DNA of 64,000 nt from Acidobacteriota bacterium (GTDB taxonomy: Bacteria; Acidobacteriota; UBA6911; RPQK01; JAJDTT01): assembly GCA_965209055.1 (NCBI GenBank), contig OZ242374.1:5184001-5248000 (forward strand), read 5' to 3'. This document shows positions 1 through 64,000 of the stretch, in pieces (the first letter of the stretch is position 1; each line of letters begins with the position of its first letter). A program made the translations under genes and the position numbers. Below the pieces are notes generated by a model that made no database searches, was not told where the DNA came from, and saw nothing but the letters and a program-made list of their open reading frames with translations.

Positions 1-3000
1 TCGCCGCCGTCACCTTCACCCGGAAGGCGGCCGGCGAGCTGAAGCTGCGTCTGCGAGAGGCGCTGGACCGGGCCCGGCGGCAAGCCTCGGATCCGGCCGG
101 GATCCGGAATCTGGAGCGGGCGGTGGCGGGGCTGGAGGAGGCCAGCATCTCCACCATCCACTCCTTCTGCGCGGACCTGCTTCGAAAGAGGCCGGTGGAG
201 GCGGGCGTCGACCCCGATTTCCGGGAAACCTCGGAAGATGAGGCGTCCCGTCTCTTCCGGAGGGCGTTTCGGCAATGGATGGAAGCGCGGATGGCCCATC
301 CCTCACCGGGACTGGCCCGGGCCCTCCAGCGGTCCCTGACCCCACAGGGGAACGACTTTGGCTCGCCTCTGGACCAGCTTCGCTCGGCCGCCCGGCAACT
401 TTTGGAATGGCGCGACTATGGTAGTCCCTGGAGACGGGAGGTCTTCGACCGGGAAGGGGCCTTGGACGCCTTGGTCGGCCGGAGCCGGGAGTTGGCGGCC
501 GACAGCATCCGGTCAACCAACCGGCGGGACAGGCTTCGACAGAATCTGGGTCCGGTTCGGGAACTGGACGCCTGGGTCCGGCGATTCGAGCGAGAGCGGC
601 GGCGCGACTGCGATCGTCTCGAAGGTCGGATGCTCCGCCTACTGCAACGGTTGAGGTCCCGCTACTTCCGGCCGGCCCGGACCGGAGAATACGCTCCCGG
701 CCTGCCCCGGGCGGTGGTGGTGCAGGCACGGGAAAACCTGCTTCGGGAGTTGAAGGATTTCACGCGGTGCGCCGACGCCGACCTGGCGGCGCTGCTCCGT
801 GAGGAACTCCTGGAAGTAGCCCCCTTCTATGAGACGCTCAAGGAACAGACCAGCCGGCTCGACTTCATGGACCTGCTGATCAAGACCCGGGACCTGATCC
901 GGGACCGGCCGTCGGTCCGCGGGGATTTCCAGGAACAGTTCAGCCACGTCTTCGTCGACGAGTTCCAGGACACCGACGCGCTCCAGGCCGAGATTCTGAT
1001 GCTCCTGTCGGCGGACGACCCCGAGGAGACGAATTGGCGCAGGGTCCGGCCCGTTTCCGGAAAGCTCTTTCTGGTGGGAGACCCCAAGCAGTCCATCTAT
1101 CGCTTCCGGCGCGCCGACGTGGTCCTGTACCAGGAGATCAAGGAGATCCTGCAGGCGGCCGGGGTGAGCGTGGTCCACCTGAAGCGGAACTTCCGCTCCG
1201 TGCGGCCCCTGCAAATGGCCGTCAACGCGGCCTTCGCGCCGGAGATGACGGCCGACCCCGTCAGCGGGCAGCCCGACTACGTCCCGCTCAAGAGCCACCG
1301 AGCCGGCGAGGGAGATCAGCCGGCCCTCATCGCCCTTCCGGTGCCGCGTCCCTACAGCAAATGGGGGAACCTGGCCAACGCGGCCATCGAAGAGAGCCTG
1401 CCCCAGACCGTCGCTGCCTTCACCGACTGGCTGCTGCGGGAAAGCGGCTGGCAGGTGGGCGACCCGGAGGACCCGTCCCGGCGCATCCCCATTTCACCCG
1501 GCCACGTCTGCATCCTGTTCCGGCGGTTCGTCAGTTGGAGGCGGGACGTCACGCGAGACTATGCCAGGGGTTTGGAGATCCGCGGGATTCCCCACGTCCT
1601 GATGGGCTCCCGATCCTTCCATCAGCGGGAAGAGGTCGAGACCCTTCGGGTGGCCTTGGGCGCCATCGAGCGGCCGGACGACGAGCTCTCGATCTACGCG
1701 ACGCTCCGCGGCTCCCTCTTCTGGATCCGGGATTCCCTGTTGCTTCGCTTCCGGGATCGTCACGGTTCGCTCCATCCGTTCCGTCCTCGCCCCGAAGACC
1801 TGCATGCCGACCTGGAGCCGGTGGCCGAAGCGCTGGATATCCTGGCCCGTCTGCACCGCCGGCGCAACCGCCGCCCCGTCGCCGAGACCCTTTCCCGGCT
1901 CCTTTCTCTGACGCGGGCTCACGCGGGATTCGCGCTGCGCCCGGCGAGCCATCAGGTTCTGGCCAACGTGCAGCGGGTCTGCGATCTGGCCCGGGCCTTC
2001 GAGACCGGCGGGGGAGGGTCGTTCCGGGCATTTGTGGAACATCTGGAACGACTGGCGCGGCGGCGCACCGGCGCCGAGGCCCAGGTTTCCGAGGAAGGAG
2101 TCGACGGGGTCCACCTGATGACCGTCCACAACGCCAAGGGCCTGGAGTTTCCGGTGGTGATCCTGGCAGATACGACGGCGCACCTCTCTTCCGCGCGCCC
2201 GGACAAGCACGTCGATTCCAGCCGCAACCTGGCGGCCTTCAGCCTCATGGGATGTGTCCCCTGGGAGCTGTTGGACCATCGCGGCGAAGAGGCGGCGCGG
2301 GACCGGGCGGAGGGAGTCCGCCTCGCCTACGTCGCCGCAACGCGGGCCCGTGACCTGCTGGTGGTCCCCGGGCTGGGGACAGGTCCCAGGCCGGGATCGA
2401 GGCCGGAATGGTTGGCGCCTCTGGAGAAGTCCGTCTATCCGGCGCGGCCGGACTGGAATCGGGGCGGACCGGCTCCCGGCTGCCCCGCCTTCGGGGCTCG
2501 CAGTCTGCTTCAGAACCCCAGGGGGCGCGTCGAAGCCTCCATCCGGCCCGGCCTCCACCGCCCTCAGACGGGAGATCACACCGTGGTCTGGTGGGACCCC
2601 GGGTTGCTGGACCTGGCGGTCCGTCCCAACTTCGGCCTGCAGCGGGAGCGGATCCTGGCCGACGACGAAGCGGGCCAGGCTGGGAAAGAAGGCCTTGCCC
2701 GCTACGAGCGGTGGCGGGAAGGCCGGCGGCGGGCGCTGAGGTCCGGATCCGAGCCCACGCTTCAGGTGTTGACGGTCACCGGGGAACCCTCACCGGGAGA
2801 CCCTCCCGAGTGTCCCTCCGTGGGGCTGGAGACTCATCCGATTCCCGATTCCCGGCCCACCGGTCCCAGGTTCGGGACCCTGGTCCACACGTTGTTGCGG
2901 GACGTCCGGCTGGATGCCGGCGAACCGGAGGTCCGGAGGCTCGCCCGGCTCCATGGCAGGATCCTGGGCGTGACGAACCAGGAGCGAAAGTCCGCCATCC

Positions 3001-3287
3001 AGGCCGTGCGCTCCGCCTTGGAACATCCGCTGCTGAAACGGGCGCGGGCTGCCCGGAGGCGTCACCGGGAGTTTCCTTTCGTGCTCACGGTTGCGGAAGG
3101 AAGACTGCTGGAAGGCACCATCGATCTGGCCTTCCAGGAGGAGGGCCGCTGGATCGTGGTGGACTTCAAGACGGACGTTCACCTCAAACCGGACGATCCG
3201 GACTACGTACGGCAGGTGCAATGGTATGCGTATGGGCTGAAGCGGATCACGGGACAGCCGGCGGAAGGATGGTTGCTGGGGATCTGA
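1..3287 (+). CDS. AddA/UvrD-family helicase with C-terminal PD-(D/E)xK nuclease (5' end lies outside the window)
   Basis: Frame is open from base 3 (AVTFTRKAAGELK, motif Ia). Helicase motifs STIHSFC, VDEFQD, VGDPKQSIYRFRRAD, MTVHNAKGLEF and YVAATRA; nuclease motif GTIDLAF..VVDFKT. Confidence 0.92.
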   Translation, partial: AAVTFTRKAAGELKLRLREALDRARRQASDPAGIRNLERAVAGLEEASISTIHSFCADLLRKRPVEAGVDPDFRETSEDEASRLFRRAFRQWMEARMAHPSPGLARALQRSLTPQGNDFGSPLDQLRSAARQLLEWRDYGSPWRREVFDREGALDALVGRSRELAADSIRSTNRRDRLRQNLGPVRELDAWVRRFERERRRDCDRLEGRMLRLLQRLRSRYFRPARTGEYAPGLPRAVVVQARENLLRELKDFTRCADADLAALLREELLEVAPFYETLKEQTSRLDFMDLLIKTRDLIRDRPSVRGDFQEQFSHVFVDEFQDTDALQAEILMLLSADDPEETNWRRVRPVSGKLFLVGDPKQSIYRFRRADVVLYQEIKEILQAAGVSVVHLKRNFRSVRPLQMAVNAAFAPEMTADPVSGQPDYVPLKSHRAGEGDQPALIALPVPRPYSKWGNLANAAIEESLPQTVAAFTDWLLRESGWQVGDPEDPSRRIPISPGHVCILFRRFVSWRRDVTRDYARGLEIRGIPHVLMGSRSFHQREEVETLRVALGAIERPDDELSIYATLRGSLFWIRDSLLLRFRDRHGSLHPFRPRPEDLHADLEPVAEALDILARLHRRRNRRPVAETLSRLLSLTRAHAGFALRPASHQVLANVQRVCDLARAFETGGGGSFRAFVEHLERLARRRTGAEAQVSEEGVDGVHLMTVHNAKGLEFPVVILADTTAHLSSARPDKHVDSSRNLAAFSLMGCVPWELLDHRGEEAARDRAEGVRLAYVAATRARDLLVVPGLGTGPRPGSRPEWLAPLEKSVYPARPDWNRGGPAPGCPAFGARSLLQNPRGRVEASIRPGLHRPQTGDHTVVWWDPGLLDLAVRPNFGLQRERILADDEAGQAGKEGLARYERWREGRRRALRSGSEPTLQVLTVTGEPSPGDPPECPSVGLETHPIPDSRPTGPRFGTLVHTLLRDVRLDAGEPEVRRLARLHGRILGVTNQERKSAIQAVRSALEHPLLKRARAARRRHREFPFVLTVAEGRLLEGTIDLAFQEEGRWIVVDFKTDVHLKPDDPDYVRQVQWYAYGLKRITGQPAEGWLLGI

Positions 3288-3314
3288 GCCAAATTATGGC
3301 AGTATTGCATCATT

Positions 3315-3596
3315 ATGGTAAAGGTGACCTACTCCCTCGATAATGCGACGGTGCGGCAGATCCGTCGAATGGCGGATCTTTTCGGCATGGCGCAGAGCCA
3401 TGTGGTTCGGGAAGCCGTCGCCGACTACGCCGCGCGGAAGGACCGGCTCAGCGAGCGTGAACGGCTTCGTCTGCTGTCGGTGATCGACCGCCTGCGCGAT
3501 GCACCGGTGACCCGTTCCGAGCAGAGTGTCGACGCTGAAATCCGCGAGGTGCGGGCCGCTCGGCGCCGCGGCGGACGAACGGGGCAAAGGCCGTGA
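3315..3596 (+). CDS. CopG/RHH-type antitoxin (VapB-like)
   Basis: 93 aa with an RHH-like N-terminus (VKVTYSLD..SHVVREAV); overlaps the PIN gene by GTGA. Confidence 0.8.
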   Translation: MVKVTYSLDNATVRQIRRMADLFGMAQSHVVREAVADYAARKDRLSERERLRLLSVIDRLRDAPVTRSEQSVDAEIREVRAARRRGGRTGQRP

Positions 3597-3967
3597 CGAT
3601 TCACCTCGATACGTCTGTGCTGATCGATGCGCTCACGGGCCCTCGCCGCTCGCTGAAACGGCTGTCGGCATTCGTGGCGGAGGGTCACCGGGTGATCCTG
3701 TCGACGGTCGTGCTGTATGAATGGTTGCGCGGGCCCCGAACGACAGCCGAGTTGCAGGTGCAGGAAGAGATGTTTCCGCGCCGCGCGGCCGTCCCGTTCG
3801 ATGCCGAAGCGGCCACTCAGGCCGCGTGGCTTTACCGGCAAACGTCTCGCCCTCGAGGGCGCGAGGTCGATCTCGCTGTAGCGGCCTGCGCTCTGGTGCA
3901 GGGTGCCGCCCTCTGGACGCTGAACCACGACGACTTCCGTGATCTCCCTGGTCTCGAGTTGATGTAG
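3593..3967 (+). CDS. PIN-domain VapC toxin
   Basis: IHLDTSVLID, VLYEW, DLAVAACA and LWTLN..DF PIN motifs. Confidence 0.9.
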   Translation: MTIHLDTSVLIDALTGPRRSLKRLSAFVAEGHRVILSTVVLYEWLRGPRTTAELQVQEEMFPRRAAVPFDAEAATQAAWLYRQTSRPRGREVDLAVAACALVQGAALWTLNHDDFRDLPGLELM

Positions 3968-4122
3968 GAACCGGAACCGGGCCAACTCCCCTGACGCAAG
4001 CCGGTCCGCACGTCCGAAAAGCGGTTCGCACTCGAATTTGCTACGAGTGAAGATTCGGAGGATCTCTACTATCCGGCGCCCGGAGAGCCGCTCCTGATTC
4101 AGGTTTCCCTGAACCGGGAAAT

Positions 4123-4177
4123 GGGAGACAAGAATGTCCCCTCCCGCGGAACGGGGACAAAGATGTCCCACCCTCCT
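4123..4177 (-). repeat. Two GGAG-type REP-like palindromes
   Basis: Minus strand reads GGAG-GGGACA-TTCT-TGTCTCC and GGAG-GGT-GGGACA-TCT-TGTCCC, each a tetranucleotide followed by a hairpin. Confidence 0.55.
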
Positions 4178-4211
4178 GCGGCGTAGTAGACTGGTTTCAA
4201 GAGATTCGGTG

Positions 4212-5537
4212 ATGGACCTTTCGGCAGCTCCCCCGCAGGTCAATGCCTTTCACGTCCTGACCAAGCCCACCGGGCCCATCTGCAACCTGGACTGCAAGTA
4301 CTGCTTCTACCTGGAGAAGGAGAACCTCTATTCCGGCACGTCCACGTGGGCCATGCCGGACGACGTCCTGGAGTCGTACGTCCGCCAGTACATCGAATCG
4401 CAGCGGGCGCCGGTCATCAGCTTCGCCTGGCAAGGGGGCGAACCCACCCTCCTGGGCGTTGATTTTTTCCGGAAGGTGGTCCGGCTGCAGGCCAGGTACG
4501 CTGCGGGGAAGAAGATCGAGAACGGCTTTCAGACCAACGGGGTCCTGCTGGACGACCGTTGGGGCGAGTTCCTGGCCGAGAACGGATTCCTGGTGGGGAT
4601 CTCCATCGACGGTCCCGAGCGTCTCCACGACCGCTACCGGGTGGACAAGGGAGGAGCCCCTTCCTTTCGAAGGGTGATGAGGGGACTGGGCTACCTCCGG
4701 AAACATGGCGTCGAGTACAACACGTTGACCGTGGTGCAGCGGAGCAACTCCCGCCATCCCCTGGAGGTGTACGGCTTTCTCAAGCAGGCCGGCAGCCGCT
4801 TCATGCAGTTCATTCCCATCGTGGAACGGGAGTCGCCGCAGCCCGATCCGGCCGGACTGGTGCTGATTTCCCCCGATTCGGCTGAGCCGGCCCGGGTGAG
4901 CCCCTGGTCGGTGGACGCAGTCCAGTACGGCAGGTTCCTCTGCGCCATCTTCGACGAGTGGGTGCGGCGGGACGTGGGCCGTTGCTACGTGCAGATCTTC
5001 GACGTGGCCCTGGAGAGTTGGATGGGCATGGCCGCCAGCCTGTGCGTCTTCCGCGAAACCTGCGGCTCGGCCCTGGCCCTGGAGCACAACGGAGATCTCT
5101 ACTCCTGCGACCACTACGTCTATCCGGAGAACCTCCTGGGCAACATCATGGAGGATCCCATGGGGTCGCTGGTCACTTCACCCAGCCAAGTTCGATTCGG
5201 GCAGGACAAGCGGGACCGCCTCCCCCGCTACTGCCGCGAATGCGAGGTCCGGTTCGCCTGCAACGGCGAGTGCCCCAAGCACCGTTTCATCCGGACTCCC
5301 CAGGGAGAAGCGGGGCTCAACTACCTCTGCGCCGGATACAAGCTCTTCTTCAACCACATCGATCCCTACATGCGCTTCATGGCGGGAGAGCTGAGCCAGG
5401 GACGGGCGCCGGCCAACGTCATGTCCTGGGTGCGGCGGCAGGACCTCCAGGCTCAGGGAAGACGGCGACCCGGAAGAAACGATCCCTGCCTCTGCGGAAG
5501 CGGCAAGAAGTTCAAGAAGTGCTGCGGCCGCCGTTGA
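4212..5537 (+). CDS. Anaerobic sulfatase maturase (radical SAM/SPASM) with C-terminal SEC-C motif
   Basis: CNLDCKYC, WQGGEP, SPASM cysteines (CRECEVRFACNGECPK) and GRNDPCLCGSGKKFKKCC. Confidence 0.93.
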   Translation: MDLSAAPPQVNAFHVLTKPTGPICNLDCKYCFYLEKENLYSGTSTWAMPDDVLESYVRQYIESQRAPVISFAWQGGEPTLLGVDFFRKVVRLQARYAAGKKIENGFQTNGVLLDDRWGEFLAENGFLVGISIDGPERLHDRYRVDKGGAPSFRRVMRGLGYLRKHGVEYNTLTVVQRSNSRHPLEVYGFLKQAGSRFMQFIPIVERESPQPDPAGLVLISPDSAEPARVSPWSVDAVQYGRFLCAIFDEWVRRDVGRCYVQIFDVALESWMGMAASLCVFRETCGSALALEHNGDLYSCDHYVYPENLLGNIMEDPMGSLVTSPSQVRFGQDKRDRLPRYCRECEVRFACNGECPKHRFIRTPQGEAGLNYLCAGYKLFFNHIDPYMRFMAGELSQGRAPANVMSWVRRQDLQAQGRRRPGRNDPCLCGSGKKFKKCCGRR

Positions 5538-5543
5538 GCCGGA

Positions 5544-5750
5544 TCACCGTCTATCCTCGCGAAGTGCCTCCAGATCGATGGAAACCGGCACCCTGCCCCG
5601 AAGTACCCGGAGGCTCCGGTAAGCCTCGGCGGCGGCAACCAGTCGAAGACCTTGCCGCACCGTTTCCGTGATCCCGCGACCTGTGGATTCCCGAGCCTTC
5701 CTCAACAGATCGGAGGGGACGTGAACCGTGATTTTCTGATTCTTTTTCAC
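5544..5750 (-). CDS. Orphan VapB-like antitoxin
   Basis: 68 aa from GTG: KITVHVPSDLLRKARESTGRGITETVRQGL...LREDRR; no toxin ORF follows. Confidence 0.65.
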   Translation of the reverse strand: MKKNQKITVHVPSDLLRKARESTGRGITETVRQGLRLVAAAEAYRSLRVLRGRVPVSIDLEALREDRR

Positions 5751-5845
5751 AGGGAGGATCTTATCGTAGAGGATGCCAACGTCCCACGCGATATGCGGCC
5801 AACCGCCGGGGCCGCCAATAGAAACTGGGAAGCTCCGAACGTCGG

Positions 5846-8071
5846 TCAGCGGCGGGAAGCGTCTTCGGCCGTGCCGGTTGATACCGCAGCCACCTCTTCC
5901 GTCAACAACCGGGCCAGGACCTCCGGCTCCGAGGTGGGCAGCCGGCAGACGTAGTTCTCGCAGACATAGGCGGTCGCCTTCCCATCGACGGGAACCATGG
6001 CGCGGACGGCCGGGTTGCTTTTCCCCAGGGTTTCCTGGCCGGTTCGGCCATCGGCAAACAGGAGGACCTTGTTGGGAACGTAGGTGGAATGGACCACCTT
6101 GAGCAGAGCCCCCATCGCGTCGCCCGCCGGGTCGCCCGCCAGCACCACCTGCTTCGGCGTGCCCAGGTGGAAGTCGAGAGCGGCGAGCATGTGGGGTAGG
6201 GATTCGGGATGCTCCCGCAGCCGGTCCCCGAAATGCTTCAGGGCCGCGCCGGCCAGTTTCTTCCACTCCGGTTGGTGGGTCATCTCCGCCAGGCGCAGAA
6301 GGTTCCAGACGGCGACCGAGTTCCCGGCGGGTTCGGCCCCGTCGTAGTCGTCCCGGGTCCGCAGAATCAGTGACGCGTCCTGTCCCGAGGTGTCGAAGAA
6401 GGCCCCCGATTCCTTGTCGTAGAAGAGATCGACGGCCGCCTCCATCAACTCCATGGAGCGCTGCAGGTCGCGGATGTCGGAACCGGCCTGGTAGAGGTCG
6501 ATGAGGCCCATGACCAGGAACGCGTAGTCCTCCAGGTGCCCCTCGAACCGGGCTTCCCCCTCCCGGTAGCGCCTCAGAAGCCGTCCCGTCTCCTTCTGGC
6601 AGAGGTGCTCCAGGACGAAGTCGGCCGCCCGCCGGGCCTCAGCCAGGTATGCGGCCTCCCCCAGAACCTGGTGGGCCCGGGCGAAGGCGGAGATCATGAG
6701 GCCGTTCCACGAAACCAGGATCTTGTCGTCCAGGTAGGGCCGCACCCGCTGGTTCCGGACCTCGAGCAGCAGGCGCCGCGACTCCCGGAGAACCGCATGC
6801 ACCTGATCCGGGGGGATTTGGAACTTGCGCGCCGTCTCCTCCCGGGTCTGGGCCCGATAGAGAATATTCTGGTTCACGAAGACCTTGTGGGGGTCGCTGA
6901 GAGCGTTCCCGCCGGGCTCGACCCCGAAGCTGTGGGCGAATATGGCTCCCTTCTCAGGCCCCAGGATCCGGTCCAGCTCCGCCTTGGTCCAGACATAGAA
7001 GGCCCCCTCCCGTTTCCGCTTGGGTTGGGACGGATCAGGGGCGCTTTCGGCATCCTCGGCGGAAAGGAACCCCCCGGGCGGATGGGTGAGCCGCCGGCTC
7101 ACGTAGTCCAGGGTGCTTCGGGCCACGGAGGCGAAAAGCGGATTCCGGGTCAGTTGATAGGCCTCCAAATAGGAGTTCACCAGTTGGGCCTGGTCGTAGA
7201 GCATCTTCTCGAAGTGGGGGACCCGCCACTGGCGGTCCACGGCGTAGCGGTGAAAGCCCCCCTCCAGATGGTCGAAAATCCCGCTGGCCGCCATCCGTTC
7301 CAAGGTGGTCAGGGTCATTTCCAGAGCCCGGCTCTTGGCCTCCCTCCGGTCATACCGGAGCAGGAAGTTGAACACCACCGGACGGGGAAACTTGTTCCCG
7401 CGCCCGAATCCGCCGTAGGTTTCGTCGTAGCCGGCGCGAATGGATTCGTACCCCTGCTTGAGAATCGACGCCTCCAAGGCCGCATCGCCGGCCTCCACGC
7501 GAGCCTGCTCCCGTAGTAATTGGGTGAGTTGGCGGCCCGCTTCGGCGATGTCGTCCGGATGCTTGGCCCAGACTTCATGAATCCGGCCGATGAGCGGCCG
7601 AAAGGTGTCCGGGGGGACGTAGGTCCGTCCGAAGAAGGGTTCGAGCTCGGGCGTCAGGAACATGGACATGGGCCAACCGCCGCTCCCGGTGAGGGCCAGC
7701 AACGCCGACATGTAGATGCGGTCCACGTCGGGGCGCTCTTCCCGATCCACCTTGACGTTGATGAAGTACCGGTTCATGAGGTCCGCGATGCCGGGGTCCT
7801 CGAACACTTTCCGCTCCATCACGTGGCACCAGTAGCAGGTGGAGTAGCCGACGGAGAGAAAGATGGGACGGTTCTTCTCGCGGGCCAGCCGGAAGGCCTC
7901 TTCTCCCCACGGGTACCAGTCCACCGGGTTGTAGGCGTGTTGCAGCAGGTAGGGACTCTTCTCTTGGATCAACCGGTTGGAACGGACTTTGGAGGCTTCC
8001 TCGCCGGTCGCCGAGCTGGTTGGGGAAGCGGTTCCGAACAGGAGCATTAGGAGCGTCAGAGCCGGTCTCAT
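5846..8071 (-). CDS. Thioredoxin-domain protein, YyaL/SSP411 (DUF255) family, with signal peptide
   Basis: [39 protein letters not shown] and [11 protein letters not shown]. Confidence 0.92.
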
Positions 8072-8109
8072 GCGGGCACGCTCCATCCCCCGGTCGGGTT
8101 GGAAACCAC

Positions 8110-9255
8110 TTACCAAGCCTCCCTGTAGATCTCCATGGCGCCCAGGGAAGTGAGAAGACGCGGATTGAACTCCACCGTCCAATGGGAGGAGGCCTCAGCG
8201 GCCAGAGTTTCCAGATCCCCCTCCAGAACGCCCTCGCTCCGAAGCTCCCGCGGGAGCCCGGCCAACGCGGCCAATTCGTCCAACCGCCCGGCCAGAGACC
8301 CGGAAGCATCCCTCCCCTTCCAGGAGTTTCCGCCGGAAAGGTGCAACAGATCCCCAAAGGCCGATTCGGCCACGGTGCCCGTCCAGCGGATGACCGGCGA
8401 CAGCAGCAGGCCGATGGCGACCCCGTGGGGCGTCCGGTAGCGGGCGGACAAAGGATTGGCGCAAGCATGGGCCGCGCCCACCGCCGAGTTCTCGATGGCC
8501 AGGCCGGCATAGAAGGCGCCCAATTGCATCGCGCCCCGGGCCTCCAAGTCCGTGGGGTCGCGCAGCGCCCGCTCGTAGTTCCGTTCCAACAGCCACCAGG
8601 CTTCGCGGGAGAAGGACTGGGACAGCGCGGAGCTCCGCTTGCTGCAATACGATTCCACGGCATGGGAAAGGGCGTCGAATCCGGTGGCGCTGCTGACGTC
8701 GGCCGGTTGGGAAAGGGTCAGGCAGGGGTCGAGTATGGCGATGCGAAAAGCGGCCTGAGGGTCGCCACAGGCCATTTTCACGTGAGTTCGGGCATCCGCG
8801 ATGATGGCGTAAGACTGCGCCTCACTCCCGGTCCCCGTTGTGGTGGGAATCCCGATCATGGGCAGCATCCGCCCCCGTGCCCGGCCGTAGCCCCGGTAGT
8901 CCTGGATCCTTCCCCCGCCGCCCAGCAGGAAGTTGATGCCCTTGGCGCAGTCCATGGAACTGCCCCCTCCGAGCCCCACCAGCGAATCGATTTCCAGAGG
9001 CCGCGCGAACCTGGCGCCTCGTTCCACCATCCGCGAGTCGGGATCGGGTCCAAAGTCGTGGAATCGATGCACTCGGACTCCGGCCTCGGCAAGGATGCCG
9101 GAGACCGTCTCGACATGGCCCGACTCCACGAGCCCCGGGTCCGAGACCAGCAACGTCCGCCGGAATCCCAGTTCCCGCGCGGCTGGAGCCAACTCGCGGA
9201 CCGATCCCTCACCGAAGATCACGCGCGTGGAAGTGTCGAAAACGAACGATTTCAT
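8110..9255 (-). CDS. Iron-containing alcohol dehydrogenase
   Basis: [29 protein letters not shown] and HGVAI motifs. Confidence 0.92.
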
Positions 9256-9303
9256 GGGATCCGCAGGCAGGTTAGCACGGGCCTCTATCCGGGGCTATGA
9301 AAT

Positions 9304-9738
9304 TCAGACCTGCAACGGATTCCGAGTAACCAAGCGGGGAAAACGGCTGAAGTCCCGGTCGACCGTCCAGAACTCCGTGACGCCGGAGGCGATACAGATC
9401 GCCGCAATCCTTGCATCGTGCACCATTGCCCCTCTCACTCGTCCGTTTTCGAGTTGCTTCTTGAGAATATTCCAGTGCGTGTCGGTTTCGGTGAGCAGTT
9501 CCGCAATCGGTGACTCCAGCCACGCTTCCACTTGGTTCAGAGCTTCGGAGATCGTCGACGGCGGATCGTAGATTCGCGGGTGAGTCACAACGGACAGGAA
9601 CTCGTGAATACACGGCCATGGCAACCCCCAAGTCACCCGTCCTTGGGCAAGTGACTCAAGACAGGACTTCGCGGGCCCATGCCATTCGGAGTCGGCGCGG
9701 TGAGCGTAGACAAGAATATTGGTATCCGCAGCTATCAA
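9304..9738 (-). CDS. PIN-domain VapC toxin
   Basis: TTG start overlaps the antitoxin stop; IAADTNILVYA, EFLSVVTHPRI, VHDARIAA and TVDRDF. Confidence 0.88.
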   Translation of the reverse strand: MIAADTNILVYAHRADSEWHGPAKSCLESLAQGRVTWGLPWPCIHEFLSVVTHPRIYDPPSTISEALNQVEAWLESPIAELLTETDTHWNILKKQLENGRVRGAMVHDARIAAICIASGVTEFWTVDRDFSRFPRLVTRNPLQV

Positions 9739-9980
9739 CTGCCTCGGTCCTTGTAGATGGTGTCGCGGATACTCGGCCAATCGGCGCCGCGATAGGACGG
9801 CTGCAAACCCCGGCCGCCAACACTGGCGTCCCTCAACTTGAAGCGGGTCCGCTGGCTGTCGGCGCGCAATGCCATGCGCAGCCCACGTTCAATCAGTGAC
9901 CGTAACGTGACGTTCTCCTTGGCTGCATGGGCCTTGGCCTTCCTGGCGAGGCCGTCGGCAATCTCGATCGTGGTTTTCAT
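9735..9980 (-). CDS. VapB-like antitoxin
   Basis: 81 aa, MKTTIEIADGL..AK..A..TLRSLIERGLR; directly upstream of the PIN gene. Confidence 0.85.
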   Translation of the reverse strand: MKTTIEIADGLARKAKAHAAKENVTLRSLIERGLRMALRADSQRTRFKLRDASVGGRGLQPSYRGADWPSIRDTIYKDRGS

Positions 9981-10143
9981 ATGGGGCTCCGGTCCGTTTG
10001 ATATGGTTTTACAGTTTACTAATGCTGTAGACCCATATCAAGGGAATTGTGGCGAGCATCCGGAACCCTTTGCATGTAGACTCCCGGTGGCAAACGGGAA
10101 ACCGCCGAGGATCGAATTCCGACATGCCCGGGACGGCTGACTA

Positions 10144-11244
10144 GTGACTCCAAGCGATCACCCCCACGTCGAATTCGAGCGCGTCAGCAAGAGCTATGAC
10201 GGCCGGACTCTGGTGGTCCGGGACCTGAACCTCACCGTCGCCGAGGGGGAGTTCCTGACCCTGCTGGGGCCGTCCGGTTCCGGCAAGACCACGTGCCTGA
10301 TGATGCTCGCCGGCTTCGAAGCTCCCACCTCGGGCGCCATCCGCATCGACGGACGATCGGTGCATGACCTGCCGCCCCGGAAACGCGAAATCGGCGTGGT
10401 TTTCCAGAACTACGCCCTCTTCCCGCACATGACGGTGGGAGGAAACCTGGCCTTTCCCCTGGAAGTGCGCGGCCTCGATCCGGAGAAGATTCGGGAGCGC
10501 GTCCGGCGGGCGCTGGAACTGGTGCGCCTGGACGGCATGGAGGACCGGCGTCCCGGCAAGCTTTCCGGCGGCCAGCAGCAACGCGTCGCCATTGCCCGGG
10601 CGCTGGTTTTCGAGCCGCGCCTGGTCTTGATGGACGAACCGCTGGGTGCGCTGGACCGGCGGCTGCGCGAGGAGATGCAGTTCGAGGTCCGGCGCATCCA
10701 GCGGACCCTCGGCGTGACCGTCGTCTACGTGACCCACGATCAGCAGGAAGCCATGGCCATGTCCGACCGCGTCGCCGTCTTCGAGGAGGGCCGCGTCGAA
10801 CAGGTCGCCCCTCCGGAAATTCTCTACGAAGAGCCGGAACGCCAGTTCGTGGCCCGGTTCATCGGAGACAACAACATCCTGTACGGAAAAGTGGTGGACG
10901 TCGACGGCGATTTCTGCCAGGTGGACGTCGATGGTGGGATCGTCAGGGCATTCCGGATCGCGCCCAGCCGGCTCGGGGACAGGGTGGCCATTGCCATTCG
11001 GCCGGAAAGAGTCTCCCTGGCGCCCAAGCCCGGCGTCTACCACAACGAGTTCAACGCCCGGGTCGAGGACATCCTGTTTCTGGGCGATCACCTGCGGCTT
11101 CGCCTGACGGTCTGCGGCCACTCGGACTTCATTGCCAAGATTCCCAACATCGTGGGGCACGGCGCCGTATTGGAAGGAGACCAGGTCCGTATCGGCTGGC
11201 TGCTGACCGATTGCCGGTCGCTGGAAGCTCCGGGCCAGGAGTGA
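10144..11244 (+). CDS. Polyamine-type ABC transporter ATP-binding protein (PotA-like)
   Basis: GPSGSGKT, LSGGQQQR and MDEPLGALD; C-terminal TOBE-like region. Confidence 0.92.
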   Translation: MTPSDHPHVEFERVSKSYDGRTLVVRDLNLTVAEGEFLTLLGPSGSGKTTCLMMLAGFEAPTSGAIRIDGRSVHDLPPRKREIGVVFQNYALFPHMTVGGNLAFPLEVRGLDPEKIRERVRRALELVRLDGMEDRRPGKLSGGQQQRVAIARALVFEPRLVLMDEPLGALDRRLREEMQFEVRRIQRTLGVTVVYVTHDQQEAMAMSDRVAVFEEGRVEQVAPPEILYEEPERQFVARFIGDNNILYGKVVDVDGDFCQVDVDGGIVRAFRIAPSRLGDRVAIAIRPERVSLAPKPGVYHNEFNARVEDILFLGDHLRLRLTVCGHSDFIAKIPNIVGHGAVLEGDQVRIGWLLTDCRSLEAPGQE

Positions 11245-11253
11245 GGACAGTCC

Positions 11254-12369
11254 ATGACGAAGTGTCGATTCAAGAACCGGAACACCCCGTCGGCCGGCGC
11301 CGCTGCGATATTCTCCCTCGCCGTCCTGGCCTGGTCCCAAGGCTCTCTAAGCGCAGAATCGGTGACCGCCGTCTCCTGGGGAGGCTCCTATGCCCGGGCC
11401 TGCACCAAGGCCATCCACGATCCGTTCACCGCCGAGACCGGCATCGAGGTCCGCATGGAGGACTACAACGGCGGACTGGCCCAGATCCGGGCCCAGGTGG
11501 AGACGGGCAACGTGCATTGGGACGTGGTCGACCTGGAAATGGCGGACGCCGTGCTGGGTTGTGACGAGGGTCTCCTGGAACCCATCGACGCCGCCGGCCT
11601 CCCACCGGGACCGGACGGCACGCCCGCCGAGGAGGACTTCTTCCCCGAAACCCTCACCGAGTGCGGTATCGGCGTCGTCTACTACTCCACGATCTATGCC
11701 TACAACGAGGAAAAAATATCCGGCCCCAAGCCGGCCGCCATCGGCGACTTTTTCGACCTGGAGAAGTTTCCGGGCCGGCGGGGAATGCGCCGGACGCCCG
11801 TGGTCAACCTGGAGTTCGCGCTGATGGCGGACGGCGTGCCCATGAAGCAGGTCTACGCCACACTCGACACGCCTGAGGGGGTGGACCGGGCCTTTCGCAA
11901 GCTCGACACCATCAAGGAACAGATCATCTGGTGGGAAGCGGGCGCCCAACCGCCCCAAATGCTGGCGGACGGCGAGGTGGTCATGAGCACGGCCTACAAC
12001 GGCCGCATCTTCAATGCCCAGGTCCTGGAGAAACAGCCCTTCGTGGTGGTCTGGGACGGCCAGGTGCTGGATTGGGGTCAGACGGCCATCGTGGCCGGAA
12101 CCCGGAACCTGGAGGCGGCTAGGAAGTTCGTCGCCTTTGGGGCCAGGACCGAATCCATGGCCGCCATCGGCCGTTACATCTCCTACAGTCCGGTGCGGCG
12201 TTCCGGCACCTCGCTCATTTCGACGCACCTGGAGACCGGGGTGGACATGAAGCCACACATGCCCACGACCCCCGCCAACGTGGCCAATGCCCTGCACAGC
12301 GATTGGGAATGGTGGAGCGATCACTCGGACGAAATGAACGAGCGTTTCAGCGCGTGGCTGGCGCGCTGA
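11254..12369 (+). CDS. ABC transporter substrate-binding protein (polyamine/opine type)
   Basis: Signal peptide; SWGGSY, WDVVD, FFDLEKFPGRRG and AYNGRIF. Confidence 0.9.
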   Translation: MTKCRFKNRNTPSAGAAAIFSLAVLAWSQGSLSAESVTAVSWGGSYARACTKAIHDPFTAETGIEVRMEDYNGGLAQIRAQVETGNVHWDVVDLEMADAVLGCDEGLLEPIDAAGLPPGPDGTPAEEDFFPETLTECGIGVVYYSTIYAYNEEKISGPKPAAIGDFFDLEKFPGRRGMRRTPVVNLEFALMADGVPMKQVYATLDTPEGVDRAFRKLDTIKEQIIWWEAGAQPPQMLADGEVVMSTAYNGRIFNAQVLEKQPFVVVWDGQVLDWGQTAIVAGTRNLEAARKFVAFGARTESMAAIGRYISYSPVRRSGTSLISTHLETGVDMKPHMPTTPANVANALHSDWEWWSDHSDEMNERFSAWLAR

Positions 12370-13553
12370 GGAAGCCTCAACTGCGGGCGGCGGCGCTGGT
12401 GCTGCCGTTGTCGGCCTTCATCCTGGCGACCTTCGTAGCGCCGCTGGCGACCATGCTGACGCGTAGCGTCTACGATCCCATGGTCGCCGATACGCTGCCT
12501 GAAACCCTGGCTCTGCTGCGCGGGTGGGACGGCCGGAGCACTCCTTCCGAGCCGGTCTTCGAGGCGGCCTCCCGGGAGATTCTGCAGGCCCGGGAAGACC
12601 GGAGTCTCGGACGGGTGGCGACGCGCGTGAACCGGGTGGAAGCGGGACTGCGCAGCGTCATCATGAAGAGCGCCCGCAGGCTGCGGCGCGTCAAGGAGGT
12701 CGACTCCTGGCGCGACGCCATGATTTCCATCGCTCCCGAATGGGGCGAGGCGAAAACCTGGCGCGCGATTCGCCGCGCCGGGGAACGGATCACGACGCGC
12801 CACTACCTCCACGCCCTGGATCTGCAGCGTGACGCCGACGGAAGCATCGTTCTCCAACCTGAGCAACGGCGTGTCTATCTGCCGCTTCTGAGGCGCACAT
12901 TGGCGGTCAGCCTTGGGATCACCGTTCTATGCCTGCTGTTGGGTTACCCGCTGGCGTATCTCATCGCCCACGCGCCGCCCCGCCGGGCGAACCTGCTGCT
13001 GTTGCTGGTGCTGGTCCCCTTCTGGACGTCGCTGCTGGTGAGGACCACCTCCTGGATCGTCCTGCTCCAGACCCAGGGGGTGGTCAACGATCTGCTCGTG
13101 GCGCTGGGGCTGATCGCCGACGAGAACCGGATCTCCATGATCTACAACATGACCGGCACCGTGGTGGCCATGACCCACGTCCTGCTGCCGTTCATGGTGC
13201 TCCCGATCTATTCGGTCATGCGGACGATTCCGCCGCTGTACATGAGCGCCGCCGCCTCATTGGGCGCCAGCTTCCCCCAGGCGTTCCGGCGGGTCTATTG
13301 GCCACAGACGCTCCCCGGTGTGGGCGCCGGATCGCTGCTGGTCTTCATTCTGTCCATCGGCTACTACATCACTCCCGCGCTGGTGGGCGGACAGAGCGGC
13401 CAGCTCATCTCCAACATGATCGCCTATCACATGCAGCAATCATTGAATTGGGGACTGGCGGCGGCCCTGGGCAGCATCCTGCTGGCGTGCGTGGTGGCGC
13501 TCTATCTGCTCTACGACCGCGTCGTCGGCATCGACCGCATGAGGTTGGGTTGA
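12354..13553 (+). CDS. ABC transporter permease (PotB-like); start uncertain
   Basis: PFWTSLLVRT, EAA-like loop AAASLGA and multiple TM segments. Confidence 0.88.
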   Translation: MAGALRKPQLRAAALVLPLSAFILATFVAPLATMLTRSVYDPMVADTLPETLALLRGWDGRSTPSEPVFEAASREILQAREDRSLGRVATRVNRVEAGLRSVIMKSARRLRRVKEVDSWRDAMISIAPEWGEAKTWRAIRRAGERITTRHYLHALDLQRDADGSIVLQPEQRRVYLPLLRRTLAVSLGITVLCLLLGYPLAYLIAHAPPRRANLLLLLVLVPFWTSLLVRTTSWIVLLQTQGVVNDLLVALGLIADENRISMIYNMTGTVVAMTHVLLPFMVLPIYSVMRTIPPLYMSAAASLGASFPQAFRRVYWPQTLPGVGAGSLLVFILSIGYYITPALVGGQSGQLISNMIAYHMQQSLNWGLAAALGSILLACVVALYLLYDRVVGIDRMRLG

Positions 13554-13554
13554 G

Positions 13555-14370
13555 ATGAGTGTGCCTGGGTCCGGATGGGAACGCGCCGGCCGAGTCTCCT
13601 ACCTGGCCTTCTGCGCCGCCGTCTTCCTGTTTCTGATCGCGCCGATCCTGGTGATCGTCCCCCTCAGCTTCAACGTGGAGCCCTATTTCACCTTCACCGA
13701 GGGGATGTTGCGCCTGGACCCGGAAGCGTATTCGCTACGCTGGTACCGGACCGTCGCCGAAGACGAAGAGTGGCGGCGGGCGCTGGCCAACAGCCTCATC
13801 ATCGGCATCGCGGCGACGGCGCTGGCGACGGCGCTGGGGACGCTGGCCGCGTTGGGACTGGCCAGCCCCGCCATGCCCGGACGGCCCCTGGCCATGAGCC
13901 TGTTGATTTCGCCCATGGTCACGCCGGTGATCATCTCGGCGGCGGGGATGTTCTTCTTCTACTCCAAAATGGGCCTGGCCCAGACCCACCTGGGACTGAT
14001 CCTGGCCCACGCCGCGCTGGGCACTCCGTTCGTGGTGATCACGGTCACGGCCACGCTTTCCGGCTTCGACGCCAATCTGACCCGGGCCGCCGCCAGCCTG
14101 GGCGCCGGGCCGGTGCGGACCTTTGCGCGGGTGCAGTTGCCCATCATCGCTCCCGGCGTGGTTTCGGGCGCGCTCTTCGCCTTCGCCACCTCCTTCGACG
14201 AGGTGGTGACGGTGCTGTTCATGGGAGGGTTGGAGCAGCGCACGGTACCGCGTCAGATGTGGTCGGGGATTCGGGAAGAGATCAGCCCGGCAATCCTGGC
14301 GGTCGCCACCTTTCTGATCGCCTTTGCGCTGGTATTCATGCTGGTCGTCGAACGTCTGCGCCGCCGGTAG
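13555..14370 (+). CDS. ABC transporter permease (PotC-like)
   Basis: SLRWY, AAASLGA and SFDEVV; six TM segments. Confidence 0.9.
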   Translation: MSVPGSGWERAGRVSYLAFCAAVFLFLIAPILVIVPLSFNVEPYFTFTEGMLRLDPEAYSLRWYRTVAEDEEWRRALANSLIIGIAATALATALGTLAALGLASPAMPGRPLAMSLLISPMVTPVIISAAGMFFFYSKMGLAQTHLGLILAHAALGTPFVVITVTATLSGFDANLTRAAASLGAGPVRTFARVQLPIIAPGVVSGALFAFATSFDEVVTVLFMGGLEQRTVPRQMWSGIREEISPAILAVATFLIAFALVFMLVVERLRRR

Positions 14371-14375
14371 GAGGG

Positions 14376-14389
14376 GGGACTGTTAGTCC
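14376..14389. repeat. Left att core of element 1
   Basis: GGGACTGTTAGTCC, repeated at 23561-23574. Confidence 0.88.
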
Positions 14390-14416
14390 GGCGCTCTGTC
14401 CAACTGAGCTACGGGA
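14380..14416 (-). pseudogene. Relic 5' half of a tRNA (Arg-like D arm plus anticodon 5' stem) at the element 1 att end
   Basis: Minus strand TCCCGTAGCTCAGTTGGACAGAGCGCCGGA-CTAACAG shows the TAGCTCAG-TGG-AGAGC D-arm signature; no T arm or acceptor 3' half follows. Confidence 0.8.
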
Positions 14417-14428
14417 TTGATCCTTTCC

Positions 14429-14441
14429 TATCAATAGGTTA
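14429..14441 (+). promoter_or_regulatory. IHF-consensus site next to att
   Basis: TATCAATAGGTTA matches WATCAANNNNTTR; near-matches at 32643 and about 23511-23523 (minus strand). Confidence 0.5.
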
Positions 14442-15545
14442 TCCCGATTCTCCTCTCAAATCGTTCCTCCTATTTCCTGCCTGTTGCCTGTTTGCTGCCG
14501 GTCGCATTTGTGAGTCTTCGGTAGCCTGTGCCTCCCGAATGCATGCGAGTGCATGAGAACTGACGTAACCCGCGTAGCGCATGGTCGTGCTGATCGACGA
14601 GTGCCCCATCAGCTTCTGCACCGTCCTCACGTCCACACCCTGCATGAGCCAATGGCTGCACCGGAATCGTCTCAGGTCGTGAAATCCGACCTTCAACCCC
14701 ACCCGCTCGGCGGCCCGGCGCAACGGCATGTCGGGATTCACCCATCTCGTCCCGGTCCGGGTGTTGACGAAGACATATGGGGTGCTCAGGTAGCGAACCA
14801 ACCCGGCCAGGTATCCGGCGGCGTACTTCGACAGCGGGATCTCCCTCGTCTCGTCGTTCTTGGTGAATTCCACCCATAGCAGCCTCCGGGATAGGTCCAC
14901 CCGTTTCCAGGTGAGCGACAAGGCTTCGCCTTTCCGTATCCCCGTCTCGCCGATCACCGCGATCATGGCTTGCAGGTAAGGGTTGTCCATCGCCTCGACC
15001 AGGTCGCGGAACTGTTGAACCGTCAAAGGCCGGAAGACCTTCGTGGGCTCTTTGAGTTTGGGGAACCTCACCAGCGGGTGCGTGTCCACTTCCCCGCACT
15101 CCAGCGCGTAGGAAAACAGCTTGCTGAGGGCGGCAATGTCGCGGTTCACCGTGGCCGGTTGCACCTGCTTCTTCCTCTGGGCGACGTAGCGGTACAGGTC
15201 CTTGCGTTGGAACTCCTTCAGGGGAATGTTCCCCAGCATGGCGTTGAGGCTCTTGAACGAGAGCGCATAGCGGCGGCGGGAGCGCATGCGAGGTTTGCAA
15301 TACTCCTCGAAGAAACGCTCATAGAAGCTCCGGACCGTCCAGATCGTTCGGTTGCCACCGGCGAGCTCTTGCTTGAGCTGCTTCCAGGTGCCGTCCAGGA
15401 TGCTGGACTCGATTCGTGTTTGAAGCGCCTGTGCGCTCCGGTAGTTGGGGGCGTACATTCGGAGCCGACCGGATCCGTGCGGCCAGTACTTGCTGACGAC
15501 GAAACGTCGTCTCCCCCGGCGATCCTTCACCTTGTAGATGCCCAT
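14439..15545 (-). CDS. Tyrosine recombinase/integrase (element 1)
   Basis: Catalytic set TGIRKGE (R), TKND (K), HDLRR, MGH and RY; AGGAGG RBS upstream of ATG 15545. Confidence 0.93.
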   Translation of the reverse strand: MGIYKVKDRRGRRRFVVSKYWPHGSGRLRMYAPNYRSAQALQTRIESSILDGTWKQLKQELAGGNRTIWTVRSFYERFFEEYCKPRMRSRRRYALSFKSLNAMLGNIPLKEFQRKDLYRYVAQRKKQVQPATVNRDIAALSKLFSYALECGEVDTHPLVRFPKLKEPTKVFRPLTVQQFRDLVEAMDNPYLQAMIAVIGETGIRKGEALSLTWKRVDLSRRLLWVEFTKNDETREIPLSKYAAGYLAGLVRYLSTPYVFVNTRTGTRWVNPDMPLRRAAERVGLKVGFHDLRRFRCSHWLMQGVDVRTVQKLMGHSSISTTMRYAGYVSSHALACIREAQATEDSQMRPAANRQQAGNRRNDLRGESG

Positions 15546-15589
15546 GCATCTCCTCCTTTCTGGATCCGGGTTCTTCGCCGTGGGGCGAA

Positions 15590-15792
15590 TCGTACCACGG
15601 CTCCAGAGAATCGGCGTAGGCGCTGAGGTCCACCAGGGCAAAGGCGCGACGACGAGGACCGGCGGTTTCCAGTCCGGTTCTGGCATGGATGATGTGCAGA
15701 TCGGCCAGTTTGTGAATCGTGCGGACAGCCTTGCCCAGATACTAGGCTGCGGCGGCCACGCTGACGAGCCTCCGATTGGGCACCTGGATCAA
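15590..15792 (-). pseudogene. Excisionase/HTH_17-like gene with internal stop
   Basis: LIQVPNRRLVSVAAAA*YLGKAVRTIHKLADLHII..RRRAFALVDLSAYADSLEPW; TAG at 15744-15742; immediately upstream of int. Confidence 0.65.
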
Positions 15793-16197
15793 TGCGACCC
15801 GCTTGCCAACTCATCATGACGTTTGTTCTTTCACGCGAAGATACTCGTGCCAACCTCCCAGGTCATCGTTGCCAGCCGATCCACCACGTTCCGCGATTCT
15901 CATCTTGAACCTAGGAGCGAGTGCTCGGCGTTCGTTCACGAACGCGGTGAGCAGACTGGGTTCATTCGTGAAGAAGTCCCATTGACACGGTACTCCGCCC
16001 ACCTTCATCAATTTCCCAATTAGGCATGAGCCGGTAAATGGCGCTGGCGCTAGGGACCGTATGAACGTCTCGAACAGTCCGTGTATTGTACCGCTCACAT
16101 GCGGAATCCAGCCTCTGTTGCGCGCAAAACCTTAGTTTGTGGTACGTTGACATCTAGGTTGAAGGGTGGCTCCAGGATGCCTTTGCGGAGAAGTCAA

Positions 16198-16533
16198 ATG
16201 GCTAAGCAACCCAGAGATGCCGAACCGAGAGTTGAGTGGACTGAAGGGGAGTTCAGGGTTTCGCTTCCGCTTCAAGGCAGGATCATTGATGCCAAGTGGC
16301 GTCCCGGCACGACCACCGTGGTCCGGCTACGGGGGACAGGTACAGAAAACTGGAGCCCTGGCTTCGAGACACCGTTGAACGGCTGCAGCTTCGTCGGCCT
16401 AGTGCCCAACACGGAATATGAGATCCAAGTTACGCACAAAAACGCAAGGGGCGAAGGTCCTCCAATCAGGCTAAAGTGCAGAACGAAATCAAACGGCGAT
16501 GTTGGGAACATCATTCCGTTTCCGAAGAAATGA
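16198..16533 (+). CDS. Stand-alone fibronectin type III-like protein
   Basis: FVGLVPNTEYEIQVTHKNARGEGPP matches the FN3 signature. Confidence 0.65.
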   Translation: MAKQPRDAEPRVEWTEGEFRVSLPLQGRIIDAKWRPGTTTVVRLRGTGTENWSPGFETPLNGCSFVGLVPNTEYEIQVTHKNARGEGPPIRLKCRTKSNGDVGNIIPFPKK

Positions 16534-16637
16534 AGTTCATGGTACCTACGCGCCGTTCATTTCCGTGCGCTCAGCCCCTTTTGCATGCGATCGAGGGCTG
16601 TAGCGCACGCGTCAAGAAACCACTAAGCTAGGCACCC

Positions 16638-17624
16638 ATGACAGTAGTTGACACCCACAAACTACATGCACATGTGCCGTTCCTTTACGAAATGGTGATC
16701 TCGTTTTTCGAAGCGGCCAGAGTAATCCTCGACCCTGTTCTACAGGCGATCGACGGTTATCGGGAACTGGAGACTGAGCAGGACGGAAGGCCTGCTGCCC
16801 CCGACCATGTGGTACGCAAGTTTGCGGAACTTCCGGGTGGTGGAGTCGTCCGCCACGTCGGCGCGTGCCTGACCGCTACGACGAACCTCGGTCTCGCCTA
16901 CGTGCACTCGTTCCGTCTACTGAGCTTTCTTGCCCAGAACAAAGATGCGCTCGCGACCAACGCCGCCAAACCTCACCTCACCAAGTTGTTCGATGCCCTT
17001 CCGACTGCCTCACGGAAGGCGCTTTGCAATACATACAACCAAGTGCGCGCTCACGACTTCGAGATGGAGATGAGTGTTGGCCCGTTTCCGGAAGAGTCTA
17101 GAGACGAGCCCCAGTTGGGCGCCCGCAATTTCCGCTCAATGCTGGCCTATTGGCAGTCACGCGGGATGTTGCACGATAGCCACCTCTCCCTTTCGGGCAC
17201 GAGCCGCGCGTCCGTCATACGCATTTACATTCCGTTGAGATCCATGCTCGTCCTAGACCGTATCCTTGCGGACCATATCGCGCCTAGGCTTGGTCAAGAC
17301 TACACGCCCATGGACCATCAAATGTCGAGCCGAACCGAAAATCCGCGACTTATGTGGAATGGCAAAATGATCTCTGTGTCGCTACCCGACAAGCTAGGAC
17401 GGACAATCAAAGCCCAATGGAACCCGCCAGTCACCTCCGTCGTTCGTATCAGGGAGTCAGGAACGCAAACGTGGAGTCCCGGGTTCGAGACACCGTTTGA
17501 CAGGTGCTCCTTTGTGGATCTCAAGCCCGATACCGAATACGACGTACAAGTGACTCAAAAGAACGACGTTGGTGAGAGCCCACCTGCGATCACCTCGATC
17601 AAGACGGGTCCAAGAGCAGGATAG
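16638..17624 (+). CDS. Hypothetical protein with HEPN-like helical N-terminus and C-terminal FN3 domain
   Basis: C-terminal DLKPDTEYDVQVTQKNDVGESPP is paralogous to the upstream ORF; N-terminal HLTKLFDALP resembles HEPN. Confidence 0.6.
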   Translation: MTVVDTHKLHAHVPFLYEMVISFFEAARVILDPVLQAIDGYRELETEQDGRPAAPDHVVRKFAELPGGGVVRHVGACLTATTNLGLAYVHSFRLLSFLAQNKDALATNAAKPHLTKLFDALPTASRKALCNTYNQVRAHDFEMEMSVGPFPEESRDEPQLGARNFRSMLAYWQSRGMLHDSHLSLSGTSRASVIRIYIPLRSMLVLDRILADHIAPRLGQDYTPMDHQMSSRTENPRLMWNGKMISVSLPDKLGRTIKAQWNPPVTSVVRIRESGTQTWSPGFETPFDRCSFVDLKPDTEYDVQVTQKNDVGESPPAITSIKTGPRAG

Positions 17625-17688
17625 GAGATCTGCATTGTCCGATGCATTGGCGAAACGATCCGTGCCTCCCGCCGTCGGGGCGCTGCCT

Positions 17689-18282
17689 ATGCTGGTAGAA
17701 ACAACACCAGGCACCTGTATCGTCATGACTGCGCTCGAGGTATCTGTTCAATCATGGGTAAGTCCGTTCCGCCAAGCTTGTATCAAGCCAGCTGTCCAAA
17801 TTGAACGACAACGATCAACTAGGGCATGGCGCGCCCAGCCGAACATATCGACAGCACTCCGTGCGCGAAAGACTCGCGAGGCGGGCTACTGGATTTCACT
17901 CACCGATGACGTGGAATGTAAGCTCCGCCAAGAACTTGTCTCCTATGCGCACTTGGATGACGACTGGGACGGAGACGGCGCTAATGCACCGTCGCAAGAG
18001 GCGGTAAACGACGCCTTGACCTTCCTAGACGGCAGGCCTGGCGACATTCCATTGCCCTATCCGGAGGAAGGAACTGAAGGGGACGTCGGTGTGTACTGGG
18101 ATATCCGGCATGCACACGTGTTCGCCGAGGTGACCTTCGAGGGCGACGGCACGTTTGCATACTTCGCCGTTCATGGAGTGCCTGGAACCGTGGCTGAGAA
18201 GTGCGGCAATGACGGTGTGGATGCGGCCGCACCTTGGCCGGACGACATGCTGCGAATCCTGCGCATACAAGATCCCGCCTGA
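17689..18282 (+). CDS. Hypothetical acidic protein (WDGxGA motif); start uncertain
   Basis: LDDDWDGDGANAPSQEAVNDALTFL..GDVGVYW. Confidence 0.6.
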   Translation: MLVETTPGTCIVMTALEVSVQSWVSPFRQACIKPAVQIERQRSTRAWRAQPNISTALRARKTREAGYWISLTDDVECKLRQELVSYAHLDDDWDGDGANAPSQEAVNDALTFLDGRPGDIPLPYPEEGTEGDVGVYWDIRHAHVFAEVTFEGDGTFAYFAVHGVPGTVAEKCGNDGVDAAAPWPDDMLRILRIQDPA

Positions 18283-18302
18283 CGCCTGAGTCCGCTATCG
18301 TC

Positions 18303-18857
18303 ATGTCGTGCAGCTGTTTGGAGTTGGAGAGCAAGTATGGCCAAGCCGACTGCAAGTGCGCTCGCTACCGCGAGGAATTTCCTGACTGCGCTTGTGAACG
18401 CGAATCTGTCAGTGAGTACTCGCCTGGTCCAGTGGACGATAGTGAAGTCTTGGTGCGCACTCTTTTCAGAGAACAGCATATTGGTCCAGACGGTCATCTG
18501 AAGCCCACGTATTTTCGCCCCGAGCCCGCAACCAGCGGGTTCTCCGTTGACCGTGTGCTCCTGATGGGTCCCGAGCCCCTAATGTCAAGCAAACGCACCG
18601 ACGCTAGGTACAACGGCTATTTGCGGTTCATCGGAGCTTGCACCAAGGATATCCGGGAATTGCTGGAAGGCGGGAAACGGCTATTCTGCGTCTACGACTC
18701 CGCCATTGGAGAAAACATCTTTCACGCCGATATCTGCCAAAACTTGCATTTCGAACCAGGAGTCCAAGACCGAAAATCCCGAATGATGGAAATTGCCTGG
18801 CAGCTCAGGAGTGCTTTCCGCCCGCCGCAGCCTGTTCCTCCAACATCGATTACGTGA
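18303..18857 (+). CDS. Hypothetical protein, possible ART/RES-like toxin
   Basis: EVLVR..F..GFSVDR..HADI pattern; Cys-rich N-terminus. Confidence 0.55.
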   Translation: MSCSCLELESKYGQADCKCARYREEFPDCACERESVSEYSPGPVDDSEVLVRTLFREQHIGPDGHLKPTYFRPEPATSGFSVDRVLLMGPEPLMSSKRTDARYNGYLRFIGACTKDIRELLEGGKRLFCVYDSAIGENIFHADICQNLHFEPGVQDRKSRMMEIAWQLRSAFRPPQPVPPTSIT

Positions 18858-18964
18858 CACATTCGGTGTGTTGGGGACGGGTTCCATCCATCCAGCAGCG
18901 GATTGTGCGAGCCTAGTTTCCGCTCACCGCCTCGAAGCTGCTCAGCACAGAGCGAAGCTTCTCC

Positions 18965-19218
18965 CAGAACTCGGTGGAGACCGGGATGCTTGGACTCGAT
19001 GAGGTTGATCCATTCGACATCCAGGTCGGAGAGTGCCCAAGTGTCCTTGAATGCAGCACCAGCCGCCTTGCTCCCGATGGGCGCGGCGTAGTTGGCCTTG
19101 GAGTTGAACGCGGATCAAGATAGATCAGGTCCACGGAATCGGAGTTCATGCCCCGGAGGATGTAGAGGTTGTCGCTCGTCCAGATCGTCTTGTCGGCCCA
19201 GCTGGGAGTCACTACCAT
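18965..19218 (-). pseudogene. Truncated, frameshifted N6/N4 DNA methyltransferase
   Basis: TIWTSDNLYILRGMNSDSVDLIYLDP, then a 1-nt deletion in DPPF near 19110, then FNSKANYAAPIGSKAAGAAFKDTW in the shifted frame; truncated after about 85 codons. Confidence 0.8.
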
Positions 19219-19583
19219 GGAATCCACCAGTAGGCCCTTGCCGCCCTGTATCCCTTCTCGGTCAGCGATTTCACCTCGTAGAAAAATGGGGCTGTCTCTG
19301 CGGCGTCGATGTACTCCATCTTCGCCAGCCTCTCGATGCTCCTGTCAAGAACGCTGACTGGAGTATCGACGAAGCCAGCGTAAACGGAACTCGTGGTCAT
19401 TCGCCGATTCTTGGAGAGACTATGGTGGATGAACCGTAGTATCTTTCGGTCGATCCGAACCGGAGGGATAGCGTTAACCCTCCGCCAGAACAGGAAGCCA
19501 AGGAACACGACCGTTGCAGTCACGGAAGCTATCGCTGGGTGCTCCCTGGCGACCGAAACCAGAATCTCAACGAGTCGATCCAC
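19212..19583 (-). CDS. Hypothetical protein with N-terminal TM segment and winged-helix-like C-terminus
   Basis: Hydrophobic segment followed by SIERLAKMEYID..SLTEKG. Confidence 0.5.
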   Translation of the reverse strand: MDRLVEILVSVAREHPAIASVTATVVFLGFLFWRRVNAIPPVRIDRKILRFIHHSLSKNRRMTTSSVYAGFVDTPVSVLDRSIERLAKMEYIDAAETAPFFYEVKSLTEKGYRAARAYWWIPW

Positions 19584-19667
19584 GCACGCACTCTACACAC
19601 GCCTTTCCCGTCCGTCCACTAGGATTGATACTTCCCTTTAGTAATCCCTAGACCATGTTGTGCCATG

Positions 19668-20145
19668 TGGGGGAATGGATGCCCTTGAGGACCACAACAG
19701 GTTTTCAGGAATCTTCGCAGGGGCCTTCCCGCCAGGGATAATTGCGACGGGAGCGACCCCCCAGGGGGTGCTGCGCAAGTGTGAATTGCGCAACACCCCC
19801 GCGCCCGCACCGGGCAGCAAAAAGGGGGGGTCGCTCCCGTCCACCTCCGATTTCCCCGTGCGGGCGCCGGCGTTCGGGGGTAGGGGTCCGTAACTGACTG
19901 AAAGGAAAAAAGATCGGGGAAAGCGCATGTGTGAATCACAGGGACCCCCATTTGTGAATCCACCCCCTTTGTCCCATTCACATCCCGGATCGGGCGCGAG
20001 ACCCTCTTGACGCACTGCCGAAACGAGCCTCCATTGGCCCTTGCGAATGCCCAGTGCGTTCACCGTGAATTACGACTTGGAAAGAGCAACCTTCCGCCGC
20101 TGGTTGCGGCTCGATTGCCTGATTCAGCGCAGCCGTCACCCCGCC
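19668..20145. repeat. Conserved structured internal block shared with 39116-39591 (candidate oriT/oriV or ncRNA)
   Basis: High identity between the two elements; nested inverted repeats and repeated TGTGAAT. Confidence 0.7.
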
Positions 20146-20414
20146 GTAGGGGTCGAGAGCCCTTGCCTTGCCCGTGAGCGCAGCTACAGGGCTGAGGTAC
20201 AGAGGGGCTTGGCGCGGAATAGGCTCATCGTGGACAGTAGTGCCCAAAGCGGGACAGTTTCGATGCACACCGGGCAACGTGGCCTATGCCCATTTGTTTC
20301 AGTTATTGGACCCTTATCAGGAACCCGGTCTGCCCGGTCATCGCCGCCAGCGTCGCCCTTCGGATCGGCCCGCGTAGTCAGCTTGGAGCCTGATGGGCTA
20401 CGATAAGTGTGCCC

Positions 20415-23279
20415 ATGACGCCCAACGAATTCATCGCCAAATGGCGCAACTCAACACTGACCGAGCGCGCCGCTTCCCAGGAACATTTCATCGACTTGTG
20501 CCGACTGCTCAAGGAACCGACGCCAGCCGAAGCCGATCCCTCAGGCGAAACTTACTGTTTCGAGCGGGGTGCGCGCAAGGACACCGGCCGTGCCGGCTGG
20601 GCCGATGTCTGGAAACGTCACCACTTCGCCTGGGAGTACAAGAGCCGACACGCCAACCTAGATGCCGCGTTCCAACAGCTAAGACGATATGCGCTTGCGC
20701 TGGAGAATCCGCCGCTTTTGATCGTCTCCGACATGCTGCGGTTCCGCATTCATACCAATTGGACCAACAGCGTCAGCCGGGTCCACAAATTCAGGCTCGC
20801 CGACCTTGCAGACGGGGCAACTCGTGACAAGCTTAAGTGGGCGTTTTCAGACCCCGAGCGGCTGCGTCCAGGTGAGACGCGCCACATGCTCACCGAGCGC
20901 GTGGCGGCGACCTTCGTGACCGTCGCGCAGACGTTGCGGGAGCGCGGTCACGATCCCCATGCAGTTGCCCACTTTGTCCAACGCCTCGTCTTCTGCATGT
21001 TCGCCGACGATGTAGGATTGCTGCCCGCTCATATGTTCACGCGGATGCTGGAGCAGGCGCGACGTACCCCGGCGGATTTTTCCGACCTTGCCAGCGATCT
21101 CTTCCGGGCGATGGCTTACGGCGGGCGGATCGGTTTCGAGCCGGTGGACTGGTTCGACGGCGGGCTGTTCGATGACGCGACAGCGCTGCCGTTGGAGCGG
21201 TCCGACATCGAGACGGTGCTGAAAGCATCACGTCTGGACTGGTCGGAGGTGGATCCGTCGATTCTCGGCACGTTGTTCGAACGCGGGCTCGATCCCGACA
21301 AACGCGCCCAACTCGGCGCGCACTACACCGACCGGGACAAGATCATGCAAATCGTCGAGCCTGTGGTGACCCGCCCGTGGCTCACCGAGTGGAAGGCCGA
21401 GAAGACAGAGATCGCCGCCGAGCTGGAACGTGCGAAAGCTGCCAAGTCACAGGCCGCACGCACGAGGCTCCGCAACCGGGCCGAACGGCGATACCGGACA
21501 TTCCTGGACCGGCTGCGAGCATTTACCGTATTGGACCCGGCATGCGGGTCGGGCAACTTCCTATTTCTCGCCTTGCAGGAACTCAAGGACCTGGAACATC
21601 GGGTGCAATTGGAGGCAGAGGCCCTTGGCTTTCATCGGGCATTCCCGGTGGTTGGCCCGGCCAATGTCAAGGGGATCGAAATCAACCTCTATGCGGCGGA
21701 GCTGGCGCGGGTGGCAGTCTGGATCGGCGAAATCCAGTGGATGCGGCGCAACGGTTTCTCAGAGGCGCGTGACCCGATCCTGAAGCCGCTGAATACGATC
21801 GAGTGCCGGGATGCGATCCTCTCGTCTGACGGAACCGAGCCAGACTGGCCCGATGCCGATGTAATCATCGGAAACCCGCCGTTCCTGGGTGGCAAGCGCC
21901 TGATTACGCACTTGGGCGAGAACTACGTGTCGCAGATGTTCGAGACTTACGCTGATCGTGTACCGGCGGAAGCCGATCTGGTTTGTTATTGGTTTGAGAA
22001 AACGGGCCAGCAGATCCAGTCTGGCAAGGCGAAGCGGGCCGGGCTTGTCGCAACGAACTCCATTCGGGGCGGGGCGAACCGCCGCGCGCTCCAGACCGCA
22101 ACGGACAATCGGCCAATCTTCGACGCGTGGAGCGACGAGCCGTGGGTCGTCGACGGAGCGGCCGTACGGGTGTCACTGGTTTGTTTCTCGCGTACCGGCG
22201 ACGAATCCGTGGCTTGCACTTCACTTAATGGCCAGCCCGTTGACGAGATTTTTGCAGACCTTACAGGGCGGCGGGCGGGTATCGGCGTCGATCTGACGAG
22301 TGTTCGTCGTCTTGCGGAGAACGCCAGCGTCGCATTCATGGGAGACACGAAGGGTGGTTCCTTCGATATTACGGGTGATCAGGCCCGTGAGTGGCTCCGT
22401 CTGCCATCAAACCCAAACGGCCGGACCAACGCCGATGTCCTGAAACCCTGGGTGAACACCATGGCCCTCACCCGGCGTCCAACGGGAAAATGGATTGTCG
22501 ACTTCGGGTGGACGATGTCGGAAGGCGATGCGGCGCTGTACGAAGAGCCGTTCCGGTGGGTGCAGGAACACGTCCAGCCGAAGCGCCAGGAAAACCGGCG
22601 CAAAGCCTATCGAGAGAATTGGTGGCGGCACGTGGAGCCGAGACAGGGTATGTGGTCGGCGCTCACCGACCTGTCGCGCTGCATCGCTACCCCTGCCGTC
22701 GCGAAGCATCGCCTGTTCTTGTGGCTTGATACACGTATCTGTCCCGATCATGCATTGATCGTGATCGCACGCGACGACGACACAACCTTCGGCATCCTGC
22801 ACAGCCGGTTCCACGAGATCTGGTCTCTTCGGCTTGGGACGTGGCTCGGAAAGGGCAATGATCCACGCTATACCCCGACCACGACTTTCGAGCCCTTCCC
22901 CTTTCCGGAGGGGCTATCACCGAACATTCCTTCAGCCGACTATGCGAGCGATCCACGCGCCGTCACCATTGCGGAAGCGGCGCAGCAGTTGGTCGAACGT
23001 CGTGATCGCTGGCTCAACCCGGCAGACTGGGTCGAATGGGTCGAAGAGCCGGTTCCCGGTTATCCGAAGCGTCCCGTTCCTCGCGACGAAACAGCGGCGA
23101 AGAAGCTCAAGAAACGCACGCTGACGAATCTCTATAACACCCGCCCGCAATGGCTCGCTGACGCTCACGCAGCGCTCGACGCTGCGGTTGCGGATGCCTA
23201 TGGATGGCGTGCAGACATCTCCGACGACGATGTCCGACGCGAGTTGCTGGAACTCAACCTCTACCGTCTGGAGCGTTAA
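20415..23279 (+). CDS. MmeI/YeeA-like Type IIL/IIG restriction-modification enzyme (nuclease-methyltransferase fusion)
   Basis: N-terminal ADVW..AWEYK, GAHYT, LDPACGSGNF and GNPPF; C-terminal RYTPTTTFEPFPFP and RTLTNLYN. Confidence 0.88.
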   Translation: MTPNEFIAKWRNSTLTERAASQEHFIDLCRLLKEPTPAEADPSGETYCFERGARKDTGRAGWADVWKRHHFAWEYKSRHANLDAAFQQLRRYALALENPPLLIVSDMLRFRIHTNWTNSVSRVHKFRLADLADGATRDKLKWAFSDPERLRPGETRHMLTERVAATFVTVAQTLRERGHDPHAVAHFVQRLVFCMFADDVGLLPAHMFTRMLEQARRTPADFSDLASDLFRAMAYGGRIGFEPVDWFDGGLFDDATALPLERSDIETVLKASRLDWSEVDPSILGTLFERGLDPDKRAQLGAHYTDRDKIMQIVEPVVTRPWLTEWKAEKTEIAAELERAKAAKSQAARTRLRNRAERRYRTFLDRLRAFTVLDPACGSGNFLFLALQELKDLEHRVQLEAEALGFHRAFPVVGPANVKGIEINLYAAELARVAVWIGEIQWMRRNGFSEARDPILKPLNTIECRDAILSSDGTEPDWPDADVIIGNPPFLGGKRLITHLGENYVSQMFETYADRVPAEADLVCYWFEKTGQQIQSGKAKRAGLVATNSIRGGANRRALQTATDNRPIFDAWSDEPWVVDGAAVRVSLVCFSRTGDESVACTSLNGQPVDEIFADLTGRRAGIGVDLTSVRRLAENASVAFMGDTKGGSFDITGDQAREWLRLPSNPNGRTNADVLKPWVNTMALTRRPTGKWIVDFGWTMSEGDAALYEEPFRWVQEHVQPKRQENRRKAYRENWWRHVEPRQGMWSALTDLSRCIATPAVAKHRLFLWLDTRICPDHALIVIARDDDTTFGILHSRFHEIWSLRLGTWLGKGNDPRYTPTTTFEPFPFPEGLSPNIPSADYASDPRAVTIAEAAQQLVERRDRWLNPADWVEWVEEPVPGYPKRPVPRDETAAKKLKKRTLTNLYNTRPQWLADAHAALDAAVADAYGWRADISDDDVRRELLELNLYRLER

Positions 23280-23410
23280 AAATCGGCAATCAGGGGCGTG
23301 GTTCAGAGTCCAACAAAGCTAATTGTGCGGGCCTTTGTTAGCGGCCATGGACCGAATTCACAATGTCCCCGAGCGAGGCAACGGAATGGAGAAGGGAAAC
23401 GGAGAAGAGT

Positions 23411-23574
23411 GTGTCGGCTTTCAGGAGCCGAACCTGCTGCCTGTTTGTTGCCTGTTCAGCATGTCAAACATGAGGAGTCAACCACCTTACCGGTCCGGCG
23501 AAGAACCCGGTAACATATTGAAAACGTTAACGTTCGGTAGTCTTTGACTGTGGAACAGTTGGGACTGTTAGTCC
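23411..23574. repeat. Conserved right end and right att core of element 1
   Basis: Aligns with 39986-40148; tandem TGCCTGTT arm-like repeats at 23438-23456. Confidence 0.85.
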
Positions 23575-23638
23575 CCCAGTATTTTTGTGTTGTGAGCCGA
23601 TTCGGCAGGTGGAGATTTTGGCAAGTGGGAAGTGTAAA

Positions 23639-23660
23639 GGGGGGACTCTGTCCCCCCTAC
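23639..23660 (-). repeat. GTAG-type REP, inverted partner of the REP split by element 1
   Basis: Minus strand GTAG-GGGGGAC-AGA-GTCCCCC. Confidence 0.6.
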
Positions 23661-23756
23661 CCCCCCCTTTCGGCGACAAGAAAGTCGCCGCTCCGTTGCC
23701 TTCCCTCCACTCGTGTGGTGAAATCCGACCCCGAAAGCACTCGCAGGGGGAGTTTC

Positions 23757-24008
23757 ATGGGGAATGCATCCAATCGTCGGCTGGTCTATGCGGCTCTGTT
23801 GCTCGCGTACCTGCTCCACAACGATCTCTGGCTCTGGCACGATTCCAGAATCATGCTGGGTCTCCCGGTCGGCCTTCTCTACCACGTCGGTTTCTGCGTG
23901 GCCGCCTCGGTGATCCTGACCCTCCTGATCCGCTTCTGTTGGCCCCTTCCGCACCAGTCCTCGGCGGCTGTGCCCGGGACATCGCATAAGGACGAGGCAC
24001 AGCCGTGA
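23757..24008 (+). CDS. Small membrane protein (DUF3311-like partner of a sodium:solute symporter)
   Basis: LHNDLWLW..GLPVGLLYH; two TM segments; overlaps the symporter start. Confidence 0.75.
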   Translation: MGNASNRRLVYAALLLAYLLHNDLWLWHDSRIMLGLPVGLLYHVGFCVAASVILTLLIRFCWPLPHQSSAAVPGTSHKDEAQP

Positions 24009-25468
24009 TCATCCCCATCATCTTCATCTACCTGGCTCTGGTGATCCTCGTCGGCAGCCTCAGCCACCGGCTGTTCCGGGGCACGGGCGAGGACTATTTC
24101 GTCGCGACTCGAAGCATCGGTCCCTTCATCCTCCTCATGTCCCTCTTCGGGACCAACATGACGGCCTTCGCCCTGCTGGGAGCATCGGGAGAGGCCTATC
24201 ACGAGGGGATCGGGGTCTTCTCCCTGATGGCGTCCTCATCGGCTCTGATCATCCCCAGCGTCTTCTTCTTCGTGGGGACGCGTCTCTGGGCCATCGGGAA
24301 ACGGGAGGGCTACATCACCCAGGTCCAGTATTTCCGGGCGCGTTGGGGTTCCGACCGGCTGGGTCTTCTCCTGTTCGTAGTACTGGTGGGGTTGGTCGTC
24401 CCGTACCTGTTGATCGGCGTCATGGCGGGAGGAGTCACCCTGAACCAGGTGACCGACGGACAGATTCCCGAGTGGCTGGGCGGCCTGATCATCTGCCTGG
24501 TGGTCCTGACCTACGTCTCCACCAGCGGTTTGAGAGCCACCGCCTGGGTGAACACTTTTCAGACCCTGGTGTTCATGATCCTGGGCGCGGTGGCGTTCGT
24601 GGTGATCACCCGGAAGCTGGGGGGGTTGTCCCAAGGTCTGGAGCGGGTCATGGAAACCCATCCCGAACTCCTGATTCGAGGCGATAACATCAAGCCGCTT
24701 CAGCTTCTGACCTACACCTGCATCCCCCTCTCGGTGGGGATGTTCCCGCACATGTTCATGCACTGGCTGTCGGCGCGGCGGGCCGAGGCCTTTCGCTTCC
24801 CGCTCAAGGTCTACCCGCTGTGCATTGCGGCGGTTTGGGTGCCCAGCGTCCTGTTGGGAGTCTTGGGCCGAGTCGACTATCCCGAACTGACGGTCGGAGA
24901 GGCCAACTCCGTCCTGGTCAAGATGATCGCGCTGCACTCGCCGGAGATCGTGGCCGGGCTCCTGGCGGCCGGGGTGCTGGCCGCCGTCATGTCCTCGCTG
25001 GACTCCCAGTTCCTCTCGCTGGGGAGCATGTTCACCGAGGACATCGTTCGCCACTACGGGTTTCACGACCGGATGAGCGAGCGGGCGCAGGTGCGGGCCG
25101 GAAGGCTGTTCGTCGTGGGCCTGGTGGCCGTCATCTATCTCCTCTCCCTGGTCACCGACCGGAGTATCTTCAAGCTGGCAGTCTGGTCCTTCACCGGCTT
25201 CGCCTCGCTGTTCCCGGTCGTGGCAGCGGCATTGTTCTGGAAACGGAGCACCAGGTACGGGGCCTATGCCTCGATCCTCAGCGTGGTGGTCCTCTGGATC
25301 TACTTTTTCCGGCTGGGCTGGGAATCTCCCGGGTACACGCTGGGAGGAACCGGTGTCATGCCGGTGGCGTTCATCCTTGGGGTCTCAGCCCTGTCCATGA
25401 TCGTCGTTTCCCTGCTGACGCAACCGCCCCGGGAAGCGGTCCTCCGGAAATTCTTTCCATCGTCCTGA
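24005..25468 (+). CDS. Sodium:solute symporter family protein
   Basis: EDYFVATRSIG, GLRATAWVN and AAVMSSLDSQ; about 13 TM segments. Confidence 0.9.
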   Translation: MIIPIIFIYLALVILVGSLSHRLFRGTGEDYFVATRSIGPFILLMSLFGTNMTAFALLGASGEAYHEGIGVFSLMASSSALIIPSVFFFVGTRLWAIGKREGYITQVQYFRARWGSDRLGLLLFVVLVGLVVPYLLIGVMAGGVTLNQVTDGQIPEWLGGLIICLVVLTYVSTSGLRATAWVNTFQTLVFMILGAVAFVVITRKLGGLSQGLERVMETHPELLIRGDNIKPLQLLTYTCIPLSVGMFPHMFMHWLSARRAEAFRFPLKVYPLCIAAVWVPSVLLGVLGRVDYPELTVGEANSVLVKMIALHSPEIVAGLLAAGVLAAVMSSLDSQFLSLGSMFTEDIVRHYGFHDRMSERAQVRAGRLFVVGLVAVIYLLSLVTDRSIFKLAVWSFTGFASLFPVVAAALFWKRSTRYGAYASILSVVVLWIYFFRLGWESPGYTLGGTGVMPVAFILGVSALSMIVVSLLTQPPREAVLRKFFPSS

Positions 25469-25507
25469 TTGGCCTCGTCCGGGCCTCCGGCAGCGGCGGG
25501 CGAACCA

Positions 25508-26077
25508 TTACGGTTCGAGCCAACTTTCTGCGTCTTCGGGAGAGTCCACGTCCTGAGGGCTCCGGAGGGGAACCTCACCCACCGATGATGCGACTCGGGT
25601 CAGAGCCCGGGCTCCCCGGTCTCCCTGGAGGGTCAGGAGCTGGGGAAAGAGGCTTCGATCCACGAGGGCCGGGGCTCCTGCAACACCCTGATAGCGGGAA
25701 AGGACCAGGTCGCAACCGTCCGTTCGGTGCCGTTCCAGCAGGGCCTCCAGGTGACCTTTCCCCACGAAGGGCTGGTCGGCCAGAAGGATGAACGCCGCGT
25801 CGTACTCGGCGGGAAGAGCGTCGAATCCCAGGCGCAGGGACGAGGAGAGTCCCTCCCGCCAATCCGGGTTCACGACGACCTCCGCTCCGGCCGCCTCGGC
25901 TTCGGTCCCGTACCTCCGCGGGTAGGCCCCGACCACGACCCACACCGCGTCGCAGACCTGGGACGCGGTGGCGACGGCACGGGCCAGCAGGCTCTGGCCG
26001 CGATGCTGGAGGAGGAGCTTGGCGAATCCCATGCGCCGGCTCTCGCCGGCGGCCAGAACCACGCCGGCGACCCTCAC
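25508..26077 (-). CDS. Molybdenum cofactor cytidylyltransferase-like NTP transferase (MocA/MobA family)
   Basis: VVLAAGESRRMG, LADQP, GDRGAR and DVDSPED; GTG overlaps the upstream stop. Confidence 0.88.
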   Translation of the reverse strand: MRVAGVVLAAGESRRMGFAKLLLQHRGQSLLARAVATASQVCDAVWVVVGAYPRRYGTEAEAAGAEVVVNPDWREGLSSSLRLGFDALPAEYDAAFILLADQPFVGKGHLEALLERHRTDGCDLVLSRYQGVAGAPALVDRSLFPQLLTLQGDRGARALTRVASSVGEVPLRSPQDVDSPEDAESWLEP

Positions 26078-27192
26078 AGCCGTTCCGTGAAACGCCGCAG
26101 GCTGGCCAGATCCACGACGGGAGCGAAGGTGTCGGTGTGGGGCAGGATGACCCGGATGCCCGCAGTGGTCGGGCGGTAGCCGGGAGCGGCCGCCAGCGGG
26201 CTCAGCCAAAGGAGACGGGACCCGGACTGCTTCAGCCGGACCAGGGTCCGCTCCAGGAGTTCCAGGTCTCCCGTGTCCCATCCGTCGCTGAGAACCAGCA
26301 CCGCCGTTTGCGAACCCAGTTGGTGGGCGTACCGGTCCAGGAAATCCTGGAAACAGGCTCCGATCCGCGTGCCGGTGCTCTTCCGGGGAAGGACGCGCAT
26401 GAGCGCCTGCCGCGCACCCCGGGCGCCTCTCACTTGCAGGGCGCGGGTCAGACGGTAGAGCCGCGTGCTGAAGGCGAAGACCTCGACCCGCCCCAATCCC
26501 CGCTGGGAAGCGCAGGCATGGCAAAACTGGAACAGAAAGGAACTGTGAAGCTCCATGGAGCCGCTCACGTCCATCAGGACCACCAGGCGGACCCGGTCCA
26601 TGCGGCGCCGTCGGAAGACCAGGTCCATCAACTCACCCCCTCGCTGGGTGCTTCGATGAACCGTGCGCCTCAGGTCCGGAACCCGCCCCCGGGAACTGGC
26701 GCGCCGGCGCCGGGACCTGCGGCGGGACAGCTTCCTGGCCAGACGGCGGACCGTGAGCTTCAACCGGGCGGACTCGGGGATTCCCGGCGGAGGACTTCCC
26801 GTAAGAACCTCCAGCGGGCTGTAGGAGCCCTGGCGGGTTTCCCCCTCGGTCTCGGACCCCTGGGACCAGGCCACCAGGCTCAGGCCGAACCGGGGTATGG
26901 ACGCCCGAAGCCGTTCGCCATCTTCGGACCCAGGGCTTTCGGGTTCGCTCCCATCCAGCAATCCGCCCCCGAAGTATTTTTCGAACAGGTGGTCGAAACG
27001 CTCGATTTCCCGAGGACTTCCGGGAAAAAGGGTGCGGAGCGTGTGGAAGAAATCGCCCCGGTCTGTGATCTCCAACCGGTGCAGCGCGGTCAGTGCGTCC
27101 CCGACCTCGCGGGGGCCGGCCCTCATGCCCTCGGAGCGTAGAATGCGGGCAAAGGCCATCACATTCTCCTCCAAGAAACCCGGATAGGACAT
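26074..27192 (-). CDS. coxE: CoxE-like VWA-domain protein
   Basis: DVSGSM MIDAS motif, GTRIG and LSDGWDTG. Confidence 0.85.
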   Translation of the reverse strand: MSYPGFLEENVMAFARILRSEGMRAGPREVGDALTALHRLEITDRGDFFHTLRTLFPGSPREIERFDHLFEKYFGGGLLDGSEPESPGSEDGERLRASIPRFGLSLVAWSQGSETEGETRQGSYSPLEVLTGSPPPGIPESARLKLTVRRLARKLSRRRSRRRRASSRGRVPDLRRTVHRSTQRGGELMDLVFRRRRMDRVRLVVLMDVSGSMELHSSFLFQFCHACASQRGLGRVEVFAFSTRLYRLTRALQVRGARGARQALMRVLPRKSTGTRIGACFQDFLDRYAHQLGSQTAVLVLSDGWDTGDLELLERTLVRLKQSGSRLLWLSPLAAAPGYRPTTAGIRVILPHTDTFAPVVDLASLRRFTERL

Positions 27193-27199
27193 CAACAGC

Positions 27200-28126
27200 T
27201 CAAGACTGCGCCAGGACGCCTTCCATCTGCTCCACCGCCCGGGTGATTCCTCCCGACTCGAAGCCTCCGAGTCCGGCCAGCAGGGCCTGGAGAAAGCGGT
27301 TTCGGACCCGGCGTTGATCCTCAACGTGCTTGAGCAGCACTCCCAGGGTCGATTCGATGACCTCCGGCCCCAGCCGGTTCCGGTCCAGGTAGAGGAGGGC
27401 CGCCACCCAATCCAGGGTCTCGGAAACTCCGGGCGCCTTCTCCAGGGGCAGGCGCCGCAGCAACTGGACGAAGGCCACGGTCCGGCCGGACAGGGCCTCC
27501 GCGGCGCCGGGAACCCGGGCTCGAACGATGGCCACCTCCTTGTCGAACGAGGGATAGTCGATCCAGAGATAGAGGCACCGCCGTCTCAGGGCATCAGCCA
27601 GATCCCGGGTCCGGTTGCTGGTGAGGACCGTGTAGGGAACCTGCCGGGCCGTCAGCGTCCCCAATTCCGGAACCGAGACCTGCCACTCCGAGAGCAACTC
27701 CAGCAGGAAGGCCTCGAATTCCTCATCGCTTCGATCCACCTCGTCGATGAGAAGCACCGGCGCCTCCGAGGCGGTGATCGCCTCCAGAAGAGGGCGTTTC
27801 AAGAGGTAGTCGACGCTGAAGATGTCGGCCCGCCGGGAACCGCTGGCCTCGGCCAGTCGAATGTCCAACAACTGCTTCTGGTAGTTCCACTCGTACAGGG
27901 CCGAGCTGGTGTCGATGCCCTCGTAGCACTGCAGCCGGATCAGGTGGGTGCCCAGGACGCCGGACATGGCGCCGGCGATGGCCGTCTTGCCCACTCCCGT
28001 GGGCCCCTCCACCAGGAGCGGGCGTCCCAGGACCGGCGCCAGGTGAATGGCCGTCGCCACCGGGCATTCGGCTATGTACCCTTGGCGCTCCAACCGGCGT
28101 TGGAGCTGCTCGATTTCTGGATGCAT
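27200..28126 (-). CDS. coxD: CoxD-like MoxR AAA+ ATPase
   Basis: EGPTGVGKT, RLQCYEG, LIDEVDRSDEEFEA and DALRRRC. Confidence 0.88.
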   Translation of the reverse strand: MHPEIEQLQRRLERQGYIAECPVATAIHLAPVLGRPLLVEGPTGVGKTAIAGAMSGVLGTHLIRLQCYEGIDTSSALYEWNYQKQLLDIRLAEASGSRRADIFSVDYLLKRPLLEAITASEAPVLLIDEVDRSDEEFEAFLLELLSEWQVSVPELGTLTARQVPYTVLTSNRTRDLADALRRRCLYLWIDYPSFDKEVAIVRARVPGAAEALSGRTVAFVQLLRRLPLEKAPGVSETLDWVAALLYLDRNRLGPEVIESTLGVLLKHVEDQRRVRNRFLQALLAGLGGFESGGITRAVEQMEGVLAQS

Positions 28127-28203
28127 TGGACAGATAGGAACCGGCGGGCCCAGATTGGACCGGGCCCGATCCCGGAACAAAGGACGCTGGGAGGCGCCGG
28201 GAA

Positions 28204-29076
28204 CTATCCGCCGGCGCGCTCCGAGGCCGTGGTGAGGGCGCGCTTCACGTAGGCGGCCGCCAAAGCCCTCCGGTAGTCCGCCCCGGCAAAGTAATCGTCC
28301 AGGGGCTCCACTCCATCGGTGGCGTGCGCCGAGGCCGCCGCGATGCTGTCGGCATTGATGGCGGACCCCTCCAGTGCCGACTCGACGCCGGTGGCCCGAT
28401 AGGCGCCGTCGGAGATTCCCGTCACCCCGACGCGGCACTTGACGCAGTTCCCTGCACCGTCGGTCTCGACCACCGCCGCGACGCCGCAGACGGCGTATCC
28501 CGACGCGGGATGCGGAACCTTCAGATAGGCGCCTCCGGAATTGGCTCCGAGGCCGGCGACCCGCACTTCAACCAGCAACTCGTCCTGTTGCAGCGCCGTC
28601 GCGAAGAAGCCGTGGAAGAACTGGTCGGCGGGAATGGTCCGCCGCCCTCCCGGACCCTGGGCCACGAGCTGCGCCTCCAACGCCAGAGCCGGAGCCGGCT
28701 GATCGGCCGCCGGATCGGCATGGGCCAGGCTGCCGCCCAAGGTGCCCATGTTCCGGACCTGGACGTCTCCGATCTGTCCCGCGGCCTCCGCCAGGGGAGC
28801 CGCCTTCTGCTGCAAGCTGCCGGAGGACTCCACCTCCGCATGAGTAGTGAGAGCTCCGATGGCCAGATCGCCGTTCTCCTCCCGGACGTAGCTCAAGCTG
28901 GACTTGAGCTTCCTCAGATCCACCAGGTGCCCGGACGAGGCCAGGCGCAGCTTCATCATGGGGATCAAGCTGTGCCCTCCCGCCAGCAGCTTGGCGTCGG
29001 AGCCATGCCGGCTCAGAAGGTCGAGGGCCTCCTCGATGGTCTCGGGAGCGTGGTACTCGAATTCACCTGGAAACAT
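28204..29076 (-). CDS. coxM: Xanthine/CO dehydrogenase family FAD subunit
   Basis: AGGHSLIPMMKLR and QVRNMGTLGGSLAHADP. Confidence 0.9.
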   Translation of the reverse strand: MFPGEFEYHAPETIEEALDLLSRHGSDAKLLAGGHSLIPMMKLRLASSGHLVDLRKLKSSLSYVREENGDLAIGALTTHAEVESSGSLQQKAAPLAEAAGQIGDVQVRNMGTLGGSLAHADPAADQPAPALALEAQLVAQGPGGRRTIPADQFFHGFFATALQQDELLVEVRVAGLGANSGGAYLKVPHPASGYAVCGVAAVVETDGAGNCVKCRVGVTGISDGAYRATGVESALEGSAINADSIAAASAHATDGVEPLDDYFAGADYRRALAAAYVKRALTTASERAGG

Positions 29077-29087
29077 GCTCTACCTCC

Positions 29088-31427
29088 CTATGCCTGCTGA
29101 ATGGCCTGCCACACGCGCTGGGGCGTGAAAGGCATCTCCACATGATCGATTCCGAATGGAGCAAGCGCGTCGGCGACCGCGTTGCACACCGCGGCGGTGC
29201 TGCCGATGCTGCCGGCTTCTCCGATCCCCTTGAGCCCCAACGGATTGACGGGCGACGGCGTGACCGTCCGGTCCAGCTCGAAGCTGGGCATCTGGCCCGG
29301 CTTGGGCACCGCGTAGTCCATCATGGTCCCGGTCAGGAGCTGGCCCGAATCGTCGTACTGGGCGTGTTCGTACATCGCCTGGGCCACTCCGAAAGCGATG
29401 CCACCGTGGATCTGGCCGTCTACGATCAAGGGATTGATCACCTCTCCGCAGTCGTCCACCGCCACGTACCGGACGATGTCGGTCTGGCCGGTCTCGGCGT
29501 CCACCTCGACGATGCAGGCATGCGCTCCGAAGGGAAACACGAAATTGCTGGGATCGTAGAAGGACTGCGCCTCCAGTCCCGGCTCCAAGCCCTCGGGCAG
29601 GTTCCAGGCCAGGTAGGCCTGCAGAGCCACGTCCTGGAAGCTCATCCCCTGGTCGGTCCCCTTCACCTGAAAGCGGCCGTCCTCGAACTCCAGGTCTTCC
29701 TCCCGGGCTTCCAACTGATGAGCGGCGATCTTCTGAGCCTTCTCCACCACCTTGTTGGCGGCCTTGAAGGCGGCGATCCCGCCCACGGCCGTGGCGCGGC
29801 TGCCGTAGGTCCCCATCCCCATGGGAACCAGGTCCGTGTCTCCGTGAACCAGCTCGACGTCGTCGATGTCCACTCCCAGCACGTCTCCCACCACCTGGGC
29901 GAAGGTCGTCTCCTCCCCCTGGCCGTGCGGGTTGGCGCCGGTCATGACGGTGACCTTGCCGGTGGGATGCACCCGAACCACCGAGGACTCCCAGAGGCCT
30001 CCCTGGAATCCGGTGCTTCCCACGATGGCGCTGGGTCCCAGACCGCAGATCTCCACGTAGGTGGAGAGTCCGATCCCGAGGTAACGGCCCTGCTCACGCG
30101 CGGCCGCCTGCTCGCTTCGAAAAGCGTCGTAGTCGACCATTTCCAGCAGCCGGTCCAGGGCCGCGTCGTAGTCCCCGCTGTCGTAGATGACCCCGGGCGC
30201 CACCGCATGCGGAAACTTATCCTTGGTGATGAAGTTCCGCCGGCGGATCTCCACCGGATCCAGGTCCAACCGCTGCGCGATCAGATCCACGATCCGCTCC
30301 AGCAGGTAGGTGGCCTCGGGCCGGCCCGCGCCGCGGCAGGCGTCCACGGGCGTGGTGTGAGTGAAGACTCCCACCACTTCCAGCCCCACGGCCGGAACGT
30401 CATAGACTCCGGAGAGCATCAAGCCGTACAACCAGGTCGGGACCCCGGGAGCCGCCGTGGAGACGTAGGCCCCCATGTTGGCCCAGGTCTTGAACCTCAA
30501 GCCCGTGATCTTCCCGTCGTTGGTGTAGGCCGCCTCCACGTCGGTCACGTGGTCGCGTCCGTGGGTGGTGCACTGGAAGTTCTCCCGGCGGGTCTCCACC
30601 CACTTCACCGGACGGCCGGTCTGCATGGCGCAGAAGGCCATGACCGCCTCGTCGGCGTAAACGGCGATCTTGCTGCCGAAGCCACCCCCGATCTCGGGAG
30701 TCACGATCCTGACCTTGTGCTCGGGAACCCCCAGCACGATGGAAAGCAACAGCCGGTGGATATGGGGATTCTGGCTGGTCATCCGCAGCGTCAGCTCGCC
30801 GGAGGCGGCGTTGTACTGGGCCACGCATCCCCGTGGCTCGATGGCGCTGGGAATGATGCGGTGATTGGTGGTCCGGAACTTGAGAACGTCGTCGGCGTCC
30901 GCAAACGCCTGGTCCAGATCGCCGCCGCTGATGGTATCGAAGAGGAAACACCGGTTGCCGGGGGCATCGTCGTGAACCTGGGGAGCGCCCTCCTCAACCG
31001 CCTTCACCTGATCCGCCACCGCATCCAGGATCTCGTAGTCGACCTGGACCAACTGGGCGGCGTCCTCGGCCTGGTAACGGTCCTCGGCCAAAACGACGGC
31101 CACGCCGTCACCGACGTAACGGACCTTGTCCCGCGCCAACGCGGGATGGTCGACGGTCTTCAGATCGCTGTCGGGAATGAGCCAGGCCGTGGGGATGCCC
31201 GCCACTCCCTCCATATCCTTTCCGGTGAAGACGGCCACGACTCCCGGGGCCGACCTCGCCGCTTCCACATCGACGGACCTGATGTTGGCGTGGGCGTGGG
31301 GACTGCGGACGATGGCCGCATGGACCATGCCCGTAAGCTGGAGGTCGTCGGTGTACTGGCTGCCTCCGGTGAGCAACCGCCGATCCTCGCGGCGCTTGAC
31401 TGGTGTACCGAAAAATTTGGTCGCCAT
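29088..31427 (-). CDS. coxL: Molybdopterin large subunit, form II CoxL-like
   Basis: GGGFGSK, active-site loop ACRGAGR, HGQGEET, GTYGSR and KGIGE; S-L-M gene order. Confidence 0.88.
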   Translation of the reverse strand: MATKFFGTPVKRREDRRLLTGGSQYTDDLQLTGMVHAAIVRSPHAHANIRSVDVEAARSAPGVVAVFTGKDMEGVAGIPTAWLIPDSDLKTVDHPALARDKVRYVGDGVAVVLAEDRYQAEDAAQLVQVDYEILDAVADQVKAVEEGAPQVHDDAPGNRCFLFDTISGGDLDQAFADADDVLKFRTTNHRIIPSAIEPRGCVAQYNAASGELTLRMTSQNPHIHRLLLSIVLGVPEHKVRIVTPEIGGGFGSKIAVYADEAVMAFCAMQTGRPVKWVETRRENFQCTTHGRDHVTDVEAAYTNDGKITGLRFKTWANMGAYVSTAAPGVPTWLYGLMLSGVYDVPAVGLEVVGVFTHTTPVDACRGAGRPEATYLLERIVDLIAQRLDLDPVEIRRRNFITKDKFPHAVAPGVIYDSGDYDAALDRLLEMVDYDAFRSEQAAAREQGRYLGIGLSTYVEICGLGPSAIVGSTGFQGGLWESSVVRVHPTGKVTVMTGANPHGQGEETTFAQVVGDVLGVDIDDVELVHGDTDLVPMGMGTYGSRATAVGGIAAFKAANKVVEKAQKIAAHQLEAREEDLEFEDGRFQVKGTDQGMSFQDVALQAYLAWNLPEGLEPGLEAQSFYDPSNFVFPFGAHACIVEVDAETGQTDIVRYVAVDDCGEVINPLIVDGQIHGGIAFGVAQAMYEHAQYDDSGQLLTGTMMDYAVPKPGQMPSFELDRTVTPSPVNPLGLKGIGEAGSIGSTAAVCNAVADALAPFGIDHVEMPFTPQRVWQAIQQA

Positions 31428-31439
31428 CCTTCCTCCTTC

Positions 31440-31922
31440 CTAGCTTGCCGCTTCCCGCAATTTGCCGGCCGCATTCTGGACGGCGTTGACGATGTGCTGA
31501 TACCCGGTGCAACGGCAGATGTTCCCTTCCAGCGCGTGCCGGATCTCGGCGTCGCCGGGGTCCGCATTCTCCTCAAGGAGCTGGACCGTGGCCATCAGGA
31601 AGCCGGGGGTGCAGAATCCGCACTGAAGTCCGTGCTCTTCCCAGAATCCCTCCTGGACCGCATGCAGGTCGCCGTTCGTAGCCAACCCTTCGACCGTGGT
31701 GATCTCGGCGCCGTCGGCCTGAACCGCCAGCAGCGTGCAGGACTTCACGGCCAGACCGCCCAGCAGAACGGTACACGCTCCGCAACTGGAGGTGTCACAA
31801 CCGACGTGAGTCCCGGTCAGACCCAAAACGTCCCGAAGGAAGTGAACCAGGAGCAATCGCGGCTCCACCTCCCTTCGATGGGTCGACCCATTGACTCGAA
31901 CCTCAATGGACACTTGTGCCAT
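31440..31922 (-). CDS. coxS: 2Fe-2S small subunit
   Basis: GCDTSSCGAC, QCGFCTPG and CRCTGY. Confidence 0.92.
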   Translation of the reverse strand: MAQVSIEVRVNGSTHRREVEPRLLLVHFLRDVLGLTGTHVGCDTSSCGACTVLLGGLAVKSCTLLAVQADGAEITTVEGLATNGDLHAVQEGFWEEHGLQCGFCTPGFLMATVQLLEENADPGDAEIRHALEGNICRCTGYQHIVNAVQNAAGKLREAAS

Positions 31923-31972
31923 CTTCTACCTCCTTGGATGGTAGTTCGAAACCAGGGATGGTTTGCGACGAT

Positions 31973-32410
31973 TCACTCGCGCCCCTCCCGTTGAAGATTT
32001 TCGAAAAATTCCGCCGCCAGCTTCCGGGCCATTCCTGAAAAGAGACGGCTGCCGACGGCCGCCAGGGTCCCGGCCACCAGGGCATTCCCCTGGTAGTGGA
32101 CCACCGTCTCCTGGCCGTCCTCTTCCAGCCTCAGCTTTCCCTCGGCCCGGATTCCGCCCACGGTGCCGTTTCCCTGGACCCGCAGGGTCAGGTCCGAAGG
32201 CTCCTTCTTGTCGCGAACTTCCACGTTTCCGCCGAAGACGCCGCGAATCGGACCGAGGGCCAACTCCAACTCCGCTCTGAAACGGTCTTCCCCGTCCGGC
32301 ACCAGAGTCTTGACGCCGGGAGTGGCCCGGGCCAACACCTGGGGATCGTTCAATAGCTGCCAGACTCGGAGACGGGATAAGGCCAGTCGGTGGGTTCCCG
32401 ATAGCTGCAT
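31973..32410 (-). CDS. coxG: CoxG/SRPBCC family protein
   Basis: VWQLLNDPQVLARATPG..GTLAAVGSRL; located in the cox cluster. Confidence 0.82.
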   Translation of the reverse strand: MQLSGTHRLALSRLRVWQLLNDPQVLARATPGVKTLVPDGEDRFRAELELALGPIRGVFGGNVEVRDKKEPSDLTLRVQGNGTVGGIRAEGKLRLEEDGQETVVHYQGNALVAGTLAAVGSRLFSGMARKLAAEFFENLQREGRE

Positions 32411-32533
32411 CAAGGGCCTCGAACAACGGTGACCAGAGGCGCCAACTCAGGGCGCTCCCTATTCTTCAACCGCCGTTTAGGTCTGTCAATCACTTTTCTC
32501 GGAAACCAGGGGAAATTGCTCCCCCACCGGCCT

Positions 32534-32602
32534 GGAGCGGCGATGTCCTAACCGCCGATTCTTGGACCATCGCGAAACCCGGCGCACGTGCGATTGGAAA
32601 TC
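32534..32602. repeat. Left part of a GGAG REP doublet interrupted by element 2 (remainder at 40138-40157)
   Basis: GGAGCGGCGATGTCCTAACCGCCG...GCGATTGGAAATC; intact copies at 42151-42259 and 50797-50878. Confidence 0.85.
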
Positions 32603-32630
32603 CGTTACTCTGTCCAGATGAGATAGGGGA
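32594..32630 (-). pseudogene. Decayed relic 5' half of a tRNA at the element 2 att end
   Basis: Minus strand TCCCCTATCTCATCTGGACAGAGTAACGGA-TTTCCAA aligns with the element 1 relic. Confidence 0.65.
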
Positions 32631-32644
32631 TTGGTCCTGTATTT

Positions 32645-33760
32645 TCAACAGTTTATCCCAATTCTCCCCTCTAAATGCTCCCTCTTGGTTCTTACTCGTT
32701 GCCTGTTTGTTGCCGGTTGCGTTTGGGAGTCTTCGTTAGCCTGTGCCTCCCGAATGCTGGCCAGCGCATGAGAACTGACGTACCCCGCATACCGCATGGT
32801 CGTGCTGATCGCCGAGTGGCCCATCAGCTTCTGCACCGTCCTCACGTCCACCCCCTGCATCAGCCAGTGGCTGCACCGGAATCGCCGCAGGTCGTGAAAT
32901 CCGACCTCCAAGCCGACCCTCTCGCCGGCCCGGCGCAGTGGCATGTCGGGATTCACCCATCTCGTCCCGGTCCTGCTGTTGACAAAGACATATGAGGTGT
33001 TCAGGTACCGTGGGAGCCCTGCCAGATATCCGGTGGCGTACTGCGACAGCGGTATCTCCCTCGTCCTGTCGTTCTTGGTGAATTCCACCCATAGCAGCCT
33101 CCGGGATAGGTCCACCCGTTTCCAGGTGAGCGACAAAGCTTCGCCTTTTCGTATCCCCGTCTCGCCGATCGCCGCGATCATGGCTTGCAGGTAGGGATTC
33201 TCCACCGCCTCGACCAGGTCGCGGAACTGCTGGACCGTCAAAGGCCGGAAGACCTTCTTCGGCTCCTTCAGTTTGGGGAACCGAATCAACGGGTGCGTGT
33301 CCACCTCTCCGCACTCCAGCGCGTAGGAAAACAGCTTGCTGATGGCGGCAATGGCGCGGTTCACCGTGGCCGGTTTGACTTGCTTCTTCCTCTGGGCGAC
33401 GTAGCGGTGCAGGTCTTTGCGTTGGAACTCCTTCAGGGGAATGTTCCCCAGCATGGAGTTGAGGCTCTTGAACGAACCCTCATAGCTCCGCCAGGAGCGC
33501 AGACGAGGTTTGCAGTACTCCTCGAGAAAACGCTTGTAGAAGCTCTGGACCGTCCAGATGGAGCGTTTCCCGCCGGCGAGCTCCTCCTTGAGCTGCTTCC
33601 AGGTGCCGTCCAGGATGCTGGACTCGATTCGTGTTTGAAGCGCCTGTGCGCTCCGGTAGTTGGGGGCGTACATTCTGAGCCGACCGGATCCGTTCGGCCA
33701 GTACTTGCTGACGACGAAACGTCGTCTCCCCCGGCGATCCTTCACCTTGTAGATGCCCAT
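32645..33760 (-). CDS. Tyrosine recombinase/integrase (element 2)
   Basis: Same R-K-HxxR-H-Y residues; near-identical to 14439-15545 except the C-terminal tail. Confidence 0.93.
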   Translation of the reverse strand: MGIYKVKDRRGRRRFVVSKYWPNGSGRLRMYAPNYRSAQALQTRIESSILDGTWKQLKEELAGGKRSIWTVQSFYKRFLEEYCKPRLRSWRSYEGSFKSLNSMLGNIPLKEFQRKDLHRYVAQRKKQVKPATVNRAIAAISKLFSYALECGEVDTHPLIRFPKLKEPKKVFRPLTVQQFRDLVEAVENPYLQAMIAAIGETGIRKGEALSLTWKRVDLSRRLLWVEFTKNDRTREIPLSQYATGYLAGLPRYLNTSYVFVNSRTGTRWVNPDMPLRRAGERVGLEVGFHDLRRFRCSHWLMQGVDVRTVQKLMGHSAISTTMRYAGYVSSHALASIREAQANEDSQTQPATNRQRVRTKREHLEGRIGINC

Positions 33761-33862
33761 GCATCTCCTCCTTTCTGGATCCGGGTTCTTCGCCGTGGTG
33801 CGAATCCTACCACGGCTCAAGCAAATCAACGTCGGCGTTCAAGTCCTCCAGGGCGAGGACCC

Positions 33863-34060
33863 GGCAGCAACTTCTACCGCCAGTTTGGTGTGAACCCCGC
33901 CAAGGCCGGTGACAAAGCGGCCGCCAATAACTCTCGGAAGAGGTCGCTCCGCAAGTTGAAGAAGATCAAGGAGGCGTGGCCGGATCTTAACTTCGGGCTG
34001 GCGCGGGGCGTCCTCATTGTCGAGCCATCCGCTCCGTCGGTTCCCTCACTCACCCAGTAG
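33863..34060 (+). pseudogene. C-terminal remnant of a plasmid RepA-like replication protein
   Basis: YRQFGVNPAKAGD..LKKIKEAWPDLNF..RGVLIVEPSAPSV resembles the RepA_C (IncW-type) C-terminus; no 5' portion present. Confidence 0.55.
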
Positions 34061-34267
34061 GCGGCGCGCCGGCGGGAGGAAAGCCACGACCCTCTGGGAT
34101 CGGATCAGGGTCCGATAAGTGGATTTTATCGGACCTAAAAACTTTTCAGGAGGGGTTGTCCGGCGGCTCCGCGCTCCGTCCAGAAATGCGCCGCGCAGAT
34201 TCGCCTCGCCCATGACCGCCCCCGGGAGGTCCGTCCAGGAACGTCCGGCAGGAAAAGACTCCCCCGC

Positions 34268-37200
34268 CTATTTCACGGTCAGCCACCAGGAGGCGGCGAA
34301 GGTGGAGTTGGGGGTCAGGAACCTCAGGACGGCCTGTCCCGCCGTTACGAACGTCCGGCGGGCGGTCTCTTTCTCGACCACCAGGGTCCCGCCGATGAAC
34401 GATCGCTGGTCCTGAGTCGGGACTCCATCCGGAATCTCGATCGTGGTGAGGTCGGACGGGTCTCCGTCCCCGTAGTCCTCGGTGCAGGTCATCGTCGTCC
34501 GCTGGAACACCACCCACCCGGGAGAGGCGTTCCGGTTCGGGTCCAACCCGGCATCCAGGCCCTGGAAGTCCCCGTCGCCGGTCCGGACCGTGGGGACGAG
34601 ATCGGTCAGGTCGGACAGGCTCCACCCTTGGACCCGTGGGTTTCCGGTACAGCCCATCGGGGAAGCGTCCGGCATCACCCCGATGCCATCGACCAGAAGG
34701 TAGAGTCCCGGCAGGTGGGGCGGCACGATGGGTCCATACACGGGAGGGACCCAGACCGGGTCCGGCAATTCATTCCCCTTGGGATCGAACAGACGAACCC
34801 GGTAGATCGTCCTCGCCCCGATCAGCCGGTACTCCCCCGGCTCCCCGTAGTCATCCGCGACGGACAGGAACTGAATGCTCTGATCCATAAGGTCGTTGCC
34901 GTACAGTGAGGACCAGACGAGCGCGCCGCCGTTGACGACCCGGTTGTTCTCCGTGGGAGTCGGATCCAGGGCTACCGGCGAACCGTCGCCGCTGTCGTCT
35001 GCCCGGTTGTCCTCATCGGTAGCGGCGTTGACCGCCTCGACGCCTCCGTGCGTCCAAGGGGACAAACGGGCCTCGTTCGTGCCGTTCAGGACCGCGTAGG
35101 CGACACCGATCCGGTGGTCGGAACCGTTCTCGCCGTGCGCCGTGACGGCGGGGCGCACCAAGGCGTTGACGCCCCAGGCGATCCCGCCGGTGAGGGCGGA
35201 AACCTCGGCGGCGGTGTGATGGCCGACGAGGTCGTTGAAGGCGACGGGCTCGACGTTGTGAACCGTCAAGGGCCCGACGTTGCGGCCGGTGCGTTCTTTC
35301 TCGTATTCCTGAGGTTGTCGGTCGGTGGCGAACTGAGCGACGGTCTGGAATCCGAGATCTCCGATGGCGTCGATGTTGTCCGCGCCGTGCAGGCCCTCGG
35401 CCAGAAAGTCGGGGAAGAGGACGTTGGCCGTTTCCGGGGGGTCTCCCGGAGCGCGGTCGTCCTCTTCGGAGCGAGCCCCCACGGCGGTGACGGCGATGAG
35501 GAACCGACCCGAGTTGAACCCGGGTCGATCTTTTCCGGTCTCGTCTTTGAAACTCACGGCCGGGATCTCGTCGAAGAGGATCTCCCTCACGTTCACCGGT
35601 CCTGATCCGTCTTCCTGGTCCGTTCCCGGGATCTCGTGGTGAAAGGGATCGACCAGGACGTTGGCCCCGGCCCGCAGGACGCGCAGATACCAGAGCACCG
35701 GTTCCATCTGGTCGTTGTGGTACTGGACGAGCAGCGTGACGGCTTGCCCGTCCGCAGTGTTGGTGACGGAGATGAAGTTGCGCTGGGCGGCTTCGGTCGC
35801 TCCCAGCCATCCTGAGACGCTCCTGGAGGCCGTTGGGGCCAACGGGTCGGAGTGAGCATAAGCACGGGCGTCGATTCCCATATCGGCGAGAAACAGCAAC
35901 TGGGACCCGGGGTGATCGTCAACGGCACTTGTGCTTCCTATCGGTCCCCCGCCGGAGAGGTCCAGTCTCCCCCCCGGCAGAGAACCATCGTCGGCCAGGA
36001 TGGTCCCGGTGGCGGTCCGCCGCAGCGGGAAGACCGGAGCCCAGCCCGCCTCTGGGTCGGCCGGCAGCAGGGTCACGGTCAGGGTCTCACCATCGTCGGC
36101 AAGAGTGTCGGCTGTCGTGGGCACGCTGATGGCCGTGCTGCTCGTCGAATCATCGGTGTCGGTGTTGGCCGGGATCGTCACGCTGCCCGCCGCCGTGCCG
36201 GTGTAATCGGCGCTGCTGGCCGTGCCGTCTTCCGTCTCGTAGCTCAGCGTCAGGCCGCCCGTGGCCCCGGCCACCCCCCGCACCGGATAGGTCGAGTGCT
36301 CCACCATGAAGCTGAGCGCGCTGCCTTCGGGGGCGCTGGCGTCCTCGATGCGCAGACACGACCATACGGTCAGGTCGTCGTCCGTGCGGCGGGTCTCGAG
36401 GGCCGCCGGCAGCGTTGCGGTGGCGTCCAGATTCGTGCCGCACAGGGAGAGATCGGTCAGGTCGGCCAGACTGCCGAGTTGGCCCGGAATCCCTCCCGTG
36501 AGGGGGTTGCCGGCCAGATGCAACAATTGGAGGCTGGTCAAGGCACTCAAGTCCGGGATGCTCCCGCTGAGTCGGTTCTGGTCGAGGACGAGGCGTTGGA
36601 GGCTGGTCAGGGCACTCAAGTCCGGGATGCTCCCGCTGAGTCGGTTTCGGTTGAGATAGAGCCAAGTGAGGCTGGTCGGGAAAACGCTGGCGTCAATGCC
36701 CCCGCTCAATTCGTTGTCGAAGAGGACGAGCCTGTTGAGGCTGGTCAGGTCGCTCAGGTCCGGGATGCTCCCGCTGAGTCGGTTGCGGTGCAGGAAGAGG
36801 ACTCTCAGGCTGCCCGGGAGATCGCTGGCGTCAAGGCTCCCGGTCAATCGGTTGTCGTTGAGGATGAGGGTGTGGAGACGGGGGAGGCTGCTCAGGTCGG
36901 GGATCGGGCCGCTGAGCCGGTTGTAGCTGAGGTAGAGGATTCTGAGCTTGGAAAGGCCGCTGAGGTCGGGAAAGGGCCCGCTGAGTTGGTTGTGCTGGAA
37001 TTGGACGTTGGAAAGCTCGGTGAGACCGCTTAGGTCCGGGATTTCCCCGCTGAGCTGGTTATCGTAGAGGTGGATTTGGTTGAGATTGGTAAGAGCGCTG
37101 AGGTCCGGAATACTCCCGCTAAGTCGGTTCTGGTAGAGTTCGATTTGTCGGAGATTGGTAAGAGCGCTGAGGTCCGGAATGGACCCGCTCAACTCGTTGC

Positions 37201-37615
37201 TGGCGAGTAAGAGTTCTTCGAGGGCGGTCAGGCTGCTCAGGTCGGGAATCTCCCCGCTCAACTCGTTGCTGAAGAAGGCGAGGATTTGGAGGGCGGTCAG
37301 GCTATTCAGGGCCGCCGGAATCGTTCCGGTGAGTTGGCGGCTGCCGAGGACAAGCGAGGTGACCCGGCTCCCGGTCACGGTGATCCCGTCCCACGAGGCC
37401 ATGCTCAGGCTGTTGGCCCAGTTCAGGCTCGCCGTGCCCCGTAAGGCATCCATGAGCCCCAGCAGGGCGGCGCAGTCGCCGGCCAGGGCCGCGGGGTCGG
37501 AGGGAGCAGGTGTCACGCCGGTGATCGCGACGTCGGTCACCGCGCAAGAGGTCTGCGCACCAGCTTCGGTTGCCAGTCCCAACAGGAGGGCCGAGCTCGA
37601 CAAAGCCATCGCCAA
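34268..37615 (-). CDS. Secreted LRR protein (plant-type LxxLxLxxNxLSGxIP repeats) with Calx-beta-like domain; true start probably GTG 37809 across a tandem repeat
   Basis: About 13 LRRs of 22-23 aa, LRRNT-like WDGITV..RVTSL, YETEDGTASSADY and signal cleavage motif AGA-Q. Confidence 0.85.
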   Translation of the reverse strand: MAMALSSSALLLGLATEAGAQTSCAVTDVAITGVTPAPSDPAALAGDCAALLGLMDALRGTASLNWANSLSMASWDGITVTGSRVTSLVLGSRQLTGTIPAALNSLTALQILAFFSNELSGEIPDLSSLTALEELLLASNELSGSIPDLSALTNLRQIELYQNRLSGSIPDLSALTNLNQIHLYDNQLSGEIPDLSGLTELSNVQFQHNQLSGPFPDLSGLSKLRILYLSYNRLSGPIPDLSSLPRLHTLILNDNRLTGSLDASDLPGSLRVLFLHRNRLSGSIPDLSDLTSLNRLVLFDNELSGGIDASVFPTSLTWLYLNRNRLSGSIPDLSALTSLQRLVLDQNRLSGSIPDLSALTSLQLLHLAGNPLTGGIPGQLGSLADLTDLSLCGTNLDATATLPAALETRRTDDDLTVWSCLRIEDASAPEGSALSFMVEHSTYPVRGVAGATGGLTLSYETEDGTASSADYTGTAAGSVTIPANTDTDDSTSSTAISVPTTADTLADDGETLTVTLLPADPEAGWAPVFPLRRTATGTILADDGSLPGGRLDLSGGGPIGSTSAVDDHPGSQLLFLADMGIDARAYAHSDPLAPTASRSVSGWLGATEAAQRNFISVTNTADGQAVTLLVQYHNDQMEPVLWYLRVLRAGANVLVDPFHHEIPGTDQEDGSGPVNVREILFDEIPAVSFKDETGKDRPGFNSGRFLIAVTAVGARSEEDDRAPGDPPETANVLFPDFLAEGLHGADNIDAIGDLGFQTVAQFATDRQPQEYEKERTGRNVGPLTVHNVEPVAFNDLVGHHTAAEVSALTGGIAWGVNALVRPAVTAHGENGSDHRIGVAYAVLNGTNEARLSPWTHGGVEAVNAATDEDNRADDSGDGSPVALDPTPTENNRVVNGGALVWSSLYGNDLMDQSIQFLSVADDYGEPGEYRLIGARTIYRVRLFDPKGNELPDPVWVPPVYGPIVPPHLPGLYLLVDGIGVMPDASPMGCTGNPRVQGWSLSDLTDLVPTVRTGDGDFQGLDAGLDPNRNASPGWVVFQRTTMTCTEDYGDGDPSDLTTIEIPDGVPTQDQRSFIGGTLVVEKETARRTFVTAGQAVLRFLTPNSTFAASWWLTVK

Positions 37616-37743
37616 GCCGCGCCAGCGAAGGCCAACACCGCCGCGGTCGCGGGAGAGCGCCGTTGCACCCCGACGGGCGGCCGGGCCAGCGCAATGCTCG
37701 GAAAAGGCAGCAAGGTCGCCAACTGGGTGCGGGCAGGCGACAG

Positions 37744-37795
37744 GGCTCCTGGCTCCTGGCTCCTGGCTCCTGGCTCCTGGCTCCTGGCTCCTGGC
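37744..37795. repeat. Heptanucleotide tandem repeat (GGCTCCT)x7 plus GGC
   Basis: Read directly from the sequence. Confidence 0.97.
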
Positions 37796-38274
37796 AAGAT
37801 CGTGTGCACTGAGCGTCCCCTTTAGTCAAGCATCCGTGCCGCCCCTTCCGCGGCAAATTTAGCACAGCTTGGCTCGAAAGGCCGTCACTAAGGTCAGGCA
37901 TGGGCGTGTGGCTGTCCGTCCAGCCTCCGCCAGCGGAGCGCGACGGAGCGGGGATCTCCGCGACCGGGTGTCACTCCTTGTTGACCTGGTCCAACTCCGA
38001 GCGTTTCCGAACGCCACCCAGCGGAGCGGTGTCGTGGCGTCCCCTCCCCTCGCCCAGTCGCAGATATAGGGGATTAACGGGGGCTGGGGGTCCAGACCGG
38101 ACACAGGAGAGGAAGAGCGACGAGTTCCTGGTGGAGTACCTGCGGGTGAACGAGGAGCACTGCCCCCGCTGAGTAGCCAGTAGAACAGTTCCCCCCTAAA
38201 GGCCTCTTCCAGCGGCGCGGCTCGATCCAGGTCCGCGAATCCGGCAAGGGATAGACTGGACAGGAAAGGATTCA

Positions 38275-38811
38275 ATGATCTGCTACGTGGCGACGCACAA
38301 TGAGAGTGGGAGGCGATATGTCGGCATCACCAAGGGCTCGCTGAGTCTCCGTAGGAGTACGCACGAAAGCCATGCCAAGAAGGAGGTGGACAATACCTTT
38401 TTCCACCAAGCCATCCGAGCATACGGTGCCGATGGATTTTCTTGGAAGGTGGTAGCTGAGGGAGACGAAGAAGTTATTAGGCTGCTAGAGAACGCCCTGA
38501 TTCACACATGGCAAACAAATTGGCCTGACCAAGGTTTTAACTCCAAGGGAGGGGCAGAATGGATTGACCAACCTCCGTTGACACAACCGCCAGAAGACTA
38601 TTCCGATTCGCCTTTCGGAAATGTGGATGTCTTGTACATGATGTATAGCTTGGACGCGATTGTCAGTTGGGTCGAGAGAAATTACCCGGACGGTGATCGT
38701 TGTAGCGACTTAAGGGAAATGGGCGACAGGTTACTGAAACGGCTGGATCGAATCGACCCCCCTCGTGGTCCAAGCAGCGCTGACGAACCTGACAGCCGAG
38801 AGAACCACTGA
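38275..38811 (+). CDS. GIY-YIG nuclease family protein
   Basis: ICY..N..GRRYVGIT..RR..H..FHQAIRAYGADGF..LE..LI..GFN. Confidence 0.75.
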   Translation: MICYVATHNESGRRYVGITKGSLSLRRSTHESHAKKEVDNTFFHQAIRAYGADGFSWKVVAEGDEEVIRLLENALIHTWQTNWPDQGFNSKGGAEWIDQPPLTQPPEDYSDSPFGNVDVLYMMYSLDAIVSWVERNYPDGDRCSDLREMGDRLLKRLDRIDPPRGPSSADEPDSRENH

Positions 38812-39115
38812 GACGCCACAACATAGCCGGCCCATAGGATTTTCAGTAACCTTCTGCGGCTCACACGGCGGTGCCACTTCCGCCGCCGAAAAACTCCCGT
38901 AACAGATCAAGATGGCCTTCGCCAGAATTATTTCCGCCTCTCGGGGAAATCCTCCTCCCGCCACTCGATAGAGCAATAGACCAGGTTCTCGGGGAGCTTT
39001 TCGGTTTTGCCCAGGCAGGACGAATTCTAGGAGCCCTCTTCGAGCTTGTAGGGACCCCCCAACTCCGAAGCGGTGGTGCTTTCGTAGGTAGAGTTTCCGG
39101 GATAAGTGCCGCGTT

Positions 39116-39591
39116 GGGGGAATGAACTCCTTGGATGACCGCAACAAGTCTTCAGAAATCTTCGCAGGGGCCTTCCCGCAGGGATCAATTCGACGGGAGC
39201 GACCCCCCCAGGGGGTGTTGCGCAGATGTGAATCGCGCAACACCCCCGCGCCCGCACCGGGCAGCAAAAAGGGGGGGTCGCTCCCGTCCACCTCTATTTT
39301 CCCCGTGCGGCCACCCGGTGGCCGGAAATGGGGCCGTAACTGACTGAAAGAAAAGAAGCTCGGGGAGAGTGCATTTGTGAATCACCGGGACCGCTTTTTG
39401 TGAATCCACCCCCTTTGTCCCATTCACATCCCGGATCGGGCGCGAGACCCTCTTTTCGCACTGCCGAAACGAGCCTCCATTAGCCCTTGCGACTGCCAAA
39501 TGCGTTCAACGTCAATCACGACCTGGAAGGAGCGACTTTCCGCCGCTGGTTGCAACTCGACCGCCCGCTTCAGTGCGGCCGTCACCCCGCC
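39116..39591. repeat. Second copy of the conserved structured block
   Basis: Aligns to 19668-20145. Confidence 0.7.
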
Positions 39592-39803
39592 ACAAGAGAC
39601 GAATCGGGGGCAACCAGGTCTTTTTCGGCGTTACCGATGGTCACGGCGGTTTTACGCCCAACTGTCAAAACATTGGACGCGTAGGATGGCCCCTGTTGAC
39701 CTGAAACAGGCGGACGAAGGGTCTGGCGCCTTTGATTCGGAGGCGTGAGAAGGAACCCTGCGCACAATGGCGGCGCGGCGTATTTCGTGGTAGCGTCCAA
39801 CCC

Positions 39804-39974
39804 ATGATTCTGGCCCTTGCGCTTCTCCTCGCCGTCGTCGCCTGGGTCTGCTACGCCGTCGCCCGCGCCCTGGACGCGAGTCTTGAAGAGGCGGACCGCC
39901 AGGCGGCTGCGGTGTTGGCAAACGATCGTCGAATCGCATTCACGATGTCTCCGAGCATCGGGAATACGAGGTAA
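39804..39974 (+). CDS. Small single-TM hypothetical protein
   Basis: MILALALLLAVVAWVCYAVAR hydrophobic helix; short ORF only. Confidence 0.35.
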   Translation: MILALALLLAVVAWVCYAVARALDASLEEADRQAAAVLANDRRIAFTMSPSIGNTR

Positions 39975-39985
39975 GGGAAAAAAGC

Positions 39986-40148
39986 GTGTCGGCTTTCAGG
40001 AGCAAAATCTACTGCCTGTTTGTCGCCTGTTCAGCACGCCAGACATGGGGAGTCAACCACTTTACCGATTCGGCGAAGAACCCGGTATTCCATTGAAAAC
40101 GTTAATGTTTAGTAGTTATTGACTGAGGGACGGTTGGGATTGGAAATC
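39986..40148. repeat. Conserved right end and right att core of element 2
   Basis: Aligns with 23411-23574; TGCCTGTT repeats at 40013-40031. Confidence 0.85.
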
Positions 40149-40212
40149 GCCCCTCCTCTTGAACCAATTCCGAGAAACCGGGACACCAAGGCAGGCATGC
40201 TATGATTCATGA

Positions 40213-40923
40213 GTGCGGTTTGGTTCCGGGTACCATGTGACGATCGGTCCCACCATGACCCCCATGGTCAAGTACCTGGTCATCGGCTGCGGGCTCGTCT
40301 TTCTCTACCAGTGGGCCGCCGGTCCGAGCCTCTTGCACATCTTCGGGCTGATTCCCATAGCGGTCCTGGCAAATCTCTACATCTGGCAACTGGGAACGTA
40401 CCTCTTTCTCCACGCCGACTTCTGGCACCTGTTCTGGAACATGTTCACGCTCTGGATGTTCGGGCGCGAGTTGGAACGGTACTGGGGCAGCCGGCAGTTC
40501 CTGCGCTTCTTCCTGATCACCGGAATCGGAGCGGGCCTGCTGTCGGTCGTGGCGGACCCGTGGGGAACGGTCCCCACCATCGGAGCCAGCGGGGCGGTCT
40601 ACGGGATCCTGATGGCCTACGGCATGATGTTTCCCAATCGCCGGATCTATCTCTACTTCCTTTTGCCGGTCAAGGTGAAGTACTTCGTGGCCGGCATAGG
40701 ACTCATCGCCTTCCTGTCGGCCCTCGGTTCGCCTGGAAGCACCATCGCCCACGTCGCCCACCTGGGCGGCATGATCTTCGCCTTTCTCTACCTGAAGCGC
40801 TGGCTCTCGCTCGGCGCCGTGCGCCAGGCGTACCATCGGTGGCGGCTGAAGCGCATACGCAGCCGATTCCGGGTGATGGACGAGGAGAGGCGGAACCGGA
40901 AAGACGATTACTGGATCCAGTGA
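40213..40923 (+). CDS. Rhomboid family intramembrane serine protease
   Basis: HLFWNM, GASGA and AHLGG. Confidence 0.92.
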   Translation: MRFGSGYHVTIGPTMTPMVKYLVIGCGLVFLYQWAAGPSLLHIFGLIPIAVLANLYIWQLGTYLFLHADFWHLFWNMFTLWMFGRELERYWGSRQFLRFFLITGIGAGLLSVVADPWGTVPTIGASGAVYGILMAYGMMFPNRRIYLYFLLPVKVKYFVAGIGLIAFLSALGSPGSTIAHVAHLGGMIFAFLYLKRWLSLGAVRQAYHRWRLKRIRSRFRVMDEERRNRKDDYWIQ

Positions 40924-40966
40924 CGAAGTGCGCCGCGAGTCCTGTTTTCATCCCTCCCACGCCGGA

Positions 40967-42085
40967 TTACGGCGCAGGGGACACTTCGTGGATCCCCCCG
41001 GATCGCGCCGCCAGGAAACCGCCGCCGAAGCCGTTGTGGACGGCCAGGATCTCCGCCAGGATGCTGACGGCGATCTGCTCCGGGCCCTCGGCTCCGATGT
41101 CCAGCCCCACCGGGTTGTGAATCCGATCCAAGGCATCCCGACGGGGGCGAAAACCCTCGTCGGCCAGCTCGTCCATGAGCTTCTGGAACCGCGGTCGAGG
41201 TCCCAACACACCCACGTAGAGAGCCCCGCTCTCCAAGGCGTAGCGGATCCCGGCGCCGTCCCGGTCCAACTGGTGGTTCATGATCAGGGCGTAGCTGCCG
41301 GCGGACATCGCCACCTTCTCCGGGAATTCCGTGGGATGGGAGATGGTGGTCCGCGCGCCCGGGAAGCGCTCCGGCCGGTTCAATGAGGGCCGGGGATCGA
41401 CGACGTTCACGGAAAAACCCAGACTCAGCGCCAACCGGACCACCGGTACCGCGTCCATGCCGGCCCCGAAGACGACCAGCTCCAAGGGGGGGCGATTGAC
41501 GTCCAGAAAGACATGGAAATCCCCGGAGGTGTAGATCCGGGACTGCGGAAGAGGCCGGCCCAGCATCTCGAGGGCCGCCGGAATCACTTCCTGGCCCAAC
41601 GCATCCCGGGCCAGGGGACCGGCCGCCGACTCGGCGGGAGCCACAAAAAGCCAACGCCCCAGGGCCTCGGATTCCGGTTCGGGCGCGCAAATGACGGCCC
41701 GTACGGCCCTTTCACCGTTCCTCAGGGCGCTCAGCCAACGTTTCCAGACCGGATCCCGTCCGATGGGTTCCAACAGGACCCGGACCACTCCCCCGCAACC
41801 CAAACGCAATCCCCAGATGGCGTCCTCGGTGAGGTCGAACACCTCCGTCGCGGCTTGTCCCGTTTTGAAGACCCGGCTGGCCGCCCGGGCGACTTCCGGT
41901 TCGAGGCACCCTCCCGAGATCATGCCCCGGAAGTCGCCGTCGGAGCCGATGACGAGCTTGGCCCCCTGCCGGCGGTACGCCGAACCGGTGATCTCGATGA
42001 CGGTCGCCAGGACGGCGCCGCGGCCGCTTTCCAGGATTTCGTCGATGGCTCCGGCCAGTTCGGCAGACTCTCTCACGATGGGCAC
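40967..42085 (-). CDS. xdhC: XdhC/CoxF-CoxI family Moco chaperone
   Basis: GSAYRRQGAK, ISGGCLE, LGCGG, YVGVLG and PVGLDIGAEGPEQIAVSI. Confidence 0.9.
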   Translation of the reverse strand: MPIVRESAELAGAIDEILESGRGAVLATVIEITGSAYRRQGAKLVIGSDGDFRGMISGGCLEPEVARAASRVFKTGQAATEVFDLTEDAIWGLRLGCGGVVRVLLEPIGRDPVWKRWLSALRNGERAVRAVICAPEPESEALGRWLFVAPAESAAGPLARDALGQEVIPAALEMLGRPLPQSRIYTSGDFHVFLDVNRPPLELVVFGAGMDAVPVVRLALSLGFSVNVVDPRPSLNRPERFPGARTTISHPTEFPEKVAMSAGSYALIMNHQLDRDGAGIRYALESGALYVGVLGPRPRFQKLMDELADEGFRPRRDALDRIHNPVGLDIGAEGPEQIAVSILAEILAVHNGFGGGFLAARSGGIHEVSPAP

Positions 42086-42105
42086 AGTCTACCGGAGAGA
42101 CGTTC

Positions 42106-42259
42106 GTAGGGGCACCCCTGGTGTGGGTGCCTCTTCGTCCCTCTTCATGGGGAGCGGCGGTTTCCTAACCGTCGAACTGGAGCGGCGATTTCCAATCGCC
42201 GAACTCCTGACTAACAAACTTGGCGACGAAGACTGGGCGATTGGAAATCGCCCCTCCTT
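42106..42259. repeat. REP cluster: one GTAG REP plus three GGAG REPs
   Basis: GTAGGGGCACCC..GGGTGCC; GGAGCGGCGGTTTCCTAACCGTCG; GGAGCGGCGATTTCCAATCGCCG; inverted GGGCGATTGGAAATCGCCCCTCC. Confidence 0.85.
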
Positions 42260-43409
42260 AGAGCCCGGCGGCTTGTCGCAGGGCGTCGGCCCGGTCGGTC
42301 CGTTCCCATGCAAAGCCCTCTTCCTCCCGGCCGAAGTGCCCGAAGGCGGCCGTCCGCCGGAAGATGGGACGCCTGAGCTGCAGGGTCTCGATGATGTCCC
42401 TGGGGGTCAGACGGAAGTGCTCCTGAACCAGATTTCCGATGGTCTCCTCGGCCACGGCTTCTGTCCCTTCCGCGTCCACGGTGACGGAGACCGGTTCGGC
42501 CACGCCGATGGCATAGGCCAGTTGGACCTTCAAGCGTTGGGCAAGTCCCGCGGCGACACAATTCTTGGCGATGTAACGGGCCATGTAGGAGGCGGAACGG
42601 TCGACCTTGGACGGGTCCTTCCCCGAGAAAGCGCCCCCTCCGTGCCCTCCCATGCCACCGTAGGTGTCGACGATGATCTTCCGGCCCGTCACCCCGCAGT
42701 CACCCTGAGGGCCGCCCGTCACGAACCGTCCCGTCGGATTGATGTGGATGGTCGTGCCGCCGTCCATGAGTCCGGCAGGAACAACTGCGCGAATGACCTG
42801 TTCCCGTATGCCGTCGCACAGATCCCCGTAGGAGACGTCGGGGCTGTGCTGCGTCGAGACCACGACGGTGTCGACACGGACCGGTTCCGTCCCGTCGTAT
42901 TCCACCGTCACCTGCGACTTTCCGTCGGGACGCAGCCAGTCGAGCGTTCCCTGACGCCGGGACTCGGACAGACGGCGGGTGAGGGCGTGGGCCAGCATGA
43001 TGGGCAGCGGCATCAACTGAGGGGTCTCGGTGCAGGCGTAGCCGAACATCAGACCCTGGTCGCCGGCTCCCCCGGTGTCCACTCCCAGGGCGATATCGGG
43101 CGACTGCCGGTCCACGGAGCAGATCACACCGCAGGTCTCGCAGTCGAACCCGTACTTGGCGCGCGTATATCCCACGTCCCGGATGACTTCCCGAGCGATC
43201 TTGGGATAGTCCAGAGTGCACGTGGTCGTGATCTCCCCGGCGATGACCACCAGGCCGGTCGTCACCAGGGTCTCGCAGGCCACGCGTCCCTGAGGGTCTT
43301 CCGTCAGGACCGCGTCGAGAACGCCATCGGAAATCTGGTCCGCGATCTTGTCCGGATGCCCTTCGGTGACCGATTCCGAGCTAAACAGGTGTCGACTCTT
43401 TGGCGCCAT
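42258..43409 (-). CDS. metK: S-adenosylmethionine synthetase
   Basis: [17 protein letters not shown] and GGGAFSGKD. Confidence 0.98.
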
Positions 43410-43551
43410 GCACTCGTCCTTTGTTTTGGGAATTTCTCAGGTGACCGCCGGAGATGGCAATAACTAGCACAGGGGCCCGCAGAGTGTCAACGCGGACGGA
43501 GCGCCGGGTCAGCCCGCCAGACTCGCGGGAAGGAAGGATACAAATCGCTCT

Positions 43552-45054
43552 CTAGGCGATGATTGTGTCGAGAACCTTTCCACCGATATCGGTGAGCCTT
43601 CTGAAGCGGCCGTCGTGGAGGTAGGTCAGCCGTTCGTCATGAAGACCGAGGAGATTCAAGATGGTCGCGTGGACGTCGCGCATGTGAATGGGCTGGCCGA
43701 TTTGGCCGATGCCGAAATCATCCGTCTCGCCGACTCGTGAACCGCCCTTGACGTCTCCGCCGGCCAGCCACATGCACAGTCCATACTGATTATGGTCCCG
43801 GCCGGGCTTGTCGCCGTACAGATCGTTGATGAATGAAGTGCGCCCCATTTCAGACGCCCAGACGACAAGCGTCTCTTCCTGCAGTCCCTCCCTCTTCAGG
43901 TCCTTGAGCAGCGCAGCGACGGGTTGATCCACCTCGATGCAGTGCCGTGGAAGCCGGCCCTTGATATTGCCGTGGTCGTCCCAACTGCTCTTGCCGTTCT
44001 CGACTCCGTGAACCACGAGACTGTAGCGGACTCCCTTTTGCACCAGGCGCTTGGCCAGCAGGCATTGACGTCCGAATGCCTCCGTAAGCGGATTGTCAAG
44101 GCCGTACATCTTCTTGGTGACTTCCGATTCCTTGGACAGATCCACAACTTCCGGGGCTTCGGCCTGCATGCGGAAAGCCAGTTCATAGGCGTTGATGCGG
44201 GCCTCCAGCTCCGCGGCGGCCGGCCGACCGGCCTGATGCCGGCGGTTGAGCCACGTCAACAGGTCGAACTCTTCACGCTGCTGTTTTCGACTGATCCTTA
44301 CCGGCGGTTTCAGGTCGAGAATGGGTGTGCCGACGGAGCGAAAGAGGGTCCCTTGATATGAAGCGGGCAAGTATCCGCTTCCGCGCACGGCCGCGCCGTT
44401 GATGGGAGCTCCCCTCGGGTCCTGAATGACGACGTAGCCGGGAAGATTCCGGTTGGAGCTCCCCAACCCGTAGGTGATCCAGGCACCGACTGAAGGGTCG
44501 CCCGGAAACTGCGAGCCGGTGTTCACGTGGAGCGTGGCCGGTCCGTGATTGTTGTTATCCACCTCGATGCCGAAAATGAATGCCAGGTCGTCGACACATT
44601 CGCTGAGGTGCGGAAACAGGGTGGAAATATGGTGTCCCGACTTACCGGCCCTCTTGAATTCCCAGGGGCTGGGAATGACCTGGTGGGGCGTATTCAGAAA
44701 TCCGTCGATTTCACCGCTGAAGCCGGTCATTTTGGGAACCCGCCGTCCCGCGTATTCCTTCAGTGCCGGCTTGTAGTCGAAGGTGTCCATCTGGCTCACG
44801 CCTCCGGACATGAAAAGGAAAATGCAGTGCTTTGCCTTGCGGGGAAAGTGCGGCGCACGGGCGGCGAGCGGACTTTGCAGCGTCGGTGACGCACCCAACC
44901 GCTCGGCGAGAATCCCGGCCAGGGCGAGGGCTCCGATCCCGTTATAGGAACGGGACAGGAATTCCCGGCGAGAGTGGGCATTGGGACCGAAACCGGAACA
45001 CTGTCCACCCCATTGATTCGCGGAAAACTGCGGAACTTCTGCTCTTTTCTTCAC
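43552..45054 (-). CDS. DUF1501 domain protein (Tat signal)
   Basis: SRREFL, FLFMSGGVSQMDTFDYKP, YELAFRMQ, WDDH and GRDHN. Confidence 0.88.
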   Translation of the reverse strand: MKKRAEVPQFSANQWGGQCSGFGPNAHSRREFLSRSYNGIGALALAGILAERLGASPTLQSPLAARAPHFPRKAKHCIFLFMSGGVSQMDTFDYKPALKEYAGRRVPKMTGFSGEIDGFLNTPHQVIPSPWEFKRAGKSGHHISTLFPHLSECVDDLAFIFGIEVDNNNHGPATLHVNTGSQFPGDPSVGAWITYGLGSSNRNLPGYVVIQDPRGAPINGAAVRGSGYLPASYQGTLFRSVGTPILDLKPPVRISRKQQREEFDLLTWLNRRHQAGRPAAAELEARINAYELAFRMQAEAPEVVDLSKESEVTKKMYGLDNPLTEAFGRQCLLAKRLVQKGVRYSLVVHGVENGKSSWDDHGNIKGRLPRHCIEVDQPVAALLKDLKREGLQEETLVVWASEMGRTSFINDLYGDKPGRDHNQYGLCMWLAGGDVKGGSRVGETDDFGIGQIGQPIHMRDVHATILNLLGLHDERLTYLHDGRFRRLTDIGGKVLDTIIA

Positions 45055-45063
45055 GACGTACTC

Positions 45064-47616
45064 CTAGTCGACATAGAGTAACTCGTTACTGTTCAAGAGA
45101 ACCCGGCACAGGGCCACCAAGGCCTCCCGGCCGGATTCCCGGGTGCTGACGAACGTTTGAGCCTCGTTGAGTTCATCCGGGTCCGGATTGCGTCCGAACG
45201 CCAGTTGAAACGCTCTCCGGACATGTCCGCCGTTTTCAGCGCTGCTCTCTCTGGCAATTCGTTCGGCGATGGCTTCGGCTTCCGTATTCACGAAACCACT
45301 ATCGTACATGGTCAGAGCCTGCAACGGGGTGACCGACGTTTCCCGGCGTTCGCACGGAAGCGTCAGGGGAGGCGAGTCGAAAACTTCCAGGAAAGGCAGC
45401 GGCTGTGAGCGTCGCTGGTAAACGTAAACGCTCCGTTTCCATGCATCAGCCCCGTGGGATGTGTCCCAGCGGGCCGCCCCGCGGGTTTCGGCCGAAAGCT
45501 GCTGGGCCAACCCGTCCGGCAGCGGCGGAAAGACGGGCGGGCCGCCTCTTTCTCCATTCAGGTGTCCGCTCACCTCCAATATCGTGTCTCGAAGGACTTC
45601 GGCTTCCAGGCGGCGTCGGTCAAAACGCCATAGCAACCTGTTTTCGGGATCGATTTCTTCAGCCATCAGGTTACCCCGCAAGGATGACTGACGGAAGGTG
45701 CTCGAAGTCAGGATCAACCTTTGGATGGCCTTGATGCTCCATTTTTCCTCGACGAAACGAAGGGCCAGCCAATCCAGCAACTCGGGATGAGTCGGAAGCT
45801 TGCCGTTCATCCCAAAGTTGCTTGCCGTTTCCACTATGCCGCGGCCGAAGTTGAACTGCCAGAGACGGTTGACCATGACGCGCGCCGTCAGCGGATTCTC
45901 CGAACTGGCGATCCAGCTCGCCAGAGCCATGCGGCGGCCCCGGCTCGGATGTTTCTTGTAACGGTCGATTTCAATGGTTGCGGGTTCGGAGTGACCCGTG
46001 ACGGCACTGGGAAATCCCGGCTCGACCGGTTCTCCCGGTTGGTCATGCTGTCCCCGGTTGAGGACGTAGATGGTGGGAACGCTGGGTGCGTACGGGGGGC
46101 CGTCGAAGTTGGTCAGGGACATGGCCATCGGCTCAAGCCGCTCGACAGCCCTTTCGAGAGCCAGGATATCGGAGGTGTACCGATTGAACTGTTCCTTCTC
46201 TGCCGGCGAGAACAACTCCTCCCGCTTCTCGAACCCAACCGTATTGTCCGCTTCGTTGTTGATGGCTTTCTTCAGGTCGCGGAGCGTCACCACGGGCTCC
46301 CGGCCCGGCTGGTCTTCCAGTTTCGAAGATTCACGGAGCTTGACGGCTTTCAGCCGTTCCATGAGGGGCTGATTGAAGCTTTCCGATTGCGCCTTCAAAT
46401 CCTTCAGCCGGTTTTCGTGCTGAGCCCGGCGCGCGTCGAATCGCGCCTTGTCTCCGGGGCGGTAAAACTCGGCGGGAAGCGGTCCGCCGACCTCGATCTT
46501 GGCCCTCGGAATCCTGACCGCCGCGAAGAAGGCCTTCATCCGGTAGAAGTCCCGGGCCGGGATCGGGTCGTACTTGTGGTCGTGACATTTGGCGCAACCC
46601 ATGGTCAGACCCAGGAAGACGGTGCTGACGGTGGTCGCCATTTCGCTCAGCAACAGGTCGCGGGATTCCTCTCCGCGCGGCTCCGTAAAAGGGGCCAGTC
46701 GAAGAAAGGTCAGTGCGACCGCCTGCTCCGGTTCTGCCGGCGGCGGATAACCCGCCGCGGAAGTGACTTTGAAGAACTCGTCGCCCGCGATCTGTTCCTT
46801 GACGAACCGGTCGTAAGGTTTGTCATGGTTGAAAGCGTCGATAACGTAGTCCCGGTAACGCCAGGCATGCGGAAAATCCCGATCCCCTTCGTAGCCGTTG
46901 GTGTCCGCATAGCGAGCCAGGTCCAGCCAGTGACGGGCCCAGCGTTCGCCGTAGCGCGGATCGGCCAGCAGACGGTCGACCAGATCCTCGTAGGCGGTGG
47001 GAGAGGGATCAGCGACAAACTTTTCGACCTCTTCGTACGGCGGCGGCAGTCCGATCAGGTTGAAATAGAGCCGGCGAATGAGAACACTGCGTTGAGCCTC
47101 GGGTGAGGGAGACAACTCCTTGTTCTCGAGCCTGCTGAGAATGAAGTGGTCGATCTCGTTCCTCGCCCAGTCTCTCGCCTGGACGGCCGGGATCGTGGGT
47201 CGGACGGGCTTCTTGAAGGCCCAGAAATCGCGCCCGGGACCGGCTTCACTGTCCGGCTTCAATTCCCGGATCCAGGCTTCAATCGCGGCAATATCGCTCT
47301 CGGGCAGCGACACCGACGAGTCGAAGGGCATCCGCGGTGTCAGTCGGCCCCGCAGGAGGTGGACGAGCGGGCTATCCTCGGGCCGGCCCGGTTCGACGGC
47401 GGCTCCATGCCGGGCGCCTCCCTGCAGAATCGACTCCAGGCTCTCGATGGAGAAGCCACTCATTCTGGTCGATTCGTCATGGCAGGAAAGACACTTGGAC
47501 GCCAGGATGTCCCGAACTGCTTCGGGCGGTTCGTCACCGGGAGGTGACGCGCCCAAGAGGACGCCAAGCCCCATCAGAAAGGCCAGGTTTGCTGCGAGCA
47601 CCCTGAAAAGGCTCAA
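45064..47616 (-). CDS. Planctomycete cytochrome c / DUF1549 / DUF1553 (PSD1) protein
   Basis: CLSCH, YGERWARHWLDLARYAD, CAKCHDHKYDP and PTHPELLDWLA. Confidence 0.9.
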   Translation of the reverse strand: MSLFRVLAANLAFLMGLGVLLGASPPGDEPPEAVRDILASKCLSCHDESTRMSGFSIESLESILQGGARHGAAVEPGRPEDSPLVHLLRGRLTPRMPFDSSVSLPESDIAAIEAWIRELKPDSEAGPGRDFWAFKKPVRPTIPAVQARDWARNEIDHFILSRLENKELSPSPEAQRSVLIRRLYFNLIGLPPPYEEVEKFVADPSPTAYEDLVDRLLADPRYGERWARHWLDLARYADTNGYEGDRDFPHAWRYRDYVIDAFNHDKPYDRFVKEQIAGDEFFKVTSAAGYPPPAEPEQAVALTFLRLAPFTEPRGEESRDLLLSEMATTVSTVFLGLTMGCAKCHDHKYDPIPARDFYRMKAFFAAVRIPRAKIEVGGPLPAEFYRPGDKARFDARRAQHENRLKDLKAQSESFNQPLMERLKAVKLRESSKLEDQPGREPVVTLRDLKKAINNEADNTVGFEKREELFSPAEKEQFNRYTSDILALERAVERLEPMAMSLTNFDGPPYAPSVPTIYVLNRGQHDQPGEPVEPGFPSAVTGHSEPATIEIDRYKKHPSRGRRMALASWIASSENPLTARVMVNRLWQFNFGRGIVETASNFGMNGKLPTHPELLDWLALRFVEEKWSIKAIQRLILTSSTFRQSSLRGNLMAEEIDPENRLLWRFDRRRLEAEVLRDTILEVSGHLNGERGGPPVFPPLPDGLAQQLSAETRGAARWDTSHGADAWKRSVYVYQRRSQPLPFLEVFDSPPLTLPCERRETSVTPLQALTMYDSGFVNTEAEAIAERIARESSAENGGHVRRAFQLAFGRNPDPDELNEAQTFVSTRESGREALVALCRVLLNSNELLYVD

Positions 47617-47881
47617 CTCAATCCACTCTCTGGAGTATTGGCCGCCACGGTACGGTAATTTCGCCTAAAGTACAGTCGATACAGAGGTTATGTCAAGCCG
47701 CACGGGCATCATGGAAGTGGGCTCTGGCTCGCGGCCCACCCCCCGGCCGCTCACTTGACTCCCTGCTGCGTGATCGTACCCCACTACCGGGACTATAATT
47801 TGCCGCAGACCCATCATCCACAAGGCTGCATTCCGGACTGGAAACGGTCTTACGGAGTTCCATTCATGAGGAGCCAAGACA

Positions 47882-49378
47882 ATGCTGAGACGCAAATTCA
47901 TCGAACTCGGGGTCGGGTCGGGACTGGCGGGCGCTGCCGCAACCGGGCGAGTCTCCCTGGGGAGTCCCAAAACCGCGAGAGGCCGGAAAGTCGAATCTCC
48001 GCCGATTCTGAGTTCCTACACCTCTGAGGATCATCGGCGGCGACTGCAGAACATCGCACGCTGCGAGGCGGCAATCCCGAAATACGCTCGAAGGCACCTC
48101 ATCACCGACTACATTCCGGGTCAGGCGGTCTACAACCTGGGCGAATACCCCTGCCGAAAACCGTGGGATCCGGACGAGTATGACGAACGTCAATTGGACG
48201 AGCTGTGGAACAACGGGATTCGGCTCGTCCAGGTCATGGAGGATTGGAACGATCTGCTCAGGCTCTTCGGCGGCGACAAATACACCTCCGTCAATCCGGC
48301 CGGTCTCAGGCGATTCATCGACATGGTTCACCAGAGGGGCATGAAAATCCTCCTCTACACTTCGACGGGCCACTTCCAGATCACAGACCCTGAATACAAT
48401 CCTGAGTGGGCTCGGCCCGGATTCTCGACCAAGGCGGCTCACTGGCAGTTGATGCATTGCTCCGCGGCCAGCGCCGGCTGGCGGGCCTACGTTCTCCCCC
48501 GGACTCTGGGGCTCATGGACGAGTATGAGATCGACGGCCTTTACAACGACGCCGGTTCCAGGCGACTGCACCGGGATCCGGAACTCGCCACCAGCGATGA
48601 GGTGCTGGCCTTCGAGGAAAGCCCGGAAGTTGACGGAGCCTTGGGCGACATGCTCTCCCTGATCTACTCCGAGGTCAAACGGCGAGGCGGCATCTACAAG
48701 ATTCATCTGCATGATTCCCAGCACCCGAGCACGTCGGAACAACTCTGGGACTATCTGTGGGTGGGAGAGGGCCTATCGAATGCGGACCGGCTGCGGGAGG
48801 AAACCAAGAGGCATGATCCTTACCTGGTCCCTATTTTCGACTGGCGCGATGGAAAACTGGAAAGCGACGAGGAGATGTTCCTGCACACCGTTCCTTTTAT
48901 GCAGTTTCCGGGGCTTCTGGCGGGCCGGCCCTTCACGGGCGAGAGGTCTGTCATTCCGGGCGTCGACTACCAGCCGCACCGCCTGCTTGACAATTGGCGG
49001 GAGAGATGGCGCTTCCACCAGGCAAACCCCGACGGGCCTTACAGTTACGGTCCCTGGGACGCCTTTCCCGGCAGACCCAGCATCCGAACTTCCCACGCGC
49101 AGTGGCTCAAGTGGTATTACCCTCTGGTCGAACCGGGCACATACGCCTACCTGGAGATCGAGAACAGCCCATTGCTGGCCAAGCGGCCGGCCAGTGACTT
49201 TGTGGCGTCCGTGTTCGTGAATCTCGACACCCACCTGGTGCTGGCGAACTACGCAAGAACGTCGGCGCAAGTTGAAACGGCCGATTCCTATCTGTCCGTT
49301 GCCGACGATTCGGCCCCGCCCGGGAAGAGGTTCGTGCTGCCGCCGCGCTCCCTGATCATACTTCGACAAGCGGCGTGA
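47882..49378 (+). CDS. Tat-exported hypothetical protein, glycoside-hydrolase-like TIM barrel
   Basis: RRKFIELG; LRRFIDMVHQRGMKILLY and IDGLYND. Confidence 0.65.
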   Translation: MLRRKFIELGVGSGLAGAAATGRVSLGSPKTARGRKVESPPILSSYTSEDHRRRLQNIARCEAAIPKYARRHLITDYIPGQAVYNLGEYPCRKPWDPDEYDERQLDELWNNGIRLVQVMEDWNDLLRLFGGDKYTSVNPAGLRRFIDMVHQRGMKILLYTSTGHFQITDPEYNPEWARPGFSTKAAHWQLMHCSAASAGWRAYVLPRTLGLMDEYEIDGLYNDAGSRRLHRDPELATSDEVLAFEESPEVDGALGDMLSLIYSEVKRRGGIYKIHLHDSQHPSTSEQLWDYLWVGEGLSNADRLREETKRHDPYLVPIFDWRDGKLESDEEMFLHTVPFMQFPGLLAGRPFTGERSVIPGVDYQPHRLLDNWRERWRFHQANPDGPYSYGPWDAFPGRPSIRTSHAQWLKWYYPLVEPGTYAYLEIENSPLLAKRPASDFVASVFVNLDTHLVLANYARTSAQVETADSYLSVADDSAPPGKRFVLPPRSLIILRQAA

Positions 49379-49390
49379 CTAATCCCGCTT

Positions 49391-49410
49391 CGGGGCCGGG
49401 CATTGCCCCG
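49391..49410. terminator. Hairpin between convergent genes
   Basis: CGGGGC..GCCCCG inverted repeat; no clear U-tract. Confidence 0.35.
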
Positions 49411-49412
49411 CC

Positions 49413-50240
49413 CTATGTTTGAAGAAGTTTCTCGACCTCCCTTTTCATCTTCGGGGTCTCGACCATGACGTCTACGCCGCAGGCCGTGGTGTCGTCGCAA
49501 TCGACGTATTCGACCGCGACGACTCCGTTGTAGGCGGAAGACTTCAGCAATTCGAATATCCTCCCGAAGTCGATGGTCCCCTCTTCGACCGTTTCTACCC
49601 GTTTGCCCGGAGCCGCCTGGCGGATGTGAAAATGCCTGGCGTAGGCATGCAACGGTTCGACTTCGGCTTGGGAATGCCCGGGGTCGACAAAGTGGGAATA
49701 GTCCAGAGTGAGCCCGAGCCCGGGCACCTCCCGGCAGATCCGGAGAGCGTCCTGGGGATCTTCAGCCACCGACGGTTCGCATGCTTCGATATTGAGATCC
49801 AGCCCGCCGTCATTGGCGATTCCCACCAATGCCCTCAACTCCTTCGCGGACAACCGGAAGGACTCCTGCCGGCCCAGTTCAGCGTGGACCACCCCCGGAA
49901 TCAACATGATGCTTGTACACCCGACTTTGCTGGCAAACCGGACCAGGCCCGGGAAAAGACGCCGCGTCCTGGCCCGGATCTCGGGATCCGGATGATTGAC
50001 CGGATCTCCAAAGTCCAGGACGAAGCATTCGTTCAGTTTAAATCCCCACGGTTCCAATGCGCGCAATACCTGATCGGCAGAGCCATCCGGGTCGCCGGCA
50101 GCCACGATGGGATCGACTTGGGCATTCTCGTTGCTGCAGACGCCCAAATCGATGGTCTGGAATCCAAAAGTGGCAAGTATGGAAGCGGCTTCTTCCAGAC
50201 TGCGGGGCCCAAAAGCAAATGTGCAGCCGCCAATTCTCAT
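49413..50240 (-). CDS. Sugar phosphate isomerase/epimerase (xylose isomerase-like TIM barrel)
   Basis: LNIE, TLDYSH, HFHIRQ, GTIDF and YNGVVAVEY. Confidence 0.85.
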   Translation of the reverse strand: MRIGGCTFAFGPRSLEEAASILATFGFQTIDLGVCSNENAQVDPIVAAGDPDGSADQVLRALEPWGFKLNECFVLDFGDPVNHPDPEIRARTRRLFPGLVRFASKVGCTSIMLIPGVVHAELGRQESFRLSAKELRALVGIANDGGLDLNIEACEPSVAEDPQDALRICREVPGLGLTLDYSHFVDPGHSQAEVEPLHAYARHFHIRQAAPGKRVETVEEGTIDFGRIFELLKSSAYNGVVAVEYVDCDDTTACGVDVMVETPKMKREVEKLLQT

Positions 50241-50277
50241 ATCGGCGCTTTCGCTATAGAACCCATGCAATCGACCA

Positions 50278-50595
50278 TCACTCGACGTGAAACACCTCGG
50301 TCAGAATGGGAAACATCTCGCCTTCGCGGCAGGCCGGGTGTTTTTCCATGATGGGCTCCATTTTTTCAGCCCATTTTTCATAAAGTGGGTGGGTGACCAA
50401 GGCTTCCAGCGATCGCTCGAAATCCTCAACCTCCACATAGACGAAGAGGTCGAGCCCTCTCTTGAAGATCGAATAGTTGTGAAAACCCACGTCCTGCAGG
50501 TGTTGGATCAGGTCCGGCCAGACATTCCGGTGGGCCTCCACGTACTCTTCCTCCATCCCCTCTCGAATCCTCAACAGGTAGGCGACTCTCATCAT
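50278..50595 (-). CDS. L-rhamnose mutarotase family protein
   Basis: EEYVEAHRNVWPDL..GFHNYSIF..EVFHVE. Confidence 0.88.
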   Translation of the reverse strand: MMRVAYLLRIREGMEEEYVEAHRNVWPDLIQHLQDVGFHNYSIFKRGLDLFVYVEVEDFERSLEALVTHPLYEKWAEKMEPIMEKHPACREGEMFPILTEVFHVE

Positions 50596-50796
50596 CCCTT
50601 AACCTCGTACCCCGCGCCGCCCGTCACCCCAGATCATTCGACGGTGTTGAAGAATAGCAGGCTGCTTGCTATGAAGACAGAAGCAGTGAAGAGAACGCAC
50701 TTGGTGACTTTTTTCGTAGGTTAGAGCAATCCGATAACTATCGCAGAAGCTTCCCCACCGGCCCGGGCCGGCGGACGCCCGGCAGAAAAAAGGAAA

Positions 50797-50878
50797 GGAG
50801 CGGCGGTTTCCTAACCGCCGAACTCCAGTGTGACAAACTTGGCGACGAAGACCGGGCGATTGGAAATCGCCCCTCCTT
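50797..50878. repeat. Intact GGAG REP doublet (REPIN-like)
   Basis: GGAGCGGCGGTTTCCTAACCGCCG...GGGCGATTGGAAATCGCCCCTCC; spacer similar to the copy near 42200. Confidence 0.88.
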
Positions 50879-50904
50879 TTTCTTCGAAGCGATAGGAGTT
50901 GAGA

Positions 50905-52116
50905 ATGAAACCCAACAAATCTCGAAGGACTTTTCTCAAAACCGTGGCGGCATCCACATACGTGGCCGGCGTGAGCGGCCTGAGCCTGCAGGCCAACGCG
51001 GCACAGGAAAAGACGATTCAAGGGTTCGACGATACGGAAACGACGCTCCGGAATGATGCGGTGTGGCGGCTCGTGTCCGAACGGAAGATACGCGTCGGCA
51101 TCGCCGGCTATGGGGTCTGCAAGTTCGGGGCGCATTTCGGTTTCCAAGACCATCCCAACGTAGAGGTGGCGGCGGTCACCGACTTGATCCCCGAACGATG
51201 CCAAGGCTTGGCCAAGGCATGCCGCTGTGAAAGGACCTACCCGAGCCTTGAAGAGATGGTGAAAGACGATTCCCTGGAAGCGATTTTCGTCGCCACCGAC
51301 GCGCCCAGCCATGCACAACACTGCATCGATGCTCTTGAGCACGGGAAGCATGTCTGTACCGCGGTACCCGCCGTGTTCGGGTCGCTCGAAGAGGCCGACC
51401 GTGTCTTCGAGGCGGTGAAGAGAACCGGACTCAAGTACATGATGTTTGAGACTTCGGCCTTTCACGGCGAGTGCTATGCCATGCGTGCCCTCTATAATGC
51501 GGGCGAGTTCGGAAGGATGGTCTATTCGGAGGGCGAGTACTATCACTATATGGCCACGCCCATCGACTCCTACAAGGGATGGCGTGTCGGCCTGCCGCCT
51601 CAGTTTTACCCGACTCACTCCAACGCCTACTACACGTGCGTGACCGGAGGGAGCTTTACGGAGGTGTCGTGCATGGGCATTCCCAGTACCATCCCGCACC
51701 TTCAGAAAGAGAACAATGCATTCGGGAACCCCTTCGGCACTGAAATCGCCCTGATGCGCACCAGCGAAGGAGGCATGGCCCGTATGGCCGTAAGTTGGGA
51801 CACCCCAGGCAACGGGGGCGAAATGGGCCGCGTCCGCGGAGAAAAAGGTTCGATGGATGGCTTGGCCATCTCCCCGGAGCGGAAGGTGGCGGGCCTGAAC
51901 CTGGCGAAACCGCCGCTGCCGCCGTCCGTCGACCCCGGTGGCCACGGTGGTTCCCATGGCTATCTTATGAACGAATTCGTCACGGCGATCCTCCAGGACC
52001 GCACCCCGCTGGTGAACGTCGCCTGGGCGCTCAACATGTCGGTGGCGGGGGTGGTCTCCCACCAGTCCGCGCTCAAAGATGGTGAGTTGCTCAAGATCCC
52101 CCAATACACAGTCTGA
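50905..52116 (+). CDS. Gfo/Idh/MocA oxidoreductase with Tat signal
   Basis: SRRTFLK, RVGIAGYG, ATDAPSH, GKHVCTAVP and GHGGSH. Confidence 0.88.
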   Translation: MKPNKSRRTFLKTVAASTYVAGVSGLSLQANAAQEKTIQGFDDTETTLRNDAVWRLVSERKIRVGIAGYGVCKFGAHFGFQDHPNVEVAAVTDLIPERCQGLAKACRCERTYPSLEEMVKDDSLEAIFVATDAPSHAQHCIDALEHGKHVCTAVPAVFGSLEEADRVFEAVKRTGLKYMMFETSAFHGECYAMRALYNAGEFGRMVYSEGEYYHYMATPIDSYKGWRVGLPPQFYPTHSNAYYTCVTGGSFTEVSCMGIPSTIPHLQKENNAFGNPFGTEIALMRTSEGGMARMAVSWDTPGNGGEMGRVRGEKGSMDGLAISPERKVAGLNLAKPPLPPSVDPGGHGGSHGYLMNEFVTAILQDRTPLVNVAWALNMSVAGVVSHQSALKDGELLKIPQYTV

Positions 52117-52247
52117 GTCCCCTGCTCCAAACCTTCAGCATCACCGACCATTCCACCCGGATTGCTCATGGGACATGTTGATGAGGGCTTCCGCCTGAGC
52201 CGATGGCGAGTCGAGGAGACCATCCGCTCCATCAAAGGGAGTAACTC

Positions 52248-54393
52248 ATGAGCACCGTTGACGTGCTGATCTTCTTCTCCTATTTCGTCGGCGTCGTGAT
52301 ATTCGCCACCACCATTGCCGCCCGCAGTAAGACCAAGTCAGCATCCGACTACTTTCTGGCCTCGAAAAAGCTGCCCTGGTATGTCGTCGGCGCTTCATTT
52401 ATCGCCTCGAACATCTCCACTGAACACTTCATCGGCATGGTGGGCTGGGGGTTTCTGTACGGGATGGCTGTGGCCAATTGGGAGTGGGGTAACGTCGCGA
52501 CGTTTACCCTTTTGATCTGGGTCTTTCTTCCTTTCTATATGCGGGGCAAAGTGGCGACGATGCCCGAGTTCCTGGAGCGTCGTTTCAACAGCTTTTGCCG
52601 TTACATTTATGCCGCGGTCATGATCGTCGGGCTCGTGTTCGCCATGCTGGGTGGGGTTCTTTTCGCAGGGGCCAAAGCGGTCAGCGTCTTCTACCCGGAG
52701 CTGCCCGTACTCTGGGCGATTGTCTTGCTGGCGGTGGTCTCAGGGATATACACGGTCTACGGGGGGCTGCTGGCGGCGGTGTGGGCGGACGTGCTGCAGT
52801 ACACACTGCTGATGACAGCGGGAATTGTGGTAACGGTGTTCGGTCTCTATCACGTGGGCGGGCTGAATGTTCTGTTTTCAGAGTTGCCTGAGAGATTCAT
52901 CGTATTCCATCCACCCTCTCACGAGATGATCCCCTGGACCGGAATCGTCCTGGGCATATTCTCAGTGGGCGTCTGGTACAACTGTGCCAATCAATTCATG
53001 ATCCAGCGTTGTCTGGGGGCCCGCAGCGAGTGGGATGCTCGGATGGGGATCGTGATGGCGGGGTTCAGCAAGGCCGTTCTTCCACTGATCGTCGTAGTTC
53101 CGGGCATCATAGCCTTCTACCTCTTTCAGGATCGGATCAGCGACGGGGACCAGTCGTGGCCCTTTCTCGTCCAACAATTCCTTCCGTCAGGCTTGGTTGG
53201 TCTTGTTCTTGCGGGACTCGCCAGCGCCATCCTTTCCACACTGAGCGCCATTACCAATTCCTCCTCGACGATATTCACGCTGGACCTTTACCGGGCGATT
53301 CTGCGCCCCGCAGCGGATGACCGGGAGCTGCACATGGTGGGACGAATCAGTGCGGCCGCAGCCATGCTGATTGGCGTGTTCGTGGCGACTATTGCCGCCT
53401 CGGCAAAAGGTGTCACGGTTTTTGGATTGATCCAACAAATATTCTTCTATATCGCTCCGCCCATATCGGCGGTCTTTCTGGCGGGTATCCTGTGGCCAGG
53501 AGCCACATCTGCAGCTGCAACGATCACACTGATCGCAGGCTTTACCATCCTTCTGCCCCTGGTGGCCTTTGTGATCTTTCCTGGTTTTGCCTTTCTGCAG
53601 CCCTACGACAATTTCATGCACCACACCTTCACGGTTTTTGTTCTTTCCGTGATTCTGCTCGTAGTCGTCTCTCTATATTACTAAACCGAAGTCGCGGCAG
53701 GAGTTGGAGGGCGTGATCTGGACCAAGAGCGCTTTTGGCATTCTGGCAGATGAAAAAAGCAGATACCGTGGAATCCGCAGTCTGCCGCTGTGGTGGGCGG
53801 TGATGGTTCTGATCATCGTAAGCCTCTACGTTTACACCAACTCCAGGGGAGCGCAGACGCAAGTGATGGAAGCGGAAGAGCTGGAGTACATCATCCCGGA
53901 TTCAGCCACGGCAGGTCTCCAGGCCCGCCAGGAATTGGAGGACTTCAATCTGTGGACAGGCAGCGGTCAAGTACTATTCACACCGGGTAGCCCAGGCGAT
54001 GCAATAACGTTCCGGCTTCCGATTGACCGCGCCGGTCAGTATCGGATCGCTGCCATTGTGACACGAGGTCCTTCTTACGGCCGGTTCCGGGTTACTCTCG
54101 ACGGCAAGGAGGCTCAGATCAGTTACCCGGTCTCCAGGCGAACGCCGCAGGGAGACATCGAGATCTCCTATGCGAAGGACTCAGCTTATGATTCCAGGCG
54201 AGTGGCAGGTGAAGAACCCTCTGCGGCCGACAGGTCGAGCATCGCCGGCGCCCATGTGGTGCAGCGACTGTCGTTGGGTGAGTTCATGTTGGAGGCAGGC
54301 CCTCATCTTGTCGTGTTCGAAGCGATCGATCTGCTGGAAGCAGGTTCGCAGATTGGTGTCGACCAGCTCATAATCACCCCGGAGTGGCATTAG
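52248..54393 (+). pseudogene. Sodium:sugar symporter (SGLT-like) with C-terminal beta-sandwich domain, split by a +1 frameshift near 53677-53681
   Basis: ORF 52248-53684 (ASNISTEH, NQFMIQRCLGA) stops at VSLYY*; the shifted frame continues TKPKSRQELEGVIW, a final TM helix and a soluble domain to 54393. Confidence 0.75.
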
Positions 54394-54430
54394 CCAGCAA
54401 CTGGTCCAGCAGGTCTCCGAGGTCAAGTCG

Positions 54431-55936
54431 TCAGGCCATGATCGAATGAATCGGGTCTCCGTAATCGATTTTCAGCCGTTTCCGACCTGGAACCTCCAGC
54501 TTGTGCGGATCAAGACCCAACTGATGTAGTACGGAGGCATGAATGTCGGTCACATAGTGGCGATTTTCTACGGCGTGGAAACCCAACTCGTCAGTGGCGC
54601 CGTGCGTTATGCCGCCCTTGATTCCACCTCCGGCCAACCAGACCGAGAAACCGTAGGGATGGTGGTCCCGCCCCGGTTCTCCTCCTCCTTCCGCAGGCTG
54701 AGACCCGGGTGTTCTTCCAAACTCGGTAGCCCAAACCACCAAGGTCTCTTCCAACATTCCCCGCTGCTTGAGGTCCTTCAGCAGCGCGGCTATAGGCCGG
54801 TCAACCTCGGCGCACCGCTTGCTGTGGCTGCTCTTCAGACTTTTGTGTGAATCCCAGGATCCAGCTCCTCCATTGCTTCCGTGATAGACCTGAACAAACC
54901 GCACTCCTCTTTCCACCAAGCGCCGAGCGGTCAGGCAAATCTCACCGAACGGCTGAGTGTTCTCCTGATCCAGCCCGTAGAGCCTGCGAGTGGCTTTGCT
55001 TTCCTCCTGGAAGCGAAAAACCTCCGGCACGGCGGTTTGCATTCGAAAGGCAAGCTCATACGACCGAATACGCGCTCGCATCGCCCGGTCCTCAGGGTAC
55101 TCCACCCCAGCCAGCCGGTTGAGCTCCGCAAGCAATTGAAACTCAGCTTCCTGCTCCTCCTTGTAGAGTTGGGTCTCGGGAGACGCAAAGGGCAGCGGAT
55201 TCTCCGGATCGACTGCGAGTTGCACCCCGTTGTGTTCCGGCCCCAGATACCCGGCGCCATGGACAGCTATGCCTCCACAACAGGTGTCGATGGGCTCTCC
55301 CAAGGCGACAAACTGAGGCAGGTTTTCGTTCAACGAGCCGAGCCCGTAGTGAACCCAGGAGCCCACGGTCGGCAAGCTCCCCTCGAGGACATGTCGGCCG
55401 GTGTGGAACTGAAGTTGAGCCCCGTGATTGTTGTCGGTTGTCCAAACAGATCGGACGACAGCGATATCATCGATGCACCCGCCAAGATGTGGCCACCAAT
55501 CGCTGACCTCAATCCCACTTTTGCCGCGTTTTCTGTAACCGATTTGCAGCGGAAATATCGTCTGTCGAACCTTGTGTTGACTTGCAGGTGCTCGAACGCC
55601 CTCCTCGACGTAGGGCGAGTCCAGGGTATCCTTGTAGGGCGTCTCAGCGATGCTCTTGCCCGCATATTTGTTGAGAGCGGGTTTCGGATCGAAACTCTCC
55701 ATATGGCTGGTGCCGCCAACCATGAAGAGCCAGATCACGCTTTTCGCCTTGGGAGCAAAATGGGGCGTACCGTCCGGTCGTTGCCAAGGTCCATCGGCTT
55801 CGGCTCGCACGATTCCTTCCCGCTCGAGCATAGCCCCCAGGACGAGACCCGTGAAACCCATGCCACAGTCCGCCAGGAAGTTCCTTCGCCTGATGTTGGA
55901 ACAGCCATCGTAGCTGAGCGGATTTCTTCCTTTCAT
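54431..55936 (-). CDS. DUF1501 domain protein (Tat signal)
   Basis: RRRNFL, GGTSHMESFDPKP, YELAFRMQ and GRDHHP. Confidence 0.88.
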   Translation of the reverse strand: MKGRNPLSYDGCSNIRRRNFLADCGMGFTGLVLGAMLEREGIVRAEADGPWQRPDGTPHFAPKAKSVIWLFMVGGTSHMESFDPKPALNKYAGKSIAETPYKDTLDSPYVEEGVRAPASQHKVRQTIFPLQIGYRKRGKSGIEVSDWWPHLGGCIDDIAVVRSVWTTDNNHGAQLQFHTGRHVLEGSLPTVGSWVHYGLGSLNENLPQFVALGEPIDTCCGGIAVHGAGYLGPEHNGVQLAVDPENPLPFASPETQLYKEEQEAEFQLLAELNRLAGVEYPEDRAMRARIRSYELAFRMQTAVPEVFRFQEESKATRRLYGLDQENTQPFGEICLTARRLVERGVRFVQVYHGSNGGAGSWDSHKSLKSSHSKRCAEVDRPIAALLKDLKQRGMLEETLVVWATEFGRTPGSQPAEGGGEPGRDHHPYGFSVWLAGGGIKGGITHGATDELGFHAVENRHYVTDIHASVLHQLGLDPHKLEVPGRKRLKIDYGDPIHSIMA

Positions 55937-55949
55937 ATACGTGGGACCC

Positions 55950-58900
55950 TCACCGAATGGTAATGAACTCGTTGTGATTGAATAAAACGTGAATCAGATT
56001 CTCCCGGGCTCTCAAATGAGGCTCTGGCGCCGGAGGAATCGCTTTGGGCTCATCGGCAGCCTCGACCCACAAGGGAGTCAGCTCTTCCGGTCTGCCCAAC
56101 AATTCAGCCTGTCGCTGCAAAAAGTCCTCCGTCTTGGCCAGTTCCAGTGCGGACGGGGGCCGCCCCAAGACTGTTTCGAAGCCAGCCTTGACGAAATGCT
56201 CCGCAGACAATGGATTTCCATCGCCGGCCGAAGAGAGACGACGGGCCAGAAGCCGCGCCTGATCAAAGCTCACCTGGCTGTTGGCCATAGCCAGTGACTG
56301 GTGGGGCGTTATACTTTCCTTACGACGATAGCAATCGCCCGGATCAGCGGCGTCGAACAACTTGAGAAACTCAAGCTGCGCATCCGGTGCATGCTGAAAG
56401 TAGATGCTACGGCGCCGGGAGGTGTTTTTTTCGCCGATAGCAATCTCCGGTCCCCCCATTGTAGTGTCCAGATGGCCGGCGACGAGGAGTATGCTGTCAC
56501 GGACTACCTCAGCTTCCATGCGGCGGGGATTCATGCGCCACAGGTAGCGATTTTCGGAATCAGCAGCGCGACTCAAGTGATTCTCCTCGTCGGTCCATGA
56601 CTGCATGCGGTAAGTGTTGCTGGTGAGGATCAACCGGTGCATGGACTTCATGCTCCAACCGCTTTCCATGAGCTCCACGGCCAGCCAGTCCAGCAACTCA
56701 GGGTGACTCGGCGGCTCACCATTCGCACCGAAGTCGGTGACACTGGGCACCAGTGCGCTACCGAAGTGGCGAAGCCAGATATGGTTGACGGCCACGCGGG
56801 CCGTCAACGGGTTTTCCCGACTTGCAATCCATCTGGCCAGCGCCAACCTCCGACCCGTGCTCGTCTTCGGGTAAACCTCCCCGATCGGGCTGTAATCTGA
56901 TCTGTCCTTCAAGGCATCGAGAGCGGCCTGCAGTTGCTTCCGCACCTCCTGCACTTTTTTCTTTGCATCCTTCCTTGCGTCTTGACTCCCAGACTCCTTG
57001 CTGCTTCTGGCCTCCGCCAATTGTTGGCGAGCTTGCAGCAAGTTCTCTTCCGCCGCGGCCAGATTCGCCTCTTGTTCCGCCTCCATGGCGGCCAGGGCCA
57101 GTGCGTCAGCTCTTTGGTCGGGAGTATTCCTGAACTTTGCCCTGTCGGCCGCAATACGGGCTTCCATGGCCGTCAGGTATGCACGTGCATGGGCCAGCAC
57201 TTTCTCGGCCATTTCCAAAGCAGCTTGCGCTTGGGACACTGTGGGGACGGCCGTGTCATCCTCTCCTTCTTCTGCCGAGGCCTCGCCCGATTCACTCTCA
57301 TCTGCACCAGAAGGAGTCGTGACGGAAGTCCCGCCGTCTTCGAGAAGGCTCATACGGGCCCGTGCGCTTGCGGCGCCCAGCTCCTGGCCGGCCTTCAGAA
57401 GGTTTCTCTCCGCCTTCTCGATCTTTGTTTTCGCTTGAGCAATCAAATCTTTATGCACGTAATCCCGGATATCAGGGTAATAGGCATCCAGCGGCAAGTG
57501 GACCGGCTGAATGTCGAACTTCAAATCCCCGAAAACTTCGGGTATATCGGGTGAAAGGACGTTTGCCTTATCCGGATTTGTCTCATCACCCCGAATCAAA
57601 AGGTAGGTCGGGGCGCCAGGATCAGACTCGAACGCCCGTGGAAGACCGTCCCTTCCAAGGTCCGGCTCACCCGATACCCTGTCGGTCCGCACGCCGTGGG
57701 GCTCGAAAAACGCCCAGAAGCGATAATAATCTTCCTGTGAAATCGGATCGTATTTATGGTCATGGCAGCGAGCGCAATTGAGGGTGACTCCCAAAAAGGC
57801 CGCAGCCGTATGGTCCACGGTGTCCTGAAGCCAGACGTGTCGATTGCGCCTCCAGTTTCGTGCCAGGAATCCCGTGGCACGCACTGTTTCGGAATCCGTG
57901 GGCGCGATTTCATCTCCTGCCAACATCTCGACGATCATCCGATCGTAGCTTTTGTCGTCGTTGAGTGATTCGATGATCCAGTCGCGCCATCGCCAGATGT
58001 GTCTCCTGCTGTATCGGACATCGTTGGTTTTTCGCCAACCGTACCAATCGCTGTAACGCCAGACATCCATCCAATGACGGCCCCAACGTTCTCCGTAACA
58101 AGGACTGGCCAGGAGCCGATCAACAACCTTCTCATAGGCGTCTGCCGATGAATCGGCCAAAAAGGTCTCAACCTCCTCTCGAGTCGGGAGAAGACCAATC
58201 AGGTCCATGTAGATACGCCGCACCAATACGCGTTTGCCTGCGGGGGGCACCGGCTTCAGCCCGAGCTTCTCGTGACCAACCGCTATGAATGCGTCTATGG
58301 GATTGAGAACCCAGTCCTGCCTGTCGACCCGAGGAACCGGCGGCCGGGCCGGAGGCTGAAAGGACCAGTGATCGCTTCGCACCGGCTTTCGTGGGAGAGC
58401 CTCAGCAACCAGCGGTTTATCGTAGAAAACCCCGGAATCAATCCATTTGGCAATATTTGCGACGGCCTCCTTACTGAGCTTCTCACCCCCCAAGGGCATG
58501 TGAGGTTTCTCAGCGTGAGACACCAATTTGTATAGCAGGCTCGCGTTTGAATTCCCGGGAACAACGTCGGGTCCCCGGTCACCTCCCCTCAGCAGGCGGT
58601 CTCGCGTGGAGAGGTCAAGTCCGGAGGATTTTTCCGAACCGCCACCATGGCATCCCAGACAATGGGTCTCGAGGATCGGACGAATTTGAGTGGTAAAGAA
58701 AGTCGCATCATCTTCCGACGAAGCCGTTTGCTCCCTTGCATCCAGAGTTTTGCCCAACAGGATGGCAACGAAACCCAGCAACGTAAGGGATACCACTCCC
58801 TTCCAATGTCCAGACCGGGATCCAACAAAGATGCCGGTTTCAGGATCTTCACGATTAGTGTCCATTGTGATGTTCCGGTTGCCCATGATTCCATCGGCCA

Positions 58901-58961
58901 CAGAAGCAGACTGTCGACGCCGTATTCTCCTCGTAGCCTCGTATCCCTCGCCACCTGTCAC
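55950..58961 (-). CDS. Planctomycete cytochrome c / DUF1549 / DUF1553 protein; true start probably downstream (~58860-58890)
   Basis: CLGCH, YGERWGRHWMDVWRY, CARCHDHKYDP and PSHPELLDWLA; long coiled-coil insert. Confidence 0.88.
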   Translation of the reverse strand: MTGGEGYEATRRIRRRQSASVADGIMGNRNITMDTNREDPETGIFVGSRSGHWKGVVSLTLLGFVAILLGKTLDAREQTASSEDDATFFTTQIRPILETHCLGCHGGGSEKSSGLDLSTRDRLLRGGDRGPDVVPGNSNASLLYKLVSHAEKPHMPLGGEKLSKEAVANIAKWIDSGVFYDKPLVAEALPRKPVRSDHWSFQPPARPPVPRVDRQDWVLNPIDAFIAVGHEKLGLKPVPPAGKRVLVRRIYMDLIGLLPTREEVETFLADSSADAYEKVVDRLLASPCYGERWGRHWMDVWRYSDWYGWRKTNDVRYSRRHIWRWRDWIIESLNDDKSYDRMIVEMLAGDEIAPTDSETVRATGFLARNWRRNRHVWLQDTVDHTAAAFLGVTLNCARCHDHKYDPISQEDYYRFWAFFEPHGVRTDRVSGEPDLGRDGLPRAFESDPGAPTYLLIRGDETNPDKANVLSPDIPEVFGDLKFDIQPVHLPLDAYYPDIRDYVHKDLIAQAKTKIEKAERNLLKAGQELGAASARARMSLLEDGGTSVTTPSGADESESGEASAEEGEDDTAVPTVSQAQAALEMAEKVLAHARAYLTAMEARIAADRAKFRNTPDQRADALALAAMEAEQEANLAAAEENLLQARQQLAEARSSKESGSQDARKDAKKKVQEVRKQLQAALDALKDRSDYSPIGEVYPKTSTGRRLALARWIASRENPLTARVAVNHIWLRHFGSALVPSVTDFGANGEPPSHPELLDWLAVELMESGWSMKSMHRLILTSNTYRMQSWTDEENHLSRAADSENRYLWRMNPRRMEAEVVRDSILLVAGHLDTTMGGPEIAIGEKNTSRRRSIYFQHAPDAQLEFLKLFDAADPGDCYRRKESITPHQSLAMANSQVSFDQARLLARRLSSAGDGNPLSAEHFVKAGFETVLGRPPSALELAKTEDFLQRQAELLGRPEELTPLWVEAADEPKAIPPAPEPHLRARENLIHVLFNHNEFITIR

Positions 58962-60832
58962 TGGGCGCCGATTCGAACAAGATTCGTTCCCGAGAAGTCT
59001 TCAGTGACGAACAGGTAGTCTCGCTCCCGGACGGTCTTGGCGGACGCAGTGACCTGCCGACCGTCGATCTGGACGGTCTGCCCTGCCTGTTGCGCAGGGA
59101 TCATCAGACTCAACCCGTGGACCTGCCGGGGGGCGTCAACCAAAAATTCATAGCCGCTTTCATTCTCGCGGAACCCGCGGATTCTGACTTGACTGCGGGC
59201 CCGAACGAAGTCGTGCCACTGGTCGCCACTCACAATGGGAACTCCCAATTCTTTGGCGATCTCGATGCAGCCAAGCGTCCAGGCCTTGTTGGAATTGACG
59301 GAATCGGGGATCGGGAACAGGTAGAACGGCGGGTGAAAGTTAATCGCAACCGCGGTATGAAAGCGAGCGATGCTGTTGTTGAGCAGCTCGCGGAATCTGG
59401 TCAGGGCTTCCTCGGTGCTCCAGTTGGAGGAATAGAACATTTGAGAAATGATGACATCGTCCTCGTACTGCGTAAGCTGCTGATAAATATCGGCAATCTT
59501 GCCGAACCGGTTCACAAAACGCATCGGCAGTCCACTGCCGGTCATGTACCCGTCGTAAACGGGAATGAAATTGACGTAGGTGAAGTCCATTCCGACACCA
59601 ACTTCAGCCAATAGGCGCGCCTGCGTGACCCAACCCATCCAGCGCAAATTGTGCATCCGGGTGGTATGAACGGGAAGTCCGTAGATCTCTCGGAACTCCC
59701 GGACGTCTCTCTGCAATATCGACCGCATTTGCGCCTGGTTCGGAAACAGAACGTCGGAGCCGCCCTCGAAATGAACCCCAAATGAGATCTGATTCGGTTC
59801 CCACGATTGATGGAAGAGGTGGACTGACGGGGCTCCACCTTCACCGAAGGGACGGGTCAAGTAGATGGTCAACGGGACACCGAGTGCCACAATGTCTTTT
59901 CGAACTGCTTCCATGTCACTTGCAGTTCCAAATTCGTGGTCACTCGTCAGGATGAAGACAGCATCGGCGCCGGCCGGAAAGTACCAGAGCCTCGGCAGCG
60001 TTTGCGGCTCCGTCAAACTCCGGAGAATTCCGGTCAAGAAATGCATTTGCTCGTCTGCCTGGGGGATCATCACCTTGGCCGAATCGATCCAATGGTCTTT
60101 ACCGCTCAAAAACATGTCGTTGGGCCGGAGACCCCCGACCGCATCATTTTCCTGGTCGGCCCACGCCGGATTGCCTTGGCGGGTGAGGGCGATGCTCCAG
60201 GGAAGATCGTAGGCGAAGACGACAAACCGTCCTTGGCCGAGATCGCCTTCGAGAATCGCAACATCCTGGGACGGCCGTTCTTCCCCGAACCAAGCCAACG
60301 GGCGGATTCCGGGAGCAGTGTAAAGGCGACTGGAGCCGTGGATCTGAAGGCTCTCGGAAACCAATCCAAGTGCCTCGGACCGGCTTGATTCAAATTGGAT
60401 ATATGCGTGGTCGGCATCCAACTCCGGTCCGGCTTCGAGGCCCAGTCTTTTGCCGAGGTTCGGCTGGGGTAGAAACGAAACGAGGTGGCCTCCGGACTTC
60501 ACGTAGGATTCGATCCGATCCAGTTGGTCGTCCGTGTAGGATCCCGAAGGGAGGATCGCGACACGATATTTTCCAAGATCGCCGGGCGCCAACTCCGCCA
60601 GACGCTTGAGGTCGTGTTCGACGAGACCTTCAGCAAGCAGGATCTCTGCGATATAGGCGCTGAAGTCCCGTACTCCTTCGTTTTGTTGAACGATCAGAAT
60701 TCGCGGCGACTGACTGTGGACGTCAGGACACAAAACCAGGAGCAGTCCCAGAATCAGCAACGTCCTGAACGGGTTGCGAGCGATGAACAGTCTTTTCCGG
60801 CATTGCATAGTGAACCTGCCTTTGTCACTCAT
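58958..60832 (-). CDS. Secreted hypothetical protein with GATase-like and polysaccharide-deacetylase-like regions
   Basis: Signal peptide; FILTSDHE, GVH, RMHNLRW, TGSGLPMRF and NFHP. Confidence 0.65.
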   Translation of the reverse strand: MSDKGRFTMQCRKRLFIARNPFRTLLILGLLLVLCPDVHSQSPRILIVQQNEGVRDFSAYIAEILLAEGLVEHDLKRLAELAPGDLGKYRVAILPSGSYTDDQLDRIESYVKSGGHLVSFLPQPNLGKRLGLEAGPELDADHAYIQFESSRSEALGLVSESLQIHGSSRLYTAPGIRPLAWFGEERPSQDVAILEGDLGQGRFVVFAYDLPWSIALTRQGNPAWADQENDAVGGLRPNDMFLSGKDHWIDSAKVMIPQADEQMHFLTGILRSLTEPQTLPRLWYFPAGADAVFILTSDHEFGTASDMEAVRKDIVALGVPLTIYLTRPFGEGGAPSVHLFHQSWEPNQISFGVHFEGGSDVLFPNQAQMRSILQRDVREFREIYGLPVHTTRMHNLRWMGWVTQARLLAEVGVGMDFTYVNFIPVYDGYMTGSGLPMRFVNRFGKIADIYQQLTQYEDDVIISQMFYSSNWSTEEALTRFRELLNNSIARFHTAVAINFHPPFYLFPIPDSVNSNKAWTLGCIEIAKELGVPIVSGDQWHDFVRARSQVRIRGFRENESGYEFLVDAPRQVHGLSLMIPAQQAGQTVQIDGRQVTASAKTVRERDYLFVTEDFSGTNLVRIGAQ

Positions 60833-60855
60833 ATGTCCGCTGAGAATACAGCGAT

Positions 60856-62586
60856 CTATTCCGGTTCCACGACGGTCAAAATTTGATCTGCTTCCACATT
60901 CCGAAGTGTTTGGACGGCTCCGGTCGGCCACCTGATAAATAGTTCATCGATTTTGTTTCTGTGGCCCAGGCCGAAAAATAATCGACGATCGCTGCCGGAG
61001 AGGTAACTGTCTCCGCTGGCGACCTCTTGAACTTGGTTTCGGTGGTGATCCGACTTCAACCAGGCCCGGGCGCCGATGGCATCGCGATTGCTCCGGGTTC
61101 CGACCAGTTGCAGCAGGAGCCAGTGTCGATCGCCGGTTCCCTGATTGTAGAGCAGATTCGGACGCCCATCCAAATTTGAGACGACGATGTCCAGTGCGCC
61201 GTCGTTATTCAGGTCTCCGACCGCTGACCCGCGGCCGACCCGTTTCGGTTGGGCCAGAATATGAGACTCGTTGGAAAAAGTGCCGTCTCCCAGGTTTCGG
61301 TAGAAAAGGTCTTCCTGCGGATAGGTCAGGTCCGTCTCTCGCTCGACTTCGGGATAGAGATGACCGTTAACGACCGAGAGATCTTTCCACCCGTCGCCAT
61401 CGTAATCCAGGAATGCGCTGCCCCAGCCCATGTAGGAAAAACTGTCGGTGAGTTTGGCGCGGGCAGTGACGTCGATGAAGAATCCATTGCCCAGATTCTT
61501 ATAGAGCGTGTTGGTGTCTTGCGCGAAGTTGGTCACGAAGAGGTCGAGATGGTCATCGCCGTCGTAATCCCCAAAGGCCACGCCCATCCCGGCTTGCTCC
61601 AACCCGTCTCCGCTCAGAGCCACACCGGTTAGCAATCCAACTTCCGAGAAGGTTCCATCCCCTTGATTTTGAAAGAGGAAATTCGGGTTCGAATCATTGG
61701 CAACGTAAATGTCCAAATCCCCGTCGTCGTCATAATCGAGAGAGACGACTCCCAGGCCGTAGTAGCCCGGGTCCTCGATCCGGCTGGCCCGTGTGGCCTC
61801 GGCGAATGAACCGTCGCCCAGATTCCGGAAGAGAACGTCTTCGTCTCCCGGCAGCCCCTGTGGCCCGCACATGACGTTCAGGCCCATGTATGAGCAGAAA
61901 CGATTCTCATCCGGGTTCGGAGGCGGCAGGCTCAGGTCAAGCCTCACGTAGGCCGCGACGTAAAGATCGAGCAGGCCGTCGCGATCATAGTCGCCCCAGG
62001 AACAACCCGTGCTCCAGCCGCCATGAGCGGTTCCGGATTTATCGCTGATGTCTGCGAAAGTCCCGTTTCCAAGGTTTTCGAAGAGGACGTTGGGACCCAG
62101 ATTGGTCACGTAGAGATCCTGATCTCCGTCGTTGTCGAAGTCGGCAGCCGCACACCCCATCCCCCAACCCGGATCACCGACCCCGGTCTTCGCCGTCACG
62201 TCCTTGAAATGACCATTCCGCAGATTCTTGAAGAGGTAATTCTGGAGACGCGCCGGGCCTGATTTCTGAGATTGACCGGGAACGGTGGAACCATTGACGA
62301 CATAGACATCGAGCCAGCCGTCGTTGTTGTAGTCAAACAGGCAGACCCCTCCGGTCATGCCCTCCACCAGGTATTGCTTGTTGTCGGGATCGCCGGCGCG
62401 AATCTCGGCGTGAAGACCATGGCGGGCGGCCGTGTCCCGGAAAACCTCCGGCTGCCCGTTACCGGAGGCCTGGGCGCGGCCCTGGATGGGAGCGAGCAGA
62501 ATCAACAGGAGGTTCCATGACAATCGACGGATGGTGGAACGCCGCCGCCGCGTCAGAGCATCGGGCCGGCTACGAGGTGTCGACAA
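60856..62586 (-). CDS. CRTAC1/ASPIC-UnbV FG-GAP repeat protein
   Basis: Repeated DxDxDGxLD motifs; NRDAIGAR..SYLS..RLFFGLG..IRWP. Confidence 0.92.
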   Translation of the reverse strand: MSTPRSRPDALTRRRRSTIRRLSWNLLLILLAPIQGRAQASGNGQPEVFRDTAARHGLHAEIRAGDPDNKQYLVEGMTGGVCLFDYNNDGWLDVYVVNGSTVPGQSQKSGPARLQNYLFKNLRNGHFKDVTAKTGVGDPGWGMGCAAADFDNDGDQDLYVTNLGPNVLFENLGNGTFADISDKSGTAHGGWSTGCSWGDYDRDGLLDLYVAAYVRLDLSLPPPNPDENRFCSYMGLNVMCGPQGLPGDEDVLFRNLGDGSFAEATRASRIEDPGYYGLGVVSLDYDDDGDLDIYVANDSNPNFLFQNQGDGTFSEVGLLTGVALSGDGLEQAGMGVAFGDYDGDDHLDLFVTNFAQDTNTLYKNLGNGFFIDVTARAKLTDSFSYMGWGSAFLDYDGDGWKDLSVVNGHLYPEVERETDLTYPQEDLFYRNLGDGTFSNESHILAQPKRVGRGSAVGDLNNDGALDIVVSNLDGRPNLLYNQGTGDRHWLLLQLVGTRSNRDAIGARAWLKSDHHRNQVQEVASGDSYLSGSDRRLFFGLGHRNKIDELFIRWPTGAVQTLRNVEADQILTVVEPE

Positions 62587-62759
62587 GGACTTACCGGACC
62601 GGAGAGCTTCTCTCGCAGAGAAAAAGAGTCGAATCGATCGAAACCGCCTGCCAAAGGTGATGCTTCACGCCAATCCCGGTCTTGTTTTAGCAGGCGGTTC
62701 CCGATACCGCAGTCACATCCCAACGGCGTCCTACAAATGTAAATCCGGTAGCGCGTCGG

Positions 62760-64000
62760 TCAGAACCTGAATTTCAAAGCAAACTGAATCTGCCGTCCTG
62801 TTCCGGCGCCCCGGATGGTTCCCACAGTGCCCGAAGCCAGATTGCTGACCGGATTGGCGAAATTCGGACGATTCAACAAGTTAAAGAACTCTCCCCGCAA
62901 CTGCAGGCTGCTGGTTTCGGTCACAGTAAAGTTCTTCATCAATCCGAAATCAACATTGGCAAATCCGGGTCCCACGAGAGTGTTTCGCCCCAAGGTTCCA
63001 AACGTCAATACGGGATTGGGTTCGAACGCGTCCGGATTGAAATACCTCCGTATGAGCTGCCCCCGGTCGCGCCCGGTATCCAGTTTCGCATTTCCAAACT
63101 GATTGGGCCGGTCCTGGCCGAGCGCCGTCCGGGAGTTGTCCAGACCTGTCATCACCGTGAAAGGACTTCCACTCTGCATGCTGACCAAGCCCGTAAACTG
63201 CCAGCCGCCCAGCGTATTCCTAATGATGACCGAATCATGCTGGGCGAGCCAGCCCGGACTCCAGACCCACGAAGCAGAGAAGATCTGGCGCCGGTCAAAC
63301 AACGCCGGTCCCCGGTCCAGTCCGGGGTTGTCCGAATCCTGATGGACGCCACGATTTTGGTACCCCGTACGGGTTGTATCGATCCATTTGCTCCAAGTGT
63401 AGTTCACATTGAGCAGGTAGTTGTTGGTAAACCGTTTGCTCAACACCATCTGCAGTGCGTTGTAGTTGGAAGACGCACCGTCTTCGAAGCGCCGAATGGT
63501 GCCTATGCCGGCCGGGTTATAACGGCGGCGCTGCTGGCGGTTCCCCAACGTGCATTCCTCAGGGTTCCGGGATGGACAACTTGCGGGATTCCTTTCCACG
63601 GTGTCGGCCAGTTTACGCACCGTATTTCCTACAAACGCAACCTCAAGAAGATAGTCTCCCGGCAATTGCTGCTGCACGGCAAGACTGTAATGCTGAATGT
63701 AAGGGTTTCGGATTTCCGGTTCGATCGCCCAAGCCGAGATCGGTTTAGAAAAGATCACGACTCCGGTTTCCGGACAAAATGTCGATATTGTTCCCGGGCA
63801 AGCACTGGGCAAGGGATTCTCTCGAAAGGGATTGGAAAACTCGCTCAAGAGGTCCGATGTCAGCGAGAAGATGGGAAGAAACGGCTGGTTCAGCGCCGAA
63901 AACTGAGAGTAGCCATTGGTGCTGAACTGGTAAAAGACACCCCACCCGGCACGGACACTCGTCTTTCCGGTTCCGAACACGTCCCAGGCCAAGCCCAAGC
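62760..64000 (-). CDS. TonB-dependent (Oar-like) outer-membrane receptor, C-terminal part
   Basis: GLAWDVFGTGKTSVRAGWG, SNYNALQ, GRNTLVGPG and EFFNLLNRPNF..RQIQFALKFRF. Confidence 0.92.
   Translation of the reverse strand, partial: LGLAWDVFGTGKTSVRAGWGVFYQFSTNGYSQFSALNQPFLPIFSLTSDLLSEFSNPFRENPLPSACPGTISTFCPETGVVIFSKPISAWAIEPEIRNPYIQHYSLAVQQQLPGDYLLEVAFVGNTVRKLADTVERNPASCPSRNPEECTLGNRQQRRRYNPAGIGTIRRFEDGASSNYNALQMVLSKRFTNNYLLNVNYTWSKWIDTTRTGYQNRGVHQDSDNPGLDRGPALFDRRQIFSASWVWSPGWLAQHDSVIIRNTLGGWQFTGLVSMQSGSPFTVMTGLDNSRTALGQDRPNQFGNAKLDTGRDRGQLIRRYFNPDAFEPNPVLTFGTLGRNTLVGPGFANVDFGLMKNFTVTETSSLQLRGEFFNLLNRPNFANPVSNLASGTVGTIRGAGTGRQIQFALKFRF

Follow-up and report, generated by a model that had tools for sequence, protein, structure and literature searches.

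REP-like palindromes as insertion sites of a tyrosine-integrase element family with probable descent from tRNA-Arg targeters

A site-specific integrase normally has a single chromosomal site and is thereby limited to one copy per genome. The window analysed here, i.e., the whole stretch of 64,000 nucleotides, contains two elements with closely similar integrases and different direct repeats, and it raises the question of how such an enzyme comes to occupy different sites in one genome. Very probably, these are site-specific integrative elements with a lambda-type tyrosine integrase, whose attachment sites are host REP-like palindromes and whose ancestors targeted tRNA-Arg genes. Both repeat pairs reported in the preliminary description of this DNA were found in place, GGGACTGTTAGTCC at 14376-14389 and 23561-23574 for element 1 and GATTGGAAATC at 32592-32602 and 40138-40148 for element 2. 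The features of the window are as follows.

14376..23574, minus strand: element 1, 9.2 kb including both copies of the 14-bp repeat (end repeats; empty site in G008 and G001)
14380-14386 and 23565-23571: 7-mer CTGTTAG of element 1, at both ends
14380..14418, minus strand: decayed 5' half of tRNA-Arg, with the 7-mer as its end in the place of the anticodon loop (Rfam tRNA alignment and best genomic tRNA match)
14439..15686, minus strand: tyrosine integrase ORF of element 1 (PF00589); likely start MGIYKV, 14439-15545
14486..14499, plus strand: candidate arm-type site GCCTGTTTGCTGCC of element 1, about 97 bp from the core (position constant in 25 of 25 elements)
19724..20158, strand not given: conserved structured block of element 1, non-coding in appearance and common to all 26 elements
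20409..23279, plus strand: cargo of element 1, MmeI-like restriction-modification enzyme
23439..23452, plus strand: candidate arm-type site GCCTGTTTGTTGCC of element 1, about 122 bp before the core
32592..40148, minus strand: element 2, 7.6 kb including both copies of the 11-bp repeat (end repeats; empty site in G008)
32594-32600 and 40140-40146: 7-mer TTGGAAA of element 2, at both ends
32645..33829, minus strand: tyrosine integrase ORF of element 2 (PF00589)
32701..32714, plus strand: candidate arm-type site of element 2, integrase side
34268..37615, minus strand: cargo of element 2, leucine-rich-repeat protein
39173..39594, strand not given: structured block of element 2
40014..40027, plus strand: candidate arm-type site of element 2, far end
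42235..42259, plus strand: intact, unoccupied REP-Y palindrome with centre TTGGAAA
50854..50878, plus strand: intact, unoccupied REP-Y palindrome with centre TTGGAAA

Removal of each element together with one repeat copy rebuilds GGAG-GGGGGA[CTGTTAG]TCCCCC at element 1 and GCGA[TTGGAAA]TCGCCCCTCC at element 2, exactly as had been proposed, and the palindrome of element 2 does occur intact at 42235-42259 and 50854-50878. The two circle-junction strings reconstructed earlier are likewise consistent with the end sequences of the elements, and no tRNA gene is present at any junction in the window. Both elements are absent at this locus in all eight same-genus genomes compared. The relatives G008 and G001, which lack the elements here, carry an intact palindrome at the locus of element 1, and G008 has one with the same 7-mer at that of element 2.

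The two REP-sited elements are thus real, and they belong to a far larger family than had been described. The 6.08-Mb genome of the window harbours 26 elements of 2.7-25 kb (29 integrase-side and 30 far ends, paired into 26) with 26 full-length integrase copies, the mutual identity of which is 86-100%. Both junctions could be read in 25 elements, and in all of these one and the same 7-mer stands at either end and forms the centre of a REP-like palindrome; in the genome-wide junction table, all 26 host flanks are REP arms. Counted by element, including one that was read at one end only, the 7-mers are CTGTTAG (7), CTAACAG (9), TTGGAAA (5), TAGGAAA (4), and TTAGAAA (1). One pair of elements is identical at 2781 of 2781 positions and another, of 10.5 kb, shows 100% identity except for an intron; since identical copies occupy different REPs, movement must have been recent. 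The organism's own data (assembled contigs, four runs) showed neither an excised circle nor an empty site; the shorter side of the single contig joint across an element measures 22 letters, and its inserted letters match the junction of another element. The tyrosine integrase is the sole conserved gene, and the cargo (up to about 22 kb) consists mostly of anti-phage defence genes, among them restriction-modification, GmrSD, and CRISPR-Cas systems.

The two window integrases are identical at 339 of 390 positions (87%) and match PF00589 with 96.5 and 92 bits (cut-off, 27.1). Their best solved relative is the integrase 5c6k (E value of 2.3e-16), with whose corresponding motifs GIRKGE, HDLRR, and GHSSISTTMRY line up; we take these motifs to hold the catalytic R, H-x-x-R, H, and Y residues. 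In the N-terminal part, Pfam Int_N and SAM-like matches span only residues 93-212, and no arm-binding family was matched at an E value of ≤0.001. A 14-bp candidate arm repeat flanks the core on either side, at distances that are constant across 25 of 25 elements, and it recurs in the related genome G003. Judged from these sequence features, the enzyme would be a lambda-type (arm-plus-core) tyrosine integrase with predicted arm sites. None of 10 small ORFs in the two window elements was recognisable as an excisionase gene. Assignment to the integron integrases, with their folded attC hairpins, was rejected (60.9 bits for TIGR02249 against a cut-off of 265, and junctions that look like ordinary double-strand exchange), as was a REP-targeting insertion sequence of the IS3 or IS110 type, given the conserved tyrosine integrase and the large cargo. 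A RAYT/REP system does not fit either, as the Y1_Tnp matches lie outside the elements and the element enzyme matches PF00589.

On the element side, the core reads GGGA-N7-TCC in 25 of 25 elements, which bears out the constant register claimed previously. The broader dyad rule proposed with it, (G/C)GA-N7-TC(C/G), is not strict on the host side, where REP-Z targets read GGGGG-N7-ACCCCC and one target in G004 reads GGA-N7-GTC. In four elements (three with TAGGAAA and one with TTGGAAA in REP-Z), the two junctions disagree at the bases on either flank of the 7-mer, so the flanking repeat is exactly 7 bp long. Insertions in either orientation are found at the same REP-X, from sublineages with reverse-complement 7-mers, and at least eight different 7-mers occur in the genus at paired or integrase-linked ends. 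An excised circle would carry an attachment site of about 260 bp, comprising in order an arm repeat about 122 bp away, the core GGGA-N7-TCC, the decayed tRNA-Arg 5' half, and an arm repeat about 97 bp away, both repeats presumably being bound by the integrase. On the host side, the REP stems would provide the inverted half-sites and the REP centre the 7-bp overlap, within which strands are probably exchanged; this overlap would have to match the 7-mer of the element, and its asymmetry would fix the orientation of insertion.

Descent from a tRNA target, suspected from the tRNA-like segments, is now backed by a same-genus sibling and by the integrase tree. The tRNA-like half, cut at the 7-mer, does align to a tRNA model (Rfam tRNA positions 1-37), and the 7-mer falls on the anticodon-loop columns. 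Among 4227 families, tRNA was the only one matched at an E value of ≤10; the score of 16.1 bits (E value of 0.16) lies below the threshold of 29, as expected for half a tRNA. All 21 distinct halves have tRNA-Arg as their best match among the 68 tRNAs called in the genome. The sibling integrase in G003 (80% identity by tblastn, 82% over the 368-aa query) adjoins a complete tRNA-Arg(TCT) gene (71.7 bits); its element sits in the anticodon loop and supplies the 5' half of the gene. The host flank resumes about 47 kb away, where, after a far end homologous to that of the window elements, come the 7-mer and the host's own, displaced tRNA 5' half. An identity as tRNA-gene-targeting islands was rejected for the 26 elements themselves, none of which lies in a tRNA gene; only the G003 sibling shows this feature. 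For the tRNA-side elements of G035 and G010 (70% identical), a search of 40 kb revealed no far end. All 33 REP-associated rows of the integrase tree group in a single clade (SH-aLRT of 94) nested within the tRNA-Arg targeters, with tRNA-Arg 5'-type rows as successive sisters, and a single REP/tRNA change is required. The ancestors would thus have inserted in the tRNA-Arg anticodon loop, replacing the 5' half of the gene. REP hairpins could have served such an integrase as secondary sites because they resemble the tRNA-Arg anticodon arm, and later changes of the 7-mer may have opened further REP families.

It might be objected that the palindromes are products of the elements, i.e., excision scars or collapsed ends, and not pre-existing targets. 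Occupied copies indeed outnumber intact ones for the REP-X centre CTGTTAG (16 versus 7 to 8) and for REP-Z (5 versus 2, with one intact copy per 7-mer against 4 and 1 occupied), and elements are found no more than 1.5 kb from the intact REP-Z copies. For REP-Y, in contrast, 79 to 80 intact copies face 4 occupied ones, and its exact 17-mer occurs 79 times in the genome versus 0 for a reversed control pattern. Moreover, REPs are present in nine of nine genomes of the genus, including G001, which yielded no integrase match at an E value of ≤1e-30 and yet carries 7 REP-Y and 22 REP-X-type palindromes, so REPs exist without the integrase. Together with 221 REP-X-type palindromes with other centres in G004, the occurrence of REPs in tandem arrays, and two weak Y1-transposase (RAYT-like) matches, this makes an origin from the elements highly improbable. 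The same counts qualify the earlier notion of a move to multicopy REPs, which best fits REP-Y since the other two classes of target hardly count as repetitive here. Even less credible is a choice of target, or recombination itself, through the structured block as an RNA or DNA structure, as in guide-RNA recombinases. This block is the only sequence shared besides the integrase and the ends, even in minimal elements of 2.7 kb; compensatory changes are seen in its stems, it has no match among the Rfam families, and an ARAGORN tRNA-Val call (19736-19820) falls within the copy of element 1. But its variants do not follow the 7-mer classes in an alignment judged by eye, about 30 copies lie outside the 26 elements, it is multicopy in the integrase-free G001, and classical core and arm sites fully account for the junction anatomy.

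A low-specificity integrase in the manner of Tn916 or CTnDOT, which accepts any GC-rich hairpin and carries over or converts a 7-mer that records history without determining the target, is unlikely, if somewhat less so than the two preceding explanations. It would accommodate the variable host-side flanks (GGGA/TCC, GCGA/TCG, and GGGGG/ACC), the empty element 1 sites of relatives, each 1 nt off the 7-mer of the element, and the two copies in G035 at anticodon loops that differ by 1 nt. Coupling sequences of Tn916/CTnDOT-type transposons, however, usually differ at the two ends, whereas the end 7-mers are identical in 25 of 25 elements, and assignment to this type was rejected on that ground. 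Each 7-mer class is furthermore confined to REPs with that centre, and the parsimonious ancestor of the element 1 site (G008 being the closest relative) already had the 7-mer of the element.

Site-specific integration into REPs by descendants of a tRNA-Arg targeter is therefore preferred here, and it leaves room for different roles of the 7-mer. That the 7-mer alone sets specificity is something we infer, as is the manner of its exchange; its identity at both ends could partly stem from integration itself (near-match conversion) and is not necessarily a requirement. The 7-mer types do not map congruently onto the integrase tree (at least nine changes for six states), which is compatible with recombination between elements as well as with repeated swapping. 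A naturally reprogrammable arm-type integrase, the backbone of which is 86-100% identical and which would reach at least eight sites in the genus simply by a change of the 7-bp overlap, with REP stems as generic half-sites, is conceivable, and we put it forward tentatively and with some doubt.

The family probably resolves a natural route from a single tRNA site to many REP sites, leading from the tRNA-Arg anticodon loop to REPs that resemble the anticodon arm and on to further REP families. A living intermediate persists in a sister species, and the decaying tRNA half would be a molecular fossil. The findings suggest that REPs serve as landing pads in a second, non-IS way, by which restriction-modification, GmrSD, and CRISPR-Cas cargo is spread within the genome. 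If the integrase is reprogrammable, integration would be redirected by a change of nothing but the 7-mer, and the family would exemplify the turning of a single-site integrase into a multicopy, transposon-like carrier of defence genes; should the 7-mer suffice for retargeting, integration could be directed by this enzyme in a simple way.

No described family of REP-retargeted tyrosine-integrase elements was found in the literature searched. Crossing over in the tRNA anticodon loop is known for the tyrosine integrases of genomic islands and prophages, which are said to form part of Williams' 2002 classification and to be covered by the Islander database. The present elements share with them the tyrosine recombinase, the core at the anticodon-loop position, the 7-bp overlap, and a carried tRNA fragment, and the G003 sibling is a regular member. 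Unlike these islands, with one copy per target gene, the 26 elements occupy many sites of one genome outside tRNA genes, and their decaying tRNA fragment restores nothing. In the lambda and HK022 integrases, the 7-bp overlap has to be the same in both partners although the protein itself does not read it, as known from site-affinity mutants, and retargeting through a change of overlap is therefore plausible. A study of HK022 reportedly speaks of the "promiscuity of the 7 bp overlap," and a preprint is said to deal with reprogramming of the mv4 integrase. Those cases are laboratory mutants or engineering, whereas the REP family is natural, with apparently at least eight overlaps in one genus. 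IS1397/ISKpn1 and IS621 (IS110 family) also insert into REP palindromes and so use multicopy intergenic sites that are mostly harmless. Their enzymes, in contrast, are DDE or DEDD transposases, with a guide RNA in IS110 elements, and they have no arm sites, cargo, or tRNA relic. A bridge-RNA paper (PMC11208160) is said to deal with elements of this kind. Targeting of the 5' part of tRNA genes is called "considerably less frequent" than 3' targeting in a statement on the work of Zhao and Williams (2002, J Bacteriol 184:859) in PMC6563490. The inferred ancestor and the relatives in G003, G035, and G010 resemble such elements in replacing the tRNA-Arg 5' half; the elements of Zhao and Williams reportedly remain in tRNA genes, unlike the 26 REP elements. 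For the tycheposons of marine cyanobacteria, the available part of the source (10.1101/2020.12.28.424599) describes no REP targets, and each integrase clade keeps its own tRNA gene; by the same account, they resemble the present family as small, cargo-carrying, tRNA-associated elements with tyrosine recombinases, partial-tRNA flanks, and many copies per pangenome.

The preliminary description of the window had reported two direct repeats, two integrase genes and palindromes that are restored upon removal of the elements, all of which were borne out on re-examination:

14376-23574, minus strand, element 1 (9.2 kb, 7-mer CTGTTAG)
19724-20158, structured block within element 1
32592-40148, minus strand, element 2 (7.6 kb, 7-mer TTGGAAA)
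39173-39594, structured block within element 2

In each case, one core, i.e., the 7-mer with its flanks, adjoins the 3' end of the integrase gene, and a second copy marks the other end of the element, at a distance of 9.2 kb in element 1 and 7.6 kb in element 2. The window is part of a single 6.08-Mb contig with a G+C content of 62.8%, in which the element 1 integrase as a query found 49 matches at an E value of ≤0.001, including 26 full-length integrases with 86 to 100% identity. BLAST searches of this genome with the end sequences recovered 29 integrase-side ends and 30 far ends, which pair into 26 elements of 2,669 to 25,051 bp; one of them, at 6077194, extends past the contig end with only one junction readable. 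Both junctions carry the same 7-mer in all 25 elements readable at both ends. The classes are CTGTTAG (seven elements), its reverse complement CTAACAG (nine, one of them read at a single end), TTGGAAA (five), TAGGAAA (four) and TTAGAAA (one). No integrase with more than 30% identity was found in phage and plasmid collections.

The constant register proposed at the outset holds across the elements of this genome; the element side invariably reads GGGA ahead of the 7-mer and TCC after it, and the host side is composed at every element of both arms of a short palindromic repeat (REP). Three families serve as targets, namely, REP-X (GGAG-GGGGGGA...TCCCCCC-GTCTTC), REP-Y (GGGCGA...TCGCCC-CTCC) and REP-Z (GGAG-TGGGGG...ACCCCCA-CTCC). 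In four REP-Z insertions, the bases adjoining the 7-mer on both sides differ between the two junctions, so that the duplicated segment is exactly 7 bp long and the exchange region is bounded. Two sublineages with mutually reverse-complementary 7-mers occupy REP-X in opposite orientations, and orientation is therefore fixed by the asymmetric center rather than by the REP flanks. Orphan or decayed ends, left out of the count of 26 elements, are still fused to REP arms on the same contig (G000:C1), and some carry further 7-mers (CTGAAAG and a TTGGGAA-like core):

near 416694, 474736, 484585 and 4708651, orphan far ends
near 2499714, 4556478 and 5095083, orphan integrase-side ends

The segment between the integrase stop codon and the 7-mer corresponds to tRNA positions 1 to 31, and all 21 distinct versions have tRNA-Arg (TCT or TCG) as their best match out of the genome's 68 called tRNAs. 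It also aligns to a tRNA model, at a score below the threshold: cut at the 7-mer, its only Rfam match is to tRNA positions 1 to 37 (16.1 bits, E value of 0.16), while the uncut half gave no Rfam match at an E value of ≤10, and at gathering thresholds Rfam yielded no match anywhere in the window. The D-stem is not maintained through compensating changes and, according to our own reading, the segment diverges about as fast as the neighboring sequence (~78 to 80% identity from one element class to another), which gives it the appearance of a relic.

A tRNA-borne relative was found in the same genus, i.e., in genome G003, whose integrase (80% identity by tblastn, 82% over the 368-aa query) ends ~50 bp from a complete tRNA-Arg(TCT) gene (71.7 bits). 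The 5'-side flank of the unoccupied tRNA-Arg(TCT) gene of the window's genome picks up again in G003 ~47 kb away. Directly before this resumed flank lies a far end homologous to that of the window elements, arm repeat included, which is followed by the 7-mer TTAGAAG and a displaced second copy of the tRNA 5' half. The G003 element thus interrupts the tRNA gene at its anticodon loop and itself provides the 5' half. In G035, tRNA-Arg genes TCT and TCG are each adjoined by a copy, and the two copies are 99.9% identical over 2,427 bp; of the three mismatches between them, one falls in the anticodon and another at a T-arm base, which places the beginning of their identity at the anticodon loop. The identity stops after 2.4 kb without a repeated core, and no clean second junction was found for the far ends of G035 and G010, either by BLAST with the end sequences of the window or by searching 40 kb for the 7-mer. 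Integrases with 40 to 52% identity adjoin the 3' side of tRNA-Arg genes, and more distant ones are located at tRNA-Leu. One tRNA-Arg(TCG) gene (G035:C1:5131097-5133529 and G010:C21:320530-322533) has a 47 to 53% identical integrase on its 3' side and a 70% identical one on its 5' side; here, two related integrase lineages share one anticodon loop from opposite sides.

In the integrase tree (49 rows, with the five fragmentary rows L038, L052, L053, L057 and L058 omitted), all 33 REP-associated rows form a single clade (SH-aLRT of 94), with G003 and then G035 together with G010 as successive sisters, and one change between tRNA and REP targeting is enough. The tree itself is unrooted, and for drawing it the root was placed on the tRNA-Leu rows; the relic tRNA half is a further basis for the direction of the change from tRNA to REP. 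Matches at an E value of ≤1e-90 occur in only 9 of 401 sampled genomes of the phylum.

A scan for perfect hairpins revealed many palindrome families. The exact REP-Y 17-mer is present in 79 copies in the window's genome and in 7 to 58 copies in each of eight other genomes of the genus (reversed control pattern, 0 occurrences), REP-X-type palindromes are present in all nine, and G001 contains REPs yet no integrase of the REP-element family (E value of ≤1e-30). Within the window's genome, intact and occupied sites number 80 and 4 for REP-Y with TTGGAAA, 15 and 1 for REP-Y with TTAGAAA, and 7 to 8 and 16 for REP-X with a CTGTTAG/CTAACAG center; REP-Z has one intact site per 7-mer versus 4 and 1 occupied ones. 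Copy numbers, the REPs of G001 without an integrase and occupancy by class together identify the REPs as preexisting targets, and two of the classes are either nearly exhausted or were never abundant. A species-specific expansion is seen in G004 with 221 REP-X-type palindromes, mostly with the centers TTT/AAA and GAA/TTC, compared to 7 to 22 in the other eight genomes. A weak Y1-transposase (RAYT-like) match, one of two in the window's genome, is located at G000:C1:1142970-1143203 on the minus strand, ~600 bp away from the REP into which the element at 1143785 is inserted.

Empty sites in relatives, predicted for both loci, were indeed found. The outer flanks of the two window elements are 9 to 12 kb apart in all eight same-genus genomes versus 25.8 kb in the window's genome, and in G001 the difference equals the summed length of both elements. 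Where the window has element 1, an intact REP-X is seen in G008 and G001, immediately 3' of the same transporter gene's stop codon and with downstream sequence shared with the window; their centers are each 1 base off CTGTTAG, at different positions, and the six other genomes have other sequence. For element 2, the corresponding place in G008 holds an intact REP-Y with the center TTGGAAA, and the seven others have diverged intergenic sequence.

A 14-bp repeat, GCCTGTTTGTTGCC (up to 1 to 2 changes), is located on both sides, ~97 bp from the core on the integrase side, where it falls within the 3' end of the gene, and ~122 bp from the core on the far side. In 25 of 25 elements, the two copies are direct repeats, and they are also present in G003; we read them as candidate arm-type sites. 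Minimal elements (2.7 kb) contain just the integrase, the structured block and the ends, and the ORFs of one of them overlap in all frames. In a search for an excisionase, 10 small ORFs from the two window elements had just weak Pfam matches, to fn3 and GIY-YIG. Recent movement within the genome is evident from near-identical copies, e.g., two minimal copies at different REPs identical at 2781 of 2781 positions, another pair with 99.96% identity, a 10.5-kb pair identical except for an inserted intron, and a relative of element 2 (95 to 97% identity) at another REP with an identical integrase-side end. Assembled contigs from four runs of one sample contained no true joint that skips or circularizes element 1, a result neutral as to excision; a joint 14389->23671 has a shorter side of just 22 letters, and its inserted letters match the far junction of the element at 835579.

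Defense-type domains were detected in 14 of 20 large ORFs from 13 elements, comprising type I, type ISP and type III-like restriction-modification, GmrSD, a methylase-Mrr fusion and Cas3 with a GSU0054-family protein; the remaining ORFs have LRR or fn3 repeats (two), a DDE transposase (one) or no match (three). Further cargo, in the window, comprises an MmeI-like enzyme and an LRR protein. Cas3 together with a Cas protein of the GSU0054 family in the 21-kb element L139 (G000:C1:3904155-3924100) suggests that a REP-targeting element carries a CRISPR-Cas system. In 3 of the 26 elements, a 1.9-kb group II intron is inserted at integrase codon 50/51 on the strand of the gene (L025, G000:C1 ~3708100-3710019; at an identical position in the two others, 783020 and 5304924). 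It encodes an RVT_1 domain (125.8 bits) and a maturase domain (19.8 bits, below the Pfam cutoff of 23), and given its orientation the integrase may still be expressed after splicing.

The structured block (~330 to 430 nt) is present in every element and gave 66 BLAST hits in the window's genome, with ~30 copies outside the 26 elements. It has an 18-bp outer stem around a 14-bp and a 5-bp hairpin, and the 78 distinct copies exhibit compensatory changes in both stems and 1-nt indels in a C-run. A comparison with Rfam gave no family match and chance-level hits only. The block is also multicopy in G001, which lacks an integrase of the REP-element family, and in G023 of another family. A tRNA-Val(CAC) called by ARAGORN within the block (19736-19820, minus strand, 85 nt) is probably false, the window having no Rfam tRNA at gathering score.

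With respect to specificity, sister integrases share a 7-mer in different stems (REP-Y and REP-Z, support of 96), close integrases occupy REP-X in opposite orientations (support of 96), and at least nine 7-mer changes are needed on the tree for six states. This implies either frequent changes of the 7-mer or recombination of integrase genes between elements, and in both readings the 7-mer can be separated from the protein. Judging from our own reading of stem-length versus element counts, wherever CTGTTAG is flanked by an inverted repeat of at least 3 bp it appears to belong to a REP or an element junction. The 7-mer might by itself determine the target. The anticodon arm of tRNA-Arg (tRNA sense, CGGA-CTTCTAA-TCCG) resembles the REP-Y variant used by one element (GCGA-TTTCTAA-TCGC), whose 7-mer is 1 base off the tRNA loop. 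Further 7-mers of the genus (CTGGAAG, CTAGAAA and AGGAAAG) occur in G004 and G007, and most are one to three changes off the loop, with REP-X being farther. A stepwise shift from the anticodon loop to similar REP-Y centers and then to further 7-mers would be a plausible route.

For tyrosine integrases, there is nothing unusual about a crossover in the anticodon loop, a 7-bp overlap or arm sites, and REP targeting is known for insertion sequences. Replacement of the 5' part of a tRNA gene is known but rare, as stated in a passage of PMC6563490 that cites Zhao and Williams 2002. Among the matches listed in searches of the open-access literature, there was neither a tyrosine integrase with REPs as attachment sites nor an arm-type one that uses REPs and multiplies to tens of copies. 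The initial observation is confirmed, and its reading as tRNA-type integrase elements retargeted to REPs is supported.
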